64,000 nucleotides of DNA, from the NCBI GenBank assembly GCA_964057225.1, contig OZ059896.1, positions 11,408,001-11,472,000 on the forward strand, in the 5' to 3' direction. Positions 1-64,000 of this stretch are shown here, piece after piece. Origin of the DNA: Auanema rhodensis. Lineage: Eukaryota > Animalia > Nematoda. A model generated the notes under the pieces. That model was given only the letters and a program-made list of their open reading frames with translations, ran no database searches and was not told the DNA's origin. The position numbers and the translations under genes are program-made. How positions within the stretch are numbered: the stretch's first letter is position 1; every line of letters starts with the position of its first letter.

Positions 1-711
1 CTAGATGAATCTTCATAGCGCTTGGCTCCAATTCGTAAGACCTTATGAATTTTTGAGTTTTCGACGGTAAGTGCTGATATCTGAAAGATAGCATACAGAT
101 TCTTAATAATACACTATTACCTTTTGATTTTGCCATAAATACAATGAATCTCCTTTTATCCTGGCTCGTTGAAAAGTGTCATTAACTCGAGAACTAACAA
201 ATGAGACAATAGGAACCTTGAAAAAGTATATTGTATAGATTCACAGACCCAATCGTACATGATACTCGGAACAATACTTATCTAATATTTGTCTGCTCCA
301 TTTACCCATATTTAGGTATTTGTAGTAGTTTTCAATAATTATTATAGAATAACTTCCCCTTGACATGCTTGCAAGTGTTGGAATATTATTAGAAAATACT
401 CCAATTTTATAATCTAGCCGCTTAGCACTTAGAAGCTGTGCAATTAGCTTTCCATTGCGAGAGGAAGAACTCTCAAGCAATAACAATGCACGGTTTTCGG
501 TCAAATTATTAACCACAGGAGGGTTGAGCAAGTAAGTATTTCTTGTTACAAAAGGACAAACATAGGGTGGGATTTCATTAGGTGGACCCCTTTTAGTAGA
601 AATATCAGAATATACATTTAAAAAGGTACATGAAATAAAAAAAAGTATAAATAAAATTATAAAAAATGATTTGAAGAGCTTGACATAGCGTCGATTAAGA
701 TAAGGGAGCAT
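1..711 (-). CDS. NDST: Heparan sulfate N-deacetylase/N-sulfotransferase, 5' part (spliced; continues off the left edge)
   Basis: N-terminal TM anchor followed by IIIIENYYKYLNMGKWSRQILDKYCSEYH|VPIVSF, typical of the NDST N-terminal region. Exons about 711-259, 216-122 and 81-1 with GT-AG introns. Confidence 0.85.
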
Positions 712-798
712 GGAGTTTTGATAGAGCAAGTCATTCAAAACTCTATAACCGAACAATCAGTGCATTTTATTCTGAAATCACAGAAGTAATATAAATAA

Positions 799-835
799 AT
801 ATATATATCAATATATATATATATATATATATATA
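799..835. repeat. (TA)n microsatellite
   Basis: Interrupted atatat run upstream of NDST. Confidence 0.8.
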
Positions 836-1643
836 GCAAATTTAAAAAAGAGGTGTATCTAAAAGAAACGCTATAAACGAGATATTTTTGTGACCACGGC
901 CAAGTCAAAGACGCTATAAATAGGTTTGCCGTTGACATAAAAATCGGAGTTGTCAATTTAGTTACAATTGTCCCAATGCGAGCGTCGTTGAGTAACCGTT
1001 ATTCCTAACATTCATACAAATGCGAATTCTCTCAGTGCATAAAATACAAACCCAACAGTAAACAACTAAATGCAAATCAACATTGAATCCACTAATTTTT
1101 GATTTCTATAAACTATAAAAGTTATCAGCATTAAAACGAATGGAGCTACAAGCAACGGTTTTATTTTACTTACTATTAAACAATGTATGTATGAACTGTA
1201 GTACGAGTAAGCATAATAATGTATCAGTTATTAAAAATTCTCTCAAGATATTTTGTTTGTAATCCAATATTTATTCGTTTCATGTTGCAATTATGATTAC
1301 GATATCTTATATTTAAATTGAATATTAGCTGAAAGGAAAGAAAATATGTCACCGAAAATATAGATGAAATGAATTGGGAGGTAGAACCTTTATTGATATA
1401 TTATTCCTATTGTATTATATTTGGTACTCCTTTTTAATATCAAGAAAACATCGCATAATTAAGAATATTTTGAATCAATGAAATATCCTCGCGGTTTCTA
1501 AATAATTAGATGCACAAGGAAATCATGAGAAAGAAATATATCGAATTAGCATAAGAAAAAGGTAAGGAAGTTATAAGCAAACGACAATAGCTTGATTATC
1601 CATATTTATTGAACATATGGAAAACAATGATTGGAATGACTGT

Positions 1644-1925
1644 TTATCCAAAAGCAGGACCAATGCTATAATGGAGCACAATATTTGTTTCAGTACCATC
1701 TACACCGAAACAGTTGAACAATGTTTCAAAAGTATGGTCAGGAGATGGTGCGAAATTTTGTGATATATAAAAGAAAAGTGTCTGATCATCAGGTAGGCTA
1801 ATCATCTTACGAATAACAGTTGAAAACCATGCCATAGTTTGCGTTTTTCCAACATTAAACTTTTTTGTTTTTAAAATAGGAGCATCGCCAACTACTAATA
1901 ATAAGACAGAAATTTTATCCGACAT
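1644..1925 (-). CDS. ATG12: Autophagy ubiquitin-like protein ATG12 (lgg-3-like)
   Basis: VGDAPILK...LFFYISQNFAPSPD...C-terminal PAFG. Single coding exon with an acceptor-like tattatag just upstream of the ATG. Confidence 0.9.
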   Translation of the reverse strand: MSDKISVLLLVVGDAPILKTKKFNVGKTQTMAWFSTVIRKMISLPDDQTLFFYISQNFAPSPDHTFETLFNCFGVDGTETNIVLHYSIGPAFG

Positions 1926-2667
1926 ATTATAATTATCTATAATAAACATTGTTACATCCGAGCAATATTATGTAAATACCTTTATTTAATTAAAAAGGGC
2001 AGGAAGAGCAAAATAGAAGAATCCGATGAATATTCCAACTAACACAACACCGAATGAGTTGAATAGTTTTCTCTCCCAAGGCTCTAGCATATAGAGACCA
2101 GTAATTAGAAGGTATTGAAGATAATACCAACGAAAACCTTCTACCTTAACAAAAAATATATTTGACTAGAAAGATAGGTAAGAAGTATACCTTTTTTATA
2201 TTTGATATAGGTACAAAATTGTCCGATGAACAGTCGACCATACCACACGATGATGCAGCCCCGATAGCAATAGTAGTGATATTAGCAGACCTGTTCTGAT
2301 AAGAAATTCAATACAACATAATTCTACACAAAAATCAATTTTCTTGCACATCTTACTATCGTTATTAAATGAACCAAATTATTATCTTATTCAAAAAAGT
2401 AAGTAAACATTTTAAACATTGAAAACAGCTGCTTTCATAATGCAATGCAGTCTTCACAACTATGACATCGGCAGGGAAGCAGAGTATAACATACTGGCAT
2501 GATTCTCGTGCCCTGCATTCTCTTACTCTCACTCTTATACCTTGAATCATGAGTGGTTCATGACATTTTTTTAGTATTTACTTCAAATGAAATTTTTTCC
2601 ATTATTAAATGTTTGTGATATTGTTATTACATATATGTGTATATATTAATTGATATTCCATAGGATT

Positions 2668-4385
2668 ATGGCTAAAGGGAGAAATAAAAATAAGGAAAAG
2701 GACTCGTATCCTTCAAATCGAAAAAAGAAAGCTGATGGTTTTCATTATTTTTTTAGTTCTTTGAAATGTACATTACTTTAAGACGAAGAAGAATATGAAA
2801 GTGACGCTTCTGCTTCTACCCATTTGAGCATCGATGGCGATATGAGAAGTGTACAAGGTAAGCTATGAGGTATTTTTATAATTTGTAAATTTTATATCCA
2901 ACCTAGGGGATTATTTGGAAGATGATGACACTATGCTCGAAACATTAACAGAGCATATCGACCATGCTTCTCACAAAAAGTAGAACATAGTTTCGATTTT
3001 TAGTTTAATCTTTTTTTAGTAATTCAATTCGCCTTGCTGCCATACGTCACTTGATTGCGAATTTTTCAAAATTTTATCTGCCTGATTTTTTATTGAAATG
3101 GAAAGTTACATTGCTCGATATTGTTTTAAAGGGTATCAAGAAAACAGACGAAGAATGTGCACTTGCTTGTGCCCTATTGGCTCATATATCCATTCAAATT
3201 GGTTAGTTATTTTTTCTACAACTATGAATATGAAATTAATCAATAGGTGAAAATATAAGTGATCTTGCTGAAGAATCATTGGTCCTGCTAAGAGCTATTG
3301 TGATCGATGAAACAAAGTCAGATTCATTGCGTTCGAAAATTTGTTTAAGCCTGGCTTTAACTAGTAGTTTATCATGTACAGATGACTCGTCTTTCAAAGA
3401 AAGCATTAAAGTAATTAGCCCCTTTATTCCTTAAACTTATATGTTTATTATAGTCACTGAGATGCTGTTGGTCAGCAGTCAAAATTAATTCTCAATGCAC
3501 AACTCTATTCACAATAGCACTTCCTTGCTGGGCTTTACTGTTACAAGTAATTTTCTAAACTACAAATAGAGTGAACTTTCGAATTTAGGATGCTGATCAT
3601 GTAGCCATGAACTCAGCTGTTGCAGATTACTCTAAGATTACTTCTTACTTAGATGCTTCCCAGATTGAAAATCGCATAGCAGCCGGTGAAACCATTACAC
3701 TCATTTATGAATTAATGAGAGATTATTCTAACTCTAACTTTCGATTTCCAAATCATGCTCAAATGATTGAGGTATATTATAAATAAAATTAATTTGAATT
3801 AATTCTTACGAAAATTATTTCTTGTTAGGTTTTAATCTCTTCTGAATATAAAAAAAATAATTTTATAGACTTTGAATCGCCATGCTTCCGAGTCTTCGAA
3901 AATAAAAAGCAAAAAAGATCGTAGAATCCAACGTTATTCTTTCAGGTGGGATATTTTTTTCTGAAATTGATCACTAAGTTATTTCAGGCAAATTTATGCT
4001 TACATTATCAACGAAGAAATACCTGATATTATAATAAAATTTAACAAGGAAAGCTTGGTACTTGACACGTGCCAGAAGAAAATATTCTATGACTTATGTT
4101 GTGAGGTAAAATTATGATATCAAAGATTCAAATATAAATAATAACGTACAGCTATTGCATGGTGGAGTGATGCACCAGCTTGAGTCGAATCTTCTATTGC
4201 GCGAAGTTTTCGAACTAGGACCACTGCCAGAGAAAATTGAGAAAGTTGATAAATTTTCAAGAGTTGGATTATTTTTAATACGCTTTATATTTATTTGGTT
4301 GCAGATAGCTTTTCACGATGCCAATACTAAAAGTAGAAATCAGGCCCGTGGTAAGCAAAGAGATAAAAGATATGCTGTGTTCTAA
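2668..4385 (+). CDS. IFRD1: Interferon-related developmental regulator (IFRD1/2 family), multi-exon
   Basis: Basic N-terminus MAKGRNKNK; SKKDRRIQRYSFR; LLREVFELGP; C-terminal TKSRNQARGKQRDKR. Confidence 0.8.
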
Positions 4386-4526
4386 ATTGCTGAAAAGAAT
4401 TTACTTCCAAGAAAAACTTTTGATCCAAACGAGGATTCAGATTGTCAAACAGAATAATAAAATTTATAGACCAAACGATTTAAATAGTTTTAACAAATCA
4501 ACAAATCAACAAAAACAAGTGCTTGT

Positions 4527-5917
4527 TCAAAAATCCAAACCTTGAGATGACGTCTCACAAGAGCAGCTTCCTGCACAACCCTGCTTATCGCTAGCTATCA
4601 CCTTTCTCTTCGTCTGTAACTCGTGATATTTATAAACTATCACAATGTGCTTTAAAATCACCTTCCTTGTCCCCAATCCAGTGTCCCCCGTATTCAATCC
4701 CTCTAAGAGCAAACATGCTTTACATAATTTTTGACTCGTCATATAATTACATCTGAGCATTAATATAAATTAAATCAAACATTGACAAATTCTGCTACCT
4801 TTCACATTGCATCATAGTTGGCATAGTAATTTCTTTGCGGATGGTTAAAGCCTCTCCAGAACGTATGAGATCTAAAATAGCCCTGGGGTACAATCTTTCC
4901 AAATTTTTCACGAAACCCCTGAAGAAAACAATAAGAATATTTAAATAGAGCATGGACCTACCTAGCATATCCCCTATAAGCATTTGGTGCATAAATGCAC
5001 TCGGTATAAAAATAATCTAATTTGTTTATCCTAGCATACATAACGATATCCTTTTCGAAACAGTACTGAAAAAAGAATATATGTATTTATTAATTTAAAA
5101 ACATTTAAACCTTAAGAGGTTTGGCCCTAGGTAAAGGAGAATCTTCCCCAGTACATATATTCGTACACCGTTCCAATCTTGCTATGTCTCCTCTTAGAAT
5201 ATTCATCAAAACAGTTTCTGCCATATCATCAGCATTGTGCCCAGTAACAATCTTGGAAGCGCCTACTGCATATGCCCCTCTAAAGCGTGCAAATAAATAA
5301 AGAGCACAATTCACTTCAAAAACCTATCCAAAGCCTGTCTACGAAATACCCCACAGAATGTACAATTATTTTTATTACCAATTTTTGCTACAATATCGTC
5401 CATTGTCCAGCCGTAAAGATCCTTATAACTTAGAATCGTTAAGGGAATTCCGTACTCGATCTTATTTCTCTCAACCGCCTTAAATAAATAGTTTTAAAGC
5501 AATATATTAATCCATACCTGCAAGGAATCATCACGGTAACCTTTTATACCTTCATCAATTGATAACAATACCAAATCTAGCTCGTAAGAATGCCTATCAT
5601 TTAATACCTGTCAGTTATAAAATATATAAATTTCAAAAACTTCATAAAACCTTTAATACATAAGCTAATACTGTCGAGTCTTTTCCTCCCGATGCACCGA
5701 TTGCAACACGTTCTCCAGAACGAAACAGATTGGTAGAAACGATTGTTTGGTGGACATCCTGATAAATTTTAAAAACTAAGATCATAGTTTAGAACTAAAC
5801 AATTCCTACATCTTCAAACCGTTCTGTGAAACATCTATTGCACACAGGCATTTCATCTTTTGCTCTTTTAACTAATGCCTTAGCTGCACATCCATCCGTA
5901 GAACAAGCGATGTGCAT
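4527..5917 (-). CDS. CTU1: Cytoplasmic tRNA 2-thiolation protein 1, multi-exon
   Basis: PP-loop [45 protein letters not shown], and a C-terminal CERC/CKAC zinc site. Confidence 0.93.
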
Positions 5918-6762
5918 TTGTCTAAAAAGCTTTAATAACTAATTTTGTTTCTGAAATAAATCAGTAAGAATGAAAATATACGAGAATAAAACTGAGTTTG
6001 TTGAACACCACGATATATGTGAATAGATTTACTTTAAGAACTAATCATAAAAATAAATGCTTAGTTATCTCATGATCGAACACGCAAACACGTTTACATG
6101 ATTGTATATTCTAAAATCTGGTACTATCAACACATGCAAGGTTTTGATATTTAATAAGTATGGAAATTAACCCAGCGTGAATCGAAATAAAACTTTCATT
6201 GAATATACAGATAGAGAGTGCGAGCTCTTTTTATAATAAGTTAATATGAACATTATTAGAACATCAGTTTGTCTAAGTTGTGGCACTACACTAGCACTAT
6301 TTTTAGCATCAGACCAACCAGTAAAAATATAAAAACTTTCAATCCACATCTAACCACATTTCCTAGTTGTATTTACATAGAATGAAGTACAACTGAGATG
6401 TGCCTCCCAATTGTATGGGAAAAAAGAAACTTATTGCAATATATAGACAAGAGCACGATTTTGTTCTAGTAGCCCAAAATCGTTTCACTAATGGTGTAAA
6501 GGTTGAGCATGACATGAATAGAGAAGGAAATATCAGCCAAATATACTAAGTTAAGCTAATATTTTAGCTTGTTATTAGAAAATATAGAATACCAGAATAT
6601 TAAGGCAAAACCACAGAGAACATGAATAAAAATACAAGATAGACGGAATATATAGTGGAATAACTAGACAGGATATAGCAGGAAGTCCTTGAAAGAATAT
6701 TACGCCAAGCTGCACAATATTTAAATTTGACAGTGAATTAATATACGTCATTACATGAGGCG

Positions 6763-8866
6763 TTAGCGGGGAGAAGAAGTTTCAGAAGGAGCTTTCATCC
6801 CAAGCACGAATAGTAGATAAGGAGATCCTTCATTTAACAGTTTAACTTGAGGCGAAAAGTGGGATAATAGTCGAGTGGCCATTTCACAGTGAGGAAAAAT
6901 ATACAGAATTCCGTCTGGGACAGATACAACTCCTTAATTTAATCATCTTAGCAAGTCTACAACAATATACTAACCAGCAGCATCCTTCTCGGTGAGATAA
7001 CGCACAAGAGGTCTCACCTCTTCAGATTGCTTTCCTATAGCTATCATTATAGAGATTTGTTTGGAAGAAGTACTTGTTAGTCTCTCTAATAATGCGTCCT
7101 GACTAGCTAGAGCTAATCTGCAAACAAAACAATTATTTGAATAGTAGAACAAGGTAACTACCTCTGTGTAACATGCAACTTCATAGCATTACCATCTTCA
7201 TCGCGTAATAATTTTTGTAACAACTTTTCCGCACCGGCAATTCTATACAATCGCACATTGTATTCAGCTTTTTTTAATAACACCTATACTCAAGTATAAA
7301 ATAAAATTCTATTTTAAACGTATTATTAAACCTGTCCCTGCCAAGTTGTCGCGTAATCTTCATCTAAATCTTCAAAAGACTTCACTACGGGCTTCGGTGA
7401 GCCAGGGGGTGTGCGAGGCCCACTAGGACCAGGTGGCGATTTTGTTGCTCTTCGTTTACGAGCAAATACAGAACCAACAACACCCTCTTTGGGAGCATCA
7501 TCTCTGAACAAAGTTATAAAAAAAAAAAATTCATAAAACCCACTTTGCAAAATCTACCATTATACAACGATCTCGCCCACCCAAGGGGAAATTTTTCATT
7601 GCGCGACAAGCATCTTGAGCGGAGCCAATACCGGCAAAACGAATATACGCCATATCGGCCCCTTCCTATATAGGATTTTTGAAAAGTCTTATTATTAAAA
7701 GTTAACCTCATAATCAATCTTTTCTATAAGTCCATATCGATCGAATTCCTTTGTGAGCATCTCGGTAGTAGCCCAAGGGCCAAGACTTCCAACCCATAAT
7801 CTTCTTGATACCTTCAAAAATACCTTGTGCGGTTATGCAATGAGTTTTTACCTGGCTTTTGCCATAACCAATTTTACACCGAGCGCAACCGTGACGGATT
7901 GGGCGATCATGCTCACCGTGCTTAGCATCCATAGCTTGCTCGAGGCTCTGCAAAAAAAAATAATAAAGAAAATAGAAAACAATGAGAAAAACCTGAAACA
8001 TGACAAACGAATAAGCTGCATCGGTGTTAGCTGGAGTTTTTATATCAATATCTTCAATTTTTCCGTAGCGAGAAAATACCTGAAAATATATTGATAAAGG
8101 TTTAGGTAAACTAAGTTTAGCCTCTCACTTTACGTATTTCGTGTTCTGTAATATCAGCAGGCATATTACCAACAAACAATGTCCTAGTAGCATCAGAATC
8201 GTCCTCTTTCAATCTCCAAGTAGGAGGTTCTTTAGGTCGATTACTGCTTCGCCTATCAGGTGATCTTCTACTATTTCCATTACGATCGTTCTGTAATAAA
8301 AAAAATAAATTTTTAGGATAGGATTTAAAACCTGAAGTGCTCTGTTGAACCTATCTGGAATATATTTTCCTTCTTGATCACGCAAGATTCCTGCAGGGTC
8401 ACATAAAACATGTTTGCCCAGGGTTTTCTTCAGTCTGTCCATCAGGTGATATCTGTTTATAAAAATATTTATATAAATAATGAATGGAAAAAACACCTTA
8501 TTTTTCGGGCACATTCACGTTTTTCAAAATTAACATATGCCAATCTTTCATCATCTCCCGGGTTTCGTACAACTTTGATCTAATTTGGGAACACTATTAT
8601 ATGAGAATAAAAATAACGAACTTCAAATGGGAAAAATTTCCTGAATTCATTTGTAAGGATTTCTTTTATTTCATCTCTTTCTAGCCGATCATCAAACCCA
8701 GATATACGCAAGTTCATGTACTCTTCAGGAGAATGACTTCCAAAGCGCTCTCTAAATATAAACATTAGTTATAAAACGATTCGATAAACCACTTATAGAA
8801 TGAAGAAAGATCATTCGAGCTCCTCACTGTACTTCTACCTCGTTCTTCATCATCTCTTCGGCTCAT
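6763..8866 (-). CDS. RBM15: Spen-family RRM + SPOC protein (RBM15/spenito-like), multi-exon
   Basis: DATRTLFVGNMP RRM; WVGSLGPWAT..LTKEFDRYG RRM; C-terminal SPOC-like segment (TWQG..., LHVTQRL, LVRYLTEKDAAG). Confidence 0.8.
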
Positions 8867-9599
8867 TTCTATAATAGAGTTGGGAACAAGCAGTACAATA
8901 TAATACAGGAGTAAACAGTTCAATATCAAATACAAATGACCATTATTAGTTTATAAATGCCAATCCGAAACGAAAGAATAAGCTATAATGTTTATATTGA
9001 ATATGAATACTGAAATGCTAACTGTTGAGTCTACATCCAAAAAATTGATTATTGGCTTTGAATTATGAATAACCAGTAATGATACAAAATCAAAAGAAAT
9101 GCTTTCAAAACCAAACAAACATATTGTCATCTTATTCAAATTTAGCTGTATACAATAAATATTGTGAAAATTAAAATTAGTATATTTATTATGTTATAGA
9201 TAAAATTGAAAATTTTCATATACCTTTGATAAATAGCTACCCTAGCCGTTGCGCGCGCGTAAGCGACGCGGTTTCTTCATAAAGCACCCTTATACATCAA
9301 ACGTATCCGTGAGCTAATAGTAAGATTGCCATTAATAGCGAAGAAAGATTTTTATTACTTATTTTATCTATAAATACAATGAACTTCAACATAATAACAG
9401 AGGAGACAACGAAAATAGCTTAAATATAAAAATGTTTTTATACTTGTTTTTAAGCTATTCTATTTTGAATAAAAAACCACTAAATACATAAAAAATAATT
9501 TAAATTCAGACTTTCAAATTCACGTGATTTCATTTAATATAAAAACGTGAATTCAACTGGTCGTTAAGTTTACGTTCCGTCTAATAAGTTCGGGGTGCA

Positions 9600-10835
9600 A
9601 TGGTAGAAGGAGGAGTAAAGTTAGATGTTGATGATCTAATTTGCAAACTTTTGAATGTTGGAACGCCAGGAAATGCTCTTGTTGCTACTGTCCGTGAAGA
9701 AACACTATTAAATCTGTGCCAACTGGCAAAGTAATAACTTGACAGAACTTTTGTATATAATTGAAAAAATATAGAGTTGTGTTTGCTTCTCAACCAAATG
9801 TTGTGGAAATTAGCCCTCCAGTTAAAATTTGTGGCGATATTCATGGTCAATACAGCGGTACCAAGGCTTCAGATTCGGTCATTAGTTTCTTTTCAGATCT
9901 TTTAAGATTGTTCTATCAGGGTAGCTTCCCCCCTGTTGTTAACTATATGTTTCTCGGAGATTATGTGGATAGAGGGCATCAAAACCTTGAAGTTATATCT
10001 TTACTTCTTTGTTATAAAGTGAGAAAGAACACTACTACATTATTTACTTTTCCTTAAGGTAAAATATCCGAAAAATGTTTTTCTTCTACGTGGGAATCAC
10101 GAGTGCCCATCAATTAATAGAGTGTATGGTTTTTTTGAGGAATGCTCACGTCGATACGGCAGTTCTAAGATTTGGTTAGCTTTCCAGGTAGTAATGCTCT
10201 AAAGAAAAAATAGGAACGCATGAAAGTACACACACATCTTAGGGTGTTTTCGGAATGATGCCACTTTGTGGACTCATAAGTGGCAAAATATTATGTATGC
10301 ATGGAGGAATTTCGCCTGTCTTAGAGAGTATAGATCAATTAAAATTGCTCCATAGATCATTAGACCCTCCTAATCCATCGTTACAGCTGGATTTACTATG
10401 GTCCGATCCGGATAATACAATTTCTGTACGTGTCTATATAACGTAAAATACAGTCAATATTCTCAGGGTTGGGCCTCTAGTACCAGAGGTGTATCATACA
10501 CATTCGGTGCTGATGTTCTCGCGTCTTTGATGAATGAACTTGGAATTGATTTAATAGCAAGAGCACACCAGGTAATACTGTTTTTATTTTAATTAAAACT
10601 GTTATTAGGTTGTCCAAGATGGATATGAATTTTTTGGAAACAAACGGATGGTCACTATTTTTTCAGCTCCTCATTATTGCGGTCAATTTGATAATGCTGC
10701 AGCTATCATGAATGTAGATGAGAGCTTGTTATGCTCATTTCAGGTTCAGTTCAACATTTTAAAGCTGAAAAAATACTGGCTTTTCAGATTTTAAGACCTT
10801 TAATGAAAAAGGTGGTTATTTCGAATGATATGTAA
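9600..10835 (+). CDS. PP1-type Ser/Thr phosphatase, nematode gsp-3/gsp-4-like
   Basis: [43 protein letters not shown] and [11 protein letters not shown] motifs. N-terminus [13 protein letters not shown] resembles GSP-3/4. Confidence 0.9.
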
Positions 10836-11012
10836 ATATTATACATGCCTTGTTCATATATTCAGCATTGTTTTGTAAAATAAGTTTCAAATCAGTAAGT
10901 AAATAGAGAAGTTATCTTGAGTATTTTTATTTTCAAGTATTTAAATACACCTAACTATAATCAGACAAGGTAAATTTTGAAAATATGAAATAAGCATTTG
11001 TTGAATTAAAAG

Positions 11013-12660
11013 TCACCAGTAAATAAACCTGAAAAAATAGAAGTAATCTAAACACTCCAGATTATCTTACTTTTCTTGTCGAGAGTTTCGATAGCAACTC
11101 GATTTTAAAATGTTGCCGGAGTCATCTTCTATGTCAATATATGTATGCGATTTCGGAGGATGTTTATGAGCTGTTCTGGTTAAATCAACACGGCCCCACA
11201 ATAAAGAACTATTTTCAGGTTTCGTATCACATTTGCTATACTTCCAATATATGTCTTCTTCAAATATGGCTAAAAATGAACTCTTACAATTTAATATAAA
11301 TAATATTTTCTGTTTGAAAACATACGCGGATTGTCTAGCTGTAAATTGTGAATAATTGTGAAAGATATTACTAAATTTCTATCCAGAATGTAATTTAATT
11401 CAATATCATCATCGTCCAAGCCGAACGGCCTCATTAAATCTTGTCCGACCTGTAATATTTCATATATCAATAGTATTTCAGTCAAAATAACTGCAATATA
11501 TACTTTAAACCATCCCACGAAAAAAAGAAACTGGACAATAGTAAATACTGGAATACAAAAATCGATTCCGTTATCATCATCTAAAAACTGTCGGCCAAAT
11601 AAGCAGAAAAAAAAGAAAGAATATGTTGCCAATGCTGCTACCTAAATTGAAGAGCCATAATTTATATTTTTCAATTGCTTACTTGTGTATATACCAAGGG
11701 TAAACAAACCCAATCATGGCTAAACAACCGACGAAGAGAAACTCTATAGTTTTTCAATTCATTAGATACAGTTGATAAATACTGAACCTGAGCTCTTCCA
11801 GCGTTTACCTTAAACCTCTTTCATTCTGATAACTAATTGAAAAGGTAAAATGAAATCAATACAATGTAATATTCATTAAATGTGTTTAAATACCTCCCCA
11901 GCAACAATTTGCTGAACCCAATGCAACGGAGTTAACCAAAGCACGCCGGGTGAACTCTCCTAAAACATAAGTAGTATAAGTACAGCTTTCTAAATTTGTT
12001 CACAACTTTTAAGAATTCTAGAGACTTCAATTCTGCTTGAGTTAGCAGTCCAGCATCTATAATGTAAGACAATTCAGGAAAACGAAGCTTTACTTTGCTC
12101 GATATATCTCTCCTTAATTTCAGCATTTCTTGGAATATTTATTTAGTTTTACCATGCAAGAGTTGCCGAAAGATTGAGGTACCGAGCGATTTGATGTCGA
12201 GCTTGACATGAAAGCGAATCCTTGAACGGTAAAGCCATACATACACTAGAAATTAAATCTTCTGGCCAAGCAAGACATTCGAACTGTCTCCACCATCTGT
12301 TTAAGCTTAATTAAAAAGTAATTAACGTAATTGATAACCTCGAAACCACATTAGAGACATAGAATCCTAACAGGAATGTCAAAGGAATCATTTTAGTATA
12401 TTCATTAAACTCTTTGGCTATTGTGTTGAATGTCTTTCTGAAATCGCATCCAATAAATACTTTCAGACTATTTAATATGTTTACTTATATAATTTCCTAG
12501 AATAAGGATCAAAAACAGGTATTAAATCGTTGTAAATGAAACGAACAATATAGAAAATAATGAGAAAAACACAGAGCTCTCTCCAAACCGATCTCCAAAT
12601 CGATCCCTTCCATCGAAGAAAAAGACGAAACAAATTTCCGGATGAATAAGATACCGTCAT
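11013..12660 (-). CDS. Bestrophin chloride channel, multi-exon (3' end uncertain)
   Basis: [51 protein letters not shown]. Confidence 0.9.
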
Positions 12661-12940
12661 TCTGAAATAAGGAAACTCATTAATACACCTCTAGATAAAA
12701 AGAAATGATAATTAAAAATGATTCATTAAATCTGTTCGCTGTCTTAGACAAACAAAAGTTCTGTTTAATGAAAAATTGTATAAGTGGACAGCCTGAAAAA
12801 TAAATATTGTATTAAAGTTCTAAAAAAAAGATATGTTCACACAATTTTTATTGATCGTTATTTTTTACTTTTTATTTAGGCTAAGCCGTAGCATAAAATT
12901 ATTTCATAAACAAAAGTTTAAATTCATTCCCAACATGCAA

Positions 12941-13325
12941 ACTTTACTAACCACGCCCCCAAACAGTTTTCAAAAACATCCTTTAGACGCTTCAGTTGCC
13001 AAAAACATATTTTCATACTCTCAGAGCATGGATTTCTAAAAAAAAGTTTTAAAAAAAAAGTAAGTTTTTACATTTTTTAAAATTCAAAATCTTGTAAATT
13101 ATATAACTGTAATTGATTTTTAAATATTAATAAAAACTTTCCAATCCAAACATATCATTTCACATACATTATAATTATTATTGAAATTACTTAATGTTGT
13201 TTATAATTTAATTTTGTTTTACATTACATTTCAACATAAAAATTTTAAGCCTGTAATTGATTTTTGAATATCAATAAGCTTTGCAATAGTAACTCCGAGT
13301 AACTTTTCACTGTACCTTATATGGT
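12941..13325 (+). mobile_element. Relic Y: degenerate Maverick TIR fragment
   Basis: tttactaaccacgcccccaaacag core, ending in ttcactgtaccttatatggt, which resembles TIR-internal ttcaccgtacctcttatgggt. Confidence 0.6.
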
Positions 13326-13633
13326 AGTAGAAAGCTGTGCAAAATTTACTAACCATGATCCCAAACAGCTGTCAAAAACATACTTTAGAGGGGCGTCAGC
13401 TTTGAAAATCATATCTTTGGACTCATACCTGAGCTCATGGATTTCTAAAAATATTCATGATTAAAAAAAATTTTTTTTCAAAATCAAACGTGTGTATAAT
13501 TATATATAAAATCATATTTTGGGATCATGGTTCATGGATTTTCCTTTTTAAAATAAAACATCATGATTCAAAACAAGATTTTTTTAAAATTTAATTAAAT
13601 TTTAAATTTGTTTTTCAAATGTATGTATATAGT
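13326..13633 (+). mobile_element. Relic Z: Maverick TIR start (B-like), interrupted by element A
   Basis: Begins agtagaaagctgtgcaaaatttactaacc, contains the B-type ggatcatggttcatggattttcc, and ends gtatgtatatagt as in the TIR of element C. Confidence 0.75.
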
Positions 13634-14176
13634 AGTAGAGAGCTATGCCGAATTTACTAACCACGCCCCCAAACAGTTGCTAAAAACATACTTTTGAGGG
13701 CGTCAGCTGTCAAAATCATACTTTTGGGGGCGTCAGCTGTCAAAATCATATTTTCGGCGTCAGCTGTCAAAAATATACTTTTCCTCCCGAGGCAGGCTCT
13801 CGAGCCTGCGCATGGATCAAAATGCATGATTTTTTTTAAAATCATTTTTAAAATTATTTTTTTAATGTTTTTTTAAGGAATTTTTATTATTTATATATTT
13901 GTTAATTGTATTTGTAAATATTTTTTAAAATTATTTCTTTTTAAATGTATTTTTAATATTTTTATATGTTTTAAATATTATTATTTAATTATTTCTTTTT
14001 AAATGTATTTTATATATTTTTAAAATATTATTAAAATTATCTCCTTTTAAATGTATTTTTAATATTCATACATTTGAATAAACTTTTTAATATATATTGT
14101 TTTTGTCTTAATTTATAAAATTTGAATATATATAAAAGCTAATAAATATGTTCACCGTACCTCTTATGGGTTAATT

Positions 14177-14940
14177 GATGGAACTCATATCGAAGGTTAA
14201 TTCGATAAGATATATTTTATATATTTATTTTTTTTTTGTTTACATTGTTTGCAGATTGTGTTTATTATAGTTTATAATTATTAATTTAACTTTTAAAAAG
14301 TCTGTTGTTTATGTAGGCAAACCATTTTGTTCACCGTACCTCTTATGGGTAAATCAATGGAACACATATCGAAAGTTAATTCGATAAGAACGATATGAAA
14401 TACAAAAGTTAATGAAACACATATCGAAGGTTAATTCGATAAGAACGATATGAAATACAAAATTCAATGGAACACATATCGAAGGTTAATTCGATAAGAT
14501 CGTTAAAACAGGTGCGCTGACCCACACATGTACCACATGGCAATAGTTTTGTTCATAAAAATATGATAAATAGCTGTACAGCACAAGTATCCATAACGCT
14601 AAAGAATACTTACTATGCCAAGGGGTCATGGGTATATAGTTTTTAGTATCAAAAATGTTAATGGAACACATATCGAATATCAATTCGATAAGATTGGTGA
14701 AACAGATACGTTGACCTACAATGAACCAAATGGCAAAGCACTTGTTCATTAAAGTATAACAAATAGCTGTATAGCATATGCATCAAGATTTCTAATATTC
14801 TCAAATTACGTGGAAAGAAGAGTATATAGAAAAAGTTTTAGTGTGTATATTACTAATATTCTAATACACTAACTCAATGGAACACATATCGAAGATTAAT
14901 TTAATAAGATTGTTGAAACAGGTGCGCTGACCACAACAAC
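14177..14940. repeat. Palindromic subterminal repeats ATGGAACACATATCGAA-N6-TTCGATAAGA, 6 copies in A
   Basis: Copies at about 14177, 14356, 14411, 14466, 14660 and 14876. Confidence 0.85.
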
Positions 14941-15140
14941 ACATGCGTATTTATTAACAACGGATTGGTAACTGTCACTGTTGACAGCTGTAATATGATA
15001 CAATGTTGAGTGTTGGCAACATTGTTACGTGACAATAAAACAACTGACTGTTCTTGCAATGAAGTGTAATATAAATGTGTAAAATGAAATATGGATAACT
15101 ACCTCTCAGAGTTTGCATAATTTTATTCTAACAAGATACA

Positions 15141-18100
15141 ATGGCTGCTAACAGGTTGTGTTTTTTCCTATCTTTTTTTTAAAATTAAAATATTTATTTT
15201 CAGTTATAAGCGTGTATGTGAAGAGTTGGGGTTCGATTATGAGGAAATTTATCAACTCAGGTAATTTAACAATATTTTTAAAATATACATCTTTGTTTTT
15301 TTAGTAAGCGCATAAAGCTTACCGAGAGTGGTGGTGTTGAGCTCTGCGACCCCGCAATAACCACTTCCAATAGTGGTCCCTCGTCATCGAGGGTTATTGA
15401 AGTTATCACCTTGGATGACAGCGATAATGAGTAAGCTATCATATGATGAAAAAGCATGAAATTTTTTTTTCAGAGAATGGAATCCCGAGATACCATCAAC
15501 TAGTGGAGAACAATTAGGAGGCGGTTCATCCTTCAACGATATTTGTCAAATAAAGGTACGAGCTTTTAAACTTTTTTTTTTTTCATGTTACAATTCTTTT
15601 CACTCTATATCTTTTATTTGATTACATATCTTGAGCAATTTTAAATTCTGCCATCTATTTTTAAACAAATCATCATACATTTGGTGACTTTTTGAAAAAT
15701 AAAATAAAATCTTATCCCAAATCCATGCCATAATATCATTTATTAAATTTTTATTCATTAAAATACACTTAAATTTAAATATTTTGATGCTCAAAAACTG
15801 ACACATTTAAATATTTTGTATTTTCTAAACCATTTCACTTCATCTCTTTTATTTAATTTCATATTTTAAACAATTTTAAATTTTTACCACTACTTTATAA
15901 TTTTTATTTATTAAACTTTTTAATCATTAAATTACACTTAAATTTAAATATTTTGATGCGCAAAAACAGAAACATTTAAATATTTTGTTTTTTCTAAACC
16001 ATTTCACTCCATCTATTTTAAACAATTTTATATTTCTACCACTATTTCATAATTTCATTTTTTAAATTTTTAATCATTAAAAAAAAAAACATTTAAATTT
16101 CAATATTGTGATGCTCAAAAACTGAAACATGAAATTGATTTATATTTTCTAAGCCATTTCACTTCATCTCTTTTATTTAATCACATATCTTGAACAAATT
16201 TAAATTTCTATCACTTTTTCATAATTTCGTTTATTAAATTTTTAATCACTAAAAAACATTTAAATTTCAATATTGTGATGCTCAAAAACTGAAACATTTA
16301 AATATTTTGTATTTTCTAAACCATTTCACTTCATCTCTTTTATTTATATATATTTTAAACAATTTTATAATTCTACTATTATTTAATTTTTATTTATTAA
16401 ATTTTTAAACATTAAAAAAAAAATTGATGCTCAAAAACTGAAACATTTAAATATTTTGTATTTTTCTAATCGTTTTGAAACAAACTAAACATATATTTGA
16501 AAACATTTCAATTAAATAAAAAATAACGACTATAACAAACAAAGAGACATAATAATTTTAAGCAAAAGATGAAACAATTCATATATATTCTTAAAACTAT
16601 TTTTATTTAAACTTTAAAAAAAAAAAATAAAAAAAAGCATGTAAACTGTTATAAATGTTGTTTATTATAGTGGTCACACCGGCGCATAAAACGCACCGGT
16701 CGTTTTACCAACGTGGTCGTTCGATCGCTCACGTTCCCACACTTGGAAAATGTTGATGAACCAATGCATGTTATCATGCCGCGGTTATTCAACGAATTCC
16801 TTGATCGTTGTCTTGCTGAAAGCGGTGTGCCTGATAATTTTTCTGTTTATCAATTGAGCACCCTTCCTTTGAAAAGGGCTCCATATTTATGGACTTTCGT
16901 AGAAGGGAGCATCTGGATGGCGTAGCCATTATGAATGCCATCAGCAAGGTGCAGCAATCAAAACGAGAGGCTGTGATCAGCCAGGCAATGAATATTGAGA
17001 TGTATGTGTTTGATGAAAGGCCAGCGCAGCCAAGCCTGATGCCTGGTGAAGGTAGAGTCGGGTTTTATTTTGACCCCGAACTCAAAATACCTGGAACAAT
17101 TGCCAACACTGACTCACATTGTCTGGCTAGATCAGCAGTTGTGGGAATGTGGAAAGCTGACGAGCTGGCCACTGAAGATGGCGATGAGAAGCGAAGGCTG
17201 CAAAACCTTCGTCGCAATTACATCTTATTGCCAAATCAGCCACACCATATCAATTTATTAAATAGGTGTGGTATTTCTGTAGATTTACCAAATTATAATT
17301 TAATTCATTTAAACATTATTGCCAGCTGTAATACAAACTATAAGTTTGTAGTATATGCTAGACCGCCTGGACAGCGTATGTACACTATCCAGAAAATATT
17401 TAATGAAGCGGCTAGCAAATTGGTAACACTAGGTTACCGAAATAATCACTATGATTGTATTACAGCTGGTAGTCGTTCGAAAATTTTTGATGGTATTATA
17501 TGTCAACACTGTAAGTTATCTTACAATACAGTGTTGCATAGATGTAAAGCCAAATGTAAAACATGCCACACCTATAATTGTAATGCGATGGGGAATGTGG
17601 TTGAGAGTAGCGTGAGGTGTGATAGTTGTAGAGTTTTGTTTAAAACTCAACAATGCTTCATTAGGCATTTGCGAAAAGCCTGCCGAAAATTCAAGGTATT
17701 TTGTGAAAATTTAAAGTTGTACATAACAAGCTTAAATTCAGACATGTGTGGCGTGTGATCACTATCACATGGTCCGTGCTGATAGACCGCACAATTGCAA
17801 TGGAAAATTCTGCAAAAAGTGCGGTCAGACAAAGCCTGAAGAGCACTCTTGTTGTTGGGTTCCACCTAACGACAAGAAGAAGGCTCAGCTAAAAAAGAAG
17901 CAAGAAAAGTTCAAGGTTTGTATTTAACATCTTTACAAGTGTAATGCTTACTTGTTTAAGATTATATTTTATGACTTTGAAACAGTTGTGTTAAAAAACG
18001 GCACAAATGTTCATGAATATGCAGATGAACAATGGCCCAATATGGTTGTGTATAACAAATTTTGTGAAAGTTGTATAGATGCCAATTCCTGTGAGAAATG

Positions 18101-19075
18101 CACAACCAAGGAGGGCCATTTTGGGTACCAACAAGGTGATAGTGAATGGTCTGTAACAGATCGTTTCCTTGATTGGTTACTCAACTTTTCTGAGAATGAT
18201 AATGCAATTTTGATTGCGCACAACGGGTCGCGCTTTGACATACATTTCTTGGTGTCTAGGCTGATAAACCGTGGAATATATCCTGACCCCATTTTAAATG
18301 GGACCAAGATTATTAGCATGGTTGTCAAGCCATTAAGAGGTCAAAACATTAACCATTTATATTTTAAAGATAGTTATTTACTAGTGCCTTTACCCTTATC
18401 AGCGTTACCCAAGGCATTTGGTGTACCTGATATGAGTAAAGGACAATTCCCATACCTCTTTAACCACCCAATAAATTATGGCAAAGTGCTACCATCCTTG
18501 CCGCCAAAGCATTACTATTGTACTGCTAGAATGAAAGCCGAAGACCTAGCTTCATTCAATGTTTGGTATGAGGAGCGTAATCAAAGTGTGTTTGATTTTG
18601 ATGAGGAGCTTCTGGAATATTGTAGGACAGATGTCCGTATTTTAACCAACTGTATGAAAGTGTACATGAAGTTGGCCACCGCCACCACTGGCTGGAATCC
18701 TGTCATACAATGTATGACATTTGCCAGTTTCTCTTTATTCCAGGCAAGTTTTTTAAAATACAAGCATTTTCAAAACTAGTATATTACAGTTGAAAATGAA
18801 CCACATTAAAGAGAACCAAGTGGGTATTCTGCCTGAGACTGGTTATTATGCCGGCCAGAAGCAGAGTATAATTGCCATAAAATACATAAAATGGCTAGAA
18901 CACGGATTAGGCCGCCCATTAATGCATAAGCTTAATGGTGGTGAATTTGTTGTGAGAGTAGATGGCCAACGCTATCTACTTGATGCTTATGACAGTGTGG
19001 CTAATCACGGCTATGAGGTGAGTAATTTGTAATAAATGTAAAAAAAATGAAAAATTTTGTAGTTTAATGGCTGTA
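15141..19075 (+). pseudogene. pPolB of element A, 5' part (exons 1-9)
   Basis: Near-identical to the D copy, with a net 10-bp deletion at about 16838 (frameshift). Cut by element B in the NGC codons. Confidence 0.9.
15760..16470. repeat. About 165-bp degenerate tandem repeat inside pPolB intron 4 (subfamily A)
   Basis: Recurring gatgctcaaaaactgaaacatttaaatattttg: 5 units in A, 4 units in D (53620-54170). Confidence 0.8.
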
Positions 19076-20015
19076 AGTAGAGAGCCGTGCAAAATTTACT
19101 AACCACGCCCCCAAACAGCTGTCAAAAACATACTTTTGGGGGCGTCAGCTGCTAAAAACATACTTTTGGGGCGCGTCAGCTGTCAAAAACATATTTTTGA
19201 GCGTCAGCTGTTAAAATCATATTTTAGGATCATGGTTCATGGATTTTCCTTTTTTAAATATAAAAGTCATGATTTAAAGCATGATTTTTTTTTTTTTTGA
19301 TTTTTTTTTTTAATTTTTTTTTTTTTTTTAAATCAAATTTAAATATGCTTTTTCAAATGTATGTATATATTTTCAATTATTTTTAAATATATTAAGTAAA
19401 AATAAAAATCTTAATTTTAAATATTTAAATTATATTTAAATTTTATATATATATAAATTTTATTTAAACTTTAATTATTTAAATTATATTTAAATTTTAT
19501 ATATATAAATTATATTTAAACTTTAAATTTTATATATAAATTATATTTAAATTTTAAATATATAAATTTGTTTTTAAATTTTATTTATTTCTTTATTATA
19601 TTTATTAATAATGTTTGTTTACTTATTTTGTTTATTTTTTATTGTATTGTGTTTGTATTGTTTTTATTTTAAAGATCAATAAAATTTTTGCATGTAGATA
19701 ATTTTGTTCACCGTACTTGTTATGGGTAATTCAATGGAACACATATCGAAAGTTAATTCGATAAGAACGATATGAAATACCAAAATTTAATGGAACACAT
19801 ATCGAAGGTTAATTCGATAAGAACGACATTAAATTATTAATTTTTGAAATTGCGAATTGTTATTAATTATATTTATTCTAACAAGTAAAGGCTTCAAATT
19901 ATAATAAAAGATTAGTTTTAAACTTTATTTTACTAATATAACAATACAATAACTAAATAGAGCACACATTGAAGGTAAATACAATAAGATTAACAAACAG
20001 TTGCGCTGACCTCAA
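19076..20015 (+). repeat. Left TIR of element B
   Basis: Reverse complement of 33737-34828 up to ttgcgctgacctcaa. Confidence 0.92.
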
Positions 20016-20648
20016 CGCCAGGCATATCGATGGTTAATAAACAGTAATAACTGCACTGTGGGGGTTTAAATATAGTATAATCATTTTAACATTTCAAAAG
20101 TTTTAGTTTCGTAATATAATCATTATTAAATATTAAAGAATGAAATATTTTTTACATATAAAACGTTGGCAGTCATATGTTTTGTGATACAATATGGGTT
20201 TAAAAGTATACTATGATTAATATATGAGCTATTAAGCAAAGTTTAAAAAGCGTAAATGTTTTACAGAGATGGCTGTTGTTTATGGCACAAACGGTAAAAA
20301 TAATGTTTAAAGAGATGTAAAAACTAATTAATATGCAGATTGTTTACAGGTTCAGAGTGCGCCAACTGCTGGCAACTGTCGATGAGATGAGTATATCTGC
20401 ATAAATATGCTGTAAAATCTAATTAATAAAAGAATTTCATCAGCAAACTTGATTGTAACACAATGGGTTGTACTTTACAAAGATCTTTGTATAAAAGGTT
20501 GGCAATTTTGCTACATTTACATTTCAGCTCTGCCGACTATCCGAGGATCCGACGTTTCACCATCTCCTGCCACTCTTTGCCAATCGCCATAGACTGCTCC
20601 TCTCTGCAAGTTTGCCTTATATTTTAGAAAGTTGGATCTTTAGCGGAA

Positions 20649-21234
20649 ATGAAGCGTGCTGTACTTGCTGATGTGACAAATGTTGTGCGCAAATCGCCTG
20701 AACCTGAAGTACCACGACCACCCACACCAGCACCAAATTTCACAAGTTTTGGTATGAACCTTAACTTGTCTTTTTTAAATCTTTAATTTAGATTCACCAA
20801 TAAAGCAGATGGAGATTCTGAGAGAGAGCACTCCACCAAGGAGTGTATTAATGAGACCAATTTGTCTCTGCAAAACTTGTAGGGAATCATTGCAGGTTAT
20901 AGACGAGTATCACTGTTTCAGCCTCTGTATAAAGTGTAGAGGAAGGAATGATGCGTTGGGTCTTTTGAAGGAGTTTCGTCACTATAAGCCCGAAAAGTTC
21001 TCTATTAATGTAAGCTTGCATATTTATTTATTTTCAATTTTATATTTTTTTTAGATGCGCTCTTATAACACCATGACGTGCAAGCAATTGTTGAACAATA
21101 TGGGCTATATTGTTATATATGCAGATGAGGCTACTGTAAAGACTTTTGGTTATAAGCAGAATGTATTCTACTTTAAACTAAGTCCTGAAGCACTCAACCT
21201 GAACATGTTTATCCGCTTTGATCCTTCATTTTGA
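20649..21234 (+). CDS. Spliced 166-aa protein with D-box-like motif, SP/TP sites and Cys/His cluster (element B)
   Basis: Exons 20649-20751, 20792-21009 and 21055-21234 join in frame; a homolog with the same introns occurs in A. Confidence 0.75.
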
Positions 21235-21529
21235 CTACAACAAGCACAAATAGTACAATTGGCGTTTTATTCTTGTTTTGTTATGTGGCATTTTTATATT
21301 CTCAGCCGTAACATTTTTTTTTTCCAGCTCTTGCGAATATCCATCAATGGCTCATCAATTGAGGACGAATGATCAACCAACTGGTAAGAATTTGAAAATT
21401 TGAATAGTCTACATTTTTTTTTTCCAGGTTGAATTGTTGTTTGTATTTTGCTGGTTTTTTATTGTTACATTATGCGATATATCAAATAAATCATTTATTA
21501 TAATTACAATTGTTTATAACATTGAAAAA

Positions 21530-22597
21530 TTATACATTTAAATTTTCTGCATCTATCCATTCATTAAAGTTGTCGGGATATCCACTCCATTTTACAAATA
21601 CTTGACGTTTACCGCTTCGAGTACGCTCTTTTAAAACTTTTTCTATATAGTACTGGTTGCTTTTATTAGTAGCCAAGACAAGTTCAGGTTCGTAGAATAT
21701 TCCCTTTATACGTTCACCATTATAATCTACAAGTTTATACACGGTTGGGTTTCCGGTTACAACCTCATCAATTGTGAACAGCTCCATTGTATATCCAGAC
21801 TCGTAGCTTTTTTCAAAAGTACGCCTATGTTTGCTTATGCGAACAGTATCACCAATTTTAAAGCGGCTTTTAACAGTTGGTGCATATTCTTCAATGAATA
21901 TATTTGCTTTAACATCAATGGGCCGCATTTTTATGGAGCGGTTATAAGATTTGTTTATTCCTTCAACCAAATCATCTAAGATATCAATCCATCGATGATT
22001 ATTCTTGTAATAGAGATATTTCATCATGCGTGTTTTTAAAGTTCTATTTGCTCGCTCCACCATTGCAGCCTTTTGAGGTGAACTTGTAGATCCGTGCAGT
22101 ATGGCAAACTTTTTGAATAGTTTTTCACAATGACTATTATAAAACTCTGTGCCATTATCAGTAATCAACTGAATTGGTATAAAATTCTTGAATAAATTTT
22201 CAAATGCACTAGCAACCTCTATACCACCTTTAGTTTTCAAAGGCCTAACATATAACATGCGTGTATAAACATCAATCATGGTCAACATGTAAGCATAGCC
22301 GTCGTTTAATTTTTTATATTTTTGCATATCAACCAAATCTGCTTGCACTGTTAGAAATCGACCACATCCTCTAGTCTTTCTAGTCTGCATACGCATTCTG
22401 GTTGGTTTATGTCGTGTAAAAGTTTCAGAATCTTGCAAAAAATCATCAACTTGTACCTTTGAAATGCCATGTTTTCGTGCTTGCGATAATAAATTCTTGG
22501 CTGATGTATATGAAGCTGGGTGTTTTATATCGTAATAAATGCTCGCCAAAATATCATTTCCATAATCTAATGTAGAACCTTTTACGACCTTGGCCAT
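21530..22597 (-). CDS. Retroviral-type (rve) DDE integrase with C-terminal chromodomain (B)
   Basis: QADL..IDVYTR..TDNGTEF..VERANRTLK; YYIEKVL..VKWSGYP..NEWI. Confidence 0.95.
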   Translation of the reverse strand: MAKVVKGSTLDYGNDILASIYYDIKHPASYTSAKNLLSQARKHGISKVQVDDFLQDSETFTRHKPTRMRMQTRKTRGCGRFLTVQADLVDMQKYKKLNDGYAYMLTMIDVYTRMLYVRPLKTKGGIEVASAFENLFKNFIPIQLITDNGTEFYNSHCEKLFKKFAILHGSTSSPQKAAMVERANRTLKTRMMKYLYYKNNHRWIDILDDLVEGINKSYNRSIKMRPIDVKANIFIEEYAPTVKSRFKIGDTVRISKHRRTFEKSYESGYTMELFTIDEVVTGNPTVYKLVDYNGERIKGIFYEPELVLATNKSNQYYIEKVLKERTRSGKRQVFVKWSGYPDNFNEWIDAENLNV

Positions 22598-23270
22598 TCT
22601 GTGAGTCTCCTTCTTGTGGTGTGTAATATGATTCGGCGGCAGTATCAAAAGTCTTTGACCTTTTACTTTTGAGTGTACGAACCGGTGATGGTGAATATCT
22701 AATAACAGCTTTACGATGACGAGGCGTTCTAGGTAATATAGTAGAGTCCAAGTCTGTAACAGCCGGTTCAGCTCTAGTTACAACGTCAACTGAATCATTG
22801 TCAGCCGACTCTCTTCTAGTTTGTTTCTTGTTAGAACTTGGTACGCCTTTACTGGCTAAAAACTTTGACAAAACTGAAAATCCATTGGGCTCCGTTTTTG
22901 TTTTATCCAATACAAAATCTAAAATTTTTGTAATATTCGTGTTTGGTACAGCCTCATTATTAATCACAAGTTGGTTATTCTTGTTTGTGCGCACCTCTGG
23001 AAATTTCTCCCACAAATTGTTATACTTTCTTGGCAACTTGTATTCTGGCAATAGAGGTGGATCAGCATTTTCCACTTGTACTGATATGGGCGCATCTATA
23101 CTTTCTCTATAGTTTTTGAGACGAGCAATCAAGTCTTCGTATAGTTCAGCCTTTTTATAGTCGGGTATAGCTCTATTTTCTCGTAAAAGCTTGAGCTCTG
23201 CATCAAACTTGTCTATATTAACTGTTTCCTCGTCGACAGGAATTAGTCGATATTTATGGTTGAGCTTCAT
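22554..23270 (-). CDS. Conserved Polinton hypothetical protein, 238 aa (C-terminal QNGQG..W)
   Basis: ORF conserved in A; starts KYRLIP; overlaps the integrase start. Confidence 0.8.
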   Translation of the reverse strand: MKLNHKYRLIPVDEETVNIDKFDAELKLLRENRAIPDYKKAELYEDLIARLKNYRESIDAPISVQVENADPPLLPEYKLPRKYNNLWEKFPEVRTNKNNQLVINNEAVPNTNITKILDFVLDKTKTEPNGFSVLSKFLASKGVPSSNKKQTRRESADNDSVDVVTRAEPAVTDLDSTILPRTPRHRKAVIRYSPSPVRTLKSKRSKTFDTAAESYYTPQEGDSQNGQGRKRFYIRLWK

Positions 23271-23575
23271 GATTTAAAACCAAAATAGGCAATACCACAT
23301 GTAACTATTGTTTTCAATTGTTTGTGTGAAAGCGTTGCCAATAATGATTTAGCCTTTTCCGGTGTGCGTATCAAAGCTATTTGACGTAATAATGAAGATA
23401 TGGGCAAGAGGGTTTTATATTCCTTGTTAGTTAAAAGAAAATTATTATTTTTCACAATATTAAATACAATTTCAACAATAATTTCAATTTGTGCAAAAGA
23501 AAATGAGGAAACAGAACAAGGAGTTTTGGCGCAAGAAGACAAAAAGTTGAAATTTGACAAAATACGACCACTCAT
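23267..23575 (-). CDS. Conserved Polinton hypothetical protein, 102 aa
   Basis: Near-identical ORF in A (41411-41719); ATGA overlap with the next gene. Confidence 0.8.
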   Translation of the reverse strand: MSGRILSNFNFLSSCAKTPCSVSSFSFAQIEIIVEIVFNIVKNNNFLLTNKEYKTLLPISSLLRQIALIRTPEKAKSLLATLSHKQLKTIVTCGIAYFGFKS

Positions 23576-23587
23576 TGAACAAGCACT

Positions 23588-24235
23588 TTAAACACTAAAC
23601 ACATTTCTGGCAACATAAACAATAGGGTTCTCCGCTGTTATATCAGATAGTATACGCTGCTTCTCACTTGTTAAAGGATGATTGTCAATCAGTAAATGAC
23701 TATAGGGAGTAGACATTGCATCATCATACGCCTCTAGAGCATTTTTGAAACGTGGCCCAAATAATTGCTGCAGACAATTACGTATTTGTAATATATCTGA
23801 ATGACTTTTCATCAGTATTATATATGTACTATTGATTCGACTGGTCCTGTCCAGTTGAAATGCCGCTTGCACAAGATTAAACACTGCCAAATTCCAGTGA
23901 TGAGCCCATACTGTAAAAATGTTGTTGAGTAATTCCTTTGCTGCTTTATTCGATGAAAAAAAGTTCATCAAATCATCCAGCACTAGTATAGTATTTACTC
24001 CCTTTTGTTCTTTTATCAAATCAGGATCAGGAGGCCCTTGAATAATTATTAAACGCTCATCATTTATTGGTACACCTGACGATGACCCACATTGACTGAA
24101 CCAGAATATTCTATCAATGGGGACGTTGAAAAACTTTTCAGTATTTTCACATATGTGCTTTATGAGGGTTGTTTTACCGCATTGGGTAGCACCTATTACA
24201 GTTGTCTGACTGGGTAGTTTGAAGCTGAAAACCAT
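23588..24235 (-). CDS. A32/FtsK-HerA-like DNA packaging ATPase (B)
   Basis: Walker A GATQCGKT, Walker B ILVLDD, and RINSTYIIL. Confidence 0.93.
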   Translation of the reverse strand: MVFSFKLPSQTTVIGATQCGKTTLIKHICENTEKFFNVPIDRIFWFSQCGSSSGVPINDERLIIIQGPPDPDLIKEQKGVNTILVLDDLMNFFSSNKAAKELLNNIFTVWAHHWNLAVFNLVQAAFQLDRTSRINSTYIILMKSHSDILQIRNCLQQLFGPRFKNALEAYDDAMSTPYSHLLIDNHPLTSEKQRILSDITAENPIVYVARNVFSV

Positions 24236-24314
24236 AATCAACCACTCGTAAATGTACCTAAAATGCAAATGATTTCATTTGCAATAGTGTACACGTATCA
24301 AGTGGTGGTTTGTC

Positions 24315-25172
24315 ATGGATGATTTTTACATTACTCTTCCATCATCAGTTGACTCTGAAAAAAGTAATACATCATCAGTGTTTCTTACCAGATTACCTGA
24401 AACACTAAGGCTACGCAATAATAGATATTGCATTGGGCTGACAGACATCATTTTTCCTTGTTCTATATTAAATGTTCAAAAAGATTTATCTTATACACTA
24501 CGTTTTTCCAATAGAAAATTTATTCTACACTTGCCTAAAGGCAACTATGCAAATGGTGATGAAATAATACGCGGAATCAATGCTGGAAGAGAATCATTTA
24601 TCGCCAACAATACAAAGCCTCTTGGCGCTGAGGAAGAAGCACGTATAAAAAGTTTAATAGATAAAGATGAAGATGTAAAAAAATGGTATAATAATCGCCA
24701 GGCTGAGGCTAAGCTAGTGGAGGAAATGCTCGCAGACGCCACATTTCAGTTTAACAAAACATTGCAGCGCATAGAGTTTGTAACAAGCAAGCGACTATTA
24801 ATGAATGCAACGCTTGGTGATGATTTTGCATATTTTCTTGGTTTTGAAAATAAAAACATCAACGATACAATAATAGCCAGGCGTCCCATTGATTTTTCAA
24901 ATAACATTAATACAATGTATATATATTGTGATATTGTAGAATATTCCATTCTTGGTAATGTGAAAGCTAATTTACTTGCATGTTTGCCTGTACCACCTCC
25001 TACTGAATTTGGTAAAATGATTGCCAAAACATTTAATCCTATTCGTTATGTACCAATCACTAGACAAACACTCGATACCATACGTATTGAAATTTTAGAT
25101 GAATTTGGTCGTCCTATGCAATTTAATTACGGTTCTACAGTTGTTACATTGCATGTTAAAAATATGAAATAA
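24315..25172 (+). CDS. Minor capsid protein (penton) (B)
   Basis: FYITLPS..NT.S.F.TRLP; YIYCDIVE..GNVKANLL; FNPIRYVP; I.D.FGR..F..G..VVTLH, as in Polinton pentons. Confidence 0.88.
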   Translation: MDDFYITLPSSVDSEKSNTSSVFLTRLPETLRLRNNRYCIGLTDIIFPCSILNVQKDLSYTLRFSNRKFILHLPKGNYANGDEIIRGINAGRESFIANNTKPLGAEEEARIKSLIDKDEDVKKWYNNRQAEAKLVEEMLADATFQFNKTLQRIEFVTSKRLLMNATLGDDFAYFLGFENKNINDTIIARRPIDFSNNINTMYIYCDIVEYSILGNVKANLLACLPVPPPTEFGKMIAKTFNPIRYVPITRQTLDTIRIEILDEFGRPMQFNYGSTVVTLHVKNMK

Positions 25173-25177
25173 ACGTT

Positions 25178-25642
25178 TTATTCAACAGTTATACAATACC
25201 ACATTTTTATTTTCGAAGGTTTAAAAGATAGTTTAGGGCAGTTTTGTTTGTCGCTCGGCTCGTGTTGTGAATGTTCTCCGTCACTATTGCTGCGGCATCT
25301 TTTTGATTGGGTTGAATGTACAAACTCCTCAGCTTTTTCAAAGGGTTTGCTGGTATCATTTCCATCACCATCTTCACCATTCGTTCCATTATTATTATGA
25401 ATACGCCGAATATGACGCTCACAATTGAATCTTGTTCCAAAAGTTTCACTACAATGAGGGCACAAACGTCTACGAACACCATCCAAATGTCCATATTTTT
25501 GAATAAAGTCAGCATTGCTGATATAATTGTTACATATGGGTTGAATCCCTGCATGTCTTTTCAAAACGTGATCACTAAAATGCTTGGTTGAAGAAAATAT
25601 TTCCTTGCATGTACCACAATATTTGTTACATAAAAGTTCCAT
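25178..25642 (-). CDS. Double C2H2 zinc-finger protein (B)
   Basis: CGTCKEIFSSTKHFSDHVLKRH and CPHCSETFGTRFNCERHIRRIH; conserved in A and D. Confidence 0.8.
   Translation of the reverse strand: MELLCNKYCGTCKEIFSSTKHFSDHVLKRHAGIQPICNNYISNADFIQKYGHLDGVRRRLCPHCSETFGTRFNCERHIRRIHNNNGTNGEDGDGNDTSKPFEKAEEFVHSTQSKRCRSNSDGEHSQHEPSDKQNCPKLSFKPSKIKMWYCITVE
25207..25554 (-). CDS. Overprinted hydrophobic/membrane protein, 115 aa, alternative frame inside the C2H2 gene (B)
   Basis: Open in all three copies and more conserved than the C2H2 frame across the 3' half. Confidence 0.7.
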   Translation of the reverse strand: MQGFNPYVTIISAMLTLFKNMDIWMVFVDVCALIVVKLLEQDSIVSVIFGVFIIIMERMVKMVMEMIPANPLKKLRSLYIQPNQKDAAAIVTENIHNTSRATNKTALNYLLNLRK

Positions 25643-25683
25643 TAGAGGAAAATGAAAAACGACCACACGCAATCAACCCACTT

Positions 25684-25854
25684 TTATATAATGAGCAATA
25701 ATATGACTAGTGTTGTACAAAAGCCCAATCCCAATGCTATACCTTTAATAAATGGCACTGAAATACATTTCAACATTCTCCTGTATAAAGGCGCTGGTTT
25801 AGATTGCTCCAACGTGTATTTGACACATAATTCACAGTGACAAGGAATATTCAT
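25684..25854 (-). CDS. 56-aa microprotein with CxCxxC and C-terminal TM helix (B)
   Basis: MNIPCHCELC...GIALGLGFCTTLVILLLII; same length and frame in A and D. Confidence 0.72.
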   Translation of the reverse strand: MNIPCHCELCVKYTLEQSKPAPLYRRMLKCISVPFIKGIALGLGFCTTLVILLLII

Positions 25855-25895
25855 AACTGACCACGTAATGTAGCAGATTATTAATGACAAATTTC

Positions 25896-26351
25896 TTATA
25901 TAGTAGCCAATTTATAGTCGAATACTTTATGCATAAACGCTTTAATAAAGACATCATCATTTTTCAATAGTTTAAAAAATGAACAAATGCTTTCAAATGA
26001 ATTACCAGCCGACAACATTAATATTACAAATACCACATAGCCACCACAAGTGTATTCAATTAAACGTTGTGGTTTGCAAGTATTTATTTTTACCTTTTTA
26101 TATTTGGCCAGATAATTTTGAATGTACTTGTTCATTTTATATCCCAAGCTACAGAAAAAATAGGCTTGCTTGTTACGGACAAAGATGACCTGCCAATGTG
26201 TGCCTGGCTTATCATGTGTGTCAGTATTTACGACAAGTGCAAAGTTTTTACGACGCGTTTTGGGTAGAGTATCAGCGCTATATACACCGAGGAATAGTTT
26301 CCGAGTGCTGGGGACAGATTGCAATAGTGATACTATTTCAGACGAATACAT
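25896..26351 (-). CDS. Adenain-like cysteine maturation protease (B)
   Basis: VNTD..PGTHW and Q....TCGGY. Confidence 0.9.
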   Translation of the reverse strand: MYSSEIVSLLQSVPSTRKLFLGVYSADTLPKTRRKNFALVVNTDTHDKPGTHWQVIFVRNKQAYFFCSLGYKMNKYIQNYLAKYKKVKINTCKPQRLIEYTCGGYVVFVILMLSAGNSFESICSFFKLLKNDDVFIKAFMHKVFDYKLATI

Positions 26352-26402
26352 TTTAGTAGAATGATCTAGTGTAACTTTTGTATTGCGCGCGTGCGGTTCG
26401 AT

Positions 26403-26855
26403 ATGCCGCACCTCCTTTTGGATGTCAACTCTATTCAATGGACAACACTTTTAAATCAACAAATGGGTGGCGCCCCATTTAGCGGAATGATGTTTCAACG
26501 TGGAATGCAGAGGGGTCATGGTTTGGGTGGTATTTTGGCAACTTTGGCATCATTTCTACCACGCATCATTCAATCACCTATAGCCCAAAATCTCATCAAT
26601 GCCGGAAGAAACGCCTTATCCAGTGCTGTAAGCAATAGTCCAGTTGTAAATTCACCTCTTGGCGGACAGTTGCTGAAAACTGGTAATGAAATTGTTAATG
26701 GGGTGCTGAAAGGCGATAATATCAAGGAAACTCTTAAAACGGCCGGCCGGCAAGCTATACGAGATCTTACTGGCTTGGGCAAACGGCGACGACGCAAAAC
26801 CACAAAACCTCATAAGCGGTTGTGCATCACTCGTGAGCGGTCGTTTCACATTTAA
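26403..26855 (+). CDS. Putative virion core/membrane-active precursor with protease-site motifs (B)
   Basis: QQMGG, QRGHGLGG and LTGLG-KRRRRK; amphipathic LATLASFLP; stop abuts the MCP ATG. Confidence 0.75.
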   Translation: MPHLLLDVNSIQWTTLLNQQMGGAPFSGMMFQRGMQRGHGLGGILATLASFLPRIIQSPIAQNLINAGRNALSSAVSNSPVVNSPLGGQLLKTGNEIVNGVLKGDNIKETLKTAGRQAIRDLTGLGKRRRRKTTKPHKRLCITRERSFHI

Positions 26856-28190
26856 ATGGCTAAATTGATAGATTCAAAATCAGCACAAGCCCTTTTACCT
26901 AATATCAACTATGGTGATATACCTGCGTCGGCATTAGGTGTTGAATCCACTCGTACTGTACAAGTCCCTTTGAAAAATACTTTTCTTCCTCAAGGACCAT
27001 GGGAATTTGTTATAGCTCAAAATTCCAAATCATTCCTCAATCTGAGAAGATGTTGGTTGAATGTAAAATTTAAAATTGTAACCACAAACGGTGATCCAGT
27101 ACCAGACAACCTTGTTTTTGCACCATGTCAACAATTTGCTGCCAGTTTAATACATTCGTATCATTTGAAAATTGGCGATGTTAGCGTGTATGACTCTACC
27201 GTGAATCATGCCTATAAAACATACATCGAGAATATTTTAATGTATAGCAACGATGTTAAAGAGAGCAAACTTGCCATATCAGGCTATTATGCTGATAGAT
27301 ATATAGATAATGCATCCAGTGCTGGATTTAGAACGCGTCAAACGCTTGTAAAAAATGGCATATTGTGTGAGATGGCTGCTCCCGTCAGTATCGACCTATT
27401 TAATCAAGAGCGACTGTTTGTAAACTATTCAAAAATGGAGCTAACTGCATATCCAAACCGTGATAACTTTTTAATTGACACTCTAGGCTGGAATAATGAA
27501 AACAAGGATACTACATTAAAGGAGGAGTTTCCAAATTTGAAAGTAGATATCAGCGATGTACATTTGCTCATTCAAGAGTTTGATCTAAACGCTGGATTAG
27601 CTATGGCTATAGAAGATAAACTCGCAAAGGATCGAATACACTACCCCATGACATCAGTGAAAATGCGCTCTTATTTCATAGAAGGAGGCCGCTTGGATTC
27701 ACCTAATAATATATTATTCACGTCTCATACACCGAAACGTGTTGTAGTAGGTCTTGTTGGCGCACACGCCTATAATGGTACTTTTAAACATTCGCCATTC
27801 AACTTTAAACCGTTTGATTTGAAAAATATATACTTGACGCTCAACAATAGGGTAATACCTACCCGTCCTTATAATTTAGAATGGCGATCTTCCTATGCCA
27901 CAGCATATATTGACATGCTCGAAGGTTTGGGACTTGGTCGTACAGATTCATCCAATGGTATTACACCAGCAATGTATAAAGCTGGTTTCACATTTTTTGT
28001 ATTTGATATTTCTCCTACTGTGCATTCGTCAGAGTTATTTGATGTTATACGACAAGGTAATGTAGCCTTGAAATTGGAATTTGGTCAACAAACGCCGCAA
28101 GAGGGCTTATATGCAATTGTTTATGCAGAGTATGACTCTATTCTTTCAATTGACAACAATCGTGCTCCATATATTGATACCAGTTTGTAA
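26856..28190 (+). CDS. Major capsid protein (double jelly-roll), 444 aa (B)
   Basis: GPWEF, TPKRVVVGLV..AYNG..KHSPFNFKPF, GFTFFVFDISP and IVYAEYD, typical of Polinton MCP. Confidence 0.92.
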   Translation: MAKLIDSKSAQALLPNINYGDIPASALGVESTRTVQVPLKNTFLPQGPWEFVIAQNSKSFLNLRRCWLNVKFKIVTTNGDPVPDNLVFAPCQQFAASLIHSYHLKIGDVSVYDSTVNHAYKTYIENILMYSNDVKESKLAISGYYADRYIDNASSAGFRTRQTLVKNGILCEMAAPVSIDLFNQERLFVNYSKMELTAYPNRDNFLIDTLGWNNENKDTTLKEEFPNLKVDISDVHLLIQEFDLNAGLAMAIEDKLAKDRIHYPMTSVKMRSYFIEGGRLDSPNNILFTSHTPKRVVVGLVGAHAYNGTFKHSPFNFKPFDLKNIYLTLNNRVIPTRPYNLEWRSSYATAYIDMLEGLGLGRTDSSNGITPAMYKAGFTFFVFDISPTVHSSELFDVIRQGNVALKLEFGQQTPQEGLYAIVYAEYDSILSIDNNRAPYIDTSL

Positions 28191-28328
28191 TGTATGTAAT
28201 AAAATTCTTTAAAAGATTTAAGAATAAAATTTATTAATACAACTATTTTTAAAAATAAATACATGTACAATGATAAAATTTTATAAATACAAATATATAC
28301 AAGATAAAAATTTATAAATTCAAATATA

Positions 28329-31300
28329 TTAAACACAATAACCGTAGGGTAAAGTACTATAATCTTGTAGATAACAAAGTTTATCCATTACAACTCTAGT
28401 ACTTTTTGTCATATCCATTGTGGATATGGCACCGAGTTGCCTCTTTAACAATGTCGTATTGGTTTTTAAAACCAATTTCTCTCCATCCATAACGAGTCCG
28501 CGAACCAGTCGCTCCATACTTTCAAAGTTTACCACTGACGCTGCCGTGTGGTCCAACGTCTGAAAATTATAAAATTATTTGAAAAGTCAAAGCTCGTACT
28601 TACCACTCCCTTTGCCTTTGTTACATATTTCACATCACCAGCTGCATTTACAAGTTTATAACTATAAACTTTTGCTGCTGGTGACACAAACTTGGTCATT
28701 GACCAACCATCGGGTATTTCAGAGGTTAGTTTACCTAACCATTCACCCTTCATATCCTCAATTGGATCTGGCTCATCCAGGCACCTTTGATAAATTAGTG
28801 AATCCGTGTCTAAATAATGTAAGTTTAAATTGAATACAAGTATAACATTACCTGTATACACCAAATTCTTTCCAATTTTCTCCATTGCCTTATACAATAG
28901 TAGCCTTGCATGAGCGGTTGTATAGGCCGCAATAGCTACATTTGTAAAAGGCGGTGGTGCCAAATGTGAATCCTCTGGTACTGTTGTGCAGTACGCAACA
29001 TTATCCACAATTTTGAACCCAGTGAGTTCCCTTGCAGGATCAGTAATGATCCTACCAATTTCTGGGTCCTCAACACCAATAATCTTGGTTTGGGCTTTAT
29101 CAGGTCTTTGACCCATTTTACCCCAGACACTATAAGCAAATTTGTAATGTATTGTTTTAAAAAGTTTACAAACCTATTTAGCTGCAGTTTGGCAATGCTA
29201 CGCATGGCAGCATTCTTCTCAATTTTATTGCTCTCCAGAGCAACACCAGTGTTCTCCTCGTGCTCTTGGAGATAAATCACCTGTAAAATTCTATTTAATG
29301 TAATACTTTTATTAAAACATACCTTTTCTTCCTCTGTCATGTTTGGCTTTGGCCAGCCCGACGCCTCTTGTTTAATTTTTATGTACTTTTGTACAAATTC
29401 TTTAAACAGGCCGCCTTGTTGCCATTCTTCCCAATGCCACACCTCATGCACATTAAGCACTTTATAGCCACGTTGTATGGCACACTCGAGCTCAACATGT
29501 GTCACGGTTAGATGCAGCTTTCTAGCATTTACATCATTCTGGTGCTCACATGTTACATTTTTACTTTTGACTGCACAAGTGCGGCAGTTTGTAAAAATAA
29601 GTTTACCGCCAATACGTGTGCCTAATACAGGGTACAGCAAATTTGTGGGTGCAAGCACGTCACATTTTACTAGCCCCTTGTATGGGCAACATGTCTCAAA
29701 GCTTTTGAAACCCTCAGTAATAACTTTGGGATTACCTACAGGGTAATAGGCATCAAAGGCTGTGACATATGGATATAGTGAACAAAAGTCCACATACTCG
29801 AGCGAGTATCTATCCGAAGCTTGTGCCAAAAGCTTATATGTCTGGGTGCGGCCACCGGTAAAGGCATCTCTAGGTGCCAAGCGTGTAACAACATTTGTTT
29901 CACGCATAAATTTCGCCATTTCTTCATTGGCCGAAATTTGAGCATTAATTTCGTGCTCCCACACTGTGGTAACACTAATGCCTTGGCTTTGAATTGCTTC
30001 AAGCCTTTTCATGGTTTTATCATAAACCTAAATTTTAAAAGTTAAAATGATTAAAAAAGTCACAATTACCTCTTCCATTGTTTCACCATTTCTGCCTGGT
30101 GCTATAGCGCTCTTGTTGGTGCACTGGGGGCAACCATGGTAAATGCAACCATTAATCTACAAAAATTTGAATTTTTTACATTTATCACAAATTACTCACC
30201 TCATAGCCATGATTGGCAACGCGGTCATAAGCATCGAGTAGATAGCGATGGCCATCTACTCTCACTGCAAATTCGCCACCATTAAGCTTATGCATTAATG
30301 GGCGCCCCAATCCTTGTTCTAGCCATTTTATATACTTTATGGCTATTATACTCTGCTTTTGACCGGCATAATAACCAGTCTCGGGCAGAATACCCACTTG
30401 GTTCTCTTTAATATGATTCATTTTCAGCTGTAATATACTAGTTTTGAAAATGCTTGTATTTGAAAAAACTTGCCTGGAATAAAGAGAAACTGGCAAATGT
30501 CATACACTGTATGACAGGGTTCCAGCCAGTGGTGGCGGTTGCCAACTTCATGTAAACTTTCATACAGTTGGTTAAAATACGGACATCTGTCCTACAATAT
30601 TCCAAAAGCTCTTCATCAAAATCAAACACTCTTTGATTACGCTCTTCATACCAAATATTGAATGAAGCTAGGTCTTCTGCTTTCATTCTAGCAGTACAAT
30701 AGTACTGTTTTGGTGGTAAAGATGGTAACACTTTGCCATAATTTATTGGATGGTTAAAGAGGTAAGGAAACTGTCCTTTACTCATATCAGGTACACCAAA
30801 TGCCTTGGGTAACGCTGATAGGGGTAAAGGCACTAATAAATAACTATCTTTAAAATATAAATGATTAAATTTTTGACCTCTTAAAGGCTTGACAACCATG
30901 CTTATAATCTTGGTCCCATTTAAAATTGGATCAGGATATATTCCACGGTTTATCAGCCTAGACACCAAGAAATGTATGTCAAAGCGTGAACCATTATGCG
31001 CAATCAAAATTGCATTATCATTCTCAACAGAGTTGAGTAACCAATCAAGGAAACGATCAGTTACAGACCATTCACTATCACCTTGTTGGTACCCAAAATG
31101 GCCCTCCTTGGTTGTGCATTTTTCGCATGAATTGGCGTCTATACAACTTTCACAAAATTTATTATACACAACCATATTGGGCCATTGTTCATCTGCATAT
31201 TCATGAACATTTGTACCGCTTTTTAACACAACCGTTTCAAAGTCATAGAATATAATCTTAAACAAGAAAGTATTACACTTGTAAAGATGTTAAATACAAA

Positions 31301-33529
31301 CCTTGTATTTCTCTTGCCTCTTTTTTAACTGATCCTTCTTCTTGTCGTTAGGTGGTACCCAACAACAAGAGTGATCTTCAGGCTTTGTTTGCCCACACTT
31401 TTTGCAAAATTTCTCATTGCAATTGTGCGGTCTATCAGCACGCACCCTGTGATAATGATCACAGTTTTCACATGTCTGAATTTAGTCATGTTAAATTTTA
31501 TATATATTTTTTAAATTACCTTAAACATTCGACATGTTTTTCTAATATGCCTGTCAAAGCATTGACGAGTTTTGAACAAAACTCTACAACTATCACATCT
31601 TATGCTACTCTCAACCACATTTTCCATCGAATTACATTTTAAGGTGTGGCATTTCTTACACTTGGCTTTACATCTATGCAACACTGTTTTGTAAGATAAT
31701 TTACAGTGTTGGCATATAATACCATCAAAAATCTGTGATCTACTACAAGTTGTAATACAGTCATAATGATTATTTCGGTAGCCTAGTGTTACCACTTTGC
31801 TAGCCGTTTCATTAAAGATACGCTGAATAGCGTACATACGCTGTCCAGGTGGCCTAGCGTATACTACAAACTTATAGTCTGTATTACAACTTGCAATAAT
31901 ATTTAAATGGTTCAAATTATAATTTGGTAAATGTACAGAAATACCACACCTATTCAATAAATTGATATGATGTGGTTGATTTGGCAACAAGATGTAGTTG
32001 CGACGAAGATTTTGAATCCTCCGCTTCTCAACAACATCTTCTGCTGCCTCTTCATCGGCTCTCCACATTCCCACAACTGCTGCTCTAGCCAGGCAATGAG
32101 TGTCAGTGTTTTCAATTGTGCCAGGTATTTTGAGTTCGGCATCAAAATAGAAACCAACTCTACCTTCACCAGGCATCAGGCTTGGCTGCACTGGTCTCTC
32201 ATCAAACACATACATTTCAATATTCATTGCCTGGCTAATTACAGCCTCTCGCTTTGATTGCTGCACCTTGCTGATGGCATTCATGATGGCAACGCCATCC
32301 AAATGCTCCCTTCTACGGAAATCCATAAATATGGATCCCTTTTCAAAGGATGGGTGCTCTATTGATAGACAAAATAGCGCTTTTTGTTTATCTGGCACAC
32401 CACTTTCAGCAAGGCACCGATCAAGAAACTCATTAAATAGCCGCGGCATGACAACATGCATTGGCTCATTAATGGCTTCCAAATGTGGGAACGTGAGCGA
32501 TCTAACGACCACGTTGGTGAACCGACCAGTGCGTTTTATGCGTCGGTGTGACCACTATAATACACACTTTTTATAATGGTTATACGCTTTTAGTTTAAAT
32601 ATAAATAATTTTTGTTTATAACTTTTAATAAATTTACTTTTCTTTAAATTATTTTTATTAATGTTTAAAAATAAATGGCATTTGATTTTTAAATATAAAG
32701 TTTTTTTTTTTCAACTTTGAAAAAACTTTTATAAACATTTGTTAATGTTTAAAAATTAATGAGAAGGTCGAGATGGTGTTTTATTATTTTACTAGTTCAA
32801 AATGTTTGAAATATTTATAATTTGTAAGAATTCAAAATTGGTTGAAAGAAAGATAGATAGTGAGATGAAATGTAAAGATTTTAAAATGAATGCTGTTCAA
32901 AAGAATGAATATGTAAATTTCAAAATACTTGCAATTTGTTTGATAAAAGATATAGATTGAGATGAAATGTAAAGATGAGAAAGAGAGAATTTTATGAATG
33001 CAATTGAAAAAGAGAAATAAATTTCAAAATGTTTTCAAAATATGCAACTGGAGCAAGAGAAAATTTCATGTTTCAAAAGATATATTATGAAATGATATGT
33101 AAATAAAAGATCGCACCTCTATTTTACAGACATCGTTGAAAGCCGCTCCATATCCGACTTGCCCTCCACTGGTTGATGGGGTAGCGGGATCCCATTCTCT
33201 TAAAAAGAAAAAACTAATTGTTATAATTTTTAATATCGCTTACTCATCACTGTCATCCAAGGTTATTACTTCAATAACCCTTGATGATGAGGGCCCACTG
33301 TTAAAAGTGGGTGATGTGGGCTCACAGAGCTCGATCCAACCAGCCTCGGTAAACTTTATACGTTTACTAAAAAACAAAATATATATAAAGATTCAAAATA
33401 TTGTTAAATTACCTGAGCTGATTAATCTCTTCATAATCAAATCCTAGCTCTTCACATAAACGTTTATAACTGAAAAAAGAAAAAGTTTACAAACAAATAA
33501 ACAAAAAGACACAACCTATTAGCAGCCAT
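28329..33529 (-). CDS. Protein-primed DNA polymerase B, 14 exons (B), apparently intact
   Basis: YDFET, AHNGSRFD and YCRTDV exonuclease motifs; DFCSLYP, KLQLNSVWGK and YTDTDS polymerase motifs after splicing. Confidence 0.93.
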
Positions 33530-33736
33530 TGTACCTTGATATAATGAATATATCAGTCTACACATTGCTGTTGGCATTGTAATTTGTTATGTAACATGGA
33601 TTTGGGTACAGCTGTCAAAACTAGCAGTTGCGATAAACTTTAAAATAAATAAGCTTATTGAATACATCTGTTTTTATTGTCCCCGTCGGATTAATTTTTG
33701 TTATTAGTTCTTATTAAATTAACTTTATGCGTTTCA

Positions 33737-34828
33737 TTGAGGTCAGCGCAACTGTCTGTTAATCCCGTCGTATTTACCTTCAATGTGTGCTCTATTTAGT
33801 TATTGTATTGTTATATTAGTAAAATAAAGTTTAAAACTAATCTTTTATTATAATTTGAAACCTTTACTTGTTAGAATAAATATAATTAATAACAATTTGT
33901 AATTTCAAAAATTAATAATTTAATGTCGTTCTTATCGAATTAACTTTCGATATGTGTTCCATTAAATTTTGGTATTTTATATCGTTCTTATCGAATTAAC
34001 CTTCGATATGTGTTCCATTAAATTTTGGTATTTCATATCGTTCTGATCGAATTAACTTTCGATATGTGTTCCATTAAATTTTGGTATTTCATATCGTTCT
34101 TATCGAATTAACTTTCGATATGTGTTCCATTGAATTACCCGTAACAAGTACGGTGAACAAAACGATATACATGCAAAAATTTTATTTTCTTTAAAATAAA
34201 AACAATACAAACACAATACAATAAAAAATAAACAAATCAAGTAAACAAACATTATTAATAAATATAATAAAGAAATAAAGAAATAAATAAAATTTAAAAA
34301 CAAATTTATATATTTAAAATTTAAATATAATTTATATATAAAATTTAAAGTTTAACTATAATTTATATATATAAAATTTAAATATAATTTAAATATTTAA
34401 AGTTTAAATATAATTTATATATATATAAAATTTAAATATAATTTAAATATTTAAAATTAAGATTTTTATTTTTACTTAATATATTTAAAAATAATTGAAA
34501 ATATATACATACATTTGAAAAAGCATATTTAAATTTGATTTTAAAAAAAAAAATTTTTAAAAAAAAAATCAAAAAAAAAAAAAAAAAATCATGCTTTAAA
34601 TCATGACTTTTATATTTAAAAAAGGAAAATCCATGAACCATGATCCTAAAATATGATTTTAACAGCTGACGCTCAAAAATATGTTTTTGACAGCTGACGC
34701 GCCCCAAAAATATGTTTTTGACAGCTGACGCGCCCCAAAAGTATGTTTTTAGCAGCTGACGCCCCCAAAAGTATGTTTTTGACAGCTGTTTGGGGGCGTG
34801 GTTAGTAAATTTTGCACGGCTCTCTACT
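33737..34828 (-). repeat. Right TIR of element B
   Basis: Inverted copy of 19076-20015 with extra repeat units. Confidence 0.92.
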
Positions 34829-34834
34829 GCTGTA

Positions 34835-36651
34835 TTTATCATGGTTGCCCCCAGTGCACCAACAAGACTGCTATTGCACCAGGCAGAAATGGTGAAACAA
34901 TGGAAGAGGTAACCAATACTTTTTTAAATCATTTTAAGCTGAAACATTTAGGTTTATGAAAAAACCATGAAAAGGCTTGAGGCTATTCAAAGCCAGGGCA
35001 TTAGTGTAACCACTGTGTGGGAACACGAAATTACTGCTCAAATGTCATCAAATGAGCAAATGGCAAATTTTATGAAGGACACTGAGGTTGTAACTCGATT
35101 GGCACCTTGAGATGCCTTCACCGGCGGCCGAACTCAAACATATAAGCTTCTGGCCCAAGCTTCGGATAGATACTCACTAGAGTATGTGGACTTTTGTTCA
35201 CTTTATCCATATGTAACGGCATTTGATGCCTATTACCCTGTGGGTAATCCTAAAGTGATTACTGAGGGCTTTGAGAGTTTTGAGGCATGCTGCCCATACA
35301 AGGGCCTTGTGAAATGTGACGTGCTTGCACCCACAAATTTGTTGTATCCTGTATTAGGAACAAGCATAGGCGGTAAATTAATTTTTACAAACTGCCGCAC
35401 ATGTGCAAACAGAGGCAAAAATGTAACATGCCCGCACCAAGATGATGAAGACGCTCGAAAGCTGCATCTGACTGCAACGCATGTAGAGCTCGAATGTGCC
35501 ATACAGCGTGGCTACAAAGTGCTTCATGTTTATGAGGTTTGGCACTGGGATGAATGGCAGCAAGGCGGCCTATTCAAGGATTTTGTACAAAAGTACATAA
35601 AAATTAAGCAAGAGGCATCGGGCTGGCCTAAGCTAAATATGACAGAGGCTGAAAAGGTATGTTTCATAAAAAGTATGGCATTAAATAGAATTTTACAGCT
35701 AAAATATCTCCAAGAGCACGAGGAGAACACTGGTGTTGCTCTGGAGAGCAACAAAATTGAAAAGAATGCGGCCATGCGTAGCATTGCCAAACTACAGCTG
35801 AATAGGTATGTAAACTTTTAAAAATAAAAATTTACAAATTTGTTTATAGTGTATGGGGTAAAATGGGTCAAAGACCGGATAAAGCCCAAACCAAGATTAT
35901 TGGTGTTGAGGATCCTGAAATTGGTAGGATCATAACTGATCCTGCAAGGGAACTCACGGGCTTCAAAATTGTGGACGATGTGGCGTACTGTACAACAGTG
36001 CCAGAAGACTCACACTTGGCACCAGCGCCATTTACAAATGTAGCCATAGCGGCTTATACAACCGCTCATGCAAGGCTACTATTGTATAAGGCAATGGAAA
36101 AAATTGGAAAGAACTTGGTGTATACAGGTAATTTTATACTTTGTATACAATTTAAACGTACATCATTTAGACACCGATTCTCTAATTTATTTAAAATGCC
36201 TCGATCAGCCTGATCCAATTGAGGATATGAAGTGTGAATGGTTAGGTAAACTAACCTCAGAAATACCCGATGGTTGGTCAATGACCAAATTTGTTTCACC
36301 AGCTGCAAAAGTTTATAGTTATGAGCTAGTAAATGCAGCTGGTCAGGTCAAGTATATCACCAAGGCAAAGGGAGTGGTAAGTATAAAAATATATTATTGA
36401 GAAACTTTTTAAAATTACAGACGCTGGACCACACGGCAGCCACCGTGGTAAACTATCAAAGTATGGAGCGATTGGTTCGAGGACTCGTGATGGATGGAGA
36501 AAAATTGGTTTTAAAAACCAAAACAACGTTATTAAAGAGGCAGCTTGGTGCCATATCCACGATGGACATGACAAAGAGTACCAAGGTCGTAATGGATAAA
36601 CTTTGTTATCTAGACGATTTTAGTACTTTACCTTATGGTTATTGTGAATAA
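34835..36651 (+). pseudogene. pPolB of element A, 3' part (exons 9-14)
   Basis: Continues ..IYHGCPQC; premature stop CGA>TGA at 35108-35110 relative to D. Confidence 0.9.
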
Positions 36652-36789
36652 TTTTCAATATATTTGAATTTATAAATTTTATTATTGCGTGTATATTTGT
36701 ATATGGTTGTATTTATAGATTTTTATGTATAGTTGTATTAATAAATTTTATTCTTCTCATCAAATGTTTTAAAGAGTTTATTACATACA

Positions 36790-38126
36790 TTACAAACTGG
36801 TATCAATATATGGAGCACGATTGTTGTCAATTGAAAGAATAGAGTCATATTCTGCATAAACAATAGCATATAAACCCTCTTGCGGCGTTTGTTGACCAAA
36901 TTCCAATTTCAGGGCCACATTACCTTGTCGTATAACATCAAATAACTCGGACGAGTGTACAGTCGGTGAAATATCAAATACAAAAAATGTGAAGCCGGTT
37001 TTATACATTGCTGGTGTAATACCATTGGATGAATCTGTACGACCAAGGCCCAAACCCTCCAACATATCAATATATGCTGTGGCATAGGAAGAACGCCATT
37101 CTAAATTAGAAGGGCGGGTAGGTATTACCCGATTGTTGAGCGTCAAGTATATATTTTTCAATTCAAACGGTTTAAAGTTGAATGGCGAATGTTTAAAAGT
37201 ACCATTATAGGCGTGTGCGCCGACAAGACCTACTACAACACGTTTCGGTGTATGCGACGTGAATAATATGTTATTGGGTGAATCCAAACGGCCTCCTTCT
37301 ATGAAATAAGAGCGCATTTTCACTGACGTCATGGGGTAGTGTATTCGTTCCTTTACAAGTTTATCTTCTATAGCCATAGCTAATCCAGCGTTTAGATCAA
37401 ACTCTTGAATAAGCAAGTGCACATCGTTGATATCTATTTTCAGGTTTGGAAACTCCTCCTTCATTGCAGCATCCTTGCTTTCATTATTCCATCCAAGTGT
37501 GTCAATTAAGAAATTATCACGGTTTGGATATGCAGTTAGCTCCATTTTTGAATAGTTTACAAACAGTCGTTCCTGATTGAATAAGTCGATACTGATGGGA
37601 GCAGGTATCTCACACAATATGCCATTTTTAACAAGCCCTTGTCGCGCTCTAAAGCCAGCGCCGGCTGCATTATCAATATATATCTATCCGCATAATAGCC
37701 TGATATGGCAAGTTTGCTCTCTTTAACATCGTTGCTATACATTAGAATATTCTCAATATATGTTTTGTAGGCATGATTTACGGTAGAGTCATGCACGCTA
37801 ACATCACCAATTTTTAAATGATACGAGTGTATCAAACTGGCTGCAAATTGTTGGCATGGTGCAAAAACAAGGTTGTCTGGTACTGGATCACCGTTTGTGG
37901 TTACAATTTTGAATTTTACATTCAACCAACACCTTCTCAGATTAAGAAATGATTTGGAATTTTGGGCTATAACAAATTCCCATTGTCCTTGAGGAAGAAA
38001 AGTATTTTTTAAAGGAACTTGTACAGTACGAGTGGATTCAACACCGAATGCCGACGCCGGTATGTCACTATAATTAATATTGGGTAAAAGTGCTTGTGCT
38101 GATTTTGAATCTATCAATTTAGCCAT
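36790..38126 (-). pseudogene. Major capsid protein of A, frameshifted
   Basis: 2 extra nt at about 37675 relative to D and B split the ORF. Confidence 0.88.
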
Positions 38127-38579
38127 TTAAATACGATACGACCGCTCACGAGTTATGCACAGACGCTTATGAGGTTTTGTGGTTTTGCGTCGTCGCCGCT
38201 TGCCCAAACCGGTAAGACCTCGTATAGCCTGCCGGCCGGCTGTTTTAAGAGTTTGCTTGATATTATCGCCCTTGAGCACCCCATCAACAATTTCATTGCT
38301 AGTTTTTAGCAACTGGCCGCCAAGAGGTGAATTTACAACTGGACTATTGCTTACAGCACTGGATAATGCATTCCTTCCAGCATTGATGAGATTTTGGGCT
38401 ATAGGTGATTGAATAATGCGTGGTAAAAACGATGCCAATGTTGCCAGTATACCACCCAGGCCATGACCTCTCTGCATACCACGTTGAAACATCATTCCAC
38501 TAAATGGCGCCCCACCCATTTGTTGATTCAAAAGTGTTGTCCATTGAATTGAGTTCAAGTCTAGAAGGAGGTGTGGCAT
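38127..38579 (-). CDS. Putative core precursor (A)
   Basis: Homolog of 26403-26855. Confidence 0.75.
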   Translation of the reverse strand: MPHLLLDLNSIQWTTLLNQQMGGAPFSGMMFQRGMQRGHGLGGILATLASFLPRIIQSPIAQNLINAGRNALSSAVSNSPVVNSPLGGQLLKTSNEIVDGVLKGDNIKQTLKTAGRQAIRGLTGLGKRRRRKTTKPHKRLCITRERSYRI

Positions 38580-38629
38580 ATTGAACCGCACGTGCGCAAT
38601 ACAAAAGTTACACTAGATCATTTTACTAA

Positions 38630-39085
38630 ATGTATTCGTCTGAAATAGCGTCACTATTGCGATCTGTCCGCATCACTCGAAAACTATTCCTCGGTGTATT
38701 TAGCGCGGATACTCTACCCAAAACACGTCGAAAGAACTTTGCACTTGTTGTAAATACTGACACACACGATAAACCGGGCACACATTGGCAAGTCATCTTT
38801 GTACGTAATGATCAAGCCTACTTTTTCTGTAGCTTGGGTTATAAAATGAACAAGTACATTCGTCATTATCTGGCCAAATATAAAAATGTAAAAGTTAATA
38901 CTTGCAAACCACAACGCATAATTGAATACACTTGTGGTGGTTATGCAATATTTGTAATACTAATGTTGTCAGCTGGTAATACATTTGAAAGCATTTGTTC
39001 ATTTTTTAAACTATTACAAAACGATGATGTCTTTATTAAAGCGTTTATGCATAAAGTATTCGACTATAAATTATCTAGCATATGA
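38630..39085 (+). CDS. Adenain-like protease (A)
   Basis: PGTHW and TCGGY. Confidence 0.9.
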   Translation: MYSSEIASLLRSVRITRKLFLGVFSADTLPKTRRKNFALVVNTDTHDKPGTHWQVIFVRNDQAYFFCSLGYKMNKYIRHYLAKYKNVKVNTCKPQRIIEYTCGGYAIFVILMLSAGNTFESICSFFKLLQNDDVFIKAFMHKVFDYKLSSI

Positions 39086-39131
39086 TCAACTTCGCCATTA
39101 AAACGTCACCTGCTACATTAGGTGGTCAGTT

Positions 39132-39302
39132 ATGAATATTCCCTGTCACTGTGAATTATGTATAAGATACACGTTGGAACAATCTGTGCCAACACCCCTG
39201 TACAAAAAGATTTTGAAACGTATTTCAGTGCCATTCATTAAAGGAATATCTCTGGGACTAGGCTTTTGTACAACACTAGTCATTATTCCACTCATTATAT
39301 AA
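39132..39302 (+). CDS. 56-aa TM microprotein (A)
   Basis: MNIPCHCELCIRYTLEQ..GISLGLGFCTTLVIIPLII. Confidence 0.72.
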   Translation: MNIPCHCELCIRYTLEQSVPTPLYKKILKRISVPFIKGISLGLGFCTTLVIIPLII

Positions 39303-39343
39303 AAGTGAGTTGACTGTGTGTGGTTGTTTTTTATTTTCCTCTA

Positions 39344-39808
39344 ATGGAACTTTTATGTAACAAGTATTGTGTTACGTGCAAGGAAATATTTTCATCAGTC
39401 AAGCATTTTAGTGATCACGTATTAAAAAGACATGACGGGATTCAACCCGTATGTAACAGTTATATCAGCAATGCTGACTTTATTCAAAAATATGGACATT
39501 TGGATGGTGTTCGTAGACGTTTGTGCCCTTATTGTAGTGAAACTTTTGGAACAAGATTCAATTGTCAGCGTCATATTCGGCGTCTTCATAATAGTAATGG
39601 AACGAATGGTAAAGATGGTGATGGAAATGATACCAGCGAACCCTCTGAAAAAACTGAGGAGTTTGTACAGTCAACCGAACCAAAACGATGCCGCTGCAAT
39701 AGTAACCGAGAATATTCACAACACGAGCCGCGCATCGAACAAAACGGCGCTGAACTACCTTTTAAACCTTCGAAAATCGTAATGTGGTCTTGTATAACTG
39801 TTGAATAA
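39344..39808 (+). CDS. Double C2H2 zinc-finger protein (A)
   Basis: Homolog of 25178-25642. Confidence 0.8.
   Translation: MELLCNKYCVTCKEIFSSVKHFSDHVLKRHDGIQPVCNSYISNADFIQKYGHLDGVRRRLCPYCSETFGTRFNCQRHIRRLHNSNGTNGKDGDGNDTSEPSEKTEEFVQSTEPKRCRCNSNREYSQHEPRIEQNGAELPFKPSKIVMWSCITVE
39432..39782 (+). CDS. Overprinted membrane protein (A)
   Basis: Homolog of 25207-25554. Confidence 0.7.
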   Translation: MTGFNPYVTVISAMLTLFKNMDIWMVFVDVCALIVVKLLEQDSIVSVIFGVFIIVMERMVKMVMEMIPANPLKKLRSLYSQPNQNDAAAIVTENIHNTSRASNKTALNYLLNLRKS

Positions 39809-39813
39809 AACAT

Positions 39814-40671
39814 TTATTTCACATTTTTAACATGTAACGTAACAACTGTAGAACCATAATTAAATTGCATAGGGCGGCCAAATTCATCTAAAATTTCAAT
39901 ACGTATAGTATCGAGTGTTTGCTTAGTGATTGGTACATAACGAATAGGATTAAATGTTTTGGCAATCATTTTACCAAATTCGGTGGGAGGTGGTACAGGT
40001 AAACATGCAAGTAAATTAGCTTTCACATTACCGAGAATGGAATATTCTACAATATCACAATATATATACATTGTATTAATGTTATTTGAAAAATCAATGG
40101 GGCGCCTGGCTATTAACGTGTCGTTGATAATTTTATTCTCAAAGCCAAGAAAATATGCGAGAGCATCACCGAGTGTTGCATTCAATAATAGCCGCTTACT
40201 TGTTACAAACTCTATGCGTTGTAGTGTTTTGTTAAATCGAAACGTGGCGTCTGCCAGCATTTCCTTGACAAGTTTAGCCTCAGCTTGTCGATTATTATAC
40301 CACTTTTTCACATCTTCATCTTTATCTATCAAACCCTTTATACGTGCATCTTCCTCAGCTCCAAGAGGCTTAGTGCTGCTAGCAATAAATTGTTCTTTTC
40401 CAGCATTGATTCCGCGTATTATTTCATCACCATTTGCATAGTTACCTTTGGGCAAGTGCAGAATAAACTTTCTGTTGGAAAAACGTAGTGTATAAGAAAG
40501 ATTTTCTTGTACATTTAATATCGAACACGGAAAAATTATGTCTGTCAGCCCAATGCAATATCTGTTATTGCGTAGCCTTAATGTTTCAGGTAACCTGGTA
40601 AGAAACACTGATGAGGTATTACTTTTTTCAGAGTCAACTGATGACGGCAAAGTAATGTAAAAGTCATCCAT
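39814..40671 (-). CDS. Minor capsid protein (penton) (A)
   Basis: 285-aa homolog of 24315-25172. Confidence 0.88.
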   Translation of the reverse strand: MDDFYITLPSSVDSEKSNTSSVFLTRLPETLRLRNNRYCIGLTDIIFPCSILNVQENLSYTLRFSNRKFILHLPKGNYANGDEIIRGINAGKEQFIASSTKPLGAEEDARIKGLIDKDEDVKKWYNNRQAEAKLVKEMLADATFRFNKTLQRIEFVTSKRLLLNATLGDALAYFLGFENKIINDTLIARRPIDFSNNINTMYIYCDIVEYSILGNVKANLLACLPVPPPTEFGKMIAKTFNPIRYVPITKQTLDTIRIEILDEFGRPMQFNYGSTVVTLHVKNVK

Positions 40672-40750
40672 CAGAGACCACCACCTGATGCGTGCACACT
40701 AGTATAAATGAAATCATTTGCATTATAGGTACATTTACGAGTGGTTGATT

Positions 40751-41398
40751 ATGGTTTTCAGCTTCAAACAACCCAGTCAGACAACTGTAATAGGGGCAAC
40801 GCAATGTGGTAAAACTACCCTTATAAAACGTATATGTGAAAATACTGAAAAGTTTTTCAACGTCCCCATTGATAGAATATTCTGGTTCAGTCAATGTGGA
40901 GCATCGTCAGGTGTTCCATTAAATGATGAGCGTTTAATAGTTATTCAAGGACCACCTGATCCGGATATAATAAAAGAGCAAAAGGGAGTAAACACCATAC
41001 TAGTGCTGGATGATTTGATGAATTTTTTCTCATCGAATAAAGCGGCTAAAGAATTACTCAACAACATTTTTACAGTGTGGGCACATCACTGGAATTTGGC
41101 AGTGTTTAATCTTGTGCAAGCTGCATTTCAGCTAGACAGGACCAGTCGAATTAATAGTACATATATAATACTGATGAAAAGTCATTCGGATATATTACAA
41201 ATACGTAATTGTCTGCAACAATTATTTGGCCCCCGCTTTAAAAATGCTCTAGAAGCATATGATGATGCAATGTCTACACCCTATAGTCATTTACTGATTG
41301 ACAACCATCCTTTAACAAATGAGAAACAGCGTATACTATCAGATATAACAGCGGAGCACCCTATTGTTTATGTAGCCAGAAATATATTCAGTGTTTAA
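40751..41398 (+). CDS. Packaging ATPase (A)
   Basis: GATQCGKT and ILVLDD. Confidence 0.92.
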   Translation: MVFSFKQPSQTTVIGATQCGKTTLIKRICENTEKFFNVPIDRIFWFSQCGASSGVPLNDERLIVIQGPPDPDIIKEQKGVNTILVLDDLMNFFSSNKAAKELLNNIFTVWAHHWNLAVFNLVQAAFQLDRTSRINSTYIILMKSHSDILQIRNCLQQLFGPRFKNALEAYDDAMSTPYSHLLIDNHPLTNEKQRILSDITAEHPIVYVARNIFSV

Positions 41399-41410
41399 TG
41401 TGCATGTTCA

Positions 41411-41719
41411 ATGAGTGGTCGTATTTTGTCAAATTACAACTTTTTATCTTCTTGTGCCAAAACCCCTTGTTCTGTTTCCTCATTTTCTTTTTCACAAATT
41501 GAAATTATTGTTGAAATTGTATTTAATATTGTGAAAAATAATAATTTTCTCTTAACTAACAAGGAATATAAAACCCTTTTGCCCATATCCTCATTATTAC
41601 GTCAAATAGCTTTGATACGCACACCCGAAAAGGCTAAAACTTTATTGGCAACGATTTCACACAAACAATTGAAAACAATAGTTTCATGCGGAATTGCTTA
41701 TTTTGGTTTTAAAAGATGA
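41411..41719 (+). CDS. Conserved Polinton hypothetical protein, 102 aa (A)
   Basis: Homolog of 23267-23575. Confidence 0.8.
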   Translation: MSGRILSNYNFLSSCAKTPCSVSSFSFSQIEIIVEIVFNIVKNNNFLLTNKEYKTLLPISSLLRQIALIRTPEKAKTLLATISHKQLKTIVSCGIAYFGFKR

Positions 41720-42447
41720 AACTCAATCATAAATATCGTCTAATCCCTGTTGATGACGCTGAATATAGACAAGTTTGATGCTGAATTGAAGCTCTTACGA
41801 GAGAATAAATCTATACCCGATTATAAAAAGGCTGAACTATACGAAGACTTGATTACCCGTCTCAAAAACTATAGAGAAAGCATAGATGCGCCTATATCAG
41901 TACAAGTGGAAAATGCTGATCCACCATTATTGCCAGAATACAAGCTGCCACGAAAGTATAACGATCTGTGGGAAAGATTTCCAGAGGTGCGTACAAACAA
42001 AAATAACCAACTTGTGATTAATAATGAGCCCGTACCAAACACAAATATTACAAAAATTTTGGATTTTGTACTGGATAAAACAAAGACGGAACCCAATGGA
42101 TTCTCAGTATTAGCCAAATTCTTAGCCAGTAATGGGGTCTCTAGCCTAACAAGAAGGCAAAAAATGTAGAGCCTGCCGTCAGTAACAAGGATTCAGTTGA
42201 TCCCGTGCCTACATCCACATCGGCTGTCACAGACTTGGATGCTACTATTAATATATTACCTAGAACACCACGTCATCGTAAGGCTGTTATTCGATATTCA
42301 CCCTCTCCGCGTCGTACATTCAAATCCAAAGCTATAAATAAAAAGGCAAAACCCGCTGACACTGGTGAATCATATTACACACCTCAGGCGGGAGAAACAC
42401 AGAATGGCAAAGGCCGTAAACGATTCTACATTAGATTATGGAAGTAA
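41716..42447 (+). pseudogene. Homolog of the 238-aa protein, frameshifted (A)
   Basis: Frame breaks at about 41755 and about 42150-42200 relative to B. Confidence 0.8.
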
Positions 42448-43471
42448 TGTTTTGGAGAACATTTATTATAATATTAAGCATCCAGCTTCTTATACGTCTG
42501 CCAAAAATCTATTATTGGAAGCGCGAAAGCATGGCATCGCAAAAGCACAAGTTGAAAGTTTTTTGCAAGACTCTGAAACTTTTACACGTCATAAACCAAC
42601 GAGACTGCATATGCAGACTAAAAAGACTAGAGGCTGTGGTCGATTCCTAACAATGCAAGCAGATTTGGTTGATATGCAAAAATATAAAAAATCAAATGAC
42701 GGCTATGCTTACATGTTGACCATGATTGATGTTTATACACGCATGTTATATGTTAGGCCTTTGAAAACTAAAGGTGGTTTAGAGGTTGCTACTGCATTTG
42801 AAAATGTATTCAAGGATTTTATACCAATCCAACTGATAACGGATAACGGTGCAGAGTTTTATAATAGTCATTGTGAAAAACTATTCAAAACATTTGCCAT
42901 ACTGCATGGATCAACAAGTTCACCACAAAAGGCGGCAATGGTGGAGCGAGCAAATAGAACTTTAAAAACGCGCATGATGAAATATCTCTATTACAAGAAT
43001 AATCATCGATGGATTGATATACTAGATGACTTGGTCGAAGGAATAAACAAATCTTATAATCGGTCGATTAAAATGCGCCCCGTAGATGTTACAGCAAATA
43101 TATTCGTTGAAGAATATGCACCAGCTGTTCGCAACCGATTCAAAATTGGTGATAATGTTCGCATAAGCAAGAACAGGCGTACTTTTGAAAAAAGTTACGA
43201 GTCTGGATATACAATGGAACTATTCACAATTGATGAGATTGTAGCCGGGAACCCAACCGTGTATAAACTTGTAGATTATAATGGTGAACGTATAAAGGGA
43301 ATATTCTATGAGCCTGAACTTGTGTTGGCTACTAATAAAAACAACCAGTACTATATTGAGAAAGTTTTGAAAGAGCGTGCACGAAATGGTAAACGCCAAG
43401 TATTTGTAAAATGGAGTGGCTATCCCGACAACTTTAATGAATGGATAGATGCAGAAAATTTAAATGTATAA
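42404..43471 (+). CDS. rve integrase with chromodomain (A)
   Basis: Intact DDE and chromodomain motifs. Confidence 0.94.
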   Translation: MAKAVNDSTLDYGSNVLENIYYNIKHPASYTSAKNLLLEARKHGIAKAQVESFLQDSETFTRHKPTRLHMQTKKTRGCGRFLTMQADLVDMQKYKKSNDGYAYMLTMIDVYTRMLYVRPLKTKGGLEVATAFENVFKDFIPIQLITDNGAEFYNSHCEKLFKTFAILHGSTSSPQKAAMVERANRTLKTRMMKYLYYKNNHRWIDILDDLVEGINKSYNRSIKMRPVDVTANIFVEEYAPAVRNRFKIGDNVRISKNRRTFEKSYESGYTMELFTIDEIVAGNPTVYKLVDYNGERIKGIFYEPELVLATNKNNQYYIEKVLKERARNGKRQVFVKWSGYPDNFNEWIDAENLNV

Positions 43472-43768
43472 TTTTTCACTGTTGTTGTAAACAATTGTAT
43501 TAATAATAAATGATTTATTTGATCAATCGTTCATATTGTAACAATAAAAAACCAGCAAAACATAAAAGCCAAGACAATGATATAACCTATAATTATAAAC
43601 TGATTAATATTTAAATTTTTAATGCTTACCAGTTGGTTAGAGAGTCGGCTGTTGATGGATAATTTCAAACTTCGAAAGCTGGAAAAAAAAATGTTACGGC
43701 TAAGAAAATTTAAATATAACATAACAAAATCAACCAACTGTCCATTAAACAGTTTGTGCTTGTTGTAG

Positions 43769-44362
43769 TCAAAACGATGGATCAAAACGGATAAGCATAT
43801 TCAAGTTGAGCGCCTGTTGACTTAATTTAAAGTAGAACACATTCTGCTTATAACCAAAAGACTTGACAGTTGACTCATCAGTATAAATGGCAATGTAACC
43901 CATATTATTCAACAATTGTTTTGATGACATGCTAGAATAGGAACGCATCTGTAAAAGAAAAAATAATAATTAGAATTAATAATTTTATAATCTCACATTG
44001 ATTGTTGAATTTTCAGGTTTATAATGACGGAAAACTTTTAAAAGCCCTAAGGCATCATTCCTCGCTCTACACTTGACACAGAGGCTGAAACAGTGGTACT
44101 CGTCTACGACTTGCAATGTATCCCTACAAGTTTTGCAGAGACATATTGGTCTCATAACTACAGGCTGTTGTGGAGAGCTATCCTTTGAGATTTGTACCTG
44201 CTTTTTTGGTGTGTCTAAACAAAAAATAATTAATAACAAAAATAAAACCTTACCAAAGAATGTGGCAGCAAAGTTGGGTCCTGGTGTGGGTGGTCTTGGA
44301 ACATCCGGTTCCGGTGTCGAAGGTACAATATTCTCTACATCAACAAGAGCGGAACGCTTCAT
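43769..44362 (-). CDS. Spliced D-box/Cys-cluster protein (A)
   Basis: MKRSALVDVEN..RPICLCKTC..HCFSLCVKC..FKLSQQALNLNMLIRFDPSF; three exons as in B. Confidence 0.75.
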
Positions 44363-44460
44363 GTTTGTAGCCCAATTGGAGGCTTTTCCTAAACAACAAC
44401 GAACTTTTACGTCTAGGGTCCAAGTAGAGTAGAGGAAAGTCCTAGCAGCAGTCTGTTGAC

Positions 44461-44584
44461 GTTGGATCAGATCGTCGGCTTGTTGGCAGAGGTGGATCGG
44501 CGAGAAGACTTGGTGGCGGAGCTGGATCGGAGAGTAGACTTGTTGACAGAGCTGGATCGTAGAGTCGACTTGTTGGCGGAGCTG
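44461..44584. repeat. 30-bp tandem repeat, about 4 copies
   Basis: gctggatcggagagtagacttgttgacaga-like units. Confidence 0.85.
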
Positions 44585-45246
44585 AAATGCAAATTTCGGT
44601 CTAAAAAATTTTGCCACCTTTTATACAAACTTTGTTGTAAAGCTCTACCCACTCCGCCTCTTTCACAAAACAGTTGACTGCTGTATGCGGCTTTTCTATT
44701 TGTTATATATTACAACAAATATATGCATTTATACATTAATTAGCAGTTTGTTGCGCAAACAGCTGCCAAATGCGCTAAAATACACCGATTGCGCCAACAG
44801 TTGCCGGATTAACAACCTGTAAACTATCCGCTTATTAATTACTTGTTACAGCATTCGATTTCGTAAATCCAAATATTTAACAATAATTCAACTCATTTGT
44901 GACAAGTCCTTATACAATAACAACTGTCAGCCAAAATTGTGGAATATTACAATAGGATCGTTTAATATTGTATTCATATTCTTATTATAACAGCTGTGGT
45001 ACACTCTTATTTTTATAGTTTAGGAAACACTAATTCAAAATGTTGGATCCTTCTGAGGAAACGCAGTATTGTTGCGAAAAACAGACTTGTACACATCCGA
45101 TTACAAGTACAACATTTCCAGACACTTTGTAAAAAAGAAACTCTTACAAAATGTTAACACATGTTCTAATTTTAAATGAAAATTTATTGTTCAATAAATA
45201 TATTACGAAACATTTATTCTATTCTTGAACATAGTTATGAAATACA

Positions 45247-47375
45247 TTATTTATTTATTTATTTATTCGTTCTATATCACAGATTCTTGATAATCAAAAG
45301 CTTATTGTGAACGTAGGTATACTGCGAAAAAGCATCTTACAATATGAACTGGGGAAAGTAAATTAAAAATTACAATCAGAAAAATTAGAAAAAGGATGAA
45401 AGTGGTAAATAGTTGTATAATAGAATAGACTAGAATACAAGAAATATAACATAACGATATTGAAGCATATGAAATTCTATTACTATTTCTTAGCAGTTTG
45501 TGAAAACAAAAACAGATTATGTTCAGCAAAGTTTGATGAACTGACTCTTTAAATATAGCTGATCAGGTGCGGTGGAACTCAGAAATGAGTCAAGCCCGTT
45601 CTAATAGCAAAGAGAAAAACTGTTACTCATTGCTACGACTGATGTTGATACAGTATAGATGACAGTAGCAGTCTGGCAGAAAAAAAAAGTAAGAAAAGAA
45701 CCTTGTATGTTAATTGAAAAGAAAACGATGATACAGATTAAAAAAAAAAAAATAATGGTCACGATAAAATATGAGACAAGATATGTTTCCGGAAAGAATG
45801 TTTTGTACGAAGGCTGACTATGGCTTCAGGAAGAGAGTTCCATAGATTTACAGTTCTGTATTCAATTCCATTCCTTGTTTCTGTCCTCCATAGAGTAGGA
45901 TGAGCTAGATTCCATTGGTGTCTGCGCAGAGAATTCAGATTCTTGATAATGAAAAAAGATTGTGAGTTTCCTGTGGCTTCTATTGTTATATGAGCAAAAT
46001 AGAACAATAGATCAGAAAGAACCCTCCTAGTTATCAGATCTTCAGTTTCAAGATAAGATAGCTGATCTTTGTAAGTTAGGTCAAGACCGGCTCGGCCAAA
46101 GATTGCTTTAAAAAACTTTTTCTGAACTTTTTCTATTCGTTGTTTGCCTGCAATGTTCTGTGGTGACCAGATAACTGATCCATATTCAAGTATGGGTCGG
46201 ACGTAACAGCTGAAAAGTTTGAACAATAATTTAGGACATTTAGAGTAGAAACAACGGAGAATAGTTCGGCATTTGACGGCCGCAATACTACAAATTGAAT
46301 TAATGTGTTTTTCGAAAGACAAGTTATTTTCCGTCCAAATACCCAGATCTTTGTATGCAGATACTATAGAGAGAGATGAATCGCCAAAAGTGAAATTAGT
46401 AATGTTGTGATAATTAGATGATTTGTTAGAGACAATCATTACTTTAGATTTTTCGGTGTTGACTTTCATTTTGTTATCATGACACCATTTGTAAAGAGAA
46501 TTAAGAGCATTTTGAAGGCTCTCAGGGTTACAACTATGAAGTTTTAGATCATCAGCATATAAAATGGGATGAACATCGGATGTGAATAAGGAAGTTATGT
46601 CGTTTATGTAAAACAGAAACAGTAGAGGGCCAAGAACCGTTCCTTGAGGAACCCCACATGTAAGACTAACAGGGTCGGATAGACTTTTGTTGATGAGTAC
46701 AGAGTAAGAACGGTTTTGGATAAAAGATCCAAGAAAATTAAGAAGAGACCCACGAATTCCAATAGATTTCAATTTTGCAAAGAGAATGGAGTGATCAATG
46801 AGATCGAATGCTTTTGAGAAATCAATAAACGCAACAAAAACTGTATTTTTATCATCAATAAGTGATCTCCATTTGATATGGCTGGAAACAAGGGCTGTTA
46901 CAGTGCTGCGTTTAGGAAGAAAAGCGTGCTGAACATTGGAAATGCTGCCCGAGGATACACCAAAATGAAGAAGGGGAGATCGAATAAGTCGTTCAAAGAC
47001 TTTAGATAAACTTGGGGTTAGTGAGATTGGACGGTAATTAGAAGGATCAGAAGGGTTGCCTTTCTTGAAAACCGGACGTATCCAAGCTGTTTTCCAGTCA
47101 GGAGGACAAGAAGAAAAAACAAGGAGGTTATGAAAAATAAACGAGAGAGGATTGCAGAGGGTGCCTGCACATTGTTTGAGAAAGTAGTACGGAATTCCAT
47201 CCGGAGAAGTAGATGCGCGCGAAGGAAGGTGAGAAAGAATGTTGAAAACCTTTTCAGGGGAGATGTCGATGAAGTCAATGACTGATGGAGAGTAATTGAG
47301 AAGATGAGAGTAAGTGGAAGATGAAGAGGATTTGACAGCAAAGACGGAGGAAAAAATTTCAGCTTTGTCTACGTC
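45247..47375 (-). mobile_element. Non-LTR retrotransposon (CR1/L2-like), 3' portion; interrupted by Maverick C
   Basis: RT ORF, a 3' UTR of about 500 nt, and a (TAAA)n tail at 45247-45267. Confidence 0.9.
45759..47375 (-). CDS. LINE reverse transcriptase (5' part displaced)
   Basis: NYRPISL, FIDFSKAFD, GVPQGTVLGPLLF, YADD, KDLG and YVRPILEY. Confidence 0.92.
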   Translation of the reverse strand, partial: DVDKAEIFSSVFAVKSSSSSTYSHLLNYSPSVIDFIDISPEKVFNILSHLPSRASTSPDGIPYYFLKQCAGTLCNPLSFIFHNLLVFSSCPPDWKTAWIRPVFKKGNPSDPSNYRPISLTPSLSKVFERLIRSPLLHFGVSSGSISNVQHAFLPKRSTVTALVSSHIKWRSLIDDKNTVFVAFIDFSKAFDLIDHSILFAKLKSIGIRGSLLNFLGSFIQNRSYSVLINKSLSDPVSLTCGVPQGTVLGPLLFLFYINDITSLFTSDVHPILYADDLKLHSCNPESLQNALNSLYKWCHDNKMKVNTEKSKVMIVSNKSSNYHNITNFTFGDSSLSIVSAYKDLGIWTENNLSFEKHINSICSIAAVKCRTILRCFYSKCPKLLFKLFSCYVRPILEYGSVIWSPQNIAGKQRIEKVQKKFFKAIFGRAGLDLTYKDQLSYLETEDLITRRVLSDLLFYFAHITIEATGNSQSFFIIKNLNSLRRHQWNLAHPTLWRTETRNGIEYRTVNLWNSLPEAIVSLRTKHSFRKHILSHILS

Positions 47376-50300
47376 AGTAGAGAGCCGTGCAAAATTTACT
47401 AACCACGCCCCCAAACAGCTGTCAAAAACATACTTTTGGGGGCGTCAGCTGCTAAAAACATACTTTTGGGGCGCGTCAGCTGTCAAAAACATATTTTTGA
47501 GCGTCAGCTGTTAAAATCATATTTTAGGATCATGGTTCATGGATTTTCCTTTTTTAAATTTAAAAATCATGATTTAAAGCATGATTTTTTTTTTTTTTTT
47601 TTTTTTAAATCAAATTTTAAATTTGTTTTTTCAAATGTATGTATATAGTTTTAATTATTTTTAAATATATTAAGTAAAAATAAAAATTATAAATTTTAAA
47701 TATTTAAATATGTAAATTTGTTTTTTAAATTTTATTTATTTATTAAATTTATTAATAATGTTTGTTTACTTGATTTGTTTATTTTTTATTGTATTGTGTT
47801 TGTATTGTTTTTATTTTAAAGAACAGTAAAATTTTTGCATGTATATCGTTTTGTTCACCGTACTTGTTACGGGTAATTCAATGGAACACATATCGAAGGT
47901 TAATTCGATAAGAACGATATGAAATACAAAATTTAATGGAACACATATCGAAGGTTAATTCGATAAGAACGATATAAAATACCAAAATTTAATGGAACAC
48001 ATATCGAAAGTTAATTCGATAAGAACGACATTAAATTATTAATTTTTGAAATTACAAATTGTTATTAATTATATTTATTCTAACAAGTAAAAGTTTCAAA
48101 TTATAATAAAAGATTAGTTTAAAACTTTATTTTACTAATATAACAATACAATAACTAAATAGAGCACACATTGAAGGTAAATACAATAAGATTAACAAAC
48201 AGTTGCGCTGACCTCAATGAAACGCATAAAGTTAATTTAATAAGAACTAATAACAAAAATTAATCCGATGGGGACAATAAAAACAGATGTATTCAATAAG
48301 CTTATTTATTTTAAAGTTTATCGCAACTGCTAGTTTTGACAGCTGTACCCAAATCCATGTTACATAACAAATTACAATGCCAACAGCAATGTGTAGACTG
48401 ATATATTCATTATATCAAGGTACAATGGCTGCTAATAGGTTGTGTCTTTTTGTTTATTTGTTTGTAAACTTTTTCTTTTTTCAGTTATAAACGTTTATGT
48501 GAAGAGCTAGGATTTGATTATGAAGAGATTAATCAGCTCAGGTAATTTAACAATATTTTGAATCTTTATATATATTTTGTTTTTTAGTAAACGTATAAAG
48601 TTTACCGAGGCTGGTGGGATCGAGCTCTGTGAGCCCACATCACCCACTTTTAACAGTGGGCCCTCATCATCAAGGGTTATTGAAGTAATAACCTTGGATG
48701 ACAGTGATGAGTAAGCGATATTAAAAATTATAACAATTAGTTTTTTCTTTTTAAGAGAATGGGATCCCGCTACCCCATCAACCAGTGGAGGGCAAGTCGG
48801 ATATGGAGCGGCTTTCAACGATGTCTGTAAAATAGAGGTGCGATCTTTTATTTACATATCATTTCATAATATATCTTTTGAAACATGAAATTTTCTCTTG
48901 CTCCAGTTGCATATTTTGAAAACATTTTGAAATTTATTTCTCTTTTTCAATTGCATTCATAAAATTCTCTCTCTCTCATCTTTACATTTCATCTCAATCT
49001 ATATCTTTTATCAAACAAATTGCAAGTATTTTGAAATTTACATATTCATTCTTTTGAACAGCATTCATTTTAAAATCTTTACATTTCATCACACTATCTA
49101 TCTATCTTTCCTCATCTATCTTTCTTTCAACCAATTTTGAATTCTTACAAATTATAAATATTTCAAACATTTTGAACTAGTAAAATAATAAAACACAATC
49201 TTGACCTTTTCATTTATTTTTTAACATTAACAAATGTTTATAAAAGTTTTTTCAAAGTTGAAAAAAAAAAAACTTTATATTTAAAAATCAAATGCCATTT
49301 ATTTTTAAACATTAATAAAAATAATTTAAAGAAAAGTAAATTTATAAAAAGTTATAAACAAAAATTATTTATATTTAAACTAAAAGCGTATAACCATTAT
49401 AAAAAGTGTGTATTATAGTGGTCACACCGACGCATAAAACGCACTGGTCGGTTCACCAACGTGGTCGTTAGATCGCTCACGTTCCCACATTTGGAAGCCA
49501 TTAATGAGCCAATGCATGTTGTCATGCCGCGGCTATTTAATGAGTTTCTTGATCGGTGCCTTGCTGAAAGTGGTGTGCCAGATAAACAAAAAGCGCTATT
49601 TTGTCTATCAATAGAGCACCCATCCTTTGAAAAGGGATCCATATTTATGGATTTCCGTAGAAGGGAGCATTTGGATGGCGTTGCCATCATGAATGCCATC
49701 AGCAAGGTGCAGCAATCAAAGCGAGAGGCTGTAATTAGCCAGGCAATGAATATTGAAATGTATGTGTTTGATGAGAGACCAGTGCAGCCAAGCCTGATGC
49801 CTGGTGAAGGTAGAGTTGGTTTCTATTTTGATGCCGAACTCAAAATACCTGGCACAATTGAGAACACTGATACACATTGCCTGGCTAGAGCAGCAGTTGT
49901 GGGAATGTGGAGAGCCGATGAAGAGGCAGCAGAAGATGTTGTTGAGAAGCGGAGGATTCAAAATCTTCGTCGCAACTACATCTTGTTGCCAAATCAACCA
50001 CATCATATCAATTTATTGAATAGGTGTGGTATTTCTGTACATTTACCAAATTATAATTTGAACCATTTAAATATTATTGCAAGTTGTAATACAGACTATA
50101 AGTTTGTAGTATACGCTAGGCCACCTGGACAGCGTATGTACGCTATTCAGCGTATCTTTAATGAAACGGCTAGCAAAGTGGTAACACTAGGCTACCGAAA
50201 TAATCATTATGACTGTATTACAACTTGTAGTAGATCACAGATTTTTGATGGTATTATATGCCAACACTGTAAATTATCTTACAAAACAGTGTTGCATAGA

Positions 50301-51389
50301 TGTAAAGCCAAGTGTAAGAAATGCCACACCTTAAAATGTAATTCGATGGAAAATGTGGTTGAGAGTAGCATAAGATGTGATAGTTGTAGAGTTTTGTTCA
50401 AAACTCGTCAATGCTTTGACAGGCATATTAGAAAAACATGTCGAATGTTTAAGGTAATTTAAAAAATATATATAAAATTTAACATGACTAAATTCAGACA
50501 TGTGAAAACTGTGATCATTATCACAGGGTGCGTGCAGATAGACCGCACAATTGCAATGAGAAATTTTGCAAAAAGTGTGGGCAAACAAAGCCTGAAGATC
50601 ACTCTTGTTGTTGGGTACCACCTAACGACAAGAAGAAGGATCAGTTAAAAAAGAGGCAAGAAAAATACAAGGTTTGTATTTTACATCTTTACAAGTGTAA
50701 TGCTTACTTGTTTAAGATTATATTCTATGACTTTGAAACGGTTGTGTTAAAAAGCGGTACAAATGTTCATGAATATGCAGATGAACAATGGCCCAATATG
50801 GTTGTGTATAATAAATTTTGTGAAAGTTGTATAGATGCCAACTCATGTGAAAAATGCACAACCAAGGAGGGCCATTTTGGGTATCAACAAGGTGATAGTG
50901 AATGGTCTGTAACAGATCGTTTCCTTGATTGGTTACTCAACTCTGTTGAGAATGATAATGCAATTTTGATTGCGCATAATGGTTCACGCTTTGACATACA
51001 TTTCTTGGTGTCTAGGCTGATAAACCGTGGTATATATCCTGATCCAATTTTAAATGGGACCAAGATTATAAGCATGGTTGTCAAGCCTTTAAGAGGTCAA
51101 AAATTTAATCATTTATATTTTAAAGATAGTTATTTATTAGTGCCTTTACCCCTATCAGCGTTACCCAAGGCATTTGGTGTACCTGATATGAGTAAAGGAC
51201 AGTTTCCTTACCTCTTTAACCATCCAATAAATTATGGCAAAGTGTTACCATCTTTACCACCAAAACAGTACTATTGTACTGCTAGAATGAAAGCAGAAGA
51301 CCTAGCTTCATTCAATATTTGGTATGAAGAGCGTAATCAAAGAGCGTTTGATTTTGATGAAGAGCTTTTGGAATATTGTAGGACAGATG
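47376..51389 (+). mobile_element. Maverick element C (subfamily B), left part; interrupted by D
   Basis: AGTAGAGAGCCGTGC terminus; TIR to about 48217; pPolB exon 5 peptide identical to B. Confidence 0.93.
48425..51389 (+). pseudogene. pPolB of C, exons 1-7, disrupted at the ExoIII motif YCRTD
   Basis: Sequence ...tgtaggacagatg is followed directly by the D terminus. Confidence 0.9.
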
Positions 51390-52989
51390 AGTAGAGAGCC
51401 ATGCCGAATTTACTAACCACGCCCCCAAACAGTTGCTAAAAACATACTTTTGAGGGCGTCAGCTGCTAAAAACATACTTTTGGGGGCGTCAGCTGTCAAA
51501 ATCATATTTTCGGCGTCAGCTGTCAAAAATATACTTTTCCTCCCGAGGCAGGCTCTCGAGCCTGCGCATGGATCAAAACGCATGATTTTTTTTTTTTTAA
51601 ATTATTTTTTAATGTATTATTTTAAATGAATTTTTATTATTTATATATTTGTTAATTGTATTTGTAAATATTTTTAAACTTATTTCTTTTTAAATGAATT
51701 TTTATTATTAATATATGTTTTAAATATTATTATTTAATTATTTCTTTTTTAAATGTATTTTATATATTTTTAAAATATTATTAAAATTATCTCCTTTTAA
51801 ATGTATTTTTAATATATATACATTTGAATAAACTTTTTAATATATATTGTGTTTGTTTTAATTTATAAAATTTGAATATTTTTCAAAGCTAATAAATATG
51901 TTCACCGTACCTCTTATGGGTTAATTAATGGAACACATATCGAAGGTTAATTCGATAAGAACGATATGAAATACAAAAGTTAATGGAACACATATCGAAA
52001 GTTAATTCGATAAGAAAGATATGAAATACAAAAGTTAATGGAACACATATCGAAGGTTAATTCGATAAGATCGTTAAAACAGGTGCACTGACCCACACAA
52101 GAACCACATGGCAAACGTTTTGTTCATAAAAATATGATAAATAGCTGTACACCACATGTACCAAGTTGTCTAATATTTTCAAATTACATGAAAGAATAGT
52201 TTAAAGAACCTTTTTTTTTTTAAATTTTATATTAGTATATTCTAATATACTAACTCAATAAAACACATATCGAAGGTTAATTCGATAGGATTCACAAACA
52301 ATTGTGTTGTTTCCAATGGAACACATATCGAAGATTAATTCGATAAGATCGTTAAAACAGGTGCGCTGCCCCACACATGTACCACATGGCAAAAGTTTTG
52401 TTCATAAAAATATGATAAATAGCTGTACAGCACAAGTACCCATAACGCTAAAGAATACTTACTATGCCAAGGGGTCATGGGTATATAGTTTTTTAGTATC
52501 AAAAATGTTAATGGAACACATATCGAATATCAATTCGATAAGATTGGTGAAACAGATACGTTGACCTACAATGAACCAAATGGCAAAGCACTTGTTCATT
52601 AAAGTATAACAAATAGCTGTATAGCATATGCATCAAGATTTCTAATATTCTCAAATTACATGGAAAGAAGAGTATATAGAAAAAGTTTTAGTGTGTATAT
52701 TACTAATATTCTAATACCCTAACTCAAAGAACACATATCGAAGATTAATTCGATAAGATTGTTGAAACAGTTGCGCTGACCACAACAATACATGCGTATT
52801 TATTAACAGCGGATTGGCAACTGCCACTGTTGACAGCTGTAATATGATACAATGTTGAGTGTTGGCAACATTGTTACGTGACAATAAAACAACTGACTGT
52901 TCTTGCAATGAAGTGTAATATAAATGTGTAAAATGAAATATGGATAACTACCTCTCAGAGTTTGCATAATTTTATTCTAACAAGATACA

Positions 52990-55900
52990 ATGGCTGCTAA
53001 CAGGTTGTGTTTTTTCCTATTTTTTTTTTAATTAAAATATTTATTTTCAGTTATAAGCGTGTATGTGAAGAGTTGGGGTTCGATTATGAGGAAATTTATC
53101 AACTCAGGTAATTTAACAATATTTTTAAAATATACATCTTTGTTTTTTTTTTTTAGTAAGCGCATAAAACTTACCGAGAGTGGTGGTGTTGAGCTGTGTG
53201 ACCCCGCAATAACCACTTCCAATAGTGGTCCCTCGTCATCGAGGGTTATTGAAGTTATCACCTTGGATGACAGCGATGATGAGTAAGCTATCATATAATG
53301 AAAAAGCATGAAATTTTTATTTTCAGAGAATGGAATCCCGAGATGCCATCAACTAGTGGAGAACAATTAGGAGGCGGTTCATCCTTCAACGATGTTTGTC
53401 AAATAAAGGTACGAGCTTTTAACCTTTTTTTTTTTTTTCATGTTACAATTCTTTTCACTCTATATCTTTTATTTGATTACATATCTTGAGCAATTTTGAA
53501 TTCTGCCATCTATTTTTAAACAAATCATCATACATTTGGTGGCTTTTTGAAAAATAAAATAAAATCTTATCCCAAATCCATGCCATAATATCATTCATTA
53601 AATTTTTATTCATTAAAATACACTTAAATTTAAATATTTTGATGCTCAAAAACTGACACATTTAAATATTTTGTATTTTTTAAATCATTTCACTCCATCT
53701 CTTTTATTTAATTTCATATTTTAAACAATTTTAAATTTTTACCACTACTTTATAATTTTTATTTATTAAACTTTTTAATCATTAAATTACACTTAAATTT
53801 AAATATTGTGATGCTCAAAAACTGAAACATGAAATTGATTTATATTTTCTAAGCCATTTCACTTCATCTCTTTTATTTAATCACATATCTTGAACAAATT
53901 TAAATTTCTATCACTTTTTCATAATTTCGTTTATTAAATTTTTAATCACTAAAAAACATTTAAATTTCAATATTGTGATGCTCAAAAACTGAAACATTTA
54001 AATATTTTGTATTTTCTAAACCATTTCACTTCATCTCTTTTATTTATATATATTTTAAACAATTTTATAATTCTACTGTTATTTAATTTTTATTTATTAA
54101 ATTTTTAAACATTAAAAAAAAAAAAATTGATGCTCAAAAACTGAAACATTTAAATATTTTGTATTTTTCTAATCGTTTTGAAACAAACTAAACATATATT
54201 TGAAACCATTTCAATTAAATAAAAAATAACGACTATAACAAACAAAGAGACATAATAATTTTAAGCAAAAGATGAAACAATTCATATATATTCTTAAAAC
54301 TATTTTTATTTAAACTTTAAAAAAAAAATAAAAAAGCATGTAAACTGTTATAAATGTTGTTTATTATAGTGGTCACACCGGCGCATAAAACGCACCGGTC
54401 GTTTTACCAACGTGGTCGTTCGATCGCTCACGTTCCCACACTTGGAAAATGTTGATGAACCAATGCATGTTATCATGCCGCGGTTATTCAACGAATTCCT
54501 TGATCGTTGTCTTGCTGAAAGCGGTGTGCCTGATAAGCAAAAAGCCTTATTTTGTTTATCAATTGAGCACCCTTCCTTTGAAAAGGGCTCCATATTTATG
54601 GACTTTCGTAGAAGGGAGCATCTGGATGGCGTAGCCATTATGAATGCCATCAGCAAGGTGCAGCAATCAAAACGAGAGGCTGTGATCAGCCAGGCAATGA
54701 ATATTGAGATGTATGTGTTTGATGAAAGGCCAGCGCAGCCAAGCCTGATGCCTGGTGAAGGTAGAGTCGGGTTTTATTTTGACCCCGAACTCAAAATACC
54801 TGGAACCATTGCCAACACTGACTCACATTGTCTGGCTAGATCAGCAGTTGTGGGAATGTGGAAAGCTGACGAGTTGGCTACTGAAGATGGCGATGAGAAG
54901 CGAAGGCTGCAAAACCTTCGTCGCAATTACATCTTATTGCCAAATCAGCCACACCATATCAATTTATTAAATAGGTGTGGTATTTCTGTAGATTTACCAA
55001 ATTATAATTTAATTCATTTAAACATTATTGCCAGCTGTAATACAAACTATAAGTTTGTAGTATATGCTAGACCGCCTGGACAGCGTATGTACACTATCCA
55101 GAAAATATTTAATGAAGCGGCTAGCAAATTGGTAACACTAGGTTACCGAAATAATCACTATGATTGTATTACAGCTGGTAGTCGTTCGAAAATTTTTGAT
55201 GGTATTATATGTCAACACTGTAAGTTATCTTACAATACAGTGTTGCATAGATGTAAAGCCAAATGTAAAAAATGCCACACCTATAATTGTAATGCGATGG
55301 GGAATGTGGTTGAGAGTAGCGTGAGGTGTGATAGTTGTAGAGTTTTGTTTAAAACTCAACAATGCTTCGATAGGCATTTGCGAAAAGCCTGCCGAAAATT
55401 CAAGGTATTTTGTGAAAATTTAAAGTTGTACATAACAAGCTTAAATTCAGACATGTGTGGCGTGTGATCACTATCACATGGTCCGTGCTGATAGACCGCA
55501 CAATTGCAATGAAAAATTCTGCAAAAAGTGCGGTCAGACAAAGCCTGAAGAGCACTCTTGTTGTTGGGTTCCACCTAACGACAAGAAGAAGGCTCAGCTA
55601 AAAAAGAAGCAAGAAAAGTTCAAGGTTTGTATTTAACATCTTTACAAGTGTAATGCGTACTTGTTTAAGATTATATTTTATGACTTTGAAACAGTTGTGT
55701 TAAAAAACGGCACAAATGTTCATGAATATGCAGATGAACAATGGCCCAATATGGTTGTGTATAACAAATTTTGTGAAAGTTGTATAGATGCCAATTCCTG
55801 TGAGAAATGCACAACCAAGGAGGGCCATTTTGGGTACCAACAAGGTGATAGTGAATGGTCTGTAACAGATCGTTTCCTTGATTGGTTACTCAACTTTTCT

Positions 55901-58603
55901 GAGAATGATAATGCAATTTTGATTGCGCACAACGGGTCGCGCTTTGACATACATTTCTTGGTGTCTAGGCTGATAAACCGTGGAATATATCCTGACCCCA
56001 TTTTAAATGGGACCAAGATTATTAGCATGGTTGTCAAGCCTTTAAGAGGTCAAAACATTAACCATTTATGTTTTAAAGATAGTTATTTACTAGTGCCTTT
56101 ACCCTTATCAGCGTTACCCAAGGCATTTGGTGTACCTGATATGAGTAAAGGACAATTCCCATACCTCTTTAACCACCCAATAAATTATGGCAAAGTGCTA
56201 CCATCCTTGCCACCAAAGCATTACTATTGTACTGCTAGAATGAAAGCAGAAGACCTAGCTTCATTCAATATTTGGTATGAGGAGCGTAATCAAAGTGTGT
56301 TTGATTTTGATGAGGAGCTTCTGGAATATTGTAGGACAGATGTCCGTATTTTAACCAACTGTATGAAAGTGTACATGAAGTTGGCCACCGCCACCACTGG
56401 CTGGAATCCTGTCATACAATGTATGACATTTGCCAGTTTCTCTTTATTCCAGGCAAGTTTTTTAAAATACAAGCATTTTCAAAACTAGTATATTACAGTT
56501 GAAAATGAACCACATTAAAGAGAACCAAGTGGGTATTCTGCCTGAGACTGGTTATTATGCCGGCCAGAAGCAGAGTATAATTGCCATAAAATACATAAAA
56601 TGGCTAGAACACGGATTAGGCCGACCATTAATGCATAAGCTTAATGGTGGTGAATTTGTTGTGAGAGTAGATGGCCAACGCTATCTACTTGATGCTTATG
56701 ACAGTGTGGCTAATCACGGCTATGAGGTGAGTAATTTGTAATAAATGTAAAAAAAAAATGAAAAATTTTGTAGTTTAATGGCTGTATTTATCATGGTTGC
56801 CCCCAGTGCACCAACAAGACTGCTATTGCACCAGGCAGAAATGGTGAAACAATGGAAGAGGTAACCAATACTTTTTTAAATCATTTTAAGCTGAAACATT
56901 TAGGTTTATGAAAAAACCATGAAAAGGCTTGAGGCTATTCAAAGCCAGGGCATTAGTGTAACCACTGTGTGGGAACACGAAATTACTGCTCAAATGTCAT
57001 CAAATGAGCAAATGGCAAATTTTATGAAGGACACTGAGGTTGTAACTCGATTGGCACCTCGAGATGCCTTCACCGGCGGCCGAACTCAAACATATAAGCT
57101 TCTGGCCCAAGCTTCGGATAGATACTCACTAGAGTATGTGGACTTTTGTTCACTTTATCCATATGTAACGGCATTTGATGCCTATTACCCTGTGGGTAAT
57201 CCTAAAGTGATTACTGAGGGCTTTGAGAGTTTTGAGGCATGCTGCCCATACAAGGGCCTTGTGAAATGTGACGTGCTTGCACCCACAAATTTGTTGTATC
57301 CTGTATTAGGAACACGCATAGGCGGTAAATTAATTTTTACAAACTGCCGCACATGTGCAAACAGAGGCAAAAATGTAACATGCCCGCACCAAGATGATGA
57401 AGACGCTCGAAAGCTGCATCTGACTGTAACGCATGTAGAGCTCGAATGTGCCATACAGCGTGGCTACAAAGTGCTTCATGTTTATGAGGTTTGGCACTGG
57501 GATGAATGGCAGCAAGGCGGCCTATTCAAGGATTTTGTACAAAAGTACATAAAAATTAAGCAAGAGGCATCGGGCTGGCCTAAGCCAAATATGACAGAGG
57601 CTGAAAAGGTATGTGTCATGAAAAGTATGGCATTAAATAGAATTTTACAGCTAAAATATCTCCAAGAGCACGAGGAGAACACTGGTGTTGCTCTGGAGAG
57701 CAACAAAATTGAAAAGAATGCGGCCATGCGTAGCATTGCCAAACTACAGCTGAATAGGTATGTAAACTTTTAAAAATAAAAATTTACAAATTTGTTTATA
57801 GTGTATGGGGTAAAATGGGTCAAAGACCGGATAAAGCCCAAACCAAGATTATTGGTGTTGAGGATCCTGAAATTGGTAGGATCATAACTGATCCTGCAAG
57901 GGAACTCACGGGCTTCAAAATTGTGGACGATGTGGCGTACTGTACAACAGTGCCAGAAGACTCACACCTGGCACCAGCGCCGTTTACAAATGTAGCCATA
58001 GCGGCTTATACAACCGCTCATGCAAGGCTACTATTGTATAAGGCAATGGAAAAAATTGGAAAGAACTTGGTGTATACAGGTAATTTTATACTTTGTATAC
58101 AATTTAAACGTACATCATTTAGACACCGATTCTCTAATTTATTTAAAATGCCTCGATCAGCCTGATCCAATTGAGGATATGAAGGGTGAATGGTTAGGTA
58201 AACTAACCTCAGAAATACCCGATGGTTGGTCAATGACCAAATTTGTTTCACCAGCTGCAAAAGTTTATAGTTATGAGCTAGTAAATGCAGCTGGTCAGGT
58301 CAAGTATATCACCAAGGCAAAGGGAGTGGTAAGTATAAAAATATATTATTGAGAAACTTTTTAAAATTACAGACGCTGGACCACACGGCAGCCACCGTGG
58401 TAAACTATCAAAGTATGGAGCGATTGGTTCGAGGACTCGTGATGGATGGAGAAAAATTGGTTTTAAAAACCAAAACAACGTTATTAAAGAGGCAGCTTGG
58501 TGCCATATCCACGATGGACATGACAAAGAGTACCAAGGTCGTAATGGATAAACTTTGTTATCTAGACGATTTTAGTACTTTACCCTATGGTTATTGTGAA
58601 TAA
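52990..58603 (+). CDS. Protein-primed DNA polymerase B, 14 exons, about 1370 aa (D)
   Basis: Exons 52990-53003, 53051-53107, 53157-53282, 53327-53408, 54370-55404, 55451-55624, 55670-56452, 56499-56726, 56774-56860, 56904-57608, 57651-57757, 57802-58079, 58123-58328 and 58373-58603 total 4113 nt with consistent phases. Confidence 0.92.
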
Positions 58604-58741
58604 TTTTTAATATATTTGAATTTATAAATTTTATTATCGCGTGTATATTTGTATATGGTTGTATTTATAGATTTTTATGTATAGTTGTATTAATAAATTT
58701 TATTCTTCTCATCAAATGTTTTAAAGAGTTTATTACATACA

Positions 58742-60076
58742 TTACAAACTGGTATCAATATATGGAGCACGATTGTTGTCAATTGAAAGAATAGAGTCAT
58801 ATTCTGCATAAACAATAGCATATAAACCCTCTTGCGGCGTTTGTTGACCAAATTCCAATTTCAGGGCCACATTACCTTGTCGTATAACATCAAATAACTC
58901 GGACGAGTGTACAGTCGGTGAAATATCAAATACAAAAAATGTGAAGCCGGTTTTATACATTGCTGGTGTAATACCATTGGATGAATCTGTACGACCAAGA
59001 CCCAAACCCTCCAACATGTCAATATATGCTGTGGCATAGGAAGAACGCCATTCTAAATTATAAGGGCGGGTAGGTATTACCCGATTGTTGAGCGTCAAGT
59101 ATATATTTTTCAATTCAAACGGTTTAAAGTTGAATGGCGAATGTTTAAAAGTACCATTATAGGCGTGTGCGCCGACAAGACCTACTACAACACGTTTCGG
59201 TGTATGCGACGTGAATAATATGTTATTGGGTGAATCCAAACGGCCTCCTTCTATGAAATAAGAGCGCATTTTCACTGACGTCATGGGGTAGTGTATTCGT
59301 TCCTTTACAAGTTTATCTTCTATAGCCATAGCTAATCCAGCGTTTAGATCAAACTCTTGAATAAGCAAGTGCACATCGTTGATATCTATTTTCAGGTTTG
59401 GAAACTCCTCCTTCGTTGCAGCATCCTTGCTTTCATTATTCCATCCAAGTGTGTCAATTAAGAAATTATCACGGTTTGGATATGCAGTTAGCTCCATTTT
59501 TGAATAGTTTACAAACAGTCGTTCCTGATTGAATAAGTCGATACTGATGGGAGCAGCCATCTCACACAATATGCCATTTTTAACAAGCCCTTGTCGCGCT
59601 CTAAAGCCAGGACTGGCTGCATTATCTATATATCTATCCGCATAATAGCCTGATATGGCAAGTTTGCTCTCTTTAACATCGTTGCTATACATTAGAATAT
59701 TCTCAATATATGTTTTGTAGGCATGATTTACGGTAGAGTCATACACGCTAACATCACCAATTTTTAAATGATACGAGTGTATCAAACTGGCTGCAAATTG
59801 TTGGCATGGTGCAAAAACAAGGTTGTCTGGTACCGGATCACCGTTTGTGGTTACAATTTTGAATTTTACATTCAACCAACACCTTCTCAGATTAAGAAAT
59901 GATTTGGAATTTTGGGCTATAACAAATTCCCATGGTCCTTGAGGAAGAAAAGTATTTTTTAAAGGAACTTGTACAGTACGAGTGGATTCAACACCTAATG
60001 CCGACGCCGGTATGTCACTATAATTAATATTAGGTAAAAGTGCTTGTGCTGATTTTGAATCTATCAATTTAGCCAT
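58742..60076 (-). CDS. Major capsid protein (D), intact 444 aa
   Basis: Homolog of 26856-28190. Confidence 0.92.
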   Translation of the reverse strand: MAKLIDSKSAQALLPNINYSDIPASALGVESTRTVQVPLKNTFLPQGPWEFVIAQNSKSFLNLRRCWLNVKFKIVTTNGDPVPDNLVFAPCQQFAASLIHSYHLKIGDVSVYDSTVNHAYKTYIENILMYSNDVKESKLAISGYYADRYIDNAASPGFRARQGLVKNGILCEMAAPISIDLFNQERLFVNYSKMELTAYPNRDNFLIDTLGWNNESKDAATKEEFPNLKIDINDVHLLIQEFDLNAGLAMAIEDKLVKERIHYPMTSVKMRSYFIEGGRLDSPNNILFTSHTPKRVVVGLVGAHAYNGTFKHSPFNFKPFELKNIYLTLNNRVIPTRPYNLEWRSSYATAYIDMLEGLGLGRTDSSNGITPAMYKTGFTFFVFDISPTVHSSELFDVIRQGNVALKLEFGQQTPQEGLYAIVYAEYDSILSIDNNRAPYIDTSL

Positions 60077-60529
60077 TTAAATACGATACGACCGCTCACG
60101 AGTTATGCACAGACGCTTATGAGGTTTTGTGGTTTTGCGTCGTCGCCGCTTGCCCAAACCGGTAAGATCTCGTATAGCCTGCCGGCCGGCTGTTTTAAGA
60201 GTTTGCTTGATATTATCGCCCTTGAGCACCCCATCAACAATTTCATTGCTAGTTTTTAGCAACTGGCCGCCAAGAGGTGAATTTACAACTGGACTATTGC
60301 TTACAGCACTGGATAATGCATTCCTTCCAGCATTGATGAGATTTTGGGCTATAGGTGATTGAATAATGCGTGGTAAAAACGATGCCAATGTTGCCAGTAT
60401 ACCACCCAGGCCATGACCTCTCTGCATACCACGTTGAAACATCATTCCACTAAATGGCGCCCCACCCATTTGTTGATTCAAAAGTGTTGTCCATTGAATT
60501 GAGTTCAAGTCTAGAAGAAGGTGTGGCAT
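60077..60529 (-). CDS. Putative core precursor (D)
   Basis: QRGHGLGG and LTGLGKRRRRK. Confidence 0.75.
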   Translation of the reverse strand: MPHLLLDLNSIQWTTLLNQQMGGAPFSGMMFQRGMQRGHGLGGILATLASFLPRIIQSPIAQNLINAGRNALSSAVSNSPVVNSPLGGQLLKTSNEIVDGVLKGDNIKQTLKTAGRQAIRDLTGLGKRRRRKTTKPHKRLCITRERSYRI

Positions 60530-60579
60530 ATTGAACCGCACGTGCGCAATACAAAAGTTACACTAGATCATTTTACTAA

Positions 60580-61035
60580 ATGTATTCGTCTGAAATAGCG
60601 TCACTATTGCGATCTGTCCGCATCACTCGAAAACTATTCCTCGGTGTATTTAGCGCGGATACTCTACCCAAAACACGTCGAAAGAACTTTGCACTTGTTG
60701 TAAATACTGACACACACGATAAACCGGGCACACATTGGCAAGTCATCTTTGTACGTAATGATCAAGCCTACTTTTTCTGTAGCTTGGGTTATAAAATGAA
60801 CAAGTACATTCGTCATTATCTGGCCAAATATAAAAATGTAAAAGTTAATACTTGCAAACCACAACGCATAATTGAATACACTTGTGGTGGTTATGCAATA
60901 TTTGTAATACTAATGTTGTCAGCTGGTAATACATTTGAAAGCATTTGTTCATTTTTTAAACTATTACAAAACGATGATGTCTTTATTAAAGCGTTTATGC
61001 ATAAAGTATTCGACTATAAATTATCTAGCATATGA
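60580..61035 (+). CDS. Adenain-like protease (D)
   Basis: PGTHW and TCGGY. Confidence 0.9.
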   Translation: MYSSEIASLLRSVRITRKLFLGVFSADTLPKTRRKNFALVVNTDTHDKPGTHWQVIFVRNDQAYFFCSLGYKMNKYIRHYLAKYKNVKVNTCKPQRIIEYTCGGYAIFVILMLSAGNTFESICSFFKLLQNDDVFIKAFMHKVFDYKLSSI

Positions 61036-61081
61036 TCAACCTCGCCATTAAAACGTCACCTGCTACATTAGGTGGTCAGTT

Positions 61082-61252
61082 ATGAATATTCCCTGTCACT
61101 GTGAATTATGTATAAGATACACGTTGGAACAATCTGTGCCAACACCCCTGTACAAAAAGATTTTGAAACGTATTTCAGTGCCATTCATTAAAGGAATATC
61201 TCTGGGACTAGGCTTTTGTACAACACTAGTCATTATTCCACTCATTATATAA
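61082..61252 (+). CDS. 56-aa TM microprotein (D)
   Basis: Same as 39132-39302. Confidence 0.72.
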   Translation: MNIPCHCELCIRYTLEQSVPTPLYKKILKRISVPFIKGISLGLGFCTTLVIIPLII

Positions 61253-61293
61253 AAGTGAGTTGACTGTGTGTGGTTGTTTTTTATTTTCCTCTA

Positions 61294-61758
61294 ATGGAAC
61301 TTTTATGTAACAAGTATTGTGTTACGTGCAAGGAAATATTTTCATCAGCCAAGCATTTTAGTGATCACGTATTAAAAAGACATGACGGGATTCAACCCGT
61401 ATGTAACAGTTATATCAGCAATGCTGACTTTATTCAAAAATATGGACATTTGGATGGTGTTCGTAGACGTTTGTGCCCTTATTGTAGTGAAACTTTTGGA
61501 ACAAGATTCAATTGTCAGCGTCATATTCGGCGTCTTCATAATAGTAATGGAACGAATGGTAAAGATGGTGATGGAAATGATACCAGCGAACCCTCTGAAA
61601 AAACTGAGGAGTTTGTACAGTCAACCGAACCAAAACGATGCCGCTGCAATAGTAACCGAGAATATTCACAACACGAGCCGCGCATCGAACAAAACGGCGC
61701 TGAACTACCTTTTAAACCTTCGAAAATCGTAATGTGGTCTTGTATAACTGTTGAATAA
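61294..61758 (+). CDS. Double C2H2 zinc-finger protein (D)
   Basis: Two C2H2 motifs. Confidence 0.8.
   Translation: MELLCNKYCVTCKEIFSSAKHFSDHVLKRHDGIQPVCNSYISNADFIQKYGHLDGVRRRLCPYCSETFGTRFNCQRHIRRLHNSNGTNGKDGDGNDTSEPSEKTEEFVQSTEPKRCRCNSNREYSQHEPRIEQNGAELPFKPSKIVMWSCITVE
61382..61732 (+). CDS. Overprinted membrane protein (D)
   Basis: Same as 39432-39782. Confidence 0.7.
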   Translation: MTGFNPYVTVISAMLTLFKNMDIWMVFVDVCALIVVKLLEQDSIVSVIFGVFIIVMERMVKMVMEMIPANPLKKLRSLYSQPNQNDAAAIVTENIHNTSRASNKTALNYLLNLRKS

Positions 61759-61763
61759 AACAT

Positions 61764-62139
61764 TTATTTCACATTTTTAACATGTAATGTAACAACTGTA
61801 GAACCATAATTAAATTGCATAGGGCGGCCAAATTCATCTAAAATTTCAATACGTATAGTATCGAGTGTTTGCTTAGTGATTGGTACATAACGAATAGGAT
61901 TAAATGTTTTGGCAATCATTTTACCAAATTCGGTGGGAGGTGGTACAGGTAAACATGCAAGTAAATTAGCTTTCACATTACCGAGAATGGAATATTCTAC
62001 AATATCACAATATATATACATTGTATTAATGTTATTTGAAAAATCAATGGGGCGCCTGGCTATTAACGTGTCGTTGATAATTTTATTCTCAAAGCCAAGA
62101 AAATATGCGAGAGCATCACCGAGTGTTGCATTCAATAAG
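61764..62139 (-). pseudogene. Penton of D, 3' part; disrupted by element E
   Basis: Identity to the A penton stops at ttcaataa, followed by g and the E terminus. Confidence 0.9.
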
Positions 62140-64000
62140 AGTAGAGAGCCGTGCAAAATTTACTAACCACGCCCCCAAACAGCTGTCAAAAACATACTTT
62201 TGGGGGGCGTCAGCTGCTAAAAACATACTTTTGGGGCGCGTCAGCTGTCAAAAACATATTTTTGAGCGTCAGCTGTTAAAATCATATTTTGGGATCATGG
62301 TTCATGGATTCTCCTTTTTTAAATTTAAAAATCATGATTTAAAGCATGATTTTTTTTTAAATCAAATTTAAATATGCTTTTAAATGTATGTATATATTTT
62401 TAATTATTTTTAAATATATTAAGTAAAAATAAAAATCTTAATTTTAAATATTTAAATTATATTTAAATTTTATATATATAAATTATATTTAAACTTTAAA
62501 TATTTAAATTATATTTAAATTTTATATATATAAATTTTATTTAAACTTTAAATTTTATATATAAATTATATTTAAATATTTAAATATTTAAATATGTAAA
62601 TTTGTTTTTTAAATTTTATTTATTTATTAAATTTATTAATAATGTTTGTTTACTTGATTTGTTTATTTTTTATTGTATTGTGTTTGTATTGTTTTTATTT
62701 TAAAGAACAGTAAAATTTTTGCATGTATATCGTTTTGTTCACCGTACTTGTTATGGGTAATTCAATGGAACACATATCGAAGGTTAATTCGATAAGAACG
62801 ATATGAAATACAAAATTCAATGGAACACATATCGAAGGTTAATTCGATAAGAACGATATGAAATACAAAATTCAATGGAACACGTATCGAAGGTTAATTC
62901 GATAAGAACGATATGAAATACCAAAATTTAATGGAACACATATCGAAAGTTAATTCGATAAGAACGACATTAAATTATTAATTTTTGAAATTACAAATTG
63001 TTATTAATTATATTTATTCTAACAAGTAAAGGTTTCAAATTATAATAAAAGATTAGTTTTAAACTTTATTTCACTAATATAACAATACAATAACTAAATA
63101 GAGCACACATTGAAGGTAAATACAATAAGATTAACAAACAGTTGCGCTGACCTCAATGAAACGCATAAAGTTAATTTAATAAGAACTAATAACAAAAATT
63201 AATCCGACGGGGACAATAAAAACAGATGTATTCAATAAGCTTATTTATTTTAAAGTTTATCGCAACTGCTAGTTTTGACAGCTGTACCCAAATCCATGTT
63301 ACATAACAAATTACAATGCCAACAGCAATGTGTAGACTGATGTATTCATTATATCAAGGTACAATGGCTGCTAATAGGTTGTGTCTTTTTGATTATTTGT
63401 TTGTAAACTTTTTCTTTTTTTAGTTATAAACGTTTATGTGAAGAGCTAGGATTTGATTATGAAGAAATCAATCAGCTCAGGTAATTTAACAATATTTTGA
63501 ATCTTTATATATATTTTGTTTTTTAGTAAACGTATAAAGTTTACCGAGGCTGGTGGGATCGAGCTCTGTGAGCCCACATCACCCACTTTTAACAGTGGGC
63601 CCTCATCATCAAGGGTTATTGAAGTAATAACCTTGGATGACAGTGATGAGTAAGCGATATTAAAAATTATAACAATTAGTTTTTTCTTTTTAAGCGAATG
63701 GGATCCTGCTACCCCATCAACCAGTGGAGGACAAGTCGGATATGGAGCGGCATTCAACGATGTCTGTAAAATAGAGGTGCGATCTTTTATTTACATATCA
63801 TTTCATAATATATCTTTTGAAACATGAAATTTTCTCTTGCTCCAATTGCATATTTTGAAAACATTTTGAAATTTATTTCTCTTTTTCAATTGCTCTCTCT
63901 CTCATCTTTACATTTCATCTCAATCTATATCTTTTTTCAAACAAATTGCAAGTATTTTGAAATTTACATATTCATTCTTTTGAACAACATTCATTTTAAA
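62140..64000 (+). mobile_element. Maverick element E (subfamily B), left end; runs off the window
   Basis: AGTAGAGAGCCGTGC terminus; TIR to about 63156. Confidence 0.93.
63364..63777 (+). CDS. pPolB exons 1-4 of E (partial)
   Basis: MAANSYKRLCEELG..VIEVITLDDSD..QVGYG, with the same introns as C. Confidence 0.8.

Follow-up and report, generated by a model that had tools for sequence, protein, structure and literature searches.

A nest of young Maverick elements beside a likely programmed DNA elimination break in the nematode Auanema rhodensis

The 64,000-nucleotide stretch of Auanema rhodensis DNA analysed here (contig OZ059896.1; hereafter the window) contains a nest of five young and two decayed Maverick ends plus a LINE, each interrupting its predecessor. 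The nest starts about 50 bases past a likely programmed elimination break, and weak purging combined with a chromodomain-guided insertion bias probably built the stack. Since depth collapses at a palindrome that likely marks such a break, the stack is likely germline-only DNA, discarded from body cells. The features of the region are the following.

11291 to 12660, minus strand: host bestrophin gene, PF01062 on two exons, exons seen at both ends of the span
12869 to 12897, no strand: candidate Sequence For Elimination (SFE), a 29-bp degenerate palindrome with GGC at 12879-81, a 3-bp spacer and GCC at 12885-87
12930 (approximate start) to 13325, no strand: relic Y, a decayed Maverick terminal repeat lacking the AGTAGAG end, cut by relic Z
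13326 to 13633, no strand: relic Z, an older terminal repeat nearer the B/C/E type, cut by A
13634 to 19075, plus strand: left part of Maverick A (subfamily 1), with terminal repeat, polymerase exons 1-4 and the start of exon 5
19076 to 34828, minus strand: complete Maverick B (subfamily 2; 15,753 bp), sitting in polymerase exon 5 of A
34829 to 45245, plus strand: Maverick A resumed, from polymerase exons 5-10 through the integrase to the subterminal region, with an approximate right boundary
45246 to 47375, minus strand: 3' part of a LINE, cut by C, with a short AT-rich tail near 45250
47376 to 51389, plus strand: left 4.0 kb of Maverick C (subfamily 2), interrupted by D within polymerase exon 3
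51390 to 62139, plus strand: left 10.75 kb of Maverick D (subfamily 1), interrupted by E within the 285-codon ORF
62140 to 64000, plus strand: left end of Maverick E (subfamily 2), continuing past the window edge

Maverick termini reading AGTAGAG(AGC) are present on the plus strand at 13634, 19076, 47376, 51390 and 62140 and on the minus strand at 34828, with a variant terminus at 13326; a preliminary description of this DNA had placed the exact plus-strand termini and the variant at these same positions. The bare 7-mer AGTAGAG also occurs at 22740, 44423, 44428 and 46621 without adjoining terminal-repeat sequence, which follows the motif only at the listed termini. Self-alignment of the window is consistent with the order Y>Z>A>{B; LINE>C>D>E} put forward in that description. 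The elements fall into two subfamilies, A/D and B/C/E, which are 11% apart. Divergence between A and D is 0.69% in the left part of A (2,772 columns) and 0.58% in the resumed part (5,358 columns), the latter being 11.4% from B; C differs from B by 1.08%, and E from B and C by about 2.3%. Relic Y shows 63-71% identity to the other termini, and relic Z 78-82% to the B/C/E termini and 68-70% to those of A/D. The reverse transcriptase frame of the LINE is open across 538 codons (PF00078, E 4.9e-34); local alignment at the A/LINE junction left the boundary unfixed.

B is flanked by a 6-bp target-site duplication (19070-19075 = 34829-34834), and the empty site for its insertion is seen in copy D at 56781-56786. 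Its terminal repeats (19076-20051 and 33700-34828) are about 1 kb each and identical in 198 of 198 aligned terminal columns. When the last 25 bases before each insert are compared with an uninterrupted sibling site, mismatches number 0 for B and D, 1 for E, 2-3 for A in Z and 7 for Z in Y; the junctions of B, D and E are base-precise against the host element. A carries frameshifts in polymerase exon 1 and in the capsid gene, a stop in exon 6 and two changes of frame within the 238-codon ORF, and it is interrupted by B in exon 5 and by the LINE. In D, the cut made by E aside, no lesion is found in the 15 frames covered. The earlier statement that A is lesioned and D intact is therefore borne out for those frames, the 238-codon ORF lying outside the span of D and not being a like-for-like comparison. 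Private substitutions number 30 in A and 11 in D (p=0.004), and a pN/pS of 0.57 in A, against 0.16 and 0.12, indicates relaxed constraint. A is thus more decayed than D. The perfect duplication around B, the base-precise junctions, the excess of private substitutions in A and its relaxed constraint uphold the sequential insertion proposed earlier. Assembly chimerism was rejected as the source of the nest, as it can make neither the duplication around B nor separate lesions in A and D. D is not a simple daughter of present-day A, since it contains neither B nor the lesions of A. An orientation bias was also rejected: four of the five insertions point the same way, too small a sample.

Published ranges for Mavericks/Polintons put the terminal inverted repeats at 100-1,500 bp and the element at 13-25 kb (Jeong et al. 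2023, PMC10748475; Widen et al., bioRxiv 10.1101/2022.07.12.499685); a target-site duplication of 5-8 bp is a further criterion. B agrees with them in terminal repeats, size and duplication, and has the polymerase, integrase and double jelly-roll capsid gene of a Maverick/Polinton. All 19 frames examined in B are open, and its genes are as follows.

21530 to 22597, minus strand: integrase with a chromodomain at the C-terminus (PF00665 E 1.4e-8; PF00385 E 3.7e-8)
22554 to 23575, minus strand: 238- and 102-codon ORFs, no Pfam match
23588 to 24235, minus strand: predicted packaging ATPase, with a Walker A-like motif in the translation and sub-threshold P-loop Pfam matches
24315 to 25172, plus strand: 285-codon ORF, resembling unnamed Preplasmiviricota proteins in the Atlas (0.98)
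25178 to 25642, minus strand: C2H2 zinc-finger ORF (PF13894 E 4.4e-5, below the curated cut-off)
25896 to 26351, minus strand: predicted adenovirus-type protease (PF00770 E 0.001, below the curated cut-off)
within 26403 to 28190, plus strand: 150-codon ORF preceding the major capsid gene
26856 to 28190, plus strand: major capsid protein (model pLDDT 76.9)
28335 to 32554, minus strand: protein-primed DNA polymerase B (pPolB; PF03175), at least 10 exons with nine introns of 42-47 nt

The integrase match to PF00665 scores 35.3 bits (cut-off 32.6) and DDE-type motifs are visible. The best structure matches of its chromodomain are the Rhino and HP1 chromodomains; it has Phe at the position of the acidic cage residue of HP1, a point against the chromatin bias proposed below. 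The capsid model resembles iridovirus, mavirus, Sputnik and PBCV-1 capsids (E about 1e-14), so that, judging from the model, B carries a double jelly-roll major capsid protein. The 285-codon ORF likely encodes the minor capsid protein. Sizes and positions of the ATPase, protease and minor capsid candidates fit a Maverick/Polinton, with Pfam matches below cut-off for the ATPase and protease and unnamed look-alikes for the minor capsid protein. A search for relatives of the capsid protein in viral contigs, an Atlas search with the 238-aa protein and an ATG12 search yielded no candidates. A faint, sub-cut-off Pardaxin match on the 150-codon ORF was taken as chance.

PF03175 is above cut-off on two pPolB exons, and all ten exons match 8 of 65 long homologues. 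The interruptions of the polymerase frame were attributed to introns and not to frameshifts, because intron ends are common to B and D, phases are consistent and exon ends abut in the homologues; all nine introns are present in both subfamilies. The longest ATG-started ORF in B has 444 aa and the gaps with no assigned gene are about 1.5 and 1.1 kb, so that, by ORF and gap length, B appears to have no space for a fusogen of 730 aa or more. These elements are an unusual Maverick variant, with a nine-intron polymerase and no apparent room for a fusogen.

On the left, the nest borders host genes. The nearest named protein of the host is from Auanema sp. JU1783 (60%), and 222 bp separate the bestrophin start codon from the inferred end of the somatic chromosome. 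The earlier remark that these genes are free of insertions holds for the elements of the nest, in that bases 1-12900 match nothing in the remainder of the window (E<1e-3). Between genes and nest, the candidate SFE has 9 of 14 palindromic pairs (5 mismatches), is the best of six GGC-NNN-GCC sites in the window and is the only one in the 1,531 bases examined for depth (0.6% of positions). A GGC-NNN-GCC in polymerase exon 1 of each Maverick was rejected as a break, having 7 of 14 pairs and no AT-rich arms. In Oscheius tipulae the SFE has a GGC-NNN-GCC core with 3-8 mismatches, and in A. rhodense the break falls between motif positions 14 and 15, with a coverage of 236x against 29x (PMC13060919; bioRxiv 10.64898/2026.08.27.747507). 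Position 14 of the 29-mer is 12882, in agreement with the published break position, and this break may be among the 28 published A. rhodense sites. Relics Y and Z and Maverick A start 48, 444 and 752 bp from it.

Depth was followed over 12300-13830 in contigs of four of the 15 runs identified (X1, X4, X7 and X8), from three studies; being contigs, these data are silent on cell type, and junction support reaches 13536. Depth drops at the candidate SFE in all four runs, 4- to 100-fold (ratios 1% to 19%). In X1 a 12,071-bp host contig (115.7x) stops at 12882, and in X8 a host contig (158.2x) stops at the same base, where depth becomes 3.7x. Depth goes from about 983x to 9.86x in X4 and from 15-21x to 4x in X7, the listed host contigs of both stopping at 12857, not 12882. 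An X1 contig of 684 bp (12853-13536, 11.1x) joins host to Y and Z with 0 differences, and a 613-nt low-depth record of X4 matches only from its 13th letter onward. Bin arithmetic implies an extra 96x record in X1 that is confined to 12853-12882, beyond which it departs from the stretch; for X4 it implies about 854x as far as 12882. Telomere letters were absent from the loose contig ends inspected, a subset that excludes 53 further records. We infer telomere addition, with 12882 as the last base common to telomere-healed and unbroken molecules.

In the terminal bin, summed terminal-repeat depth amounted to 30-193x the host depth and 157-19,208x the germline depth; in an inner bin the corresponding values were 10-35x and 91-3,474x, so that it follows host depth better than germline depth. 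This depth, which is not a copy number, suggests many copies in retained DNA or extrachromosomal amplification. As it tracks somatic depth, the Maverick family probably also occurs outside eliminated DNA. At an X4 loose end at 13673 a terminal repeat appears, by eye, to be joined to polymerase exon 2, indicating that deleted Maverick copies exist.

According to the proposed explanation, in the early embryo DNA would be cut at 12882, a telomere would be added on the gene side, and all DNA to the right would be discarded. A 16-kb insert right of the break would impose no cost on the soma and strike no gene, so purging would be weak; an insert to the left would strike packed genes. Both active subfamilies would insert repeatedly with 6-bp duplications, each insert disrupting its target element. 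The HP1-like chromodomain of the integrase likely biases it toward silenced chromatin, which would focus insertions on earlier copies. In a null calculation, uniform insertion yields a five-member nest only if young copies make up at least a quarter of the tolerated DNA, which argues for a local bias. The "hotspot or trap" of the preliminary description therefore holds in outline, but its cause, Mavericks seeking Mavericks, is not demonstrated, and the sharp edge against host genes coincides with the likely break at 12882, which offers another explanation for it. A bolder reading, to be taken as tentative and doubtful, is that this lineage homes to discarded break flanks, which would be Maverick traps stripped from body cells, the element being adapted to eliminated DNA.

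Insertion could instead have been uniform, the stack arising passively because 16-kb inserts are tolerated in only a small amount of non-satellite DNA. Those who described elimination in A. rhodense propose that selective surveillance of the eliminated DNA is weak (PMC13060919; bioRxiv 10.64898/2026.08.27.747507), and a total of 100 young copies spread over 2 Mb, or 300 over 5 Mb, gives an expectation of 2-11 nests of this kind. However, fewer than 0.13 are expected for up to 300 copies in 20-100 Mb of tolerated DNA, and the starts of Y, Z and A all lie within 752 bp of the break, which makes this account unlikely. The same three successive ends, together with 12.9 kb of neighbouring DNA free of Mavericks, could point to homing to the break site, or to a host that positioned or retained a break at this place in order to isolate a pre-existing nest. 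Either seems rather unlikely: this is a single locus, the distances may have been shortened by subsequent deletions, given the erosion of Y and Z, and terminal-repeat depth hints at copies in retained DNA.

An element end attacking nearby DNA produces adjacent deletions, which likewise leave a precise element terminus abutting interrupted sequence. Some of the junctions of C, D, E and A, each visible from one end, could be such deletions or rearrangements, as both ends are visible in B only and the X4 loose end points to deleted copies. Yet C, D and E belong alternately to subfamilies 2, 1 and 2, decay is further advanced in the outer copy, and B demonstrates ordinary insertion at the locus, leaving this account improbable. 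If there were no elimination, the nest would be ordinary heterochromatin, and the depth drop would stem from an assembly join or from an insertion allele at low frequency. The lack of telomere letters in the ends inspected, the silence of contigs on cell type, and the chance that the best-matching run is the source of the window sequence itself are compatible with this. It is nevertheless highly improbable, because in four of four runs the drop falls within the sole GGC-NNN-GCC of 1,531 bases, at the published motif position and 48 bp before the first Maverick DNA, and a 0-difference contig spans the join.

Why animals eliminate DNA is debated, as a defence against mobile elements or as a refuge where they accumulate. 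A datable series of giant transposons beside a base-precise break in a free-living worm is a case for which refuge, targeting and defence predict differently. A nematode Maverick type with a spliced polymerase and no fusogen would escape ORF-length screens, and mostly somatic DNA assemblies will undercount such elements. For instance, the cross-eukaryote screen of Jeong et al. accepted only elements whose pPolB ORF reached 900 aa (PMC10748475), a threshold that a spliced polymerase would miss.

The present elements share terminal inverted repeats, a 6-bp duplication and size with nematode Polintons (PMC10748475; bioRxiv 10.1101/2022.07.12.499685), as well as pPolB, integrase and capsid genes, with ATPase and protease predicted here. 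A. rhodensis Polintons are named in figure legends of Widen et al. (bioRxiv 10.1101/2022.07.12.499685). However, described nematode Polintons carry a fusogen of 730 aa or more, and their core genes are intronless according to the same authors (bioRxiv 10.1101/2022.07.12.499685), whereas here pPolB has nine introns. The word "nested" does not occur in the main texts of PMC10748475 and bioRxiv 10.1101/2022.07.12.499685. In the accessible literature no description was found of Maverick-in-Maverick stacks, of Mavericks at nematode elimination sites or of an intron-rich pPolB; Repbase entries and closed papers could differ. From what is accessible of PMC8547959 and PMC12220804, endogenous virophages and PLVs hold nested retrotransposons, to which the LINE in A is comparable, whereas here Mavericks lie within Mavericks to four levels. 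Chromodomain-guided integration is reported for chromoviruses (Gao et al. 2008), and the C-terminal integrase chromodomain is likewise suspected to steer site choice here; a chromodomain has also been noted in adintovirus integrases (PMC8502044).

Maverick/Tlr elements of Tetrahymena (PMC5182062) are self-synthesising and reside in a germline genome that undergoes elimination, as is likely here; they make up 1.9% of that genome, and Tlr is termed germline-limited. They differ in belonging to a ciliate, where they are excised as internal eliminated sequences; that study assembled none of them completely and does not use the word "nested" (PMC5182062). If the homing reading were true, the present lineage would be an animal counterpart of these germline-limited elements. 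The eliminated DNA of O. tipulae and A. rhodense is described as satellite blocks and helitrons (PMC13060919; bioRxiv 10.64898/2026.08.27.747507), with "Maverick" and "Polinton" absent from the main texts searched, while here it would include Mavericks. Shared with those systems are the 29-bp palindrome, the GGC-NNN-GCC core, the break after position 14 and a drop of about tenfold, along with transposon-derived genes in the eliminated DNA and the model of weak surveillance, as proposed here.

The sequence to the right of about 12.9 kb is resolved by self-alignment into two Maverick subfamilies, two older relics (Y and Z) and a LINE, nested in the order Y>Z>A>{B; LINE>C>D>E}. The subfamilies A/D and B/C/E are 11.4% apart. 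The element termini claimed in the preliminary description are present where it had placed them. The main features, including the gene for the protein-primed DNA polymerase B of Mavericks (pPolB), are the following:

13634-19075 and 34829 to about 45245, Maverick A
19076-34828, Maverick B, inserted in polymerase exon 5 of A
28335-32554, pPolB gene of B
45759-47375 (-), reverse transcriptase frame of the LINE
47376-51389, Maverick C, inserted in the reverse transcriptase frame of the LINE
51390-62139, Maverick D, inserted in polymerase exon 3 of C
54370-58600, pPolB gene of D
62140-64000, Maverick E, inserted in a 285-codon ORF of D

B is bordered by the same six bases on each flank, and the empty site for its insertion is present in D. 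The 25 bases preceding B, D and E differ from the uninterrupted sibling by 0, 0 and 1 mismatches, respectively, up to the junction base. Two-ended insertion is proven for B only, as each of A, C, D and E has its right end past the window; the one-ended junctions could also be due to adjacent deletions. The reverse transcriptase frame of the LINE is open across all 538 codons seen, so this element is young too. In the terminal and subterminal repeats of A-E, units of about 30, 55 and 167-169 bp form arrays, alongside self-complementary AT-rich tracts; copy number varies, and the two ends of B already differ in it.

Divergence is 0.58-0.69% between A and D, 1.08% between B and C, and about 2.3% between E and either B or C. 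With B as outgroup (7,765 columns), 30 private substitutions are assigned to A and 11 to D, with 6 unresolved (p=0.004). The private coding changes of A comprise 19 replacement and 9 silent (pN/pS 0.57) and those of D 3 and 5 (0.16); between the subfamilies there are 194 and 440 (0.12), a background from which A departs (p=1e-4) whereas D does not. Thus, A has decayed in place longer than D, in agreement with the sequential insertion, outer A before D, proposed from the sequence.

Host bases 1-12900 are densely occupied by nematode genes, namely NDST, ATG12, IFRD, a PP-loop protein, a phosphatase and bestrophin. They give no match to the nest in the within-window comparison. For a host exon, the closest named relative belongs to Auanema sp. 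JU1783 (60%), and strongylids come next (52-55%). Only 222 bp separate the bestrophin start codon (12660, minus strand) from the putative somatic telomere. Upstream of this codon there is a TTTCAG acceptor of the kind found in trans-spliced genes.

A 29-mer at 12869-12897, some 50 bp to the left of relic Y, is a candidate SFE (Sequence For Elimination). Its centre is GGC, three bases and GCC, with 9/14 palindromic pairs, and it is the best of the six GGC-NNN-GCC cores in the window. O. tipulae breaks at GGC/GCC-type motifs and primes telomeres on GGC/GCC (PMC13060919), and in A. rhodense the break falls between motif positions 14 and 15, with a coverage of 236x vs 29x (bioRxiv 10.64898/2026.08.27.747507). 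GGC-NNN-GCC also occurs in polymerase exon 1 of all copies spanning it (16919, 32288, 49677 and 54628), with 7/14 palindromic pairs; its retention there is probably due to chance.

Depth over 12300-13830 was compared in contigs of four of the 15 listed runs (X1, X4, X7 and X8), from three studies. In X1, the contig that stops at 12882 is 12,071 bp long and has a depth of 115.7x; another of 684 bp, at 11.1x, covers 12853-13536 with 0 differences, confirming the host-Y-Z join. In X8, the contig stopping at 12882 has a depth of 158.2x, against 3.7x for the next piece listed. Depth falls from about 983x to 9.86x in X4 and from 15-21x to 4x in X7; the listed host contigs of both stop at 12857, and the X4 depth bins are compatible with another record, at 854x, reaching 12882. 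The X1 bins are compatible with a third record, at 96x, restricted to 12853-12882, which is the pattern expected of a telomere branch. Within the 29-mer, 12882 corresponds to position 14. The motif represents 0.6% of the positions compared, and the site was predicted ahead of the depth test. We infer telomere healing at 12882, no telomere letters being seen among the contig ends displayed. Read support for the nest joins covers those up to 13536.

The nest itself is real, it likely lies at a programmed break, and it most likely sits in DNA discarded by somatic cells. Large insertions would be weakly purged there, a model stated for repeats in general by the A. rhodense authors (bioRxiv 10.64898/2026.08.27.747507). 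Under a branching null with uniform insertion, a five-member nest requires young copies to constitute at least about a quarter of the tolerated DNA: with 300 copies, the yield is 0.002 nests in 60 Mb and 11 in 5 Mb. Since, in addition, three Maverick ends fall no more than 752 bp from the break, an added local bias in insertion is suggested, which would most simply come from the integrase chromodomain reading silent chromatin.

Summed terminal-repeat depth is, across runs, 30-193x the host depth vs 157-19,208x the germline depth, following the former far better, by a crude measure inflated by 30-bp internal repeats. This argues that the family is also present in retained DNA or amplified outside chromosomes, the eliminated region then being a place where nests survive and not the only home of the family. 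Terminal-repeat depth (13652-13830) peaks in X4, in which the germline share is lowest among the runs. Read by eye, a loose end at 13702 (X1, X8) carries a second Maverick terminal motif within the terminal repeat of another locus, which hints at nesting elsewhere, and one at 13673 (X4) apparently joins the terminal repeat to polymerase exon 2, as in an internally deleted copy.

B encodes a chromodomain-bearing integrase, a predicted ATPase, a candidate protease, the major capsid protein, pPolB and, likely, a minor capsid protein, and has a zinc-finger ORF. By structure comparison, the major capsid model resembles virophage and giant-virus capsids, and the closest relatives of the chromodomain are Rhino and HP1. 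The three aromatic positions of the HP1-type cage are retained and the acidic one is not. The pPolB gene contains nine host-sized introns (42-47 nt) that are conserved in both subfamilies, with ends common to B and D. The phases of its ten exons chain properly provided that the third intron has a GC donor at 56453 (GC-AG, read from sequence). In long homologues, exon ends adjoin, at most one residue apart, at seven of the eight joints tested (the second to the ninth), and the remaining one scatters; additional 5' exons may exist.

A 238-aa Maverick ORF (22554-23270, minus strand), without match in Pfam or Atlas, is disrupted in A relative to B. A small gene that evolves fast, contains Cys pairs and is apparently spliced (A 43700-44620, minus strand; B 20330-21500, plus strand) lies between the integrase and the terminal repeat, the site of cargo genes according to Widen et al. 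(bioRxiv 10.1101/2022.07.12.499685), the region in A including a 30-bp coding-like repeat. A second short frame, spliced in appearance, is found at 33100-33600.

No report was found in the literature searched of a Maverick stack at a programmed break or of an intron-rich pPolB, although the supplements of the A. rhodense preprint may list this break and these genes; the words 'Maverick' and 'Polinton' are absent from the nematode elimination papers that were word-searched. Nematode Polintons have been described, Auanema included (PMC10748475; bioRxiv 10.1101/2022.07.12.499685), but those described carry a fusogen, for which B has no space. Also described are SFE-type elimination in nematodes (PMC13060919; bioRxiv 10.64898/2026.08.27.747507), Maverick/Tlr elements in the Tetrahymena germline (PMC5182062), viral elements with nested retrotransposons (PMC8547959, PMC12220804), chromodomains of integrases (PMC8502044) and dinoflagellate polintoviruses with introner insertions; PMC11075566 yielded nothing further. 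Each ingredient is already known, and the combination is that of a Maverick stack at a probable programmed break, in an unusual spliced, fusogen-less lineage.

Follow-up and report, generated by a model that had tools for sequence, protein, structure and literature searches.

In nematodes, Maverick/Polinton elements hold intron-bearing and poorly conserved cargo in the slot between the left terminal inverted repeat (TIR) and the integrase, as described in the accessible part of Widen et al. (bioRxiv 10.1101/2022.07.12.499685). Conserved nematode Polinton genes have been listed by Jeong et al., the accessible portion of whose account leaves other open reading frames (ORFs) unassigned. Viral regulators of the APC/C include orf virus PACR, chicken anemia virus Vp3/apoptin, HCMV pUL21a and HPV E2, and the available parts of two articles (PMC13524340, PMC7307157) describe these regulators as mimicking APC11, binding APC1, degrading subunits or sequestering co-activators; the term D-box is not used in the available part of the former. 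For the D-box (destruction box) itself, the structure of Acm1 with Cdh1 explains the preference for R1, L4, D/E6, V/I/L7 and N9, and small residues at P3 and P5 and a proline at P-1 are also preferred (He et al., PMC3690534, available part).

The gene described here occupies this slot in a window of 64,000 nucleotides from the nematode Auanema rhodensis (contig OZ059896.1; all positions are those of the window). The element that carries it, element B, is a Maverick/Polinton, having both the TIRs with a target-site duplication and the expected core gene set. Its 12-nt ends are identical and the same 6-mer flanks both sides. Pfam searches identify pPolB pieces, an integrase with rve and chromo domains, an adenoviral-type protease (Peptidase_C5, below the cut-off) and weak matches to ATPase families; the capsid calls (ORFs of 444 and 285 aa) are based on size and position, a Pfam match being absent. 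The best named relatives of the integrase are nematode ones (Auanema at 69% across part of the length, Caenorhabditis at 41–46%). Element B (19076–34828) contains no ORF for a herpesvirus-like fusogen such as Caenorhabditis Mavericks carry, and no unoccupied stretch that could house one.

The surroundings are complex. At least two Maverick subfamilies are present over positions 13300–64000, as copies and fragments nested in one another; element B interrupts element A between 19075 and 34829, and more element ends begin at about 13326, 13634, 47376, 51390 and 62140. The pPolB region is broken into several ORFs (28529–32461, minus strand; also 16889–18779, 49512–51394 and 54463–57773). One 245-aa piece has equal length in three copies, and the breaks common to the copies suggest that the polymerase gene has introns and did not decay separately in each. 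A 154-aa C2H2 zinc-finger ORF (25178–25642, minus strand) lies between the 285-aa ORF and the protease (below the Pfam cut-off) and has copies at 39344–39808, touched by RNA contigs of three runs, and at 61294–61758; an ORF of 115–116 aa overlaps it in a different frame. Upstream of the second copy of the gene under study (copy A) is a 236-aa ORF (45759–46469, minus strand) that has no solid Pfam match and presumably resembles the C-terminal part of a non-LTR retrotransposon protein; the left TIR of element A, expected near this ORF, was not found there. A fragment of the host's gene for heparan sulfate N-deacetylase (PF25119, E 1e-27) lies at positions 241–711 (minus strand).

The gene, referred to here as the D-box gene, sits between element B's left TIR and its integrase in a slot of about 1.5 kb, and shows the position, the introns and the low conservation of nematode Maverick cargo. 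A blast search of the gene region against the window returns a single other copy, copy A, which is diverged (Table 1). Identity between copies A and B is 73–79% in the gene region and 81–94% in 16 other 500-nt blocks. The GC content of the gene is 0.36 and is not raised. In copy A, the 5' leader contains an imperfect tandem repeat of about 30 or 60 nt (44463–44584, minus strand), and no upstream ATG occurs in 286 nt of it.

Table 1. Features of element B and of the two copies of the D-box gene
Feature	Position	Strand	Remarks
Maverick/Polinton element B	19076..34828	.	15.75 kb; TIRs of ~0.98 kb; 6-bp target-site duplication
TATAAA box	20490..20495	+	upstream of copy B; candidate promoter element, putative function
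D-box gene copy B	20649..21234	+	first to last coding exon
Exon 1, copy B	20649..20751	+	start codon, D-box, Pro-rich block with two S/T-P sites; dN/dS 0.22
D-box-like RAVLADVTN	20655..20681	+	residues 3–11 of copy B
Intron 1, copy B	20752..20791	+	40 nt, GT..AG, GC 0.23; joint in X1, loose end at 20751 in X2
Exon 2a, copy B	20792..20878	+	SPIK and TPPR sites; Cys cluster begins
Cys/His cluster CLCKTC-x10-HCFSLCxKC	20863..20937	+	predicted zinc-binding; whole only with the 43-nt piece retained
43-nt alternative coding intron (exitron-like)	20879..20921	+	GT..AG, GC 0.42; removal shifts the frame
Exon 2b, copy B	20922..21009	+	long frame, purifying selection, dN/dS 0.04
Early stop of the 66-aa short form	20930..20932	+	reached when the 43-nt piece is removed
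Intron 2, copy B	21010..21054	+	45 nt, GT..AG, GC 0.16; joint in X1, X2, X3
Last coding exon, copy B	21055..21234	+	59-aa conserved C-terminal part; dN/dS 0.07
3' UTR intron, copy B	21384..21427	+	44 nt; joint in X1
AATAAA	21485..21490	+	candidate polyadenylation signal
Integrase-chromodomain gene	21530..22597	-	neighbour, tail to tail with the D-box gene
D-box gene copy A	43769..44362	-	second Maverick subfamily; ATG at 44362; long form 168 aa, short form 77 aa
Introns of copy A	44253-44215, 44127-44085 (43 nt), 43996-43949	-	all three joints in one 800-nt contig

Both copies begin with MKR and carry, at residues 3–11, a string of the form RxxLxDVxN: RAVLADVTN in copy B and RSALVDVEN in copy A. 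This confirms the claim of an earlier note on this DNA that both fit RxxLxDxxN despite differing variable positions. R1, L4, D6, V7 and N9 are kept between the copies and the other four positions all differ; the kept five are exactly the consensus ones, an outcome of 1 in 126 if the kept positions were random. P1, P4, P6, P7 and P9 fit the structure-based consensus RxxLx[DE][VIL]xN, and the misfits are a non-preferred Val at P3 (copy B) and Lys at P-1 (both copies). Shuffling the N-terminal 55 (B) or 57 (A) residues 20,000 times yields RxxLxxxxN at frequencies of 0.0099 (B) and 0.00045 (A) and the extended RxxLx[DEN][IVL]xN at 0.0002 (B) and 0 (A); these values, like the background counts that follow, are taken at face value, uncorrected for the fact that the earlier note came from a scan for anything striking. 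The 54 ORFs of at least 100 aa in the window (10,402 aa) contain RxxLxDxxN once, in the D-box gene, and RxxLxxxxN three times (gene A and two protease copies). A D-box-similar pattern has 12 matches in the 627,374 six-frame residues of 80 other integrase loci.

The D-box lies in a Pro/Ser/Thr-rich N-terminal tail, whose 55–57 residues comprise 10–11 Pro, 9 Ser/Thr and 3–4 Lys, and beside S/T-P sites. Four such sites occupy matching places (16, 26, 36 and 48 in B; 16, 26, 38 and 50 in A), and three of the four show a Ser/Thr swap between the copies; their count alone is marginal (shuffle p values of 0.046 and 0.060). The full CDK sites reported at first sight, SPIK and TPPR in B and TPKK in A, are present, but only one of the two in B is shared, since A has SPQQ at the place of TPPR. 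SPIK and TPKK arise only once intron 1 is spliced. A KEN box is absent from the protein in both copies, as is GxEN (read by eye); LxCxE is absent from the C-terminal parts, and the N-terminal part contains no Cys.

It is unlikely, if less so than for the other rivals, that the D-box-like string is incidental. The gene would then be an orphan cargo working through its Cys cluster and C-terminal domain, for instance as a regulator of element genes or as a selfish cargo of the toxin/antidote type, and exon 1 would be kept for a Pro-rich ligand motif or a basic start. Indeed, the Pro-rich block PEPxVPRPPTP (20697–20729, plus strand), which we take to be a possible SH3/WW ligand or phosphodegron, is near-invariant between A and B and better kept than the D-box, so that the conservation of exon 1 is not special to the degron. 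The motif is moreover seen in two copies only, and the known cargo of the slot, WASP proteases and KRMA kinases, has no reported tie to the APC/C in the accessible literature. Viral D-box predictions are also common: they include several KSHV proteins, yet lytic replication is APC/C-independent according to a title (PMC7307157, available part). Against an incidental string stand the coincidence of the kept positions with the five consensus ones, the rarity of the motif by shuffle and by background, and its setting in a Pro/Ser/Thr-rich N-terminal tail beside S/T-P sites.

A spliced protein of 166 aa had been proposed in the earlier note. The two-intron frame and its RNA joints agree with this proposal, but a third, frameshifting intron of 43 nt had been missed, and the 166-aa protein is therefore only one of two possible products. 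Five public runs (X1–X5) cover part of the window; four come from one study and were only guessed to be RNA, and joints at GT..AG ends show that they represent spliced RNA. Copy B was compared with X1, X2, X3 and X5, and copy A with X1–X4. The 43-nt GT..AG joint at 20879–20921 of copy B is found in X1 and X2, and at copy A one 800-nt X1 contig skips 39, 43 and 48 nt at places matching the introns of copy B; for intron 1 of copy B (20752..20791), the aligner put the X1 joint 7 nt earlier. Among the pieces listed, the 43-nt piece is removed in three of the four informative contigs and apparently kept in the fourth, evidence that consists of contigs rather than reads from one study, at a depth of 3–7, and from which no ratios are derivable. 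Once the two other introns are removed, keeping the piece gives a frame of 166 aa (B) or 168 aa (A); its removal cuts inside the third Cys codon, takes away the greater part of the Cys cluster and shifts the frame, leaving 66 aa (B) or 77 aa (A).

The contig that apparently keeps the piece comes from X4 and shows, on copy A, 8 and 4 differences with 73 letters between. Copy B, computed as lacking intron 1 but still containing 29 nt of the piece, gives exactly this pattern, whereas the spliced form would give 24 differences; X4 was compared with copy A only, and the 29 letters inside the piece compare with a bridging bar of 31 letters set by the tool. From this one contig, with its 29 letters inside the piece, it is likely that the retained form exists in RNA, and the contig could also be an unfinished transcript.

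The short form retains the D-box and all four S/T-P sites. Its end points differ between A and B (77 and 66 aa), so that its tail is not conserved, and two further introns follow the early stop. A different frame, which would have left the spliced product long, was considered and rejected: copy A has an ATG giving 94 aa, and copy B has none.

Purifying selection acts on the long frame. Rough dN/dS values between A and B are 0.22 over the first 27 codons, 0.56 in the linker, 0.18 in the 43-nt piece, and 0.04 and 0.07 in the two parts after it (about 0.06 together), compared with 0.16 for the integrase, 0.05 for the ATPase and 0.18 for the protease. Strong purifying selection on the 166-aa frame implies that the long form has been translated and selected. 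An untranslated first exon, which the earlier note had named as a finding that would count against it, is likewise unlikely, because exon 1 has a dN/dS of 0.22 and is both transcribed and spliced.

The 43-nt piece differs from ordinary introns of the gene. Its GC content of 0.42–0.47 is exon-like, whereas five other introns examined have 0.15–0.23; the coding-region introns apart from it measure 39–48 nt. Its donor and acceptor hexamers are identical in A and B, a similar donor–acceptor pair occurs nowhere in 5,514 nt of seven core ORFs, and synonymous differences near it number 4 of 14 against 55 of 92 in the rest of the gene (Fisher p 0.04, a post hoc test on rounded counts). Taken together, these four features weakly favour a kept switch over chance cryptic splicing. 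We regard as improbable the explanation that the D-box is real but that the element does not use the 43-nt splice as a switch, the splice being either host cryptic splicing, through a donor and a perfect nematode acceptor that arose by chance in the exon, or a host silencing route. The splice sites do arise from codons of conserved residues (C-R and C-F-S), and protein conservation alone could thus keep them; depth is also low (3–7) and confined to a single study. However, both sites are letter-identical although synonymous sites elsewhere in the gene differ at 0.47–0.74 between copies, both copies splice the piece, and the seven core ORFs contain no similar pair.

The Cys/His cluster, of which six Cys and the His are all kept in A and B, is predicted from this pattern to bind zinc. 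Both of its halves, CLCKTC and HCFSLCxKC, had been read correctly, but the spacing between them is x10 and not x9. The adjacent CxxC pairs, CKTC and CxKC, exist in both copies in the long form only. When the last exon is folded alone, the predicted structure is helix-strand-helix-strand-helix (pLDDT 72.9); a model of the C-terminal region that covers the Cys region, with intron 2 read through, is unusable (pLDDT 38). Structure searches with the last-exon model give no match in Foldseek (best E 1.1 among viral entries and 1.8 in the PDB) or in VIA (best Z 2.1, rmsd 4.4, 43 aligned); on the strength of this model, the searches show neither a new fold nor its absence.

Relatives of the D-box protein were sought widely. 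Word searches of 5.8 billion proteins were empty both with the 125-aa ORF of copy A (lengths 68–219) and with the two-copy alignment (lengths 69–224), and phmmer over 1.84 billion representatives gave no match at E up to 0.001. Scans of viral contigs with the D-box gene and with the integrase were empty, as were scans of metagenome contigs with exon 2. In tblastn, six exon translations against the 80 integrase-bearing loci kept of 164 gave a best E of 0.24; these loci are distant (integrase identity 30–44%) and mostly short, so that the comparison leaves close relatives out. The protein has no family match in Pfam or NCBIfam and no sequence match in the PDB. A PHROG match (E 0.003) was rejected, since it covers a hydrophobic read-through of intron 1. 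With no homologue found, motif conservation rests on the two copies. A literature search, mostly of non-subscription papers, found no link of Polintons or Mavericks to the APC/C or the destruction box, and none of the matches listed, judged by title and the start of the abstract in mostly non-subscription papers, concerned alternative splicing in Polintons. Six peptide motifs of the gene are absent from the accessible supplements of Jeong et al. (mainly coordinate tables) and of PMC8502044, and the available part of PMC11161782 contains nothing on such a gene.

The position of the gene, its two diverged copies, the splicing of its three coding-region introns, purifying selection on the long frame and the motifs are established. 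Building on these, our tentative reading, which we place somewhat below an even chance, is that of an accessory gene in the cargo slot with a D-box through which its protein is likely a substrate for the APC/C of the host; retention of the 43-nt piece would be required for the full form, which is predicted to bind zinc. The D-box would be bound by Cdc20/Cdh1 and the protein cleared in late mitosis and G1; its activity would thus fall in S/G2, a time at which the cell offers nucleotides and replication factors, and the S/T-P sites may be CDK sites that tune this clearance. Removal of the 43-nt piece could be the default of the integrated element, yielding a 66/77-aa stub or a target of nonsense-mediated decay, and retention would give the working protein, whose C-terminal 110 aa may bind zinc and may act on a partner from the host or the element. 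On this reading the product would be an Oncoid-like accessory protein, likely timed by the APC/C, with its full form gated by intron retention. More doubtful is a bolder version, in which Mavericks would possess a true early gene with a latency switch: 43-nt splicing would keep the integrated element quiet, and retention would produce a zinc-binding protein of a new family whose D-box, timed by or jamming the APC/C, opens a replication window.

The earlier note had suggested a cell-cycle-timed regulator or an APC/C pseudosubstrate. The fit to the D-box consensus agrees with an APC/C regulator, but the pseudosubstrate part is weakened by the lack of KEN and of any sign of an Emi1-type domain, and in the absence of KEN and LxCxE a substrate fits better than a pseudosubstrate inhibitor. 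In Emi1, a D-box is followed by a zinc-binding region; the Emi1/Rca1 family is characterised by an F-box and an IBR-type zinc-binding region. Inhibition of the APC/C is a poor prospect, whether by an Emi1-like long form or by an abundant short form that acts as a D-box decoy; cyclin levels and nucleotide pools would then rise to the benefit of element replication. In its favour, the order of D-box and Cys cluster resembles that of Emi1, the short form keeps the D-box and four S/T-P sites, and many unrelated viruses inhibit the APC/C, with a rise in nucleotide pools (PMC13524340, available part). Against it, Acm1, Mes1 and OSD1 each have KEN or GxEN alongside the D-box (PMC3690534, available part) and KEN is lacking here, Pfam and PDB searches gave no match to Emi1 or to any zinc finger, and the short form has a non-conserved tail and a stop that precedes two more introns.

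Returning to the favoured reading of an APC/C substrate in the cargo slot, the locus bears on the question of whether the Mavericks of animals are live viruses that run a regulated gene programme. Two handles on it are offered by an accessory gene that is transcribed, has a textbook APC/C degron and carries a splice switch common to two subfamilies. If the reading is true, the strategy of small DNA viruses, which combines linear motifs with a spliced-in zinc region, would extend to Polintons, and a D-box route would be added to the known viral ways of engaging the APC/C; the early-gene and latency-switch version would provide the first Polinton–APC/C link within the searches made. As a caution, Maverick gene models drawn from DNA only can miss the form that is commonest in RNA.

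Among known systems, the gene compares with nematode Maverick cargo. Like the wasp proteases and krma kinases, it occupies the same slot, contains introns and shows lower identity than the core. However, its protein is far shorter and matches no protease or kinase family, the slot measures about 1.5 kb instead of 2–5 kb, its GC content is not raised, and the element has no room for a fusogen. A host homologue and high GC would mark cargo acquired from the host; the searches above returned no homologue for the D-box gene, and its GC content is 0.36. Viral APC/C regulators share with it the trait of being DNA-virus proteins predicted to engage the APC/C, and no sequence relation to them was found. 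Acm1, Mes1, OSD1 and Emi1 combine a canonical D-box with nearby CDK sites, as does the D-box protein (PMC3690534, available part), which differs from them in having neither KEN/GxEN nor a detectable Emi1-type domain.

The Oncoids of adintoviruses and Polintons (Starrett et al., PMC8502044, accessible part) are likewise small accessory proteins with host-type linear motifs beside paired cysteines, and they give published form to the analogy with early proteins of small DNA viruses drawn in the earlier note, an analogy that fails for LxCxE. Oncoids carry this Rb-binding motif, often with a CK2 site or CR1, whereas the D-box gene lacks it and has a D-box instead; they also typically lie upstream of PolB, whereas the D-box gene is next to the integrase, at the end of the element opposite pPolB (PMC8502044, accessible part). 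The word stem 'splic' is absent from the main text of PMC8502044. Differing in both LxCxE and position, the D-box gene is not filed as an Oncoid. In adenovirus E1A (12S/13S) and polyomavirus small and large T, early-gene splicing includes or drops a zinc-binding region while N-terminal linear motifs are kept. The D-box gene has no sequence match to these, the removal of its 43-nt piece shifts the frame and truncates the protein, and its motif points to the APC/C rather than to Rb or PP2A. In the Drosophila P element, regulation of a single intron, the third, determines whether the product is full or truncated; in the D-box gene the polarity is reversed, retention leading to the full protein, and the gene concerned is an accessory one rather than the transposase.
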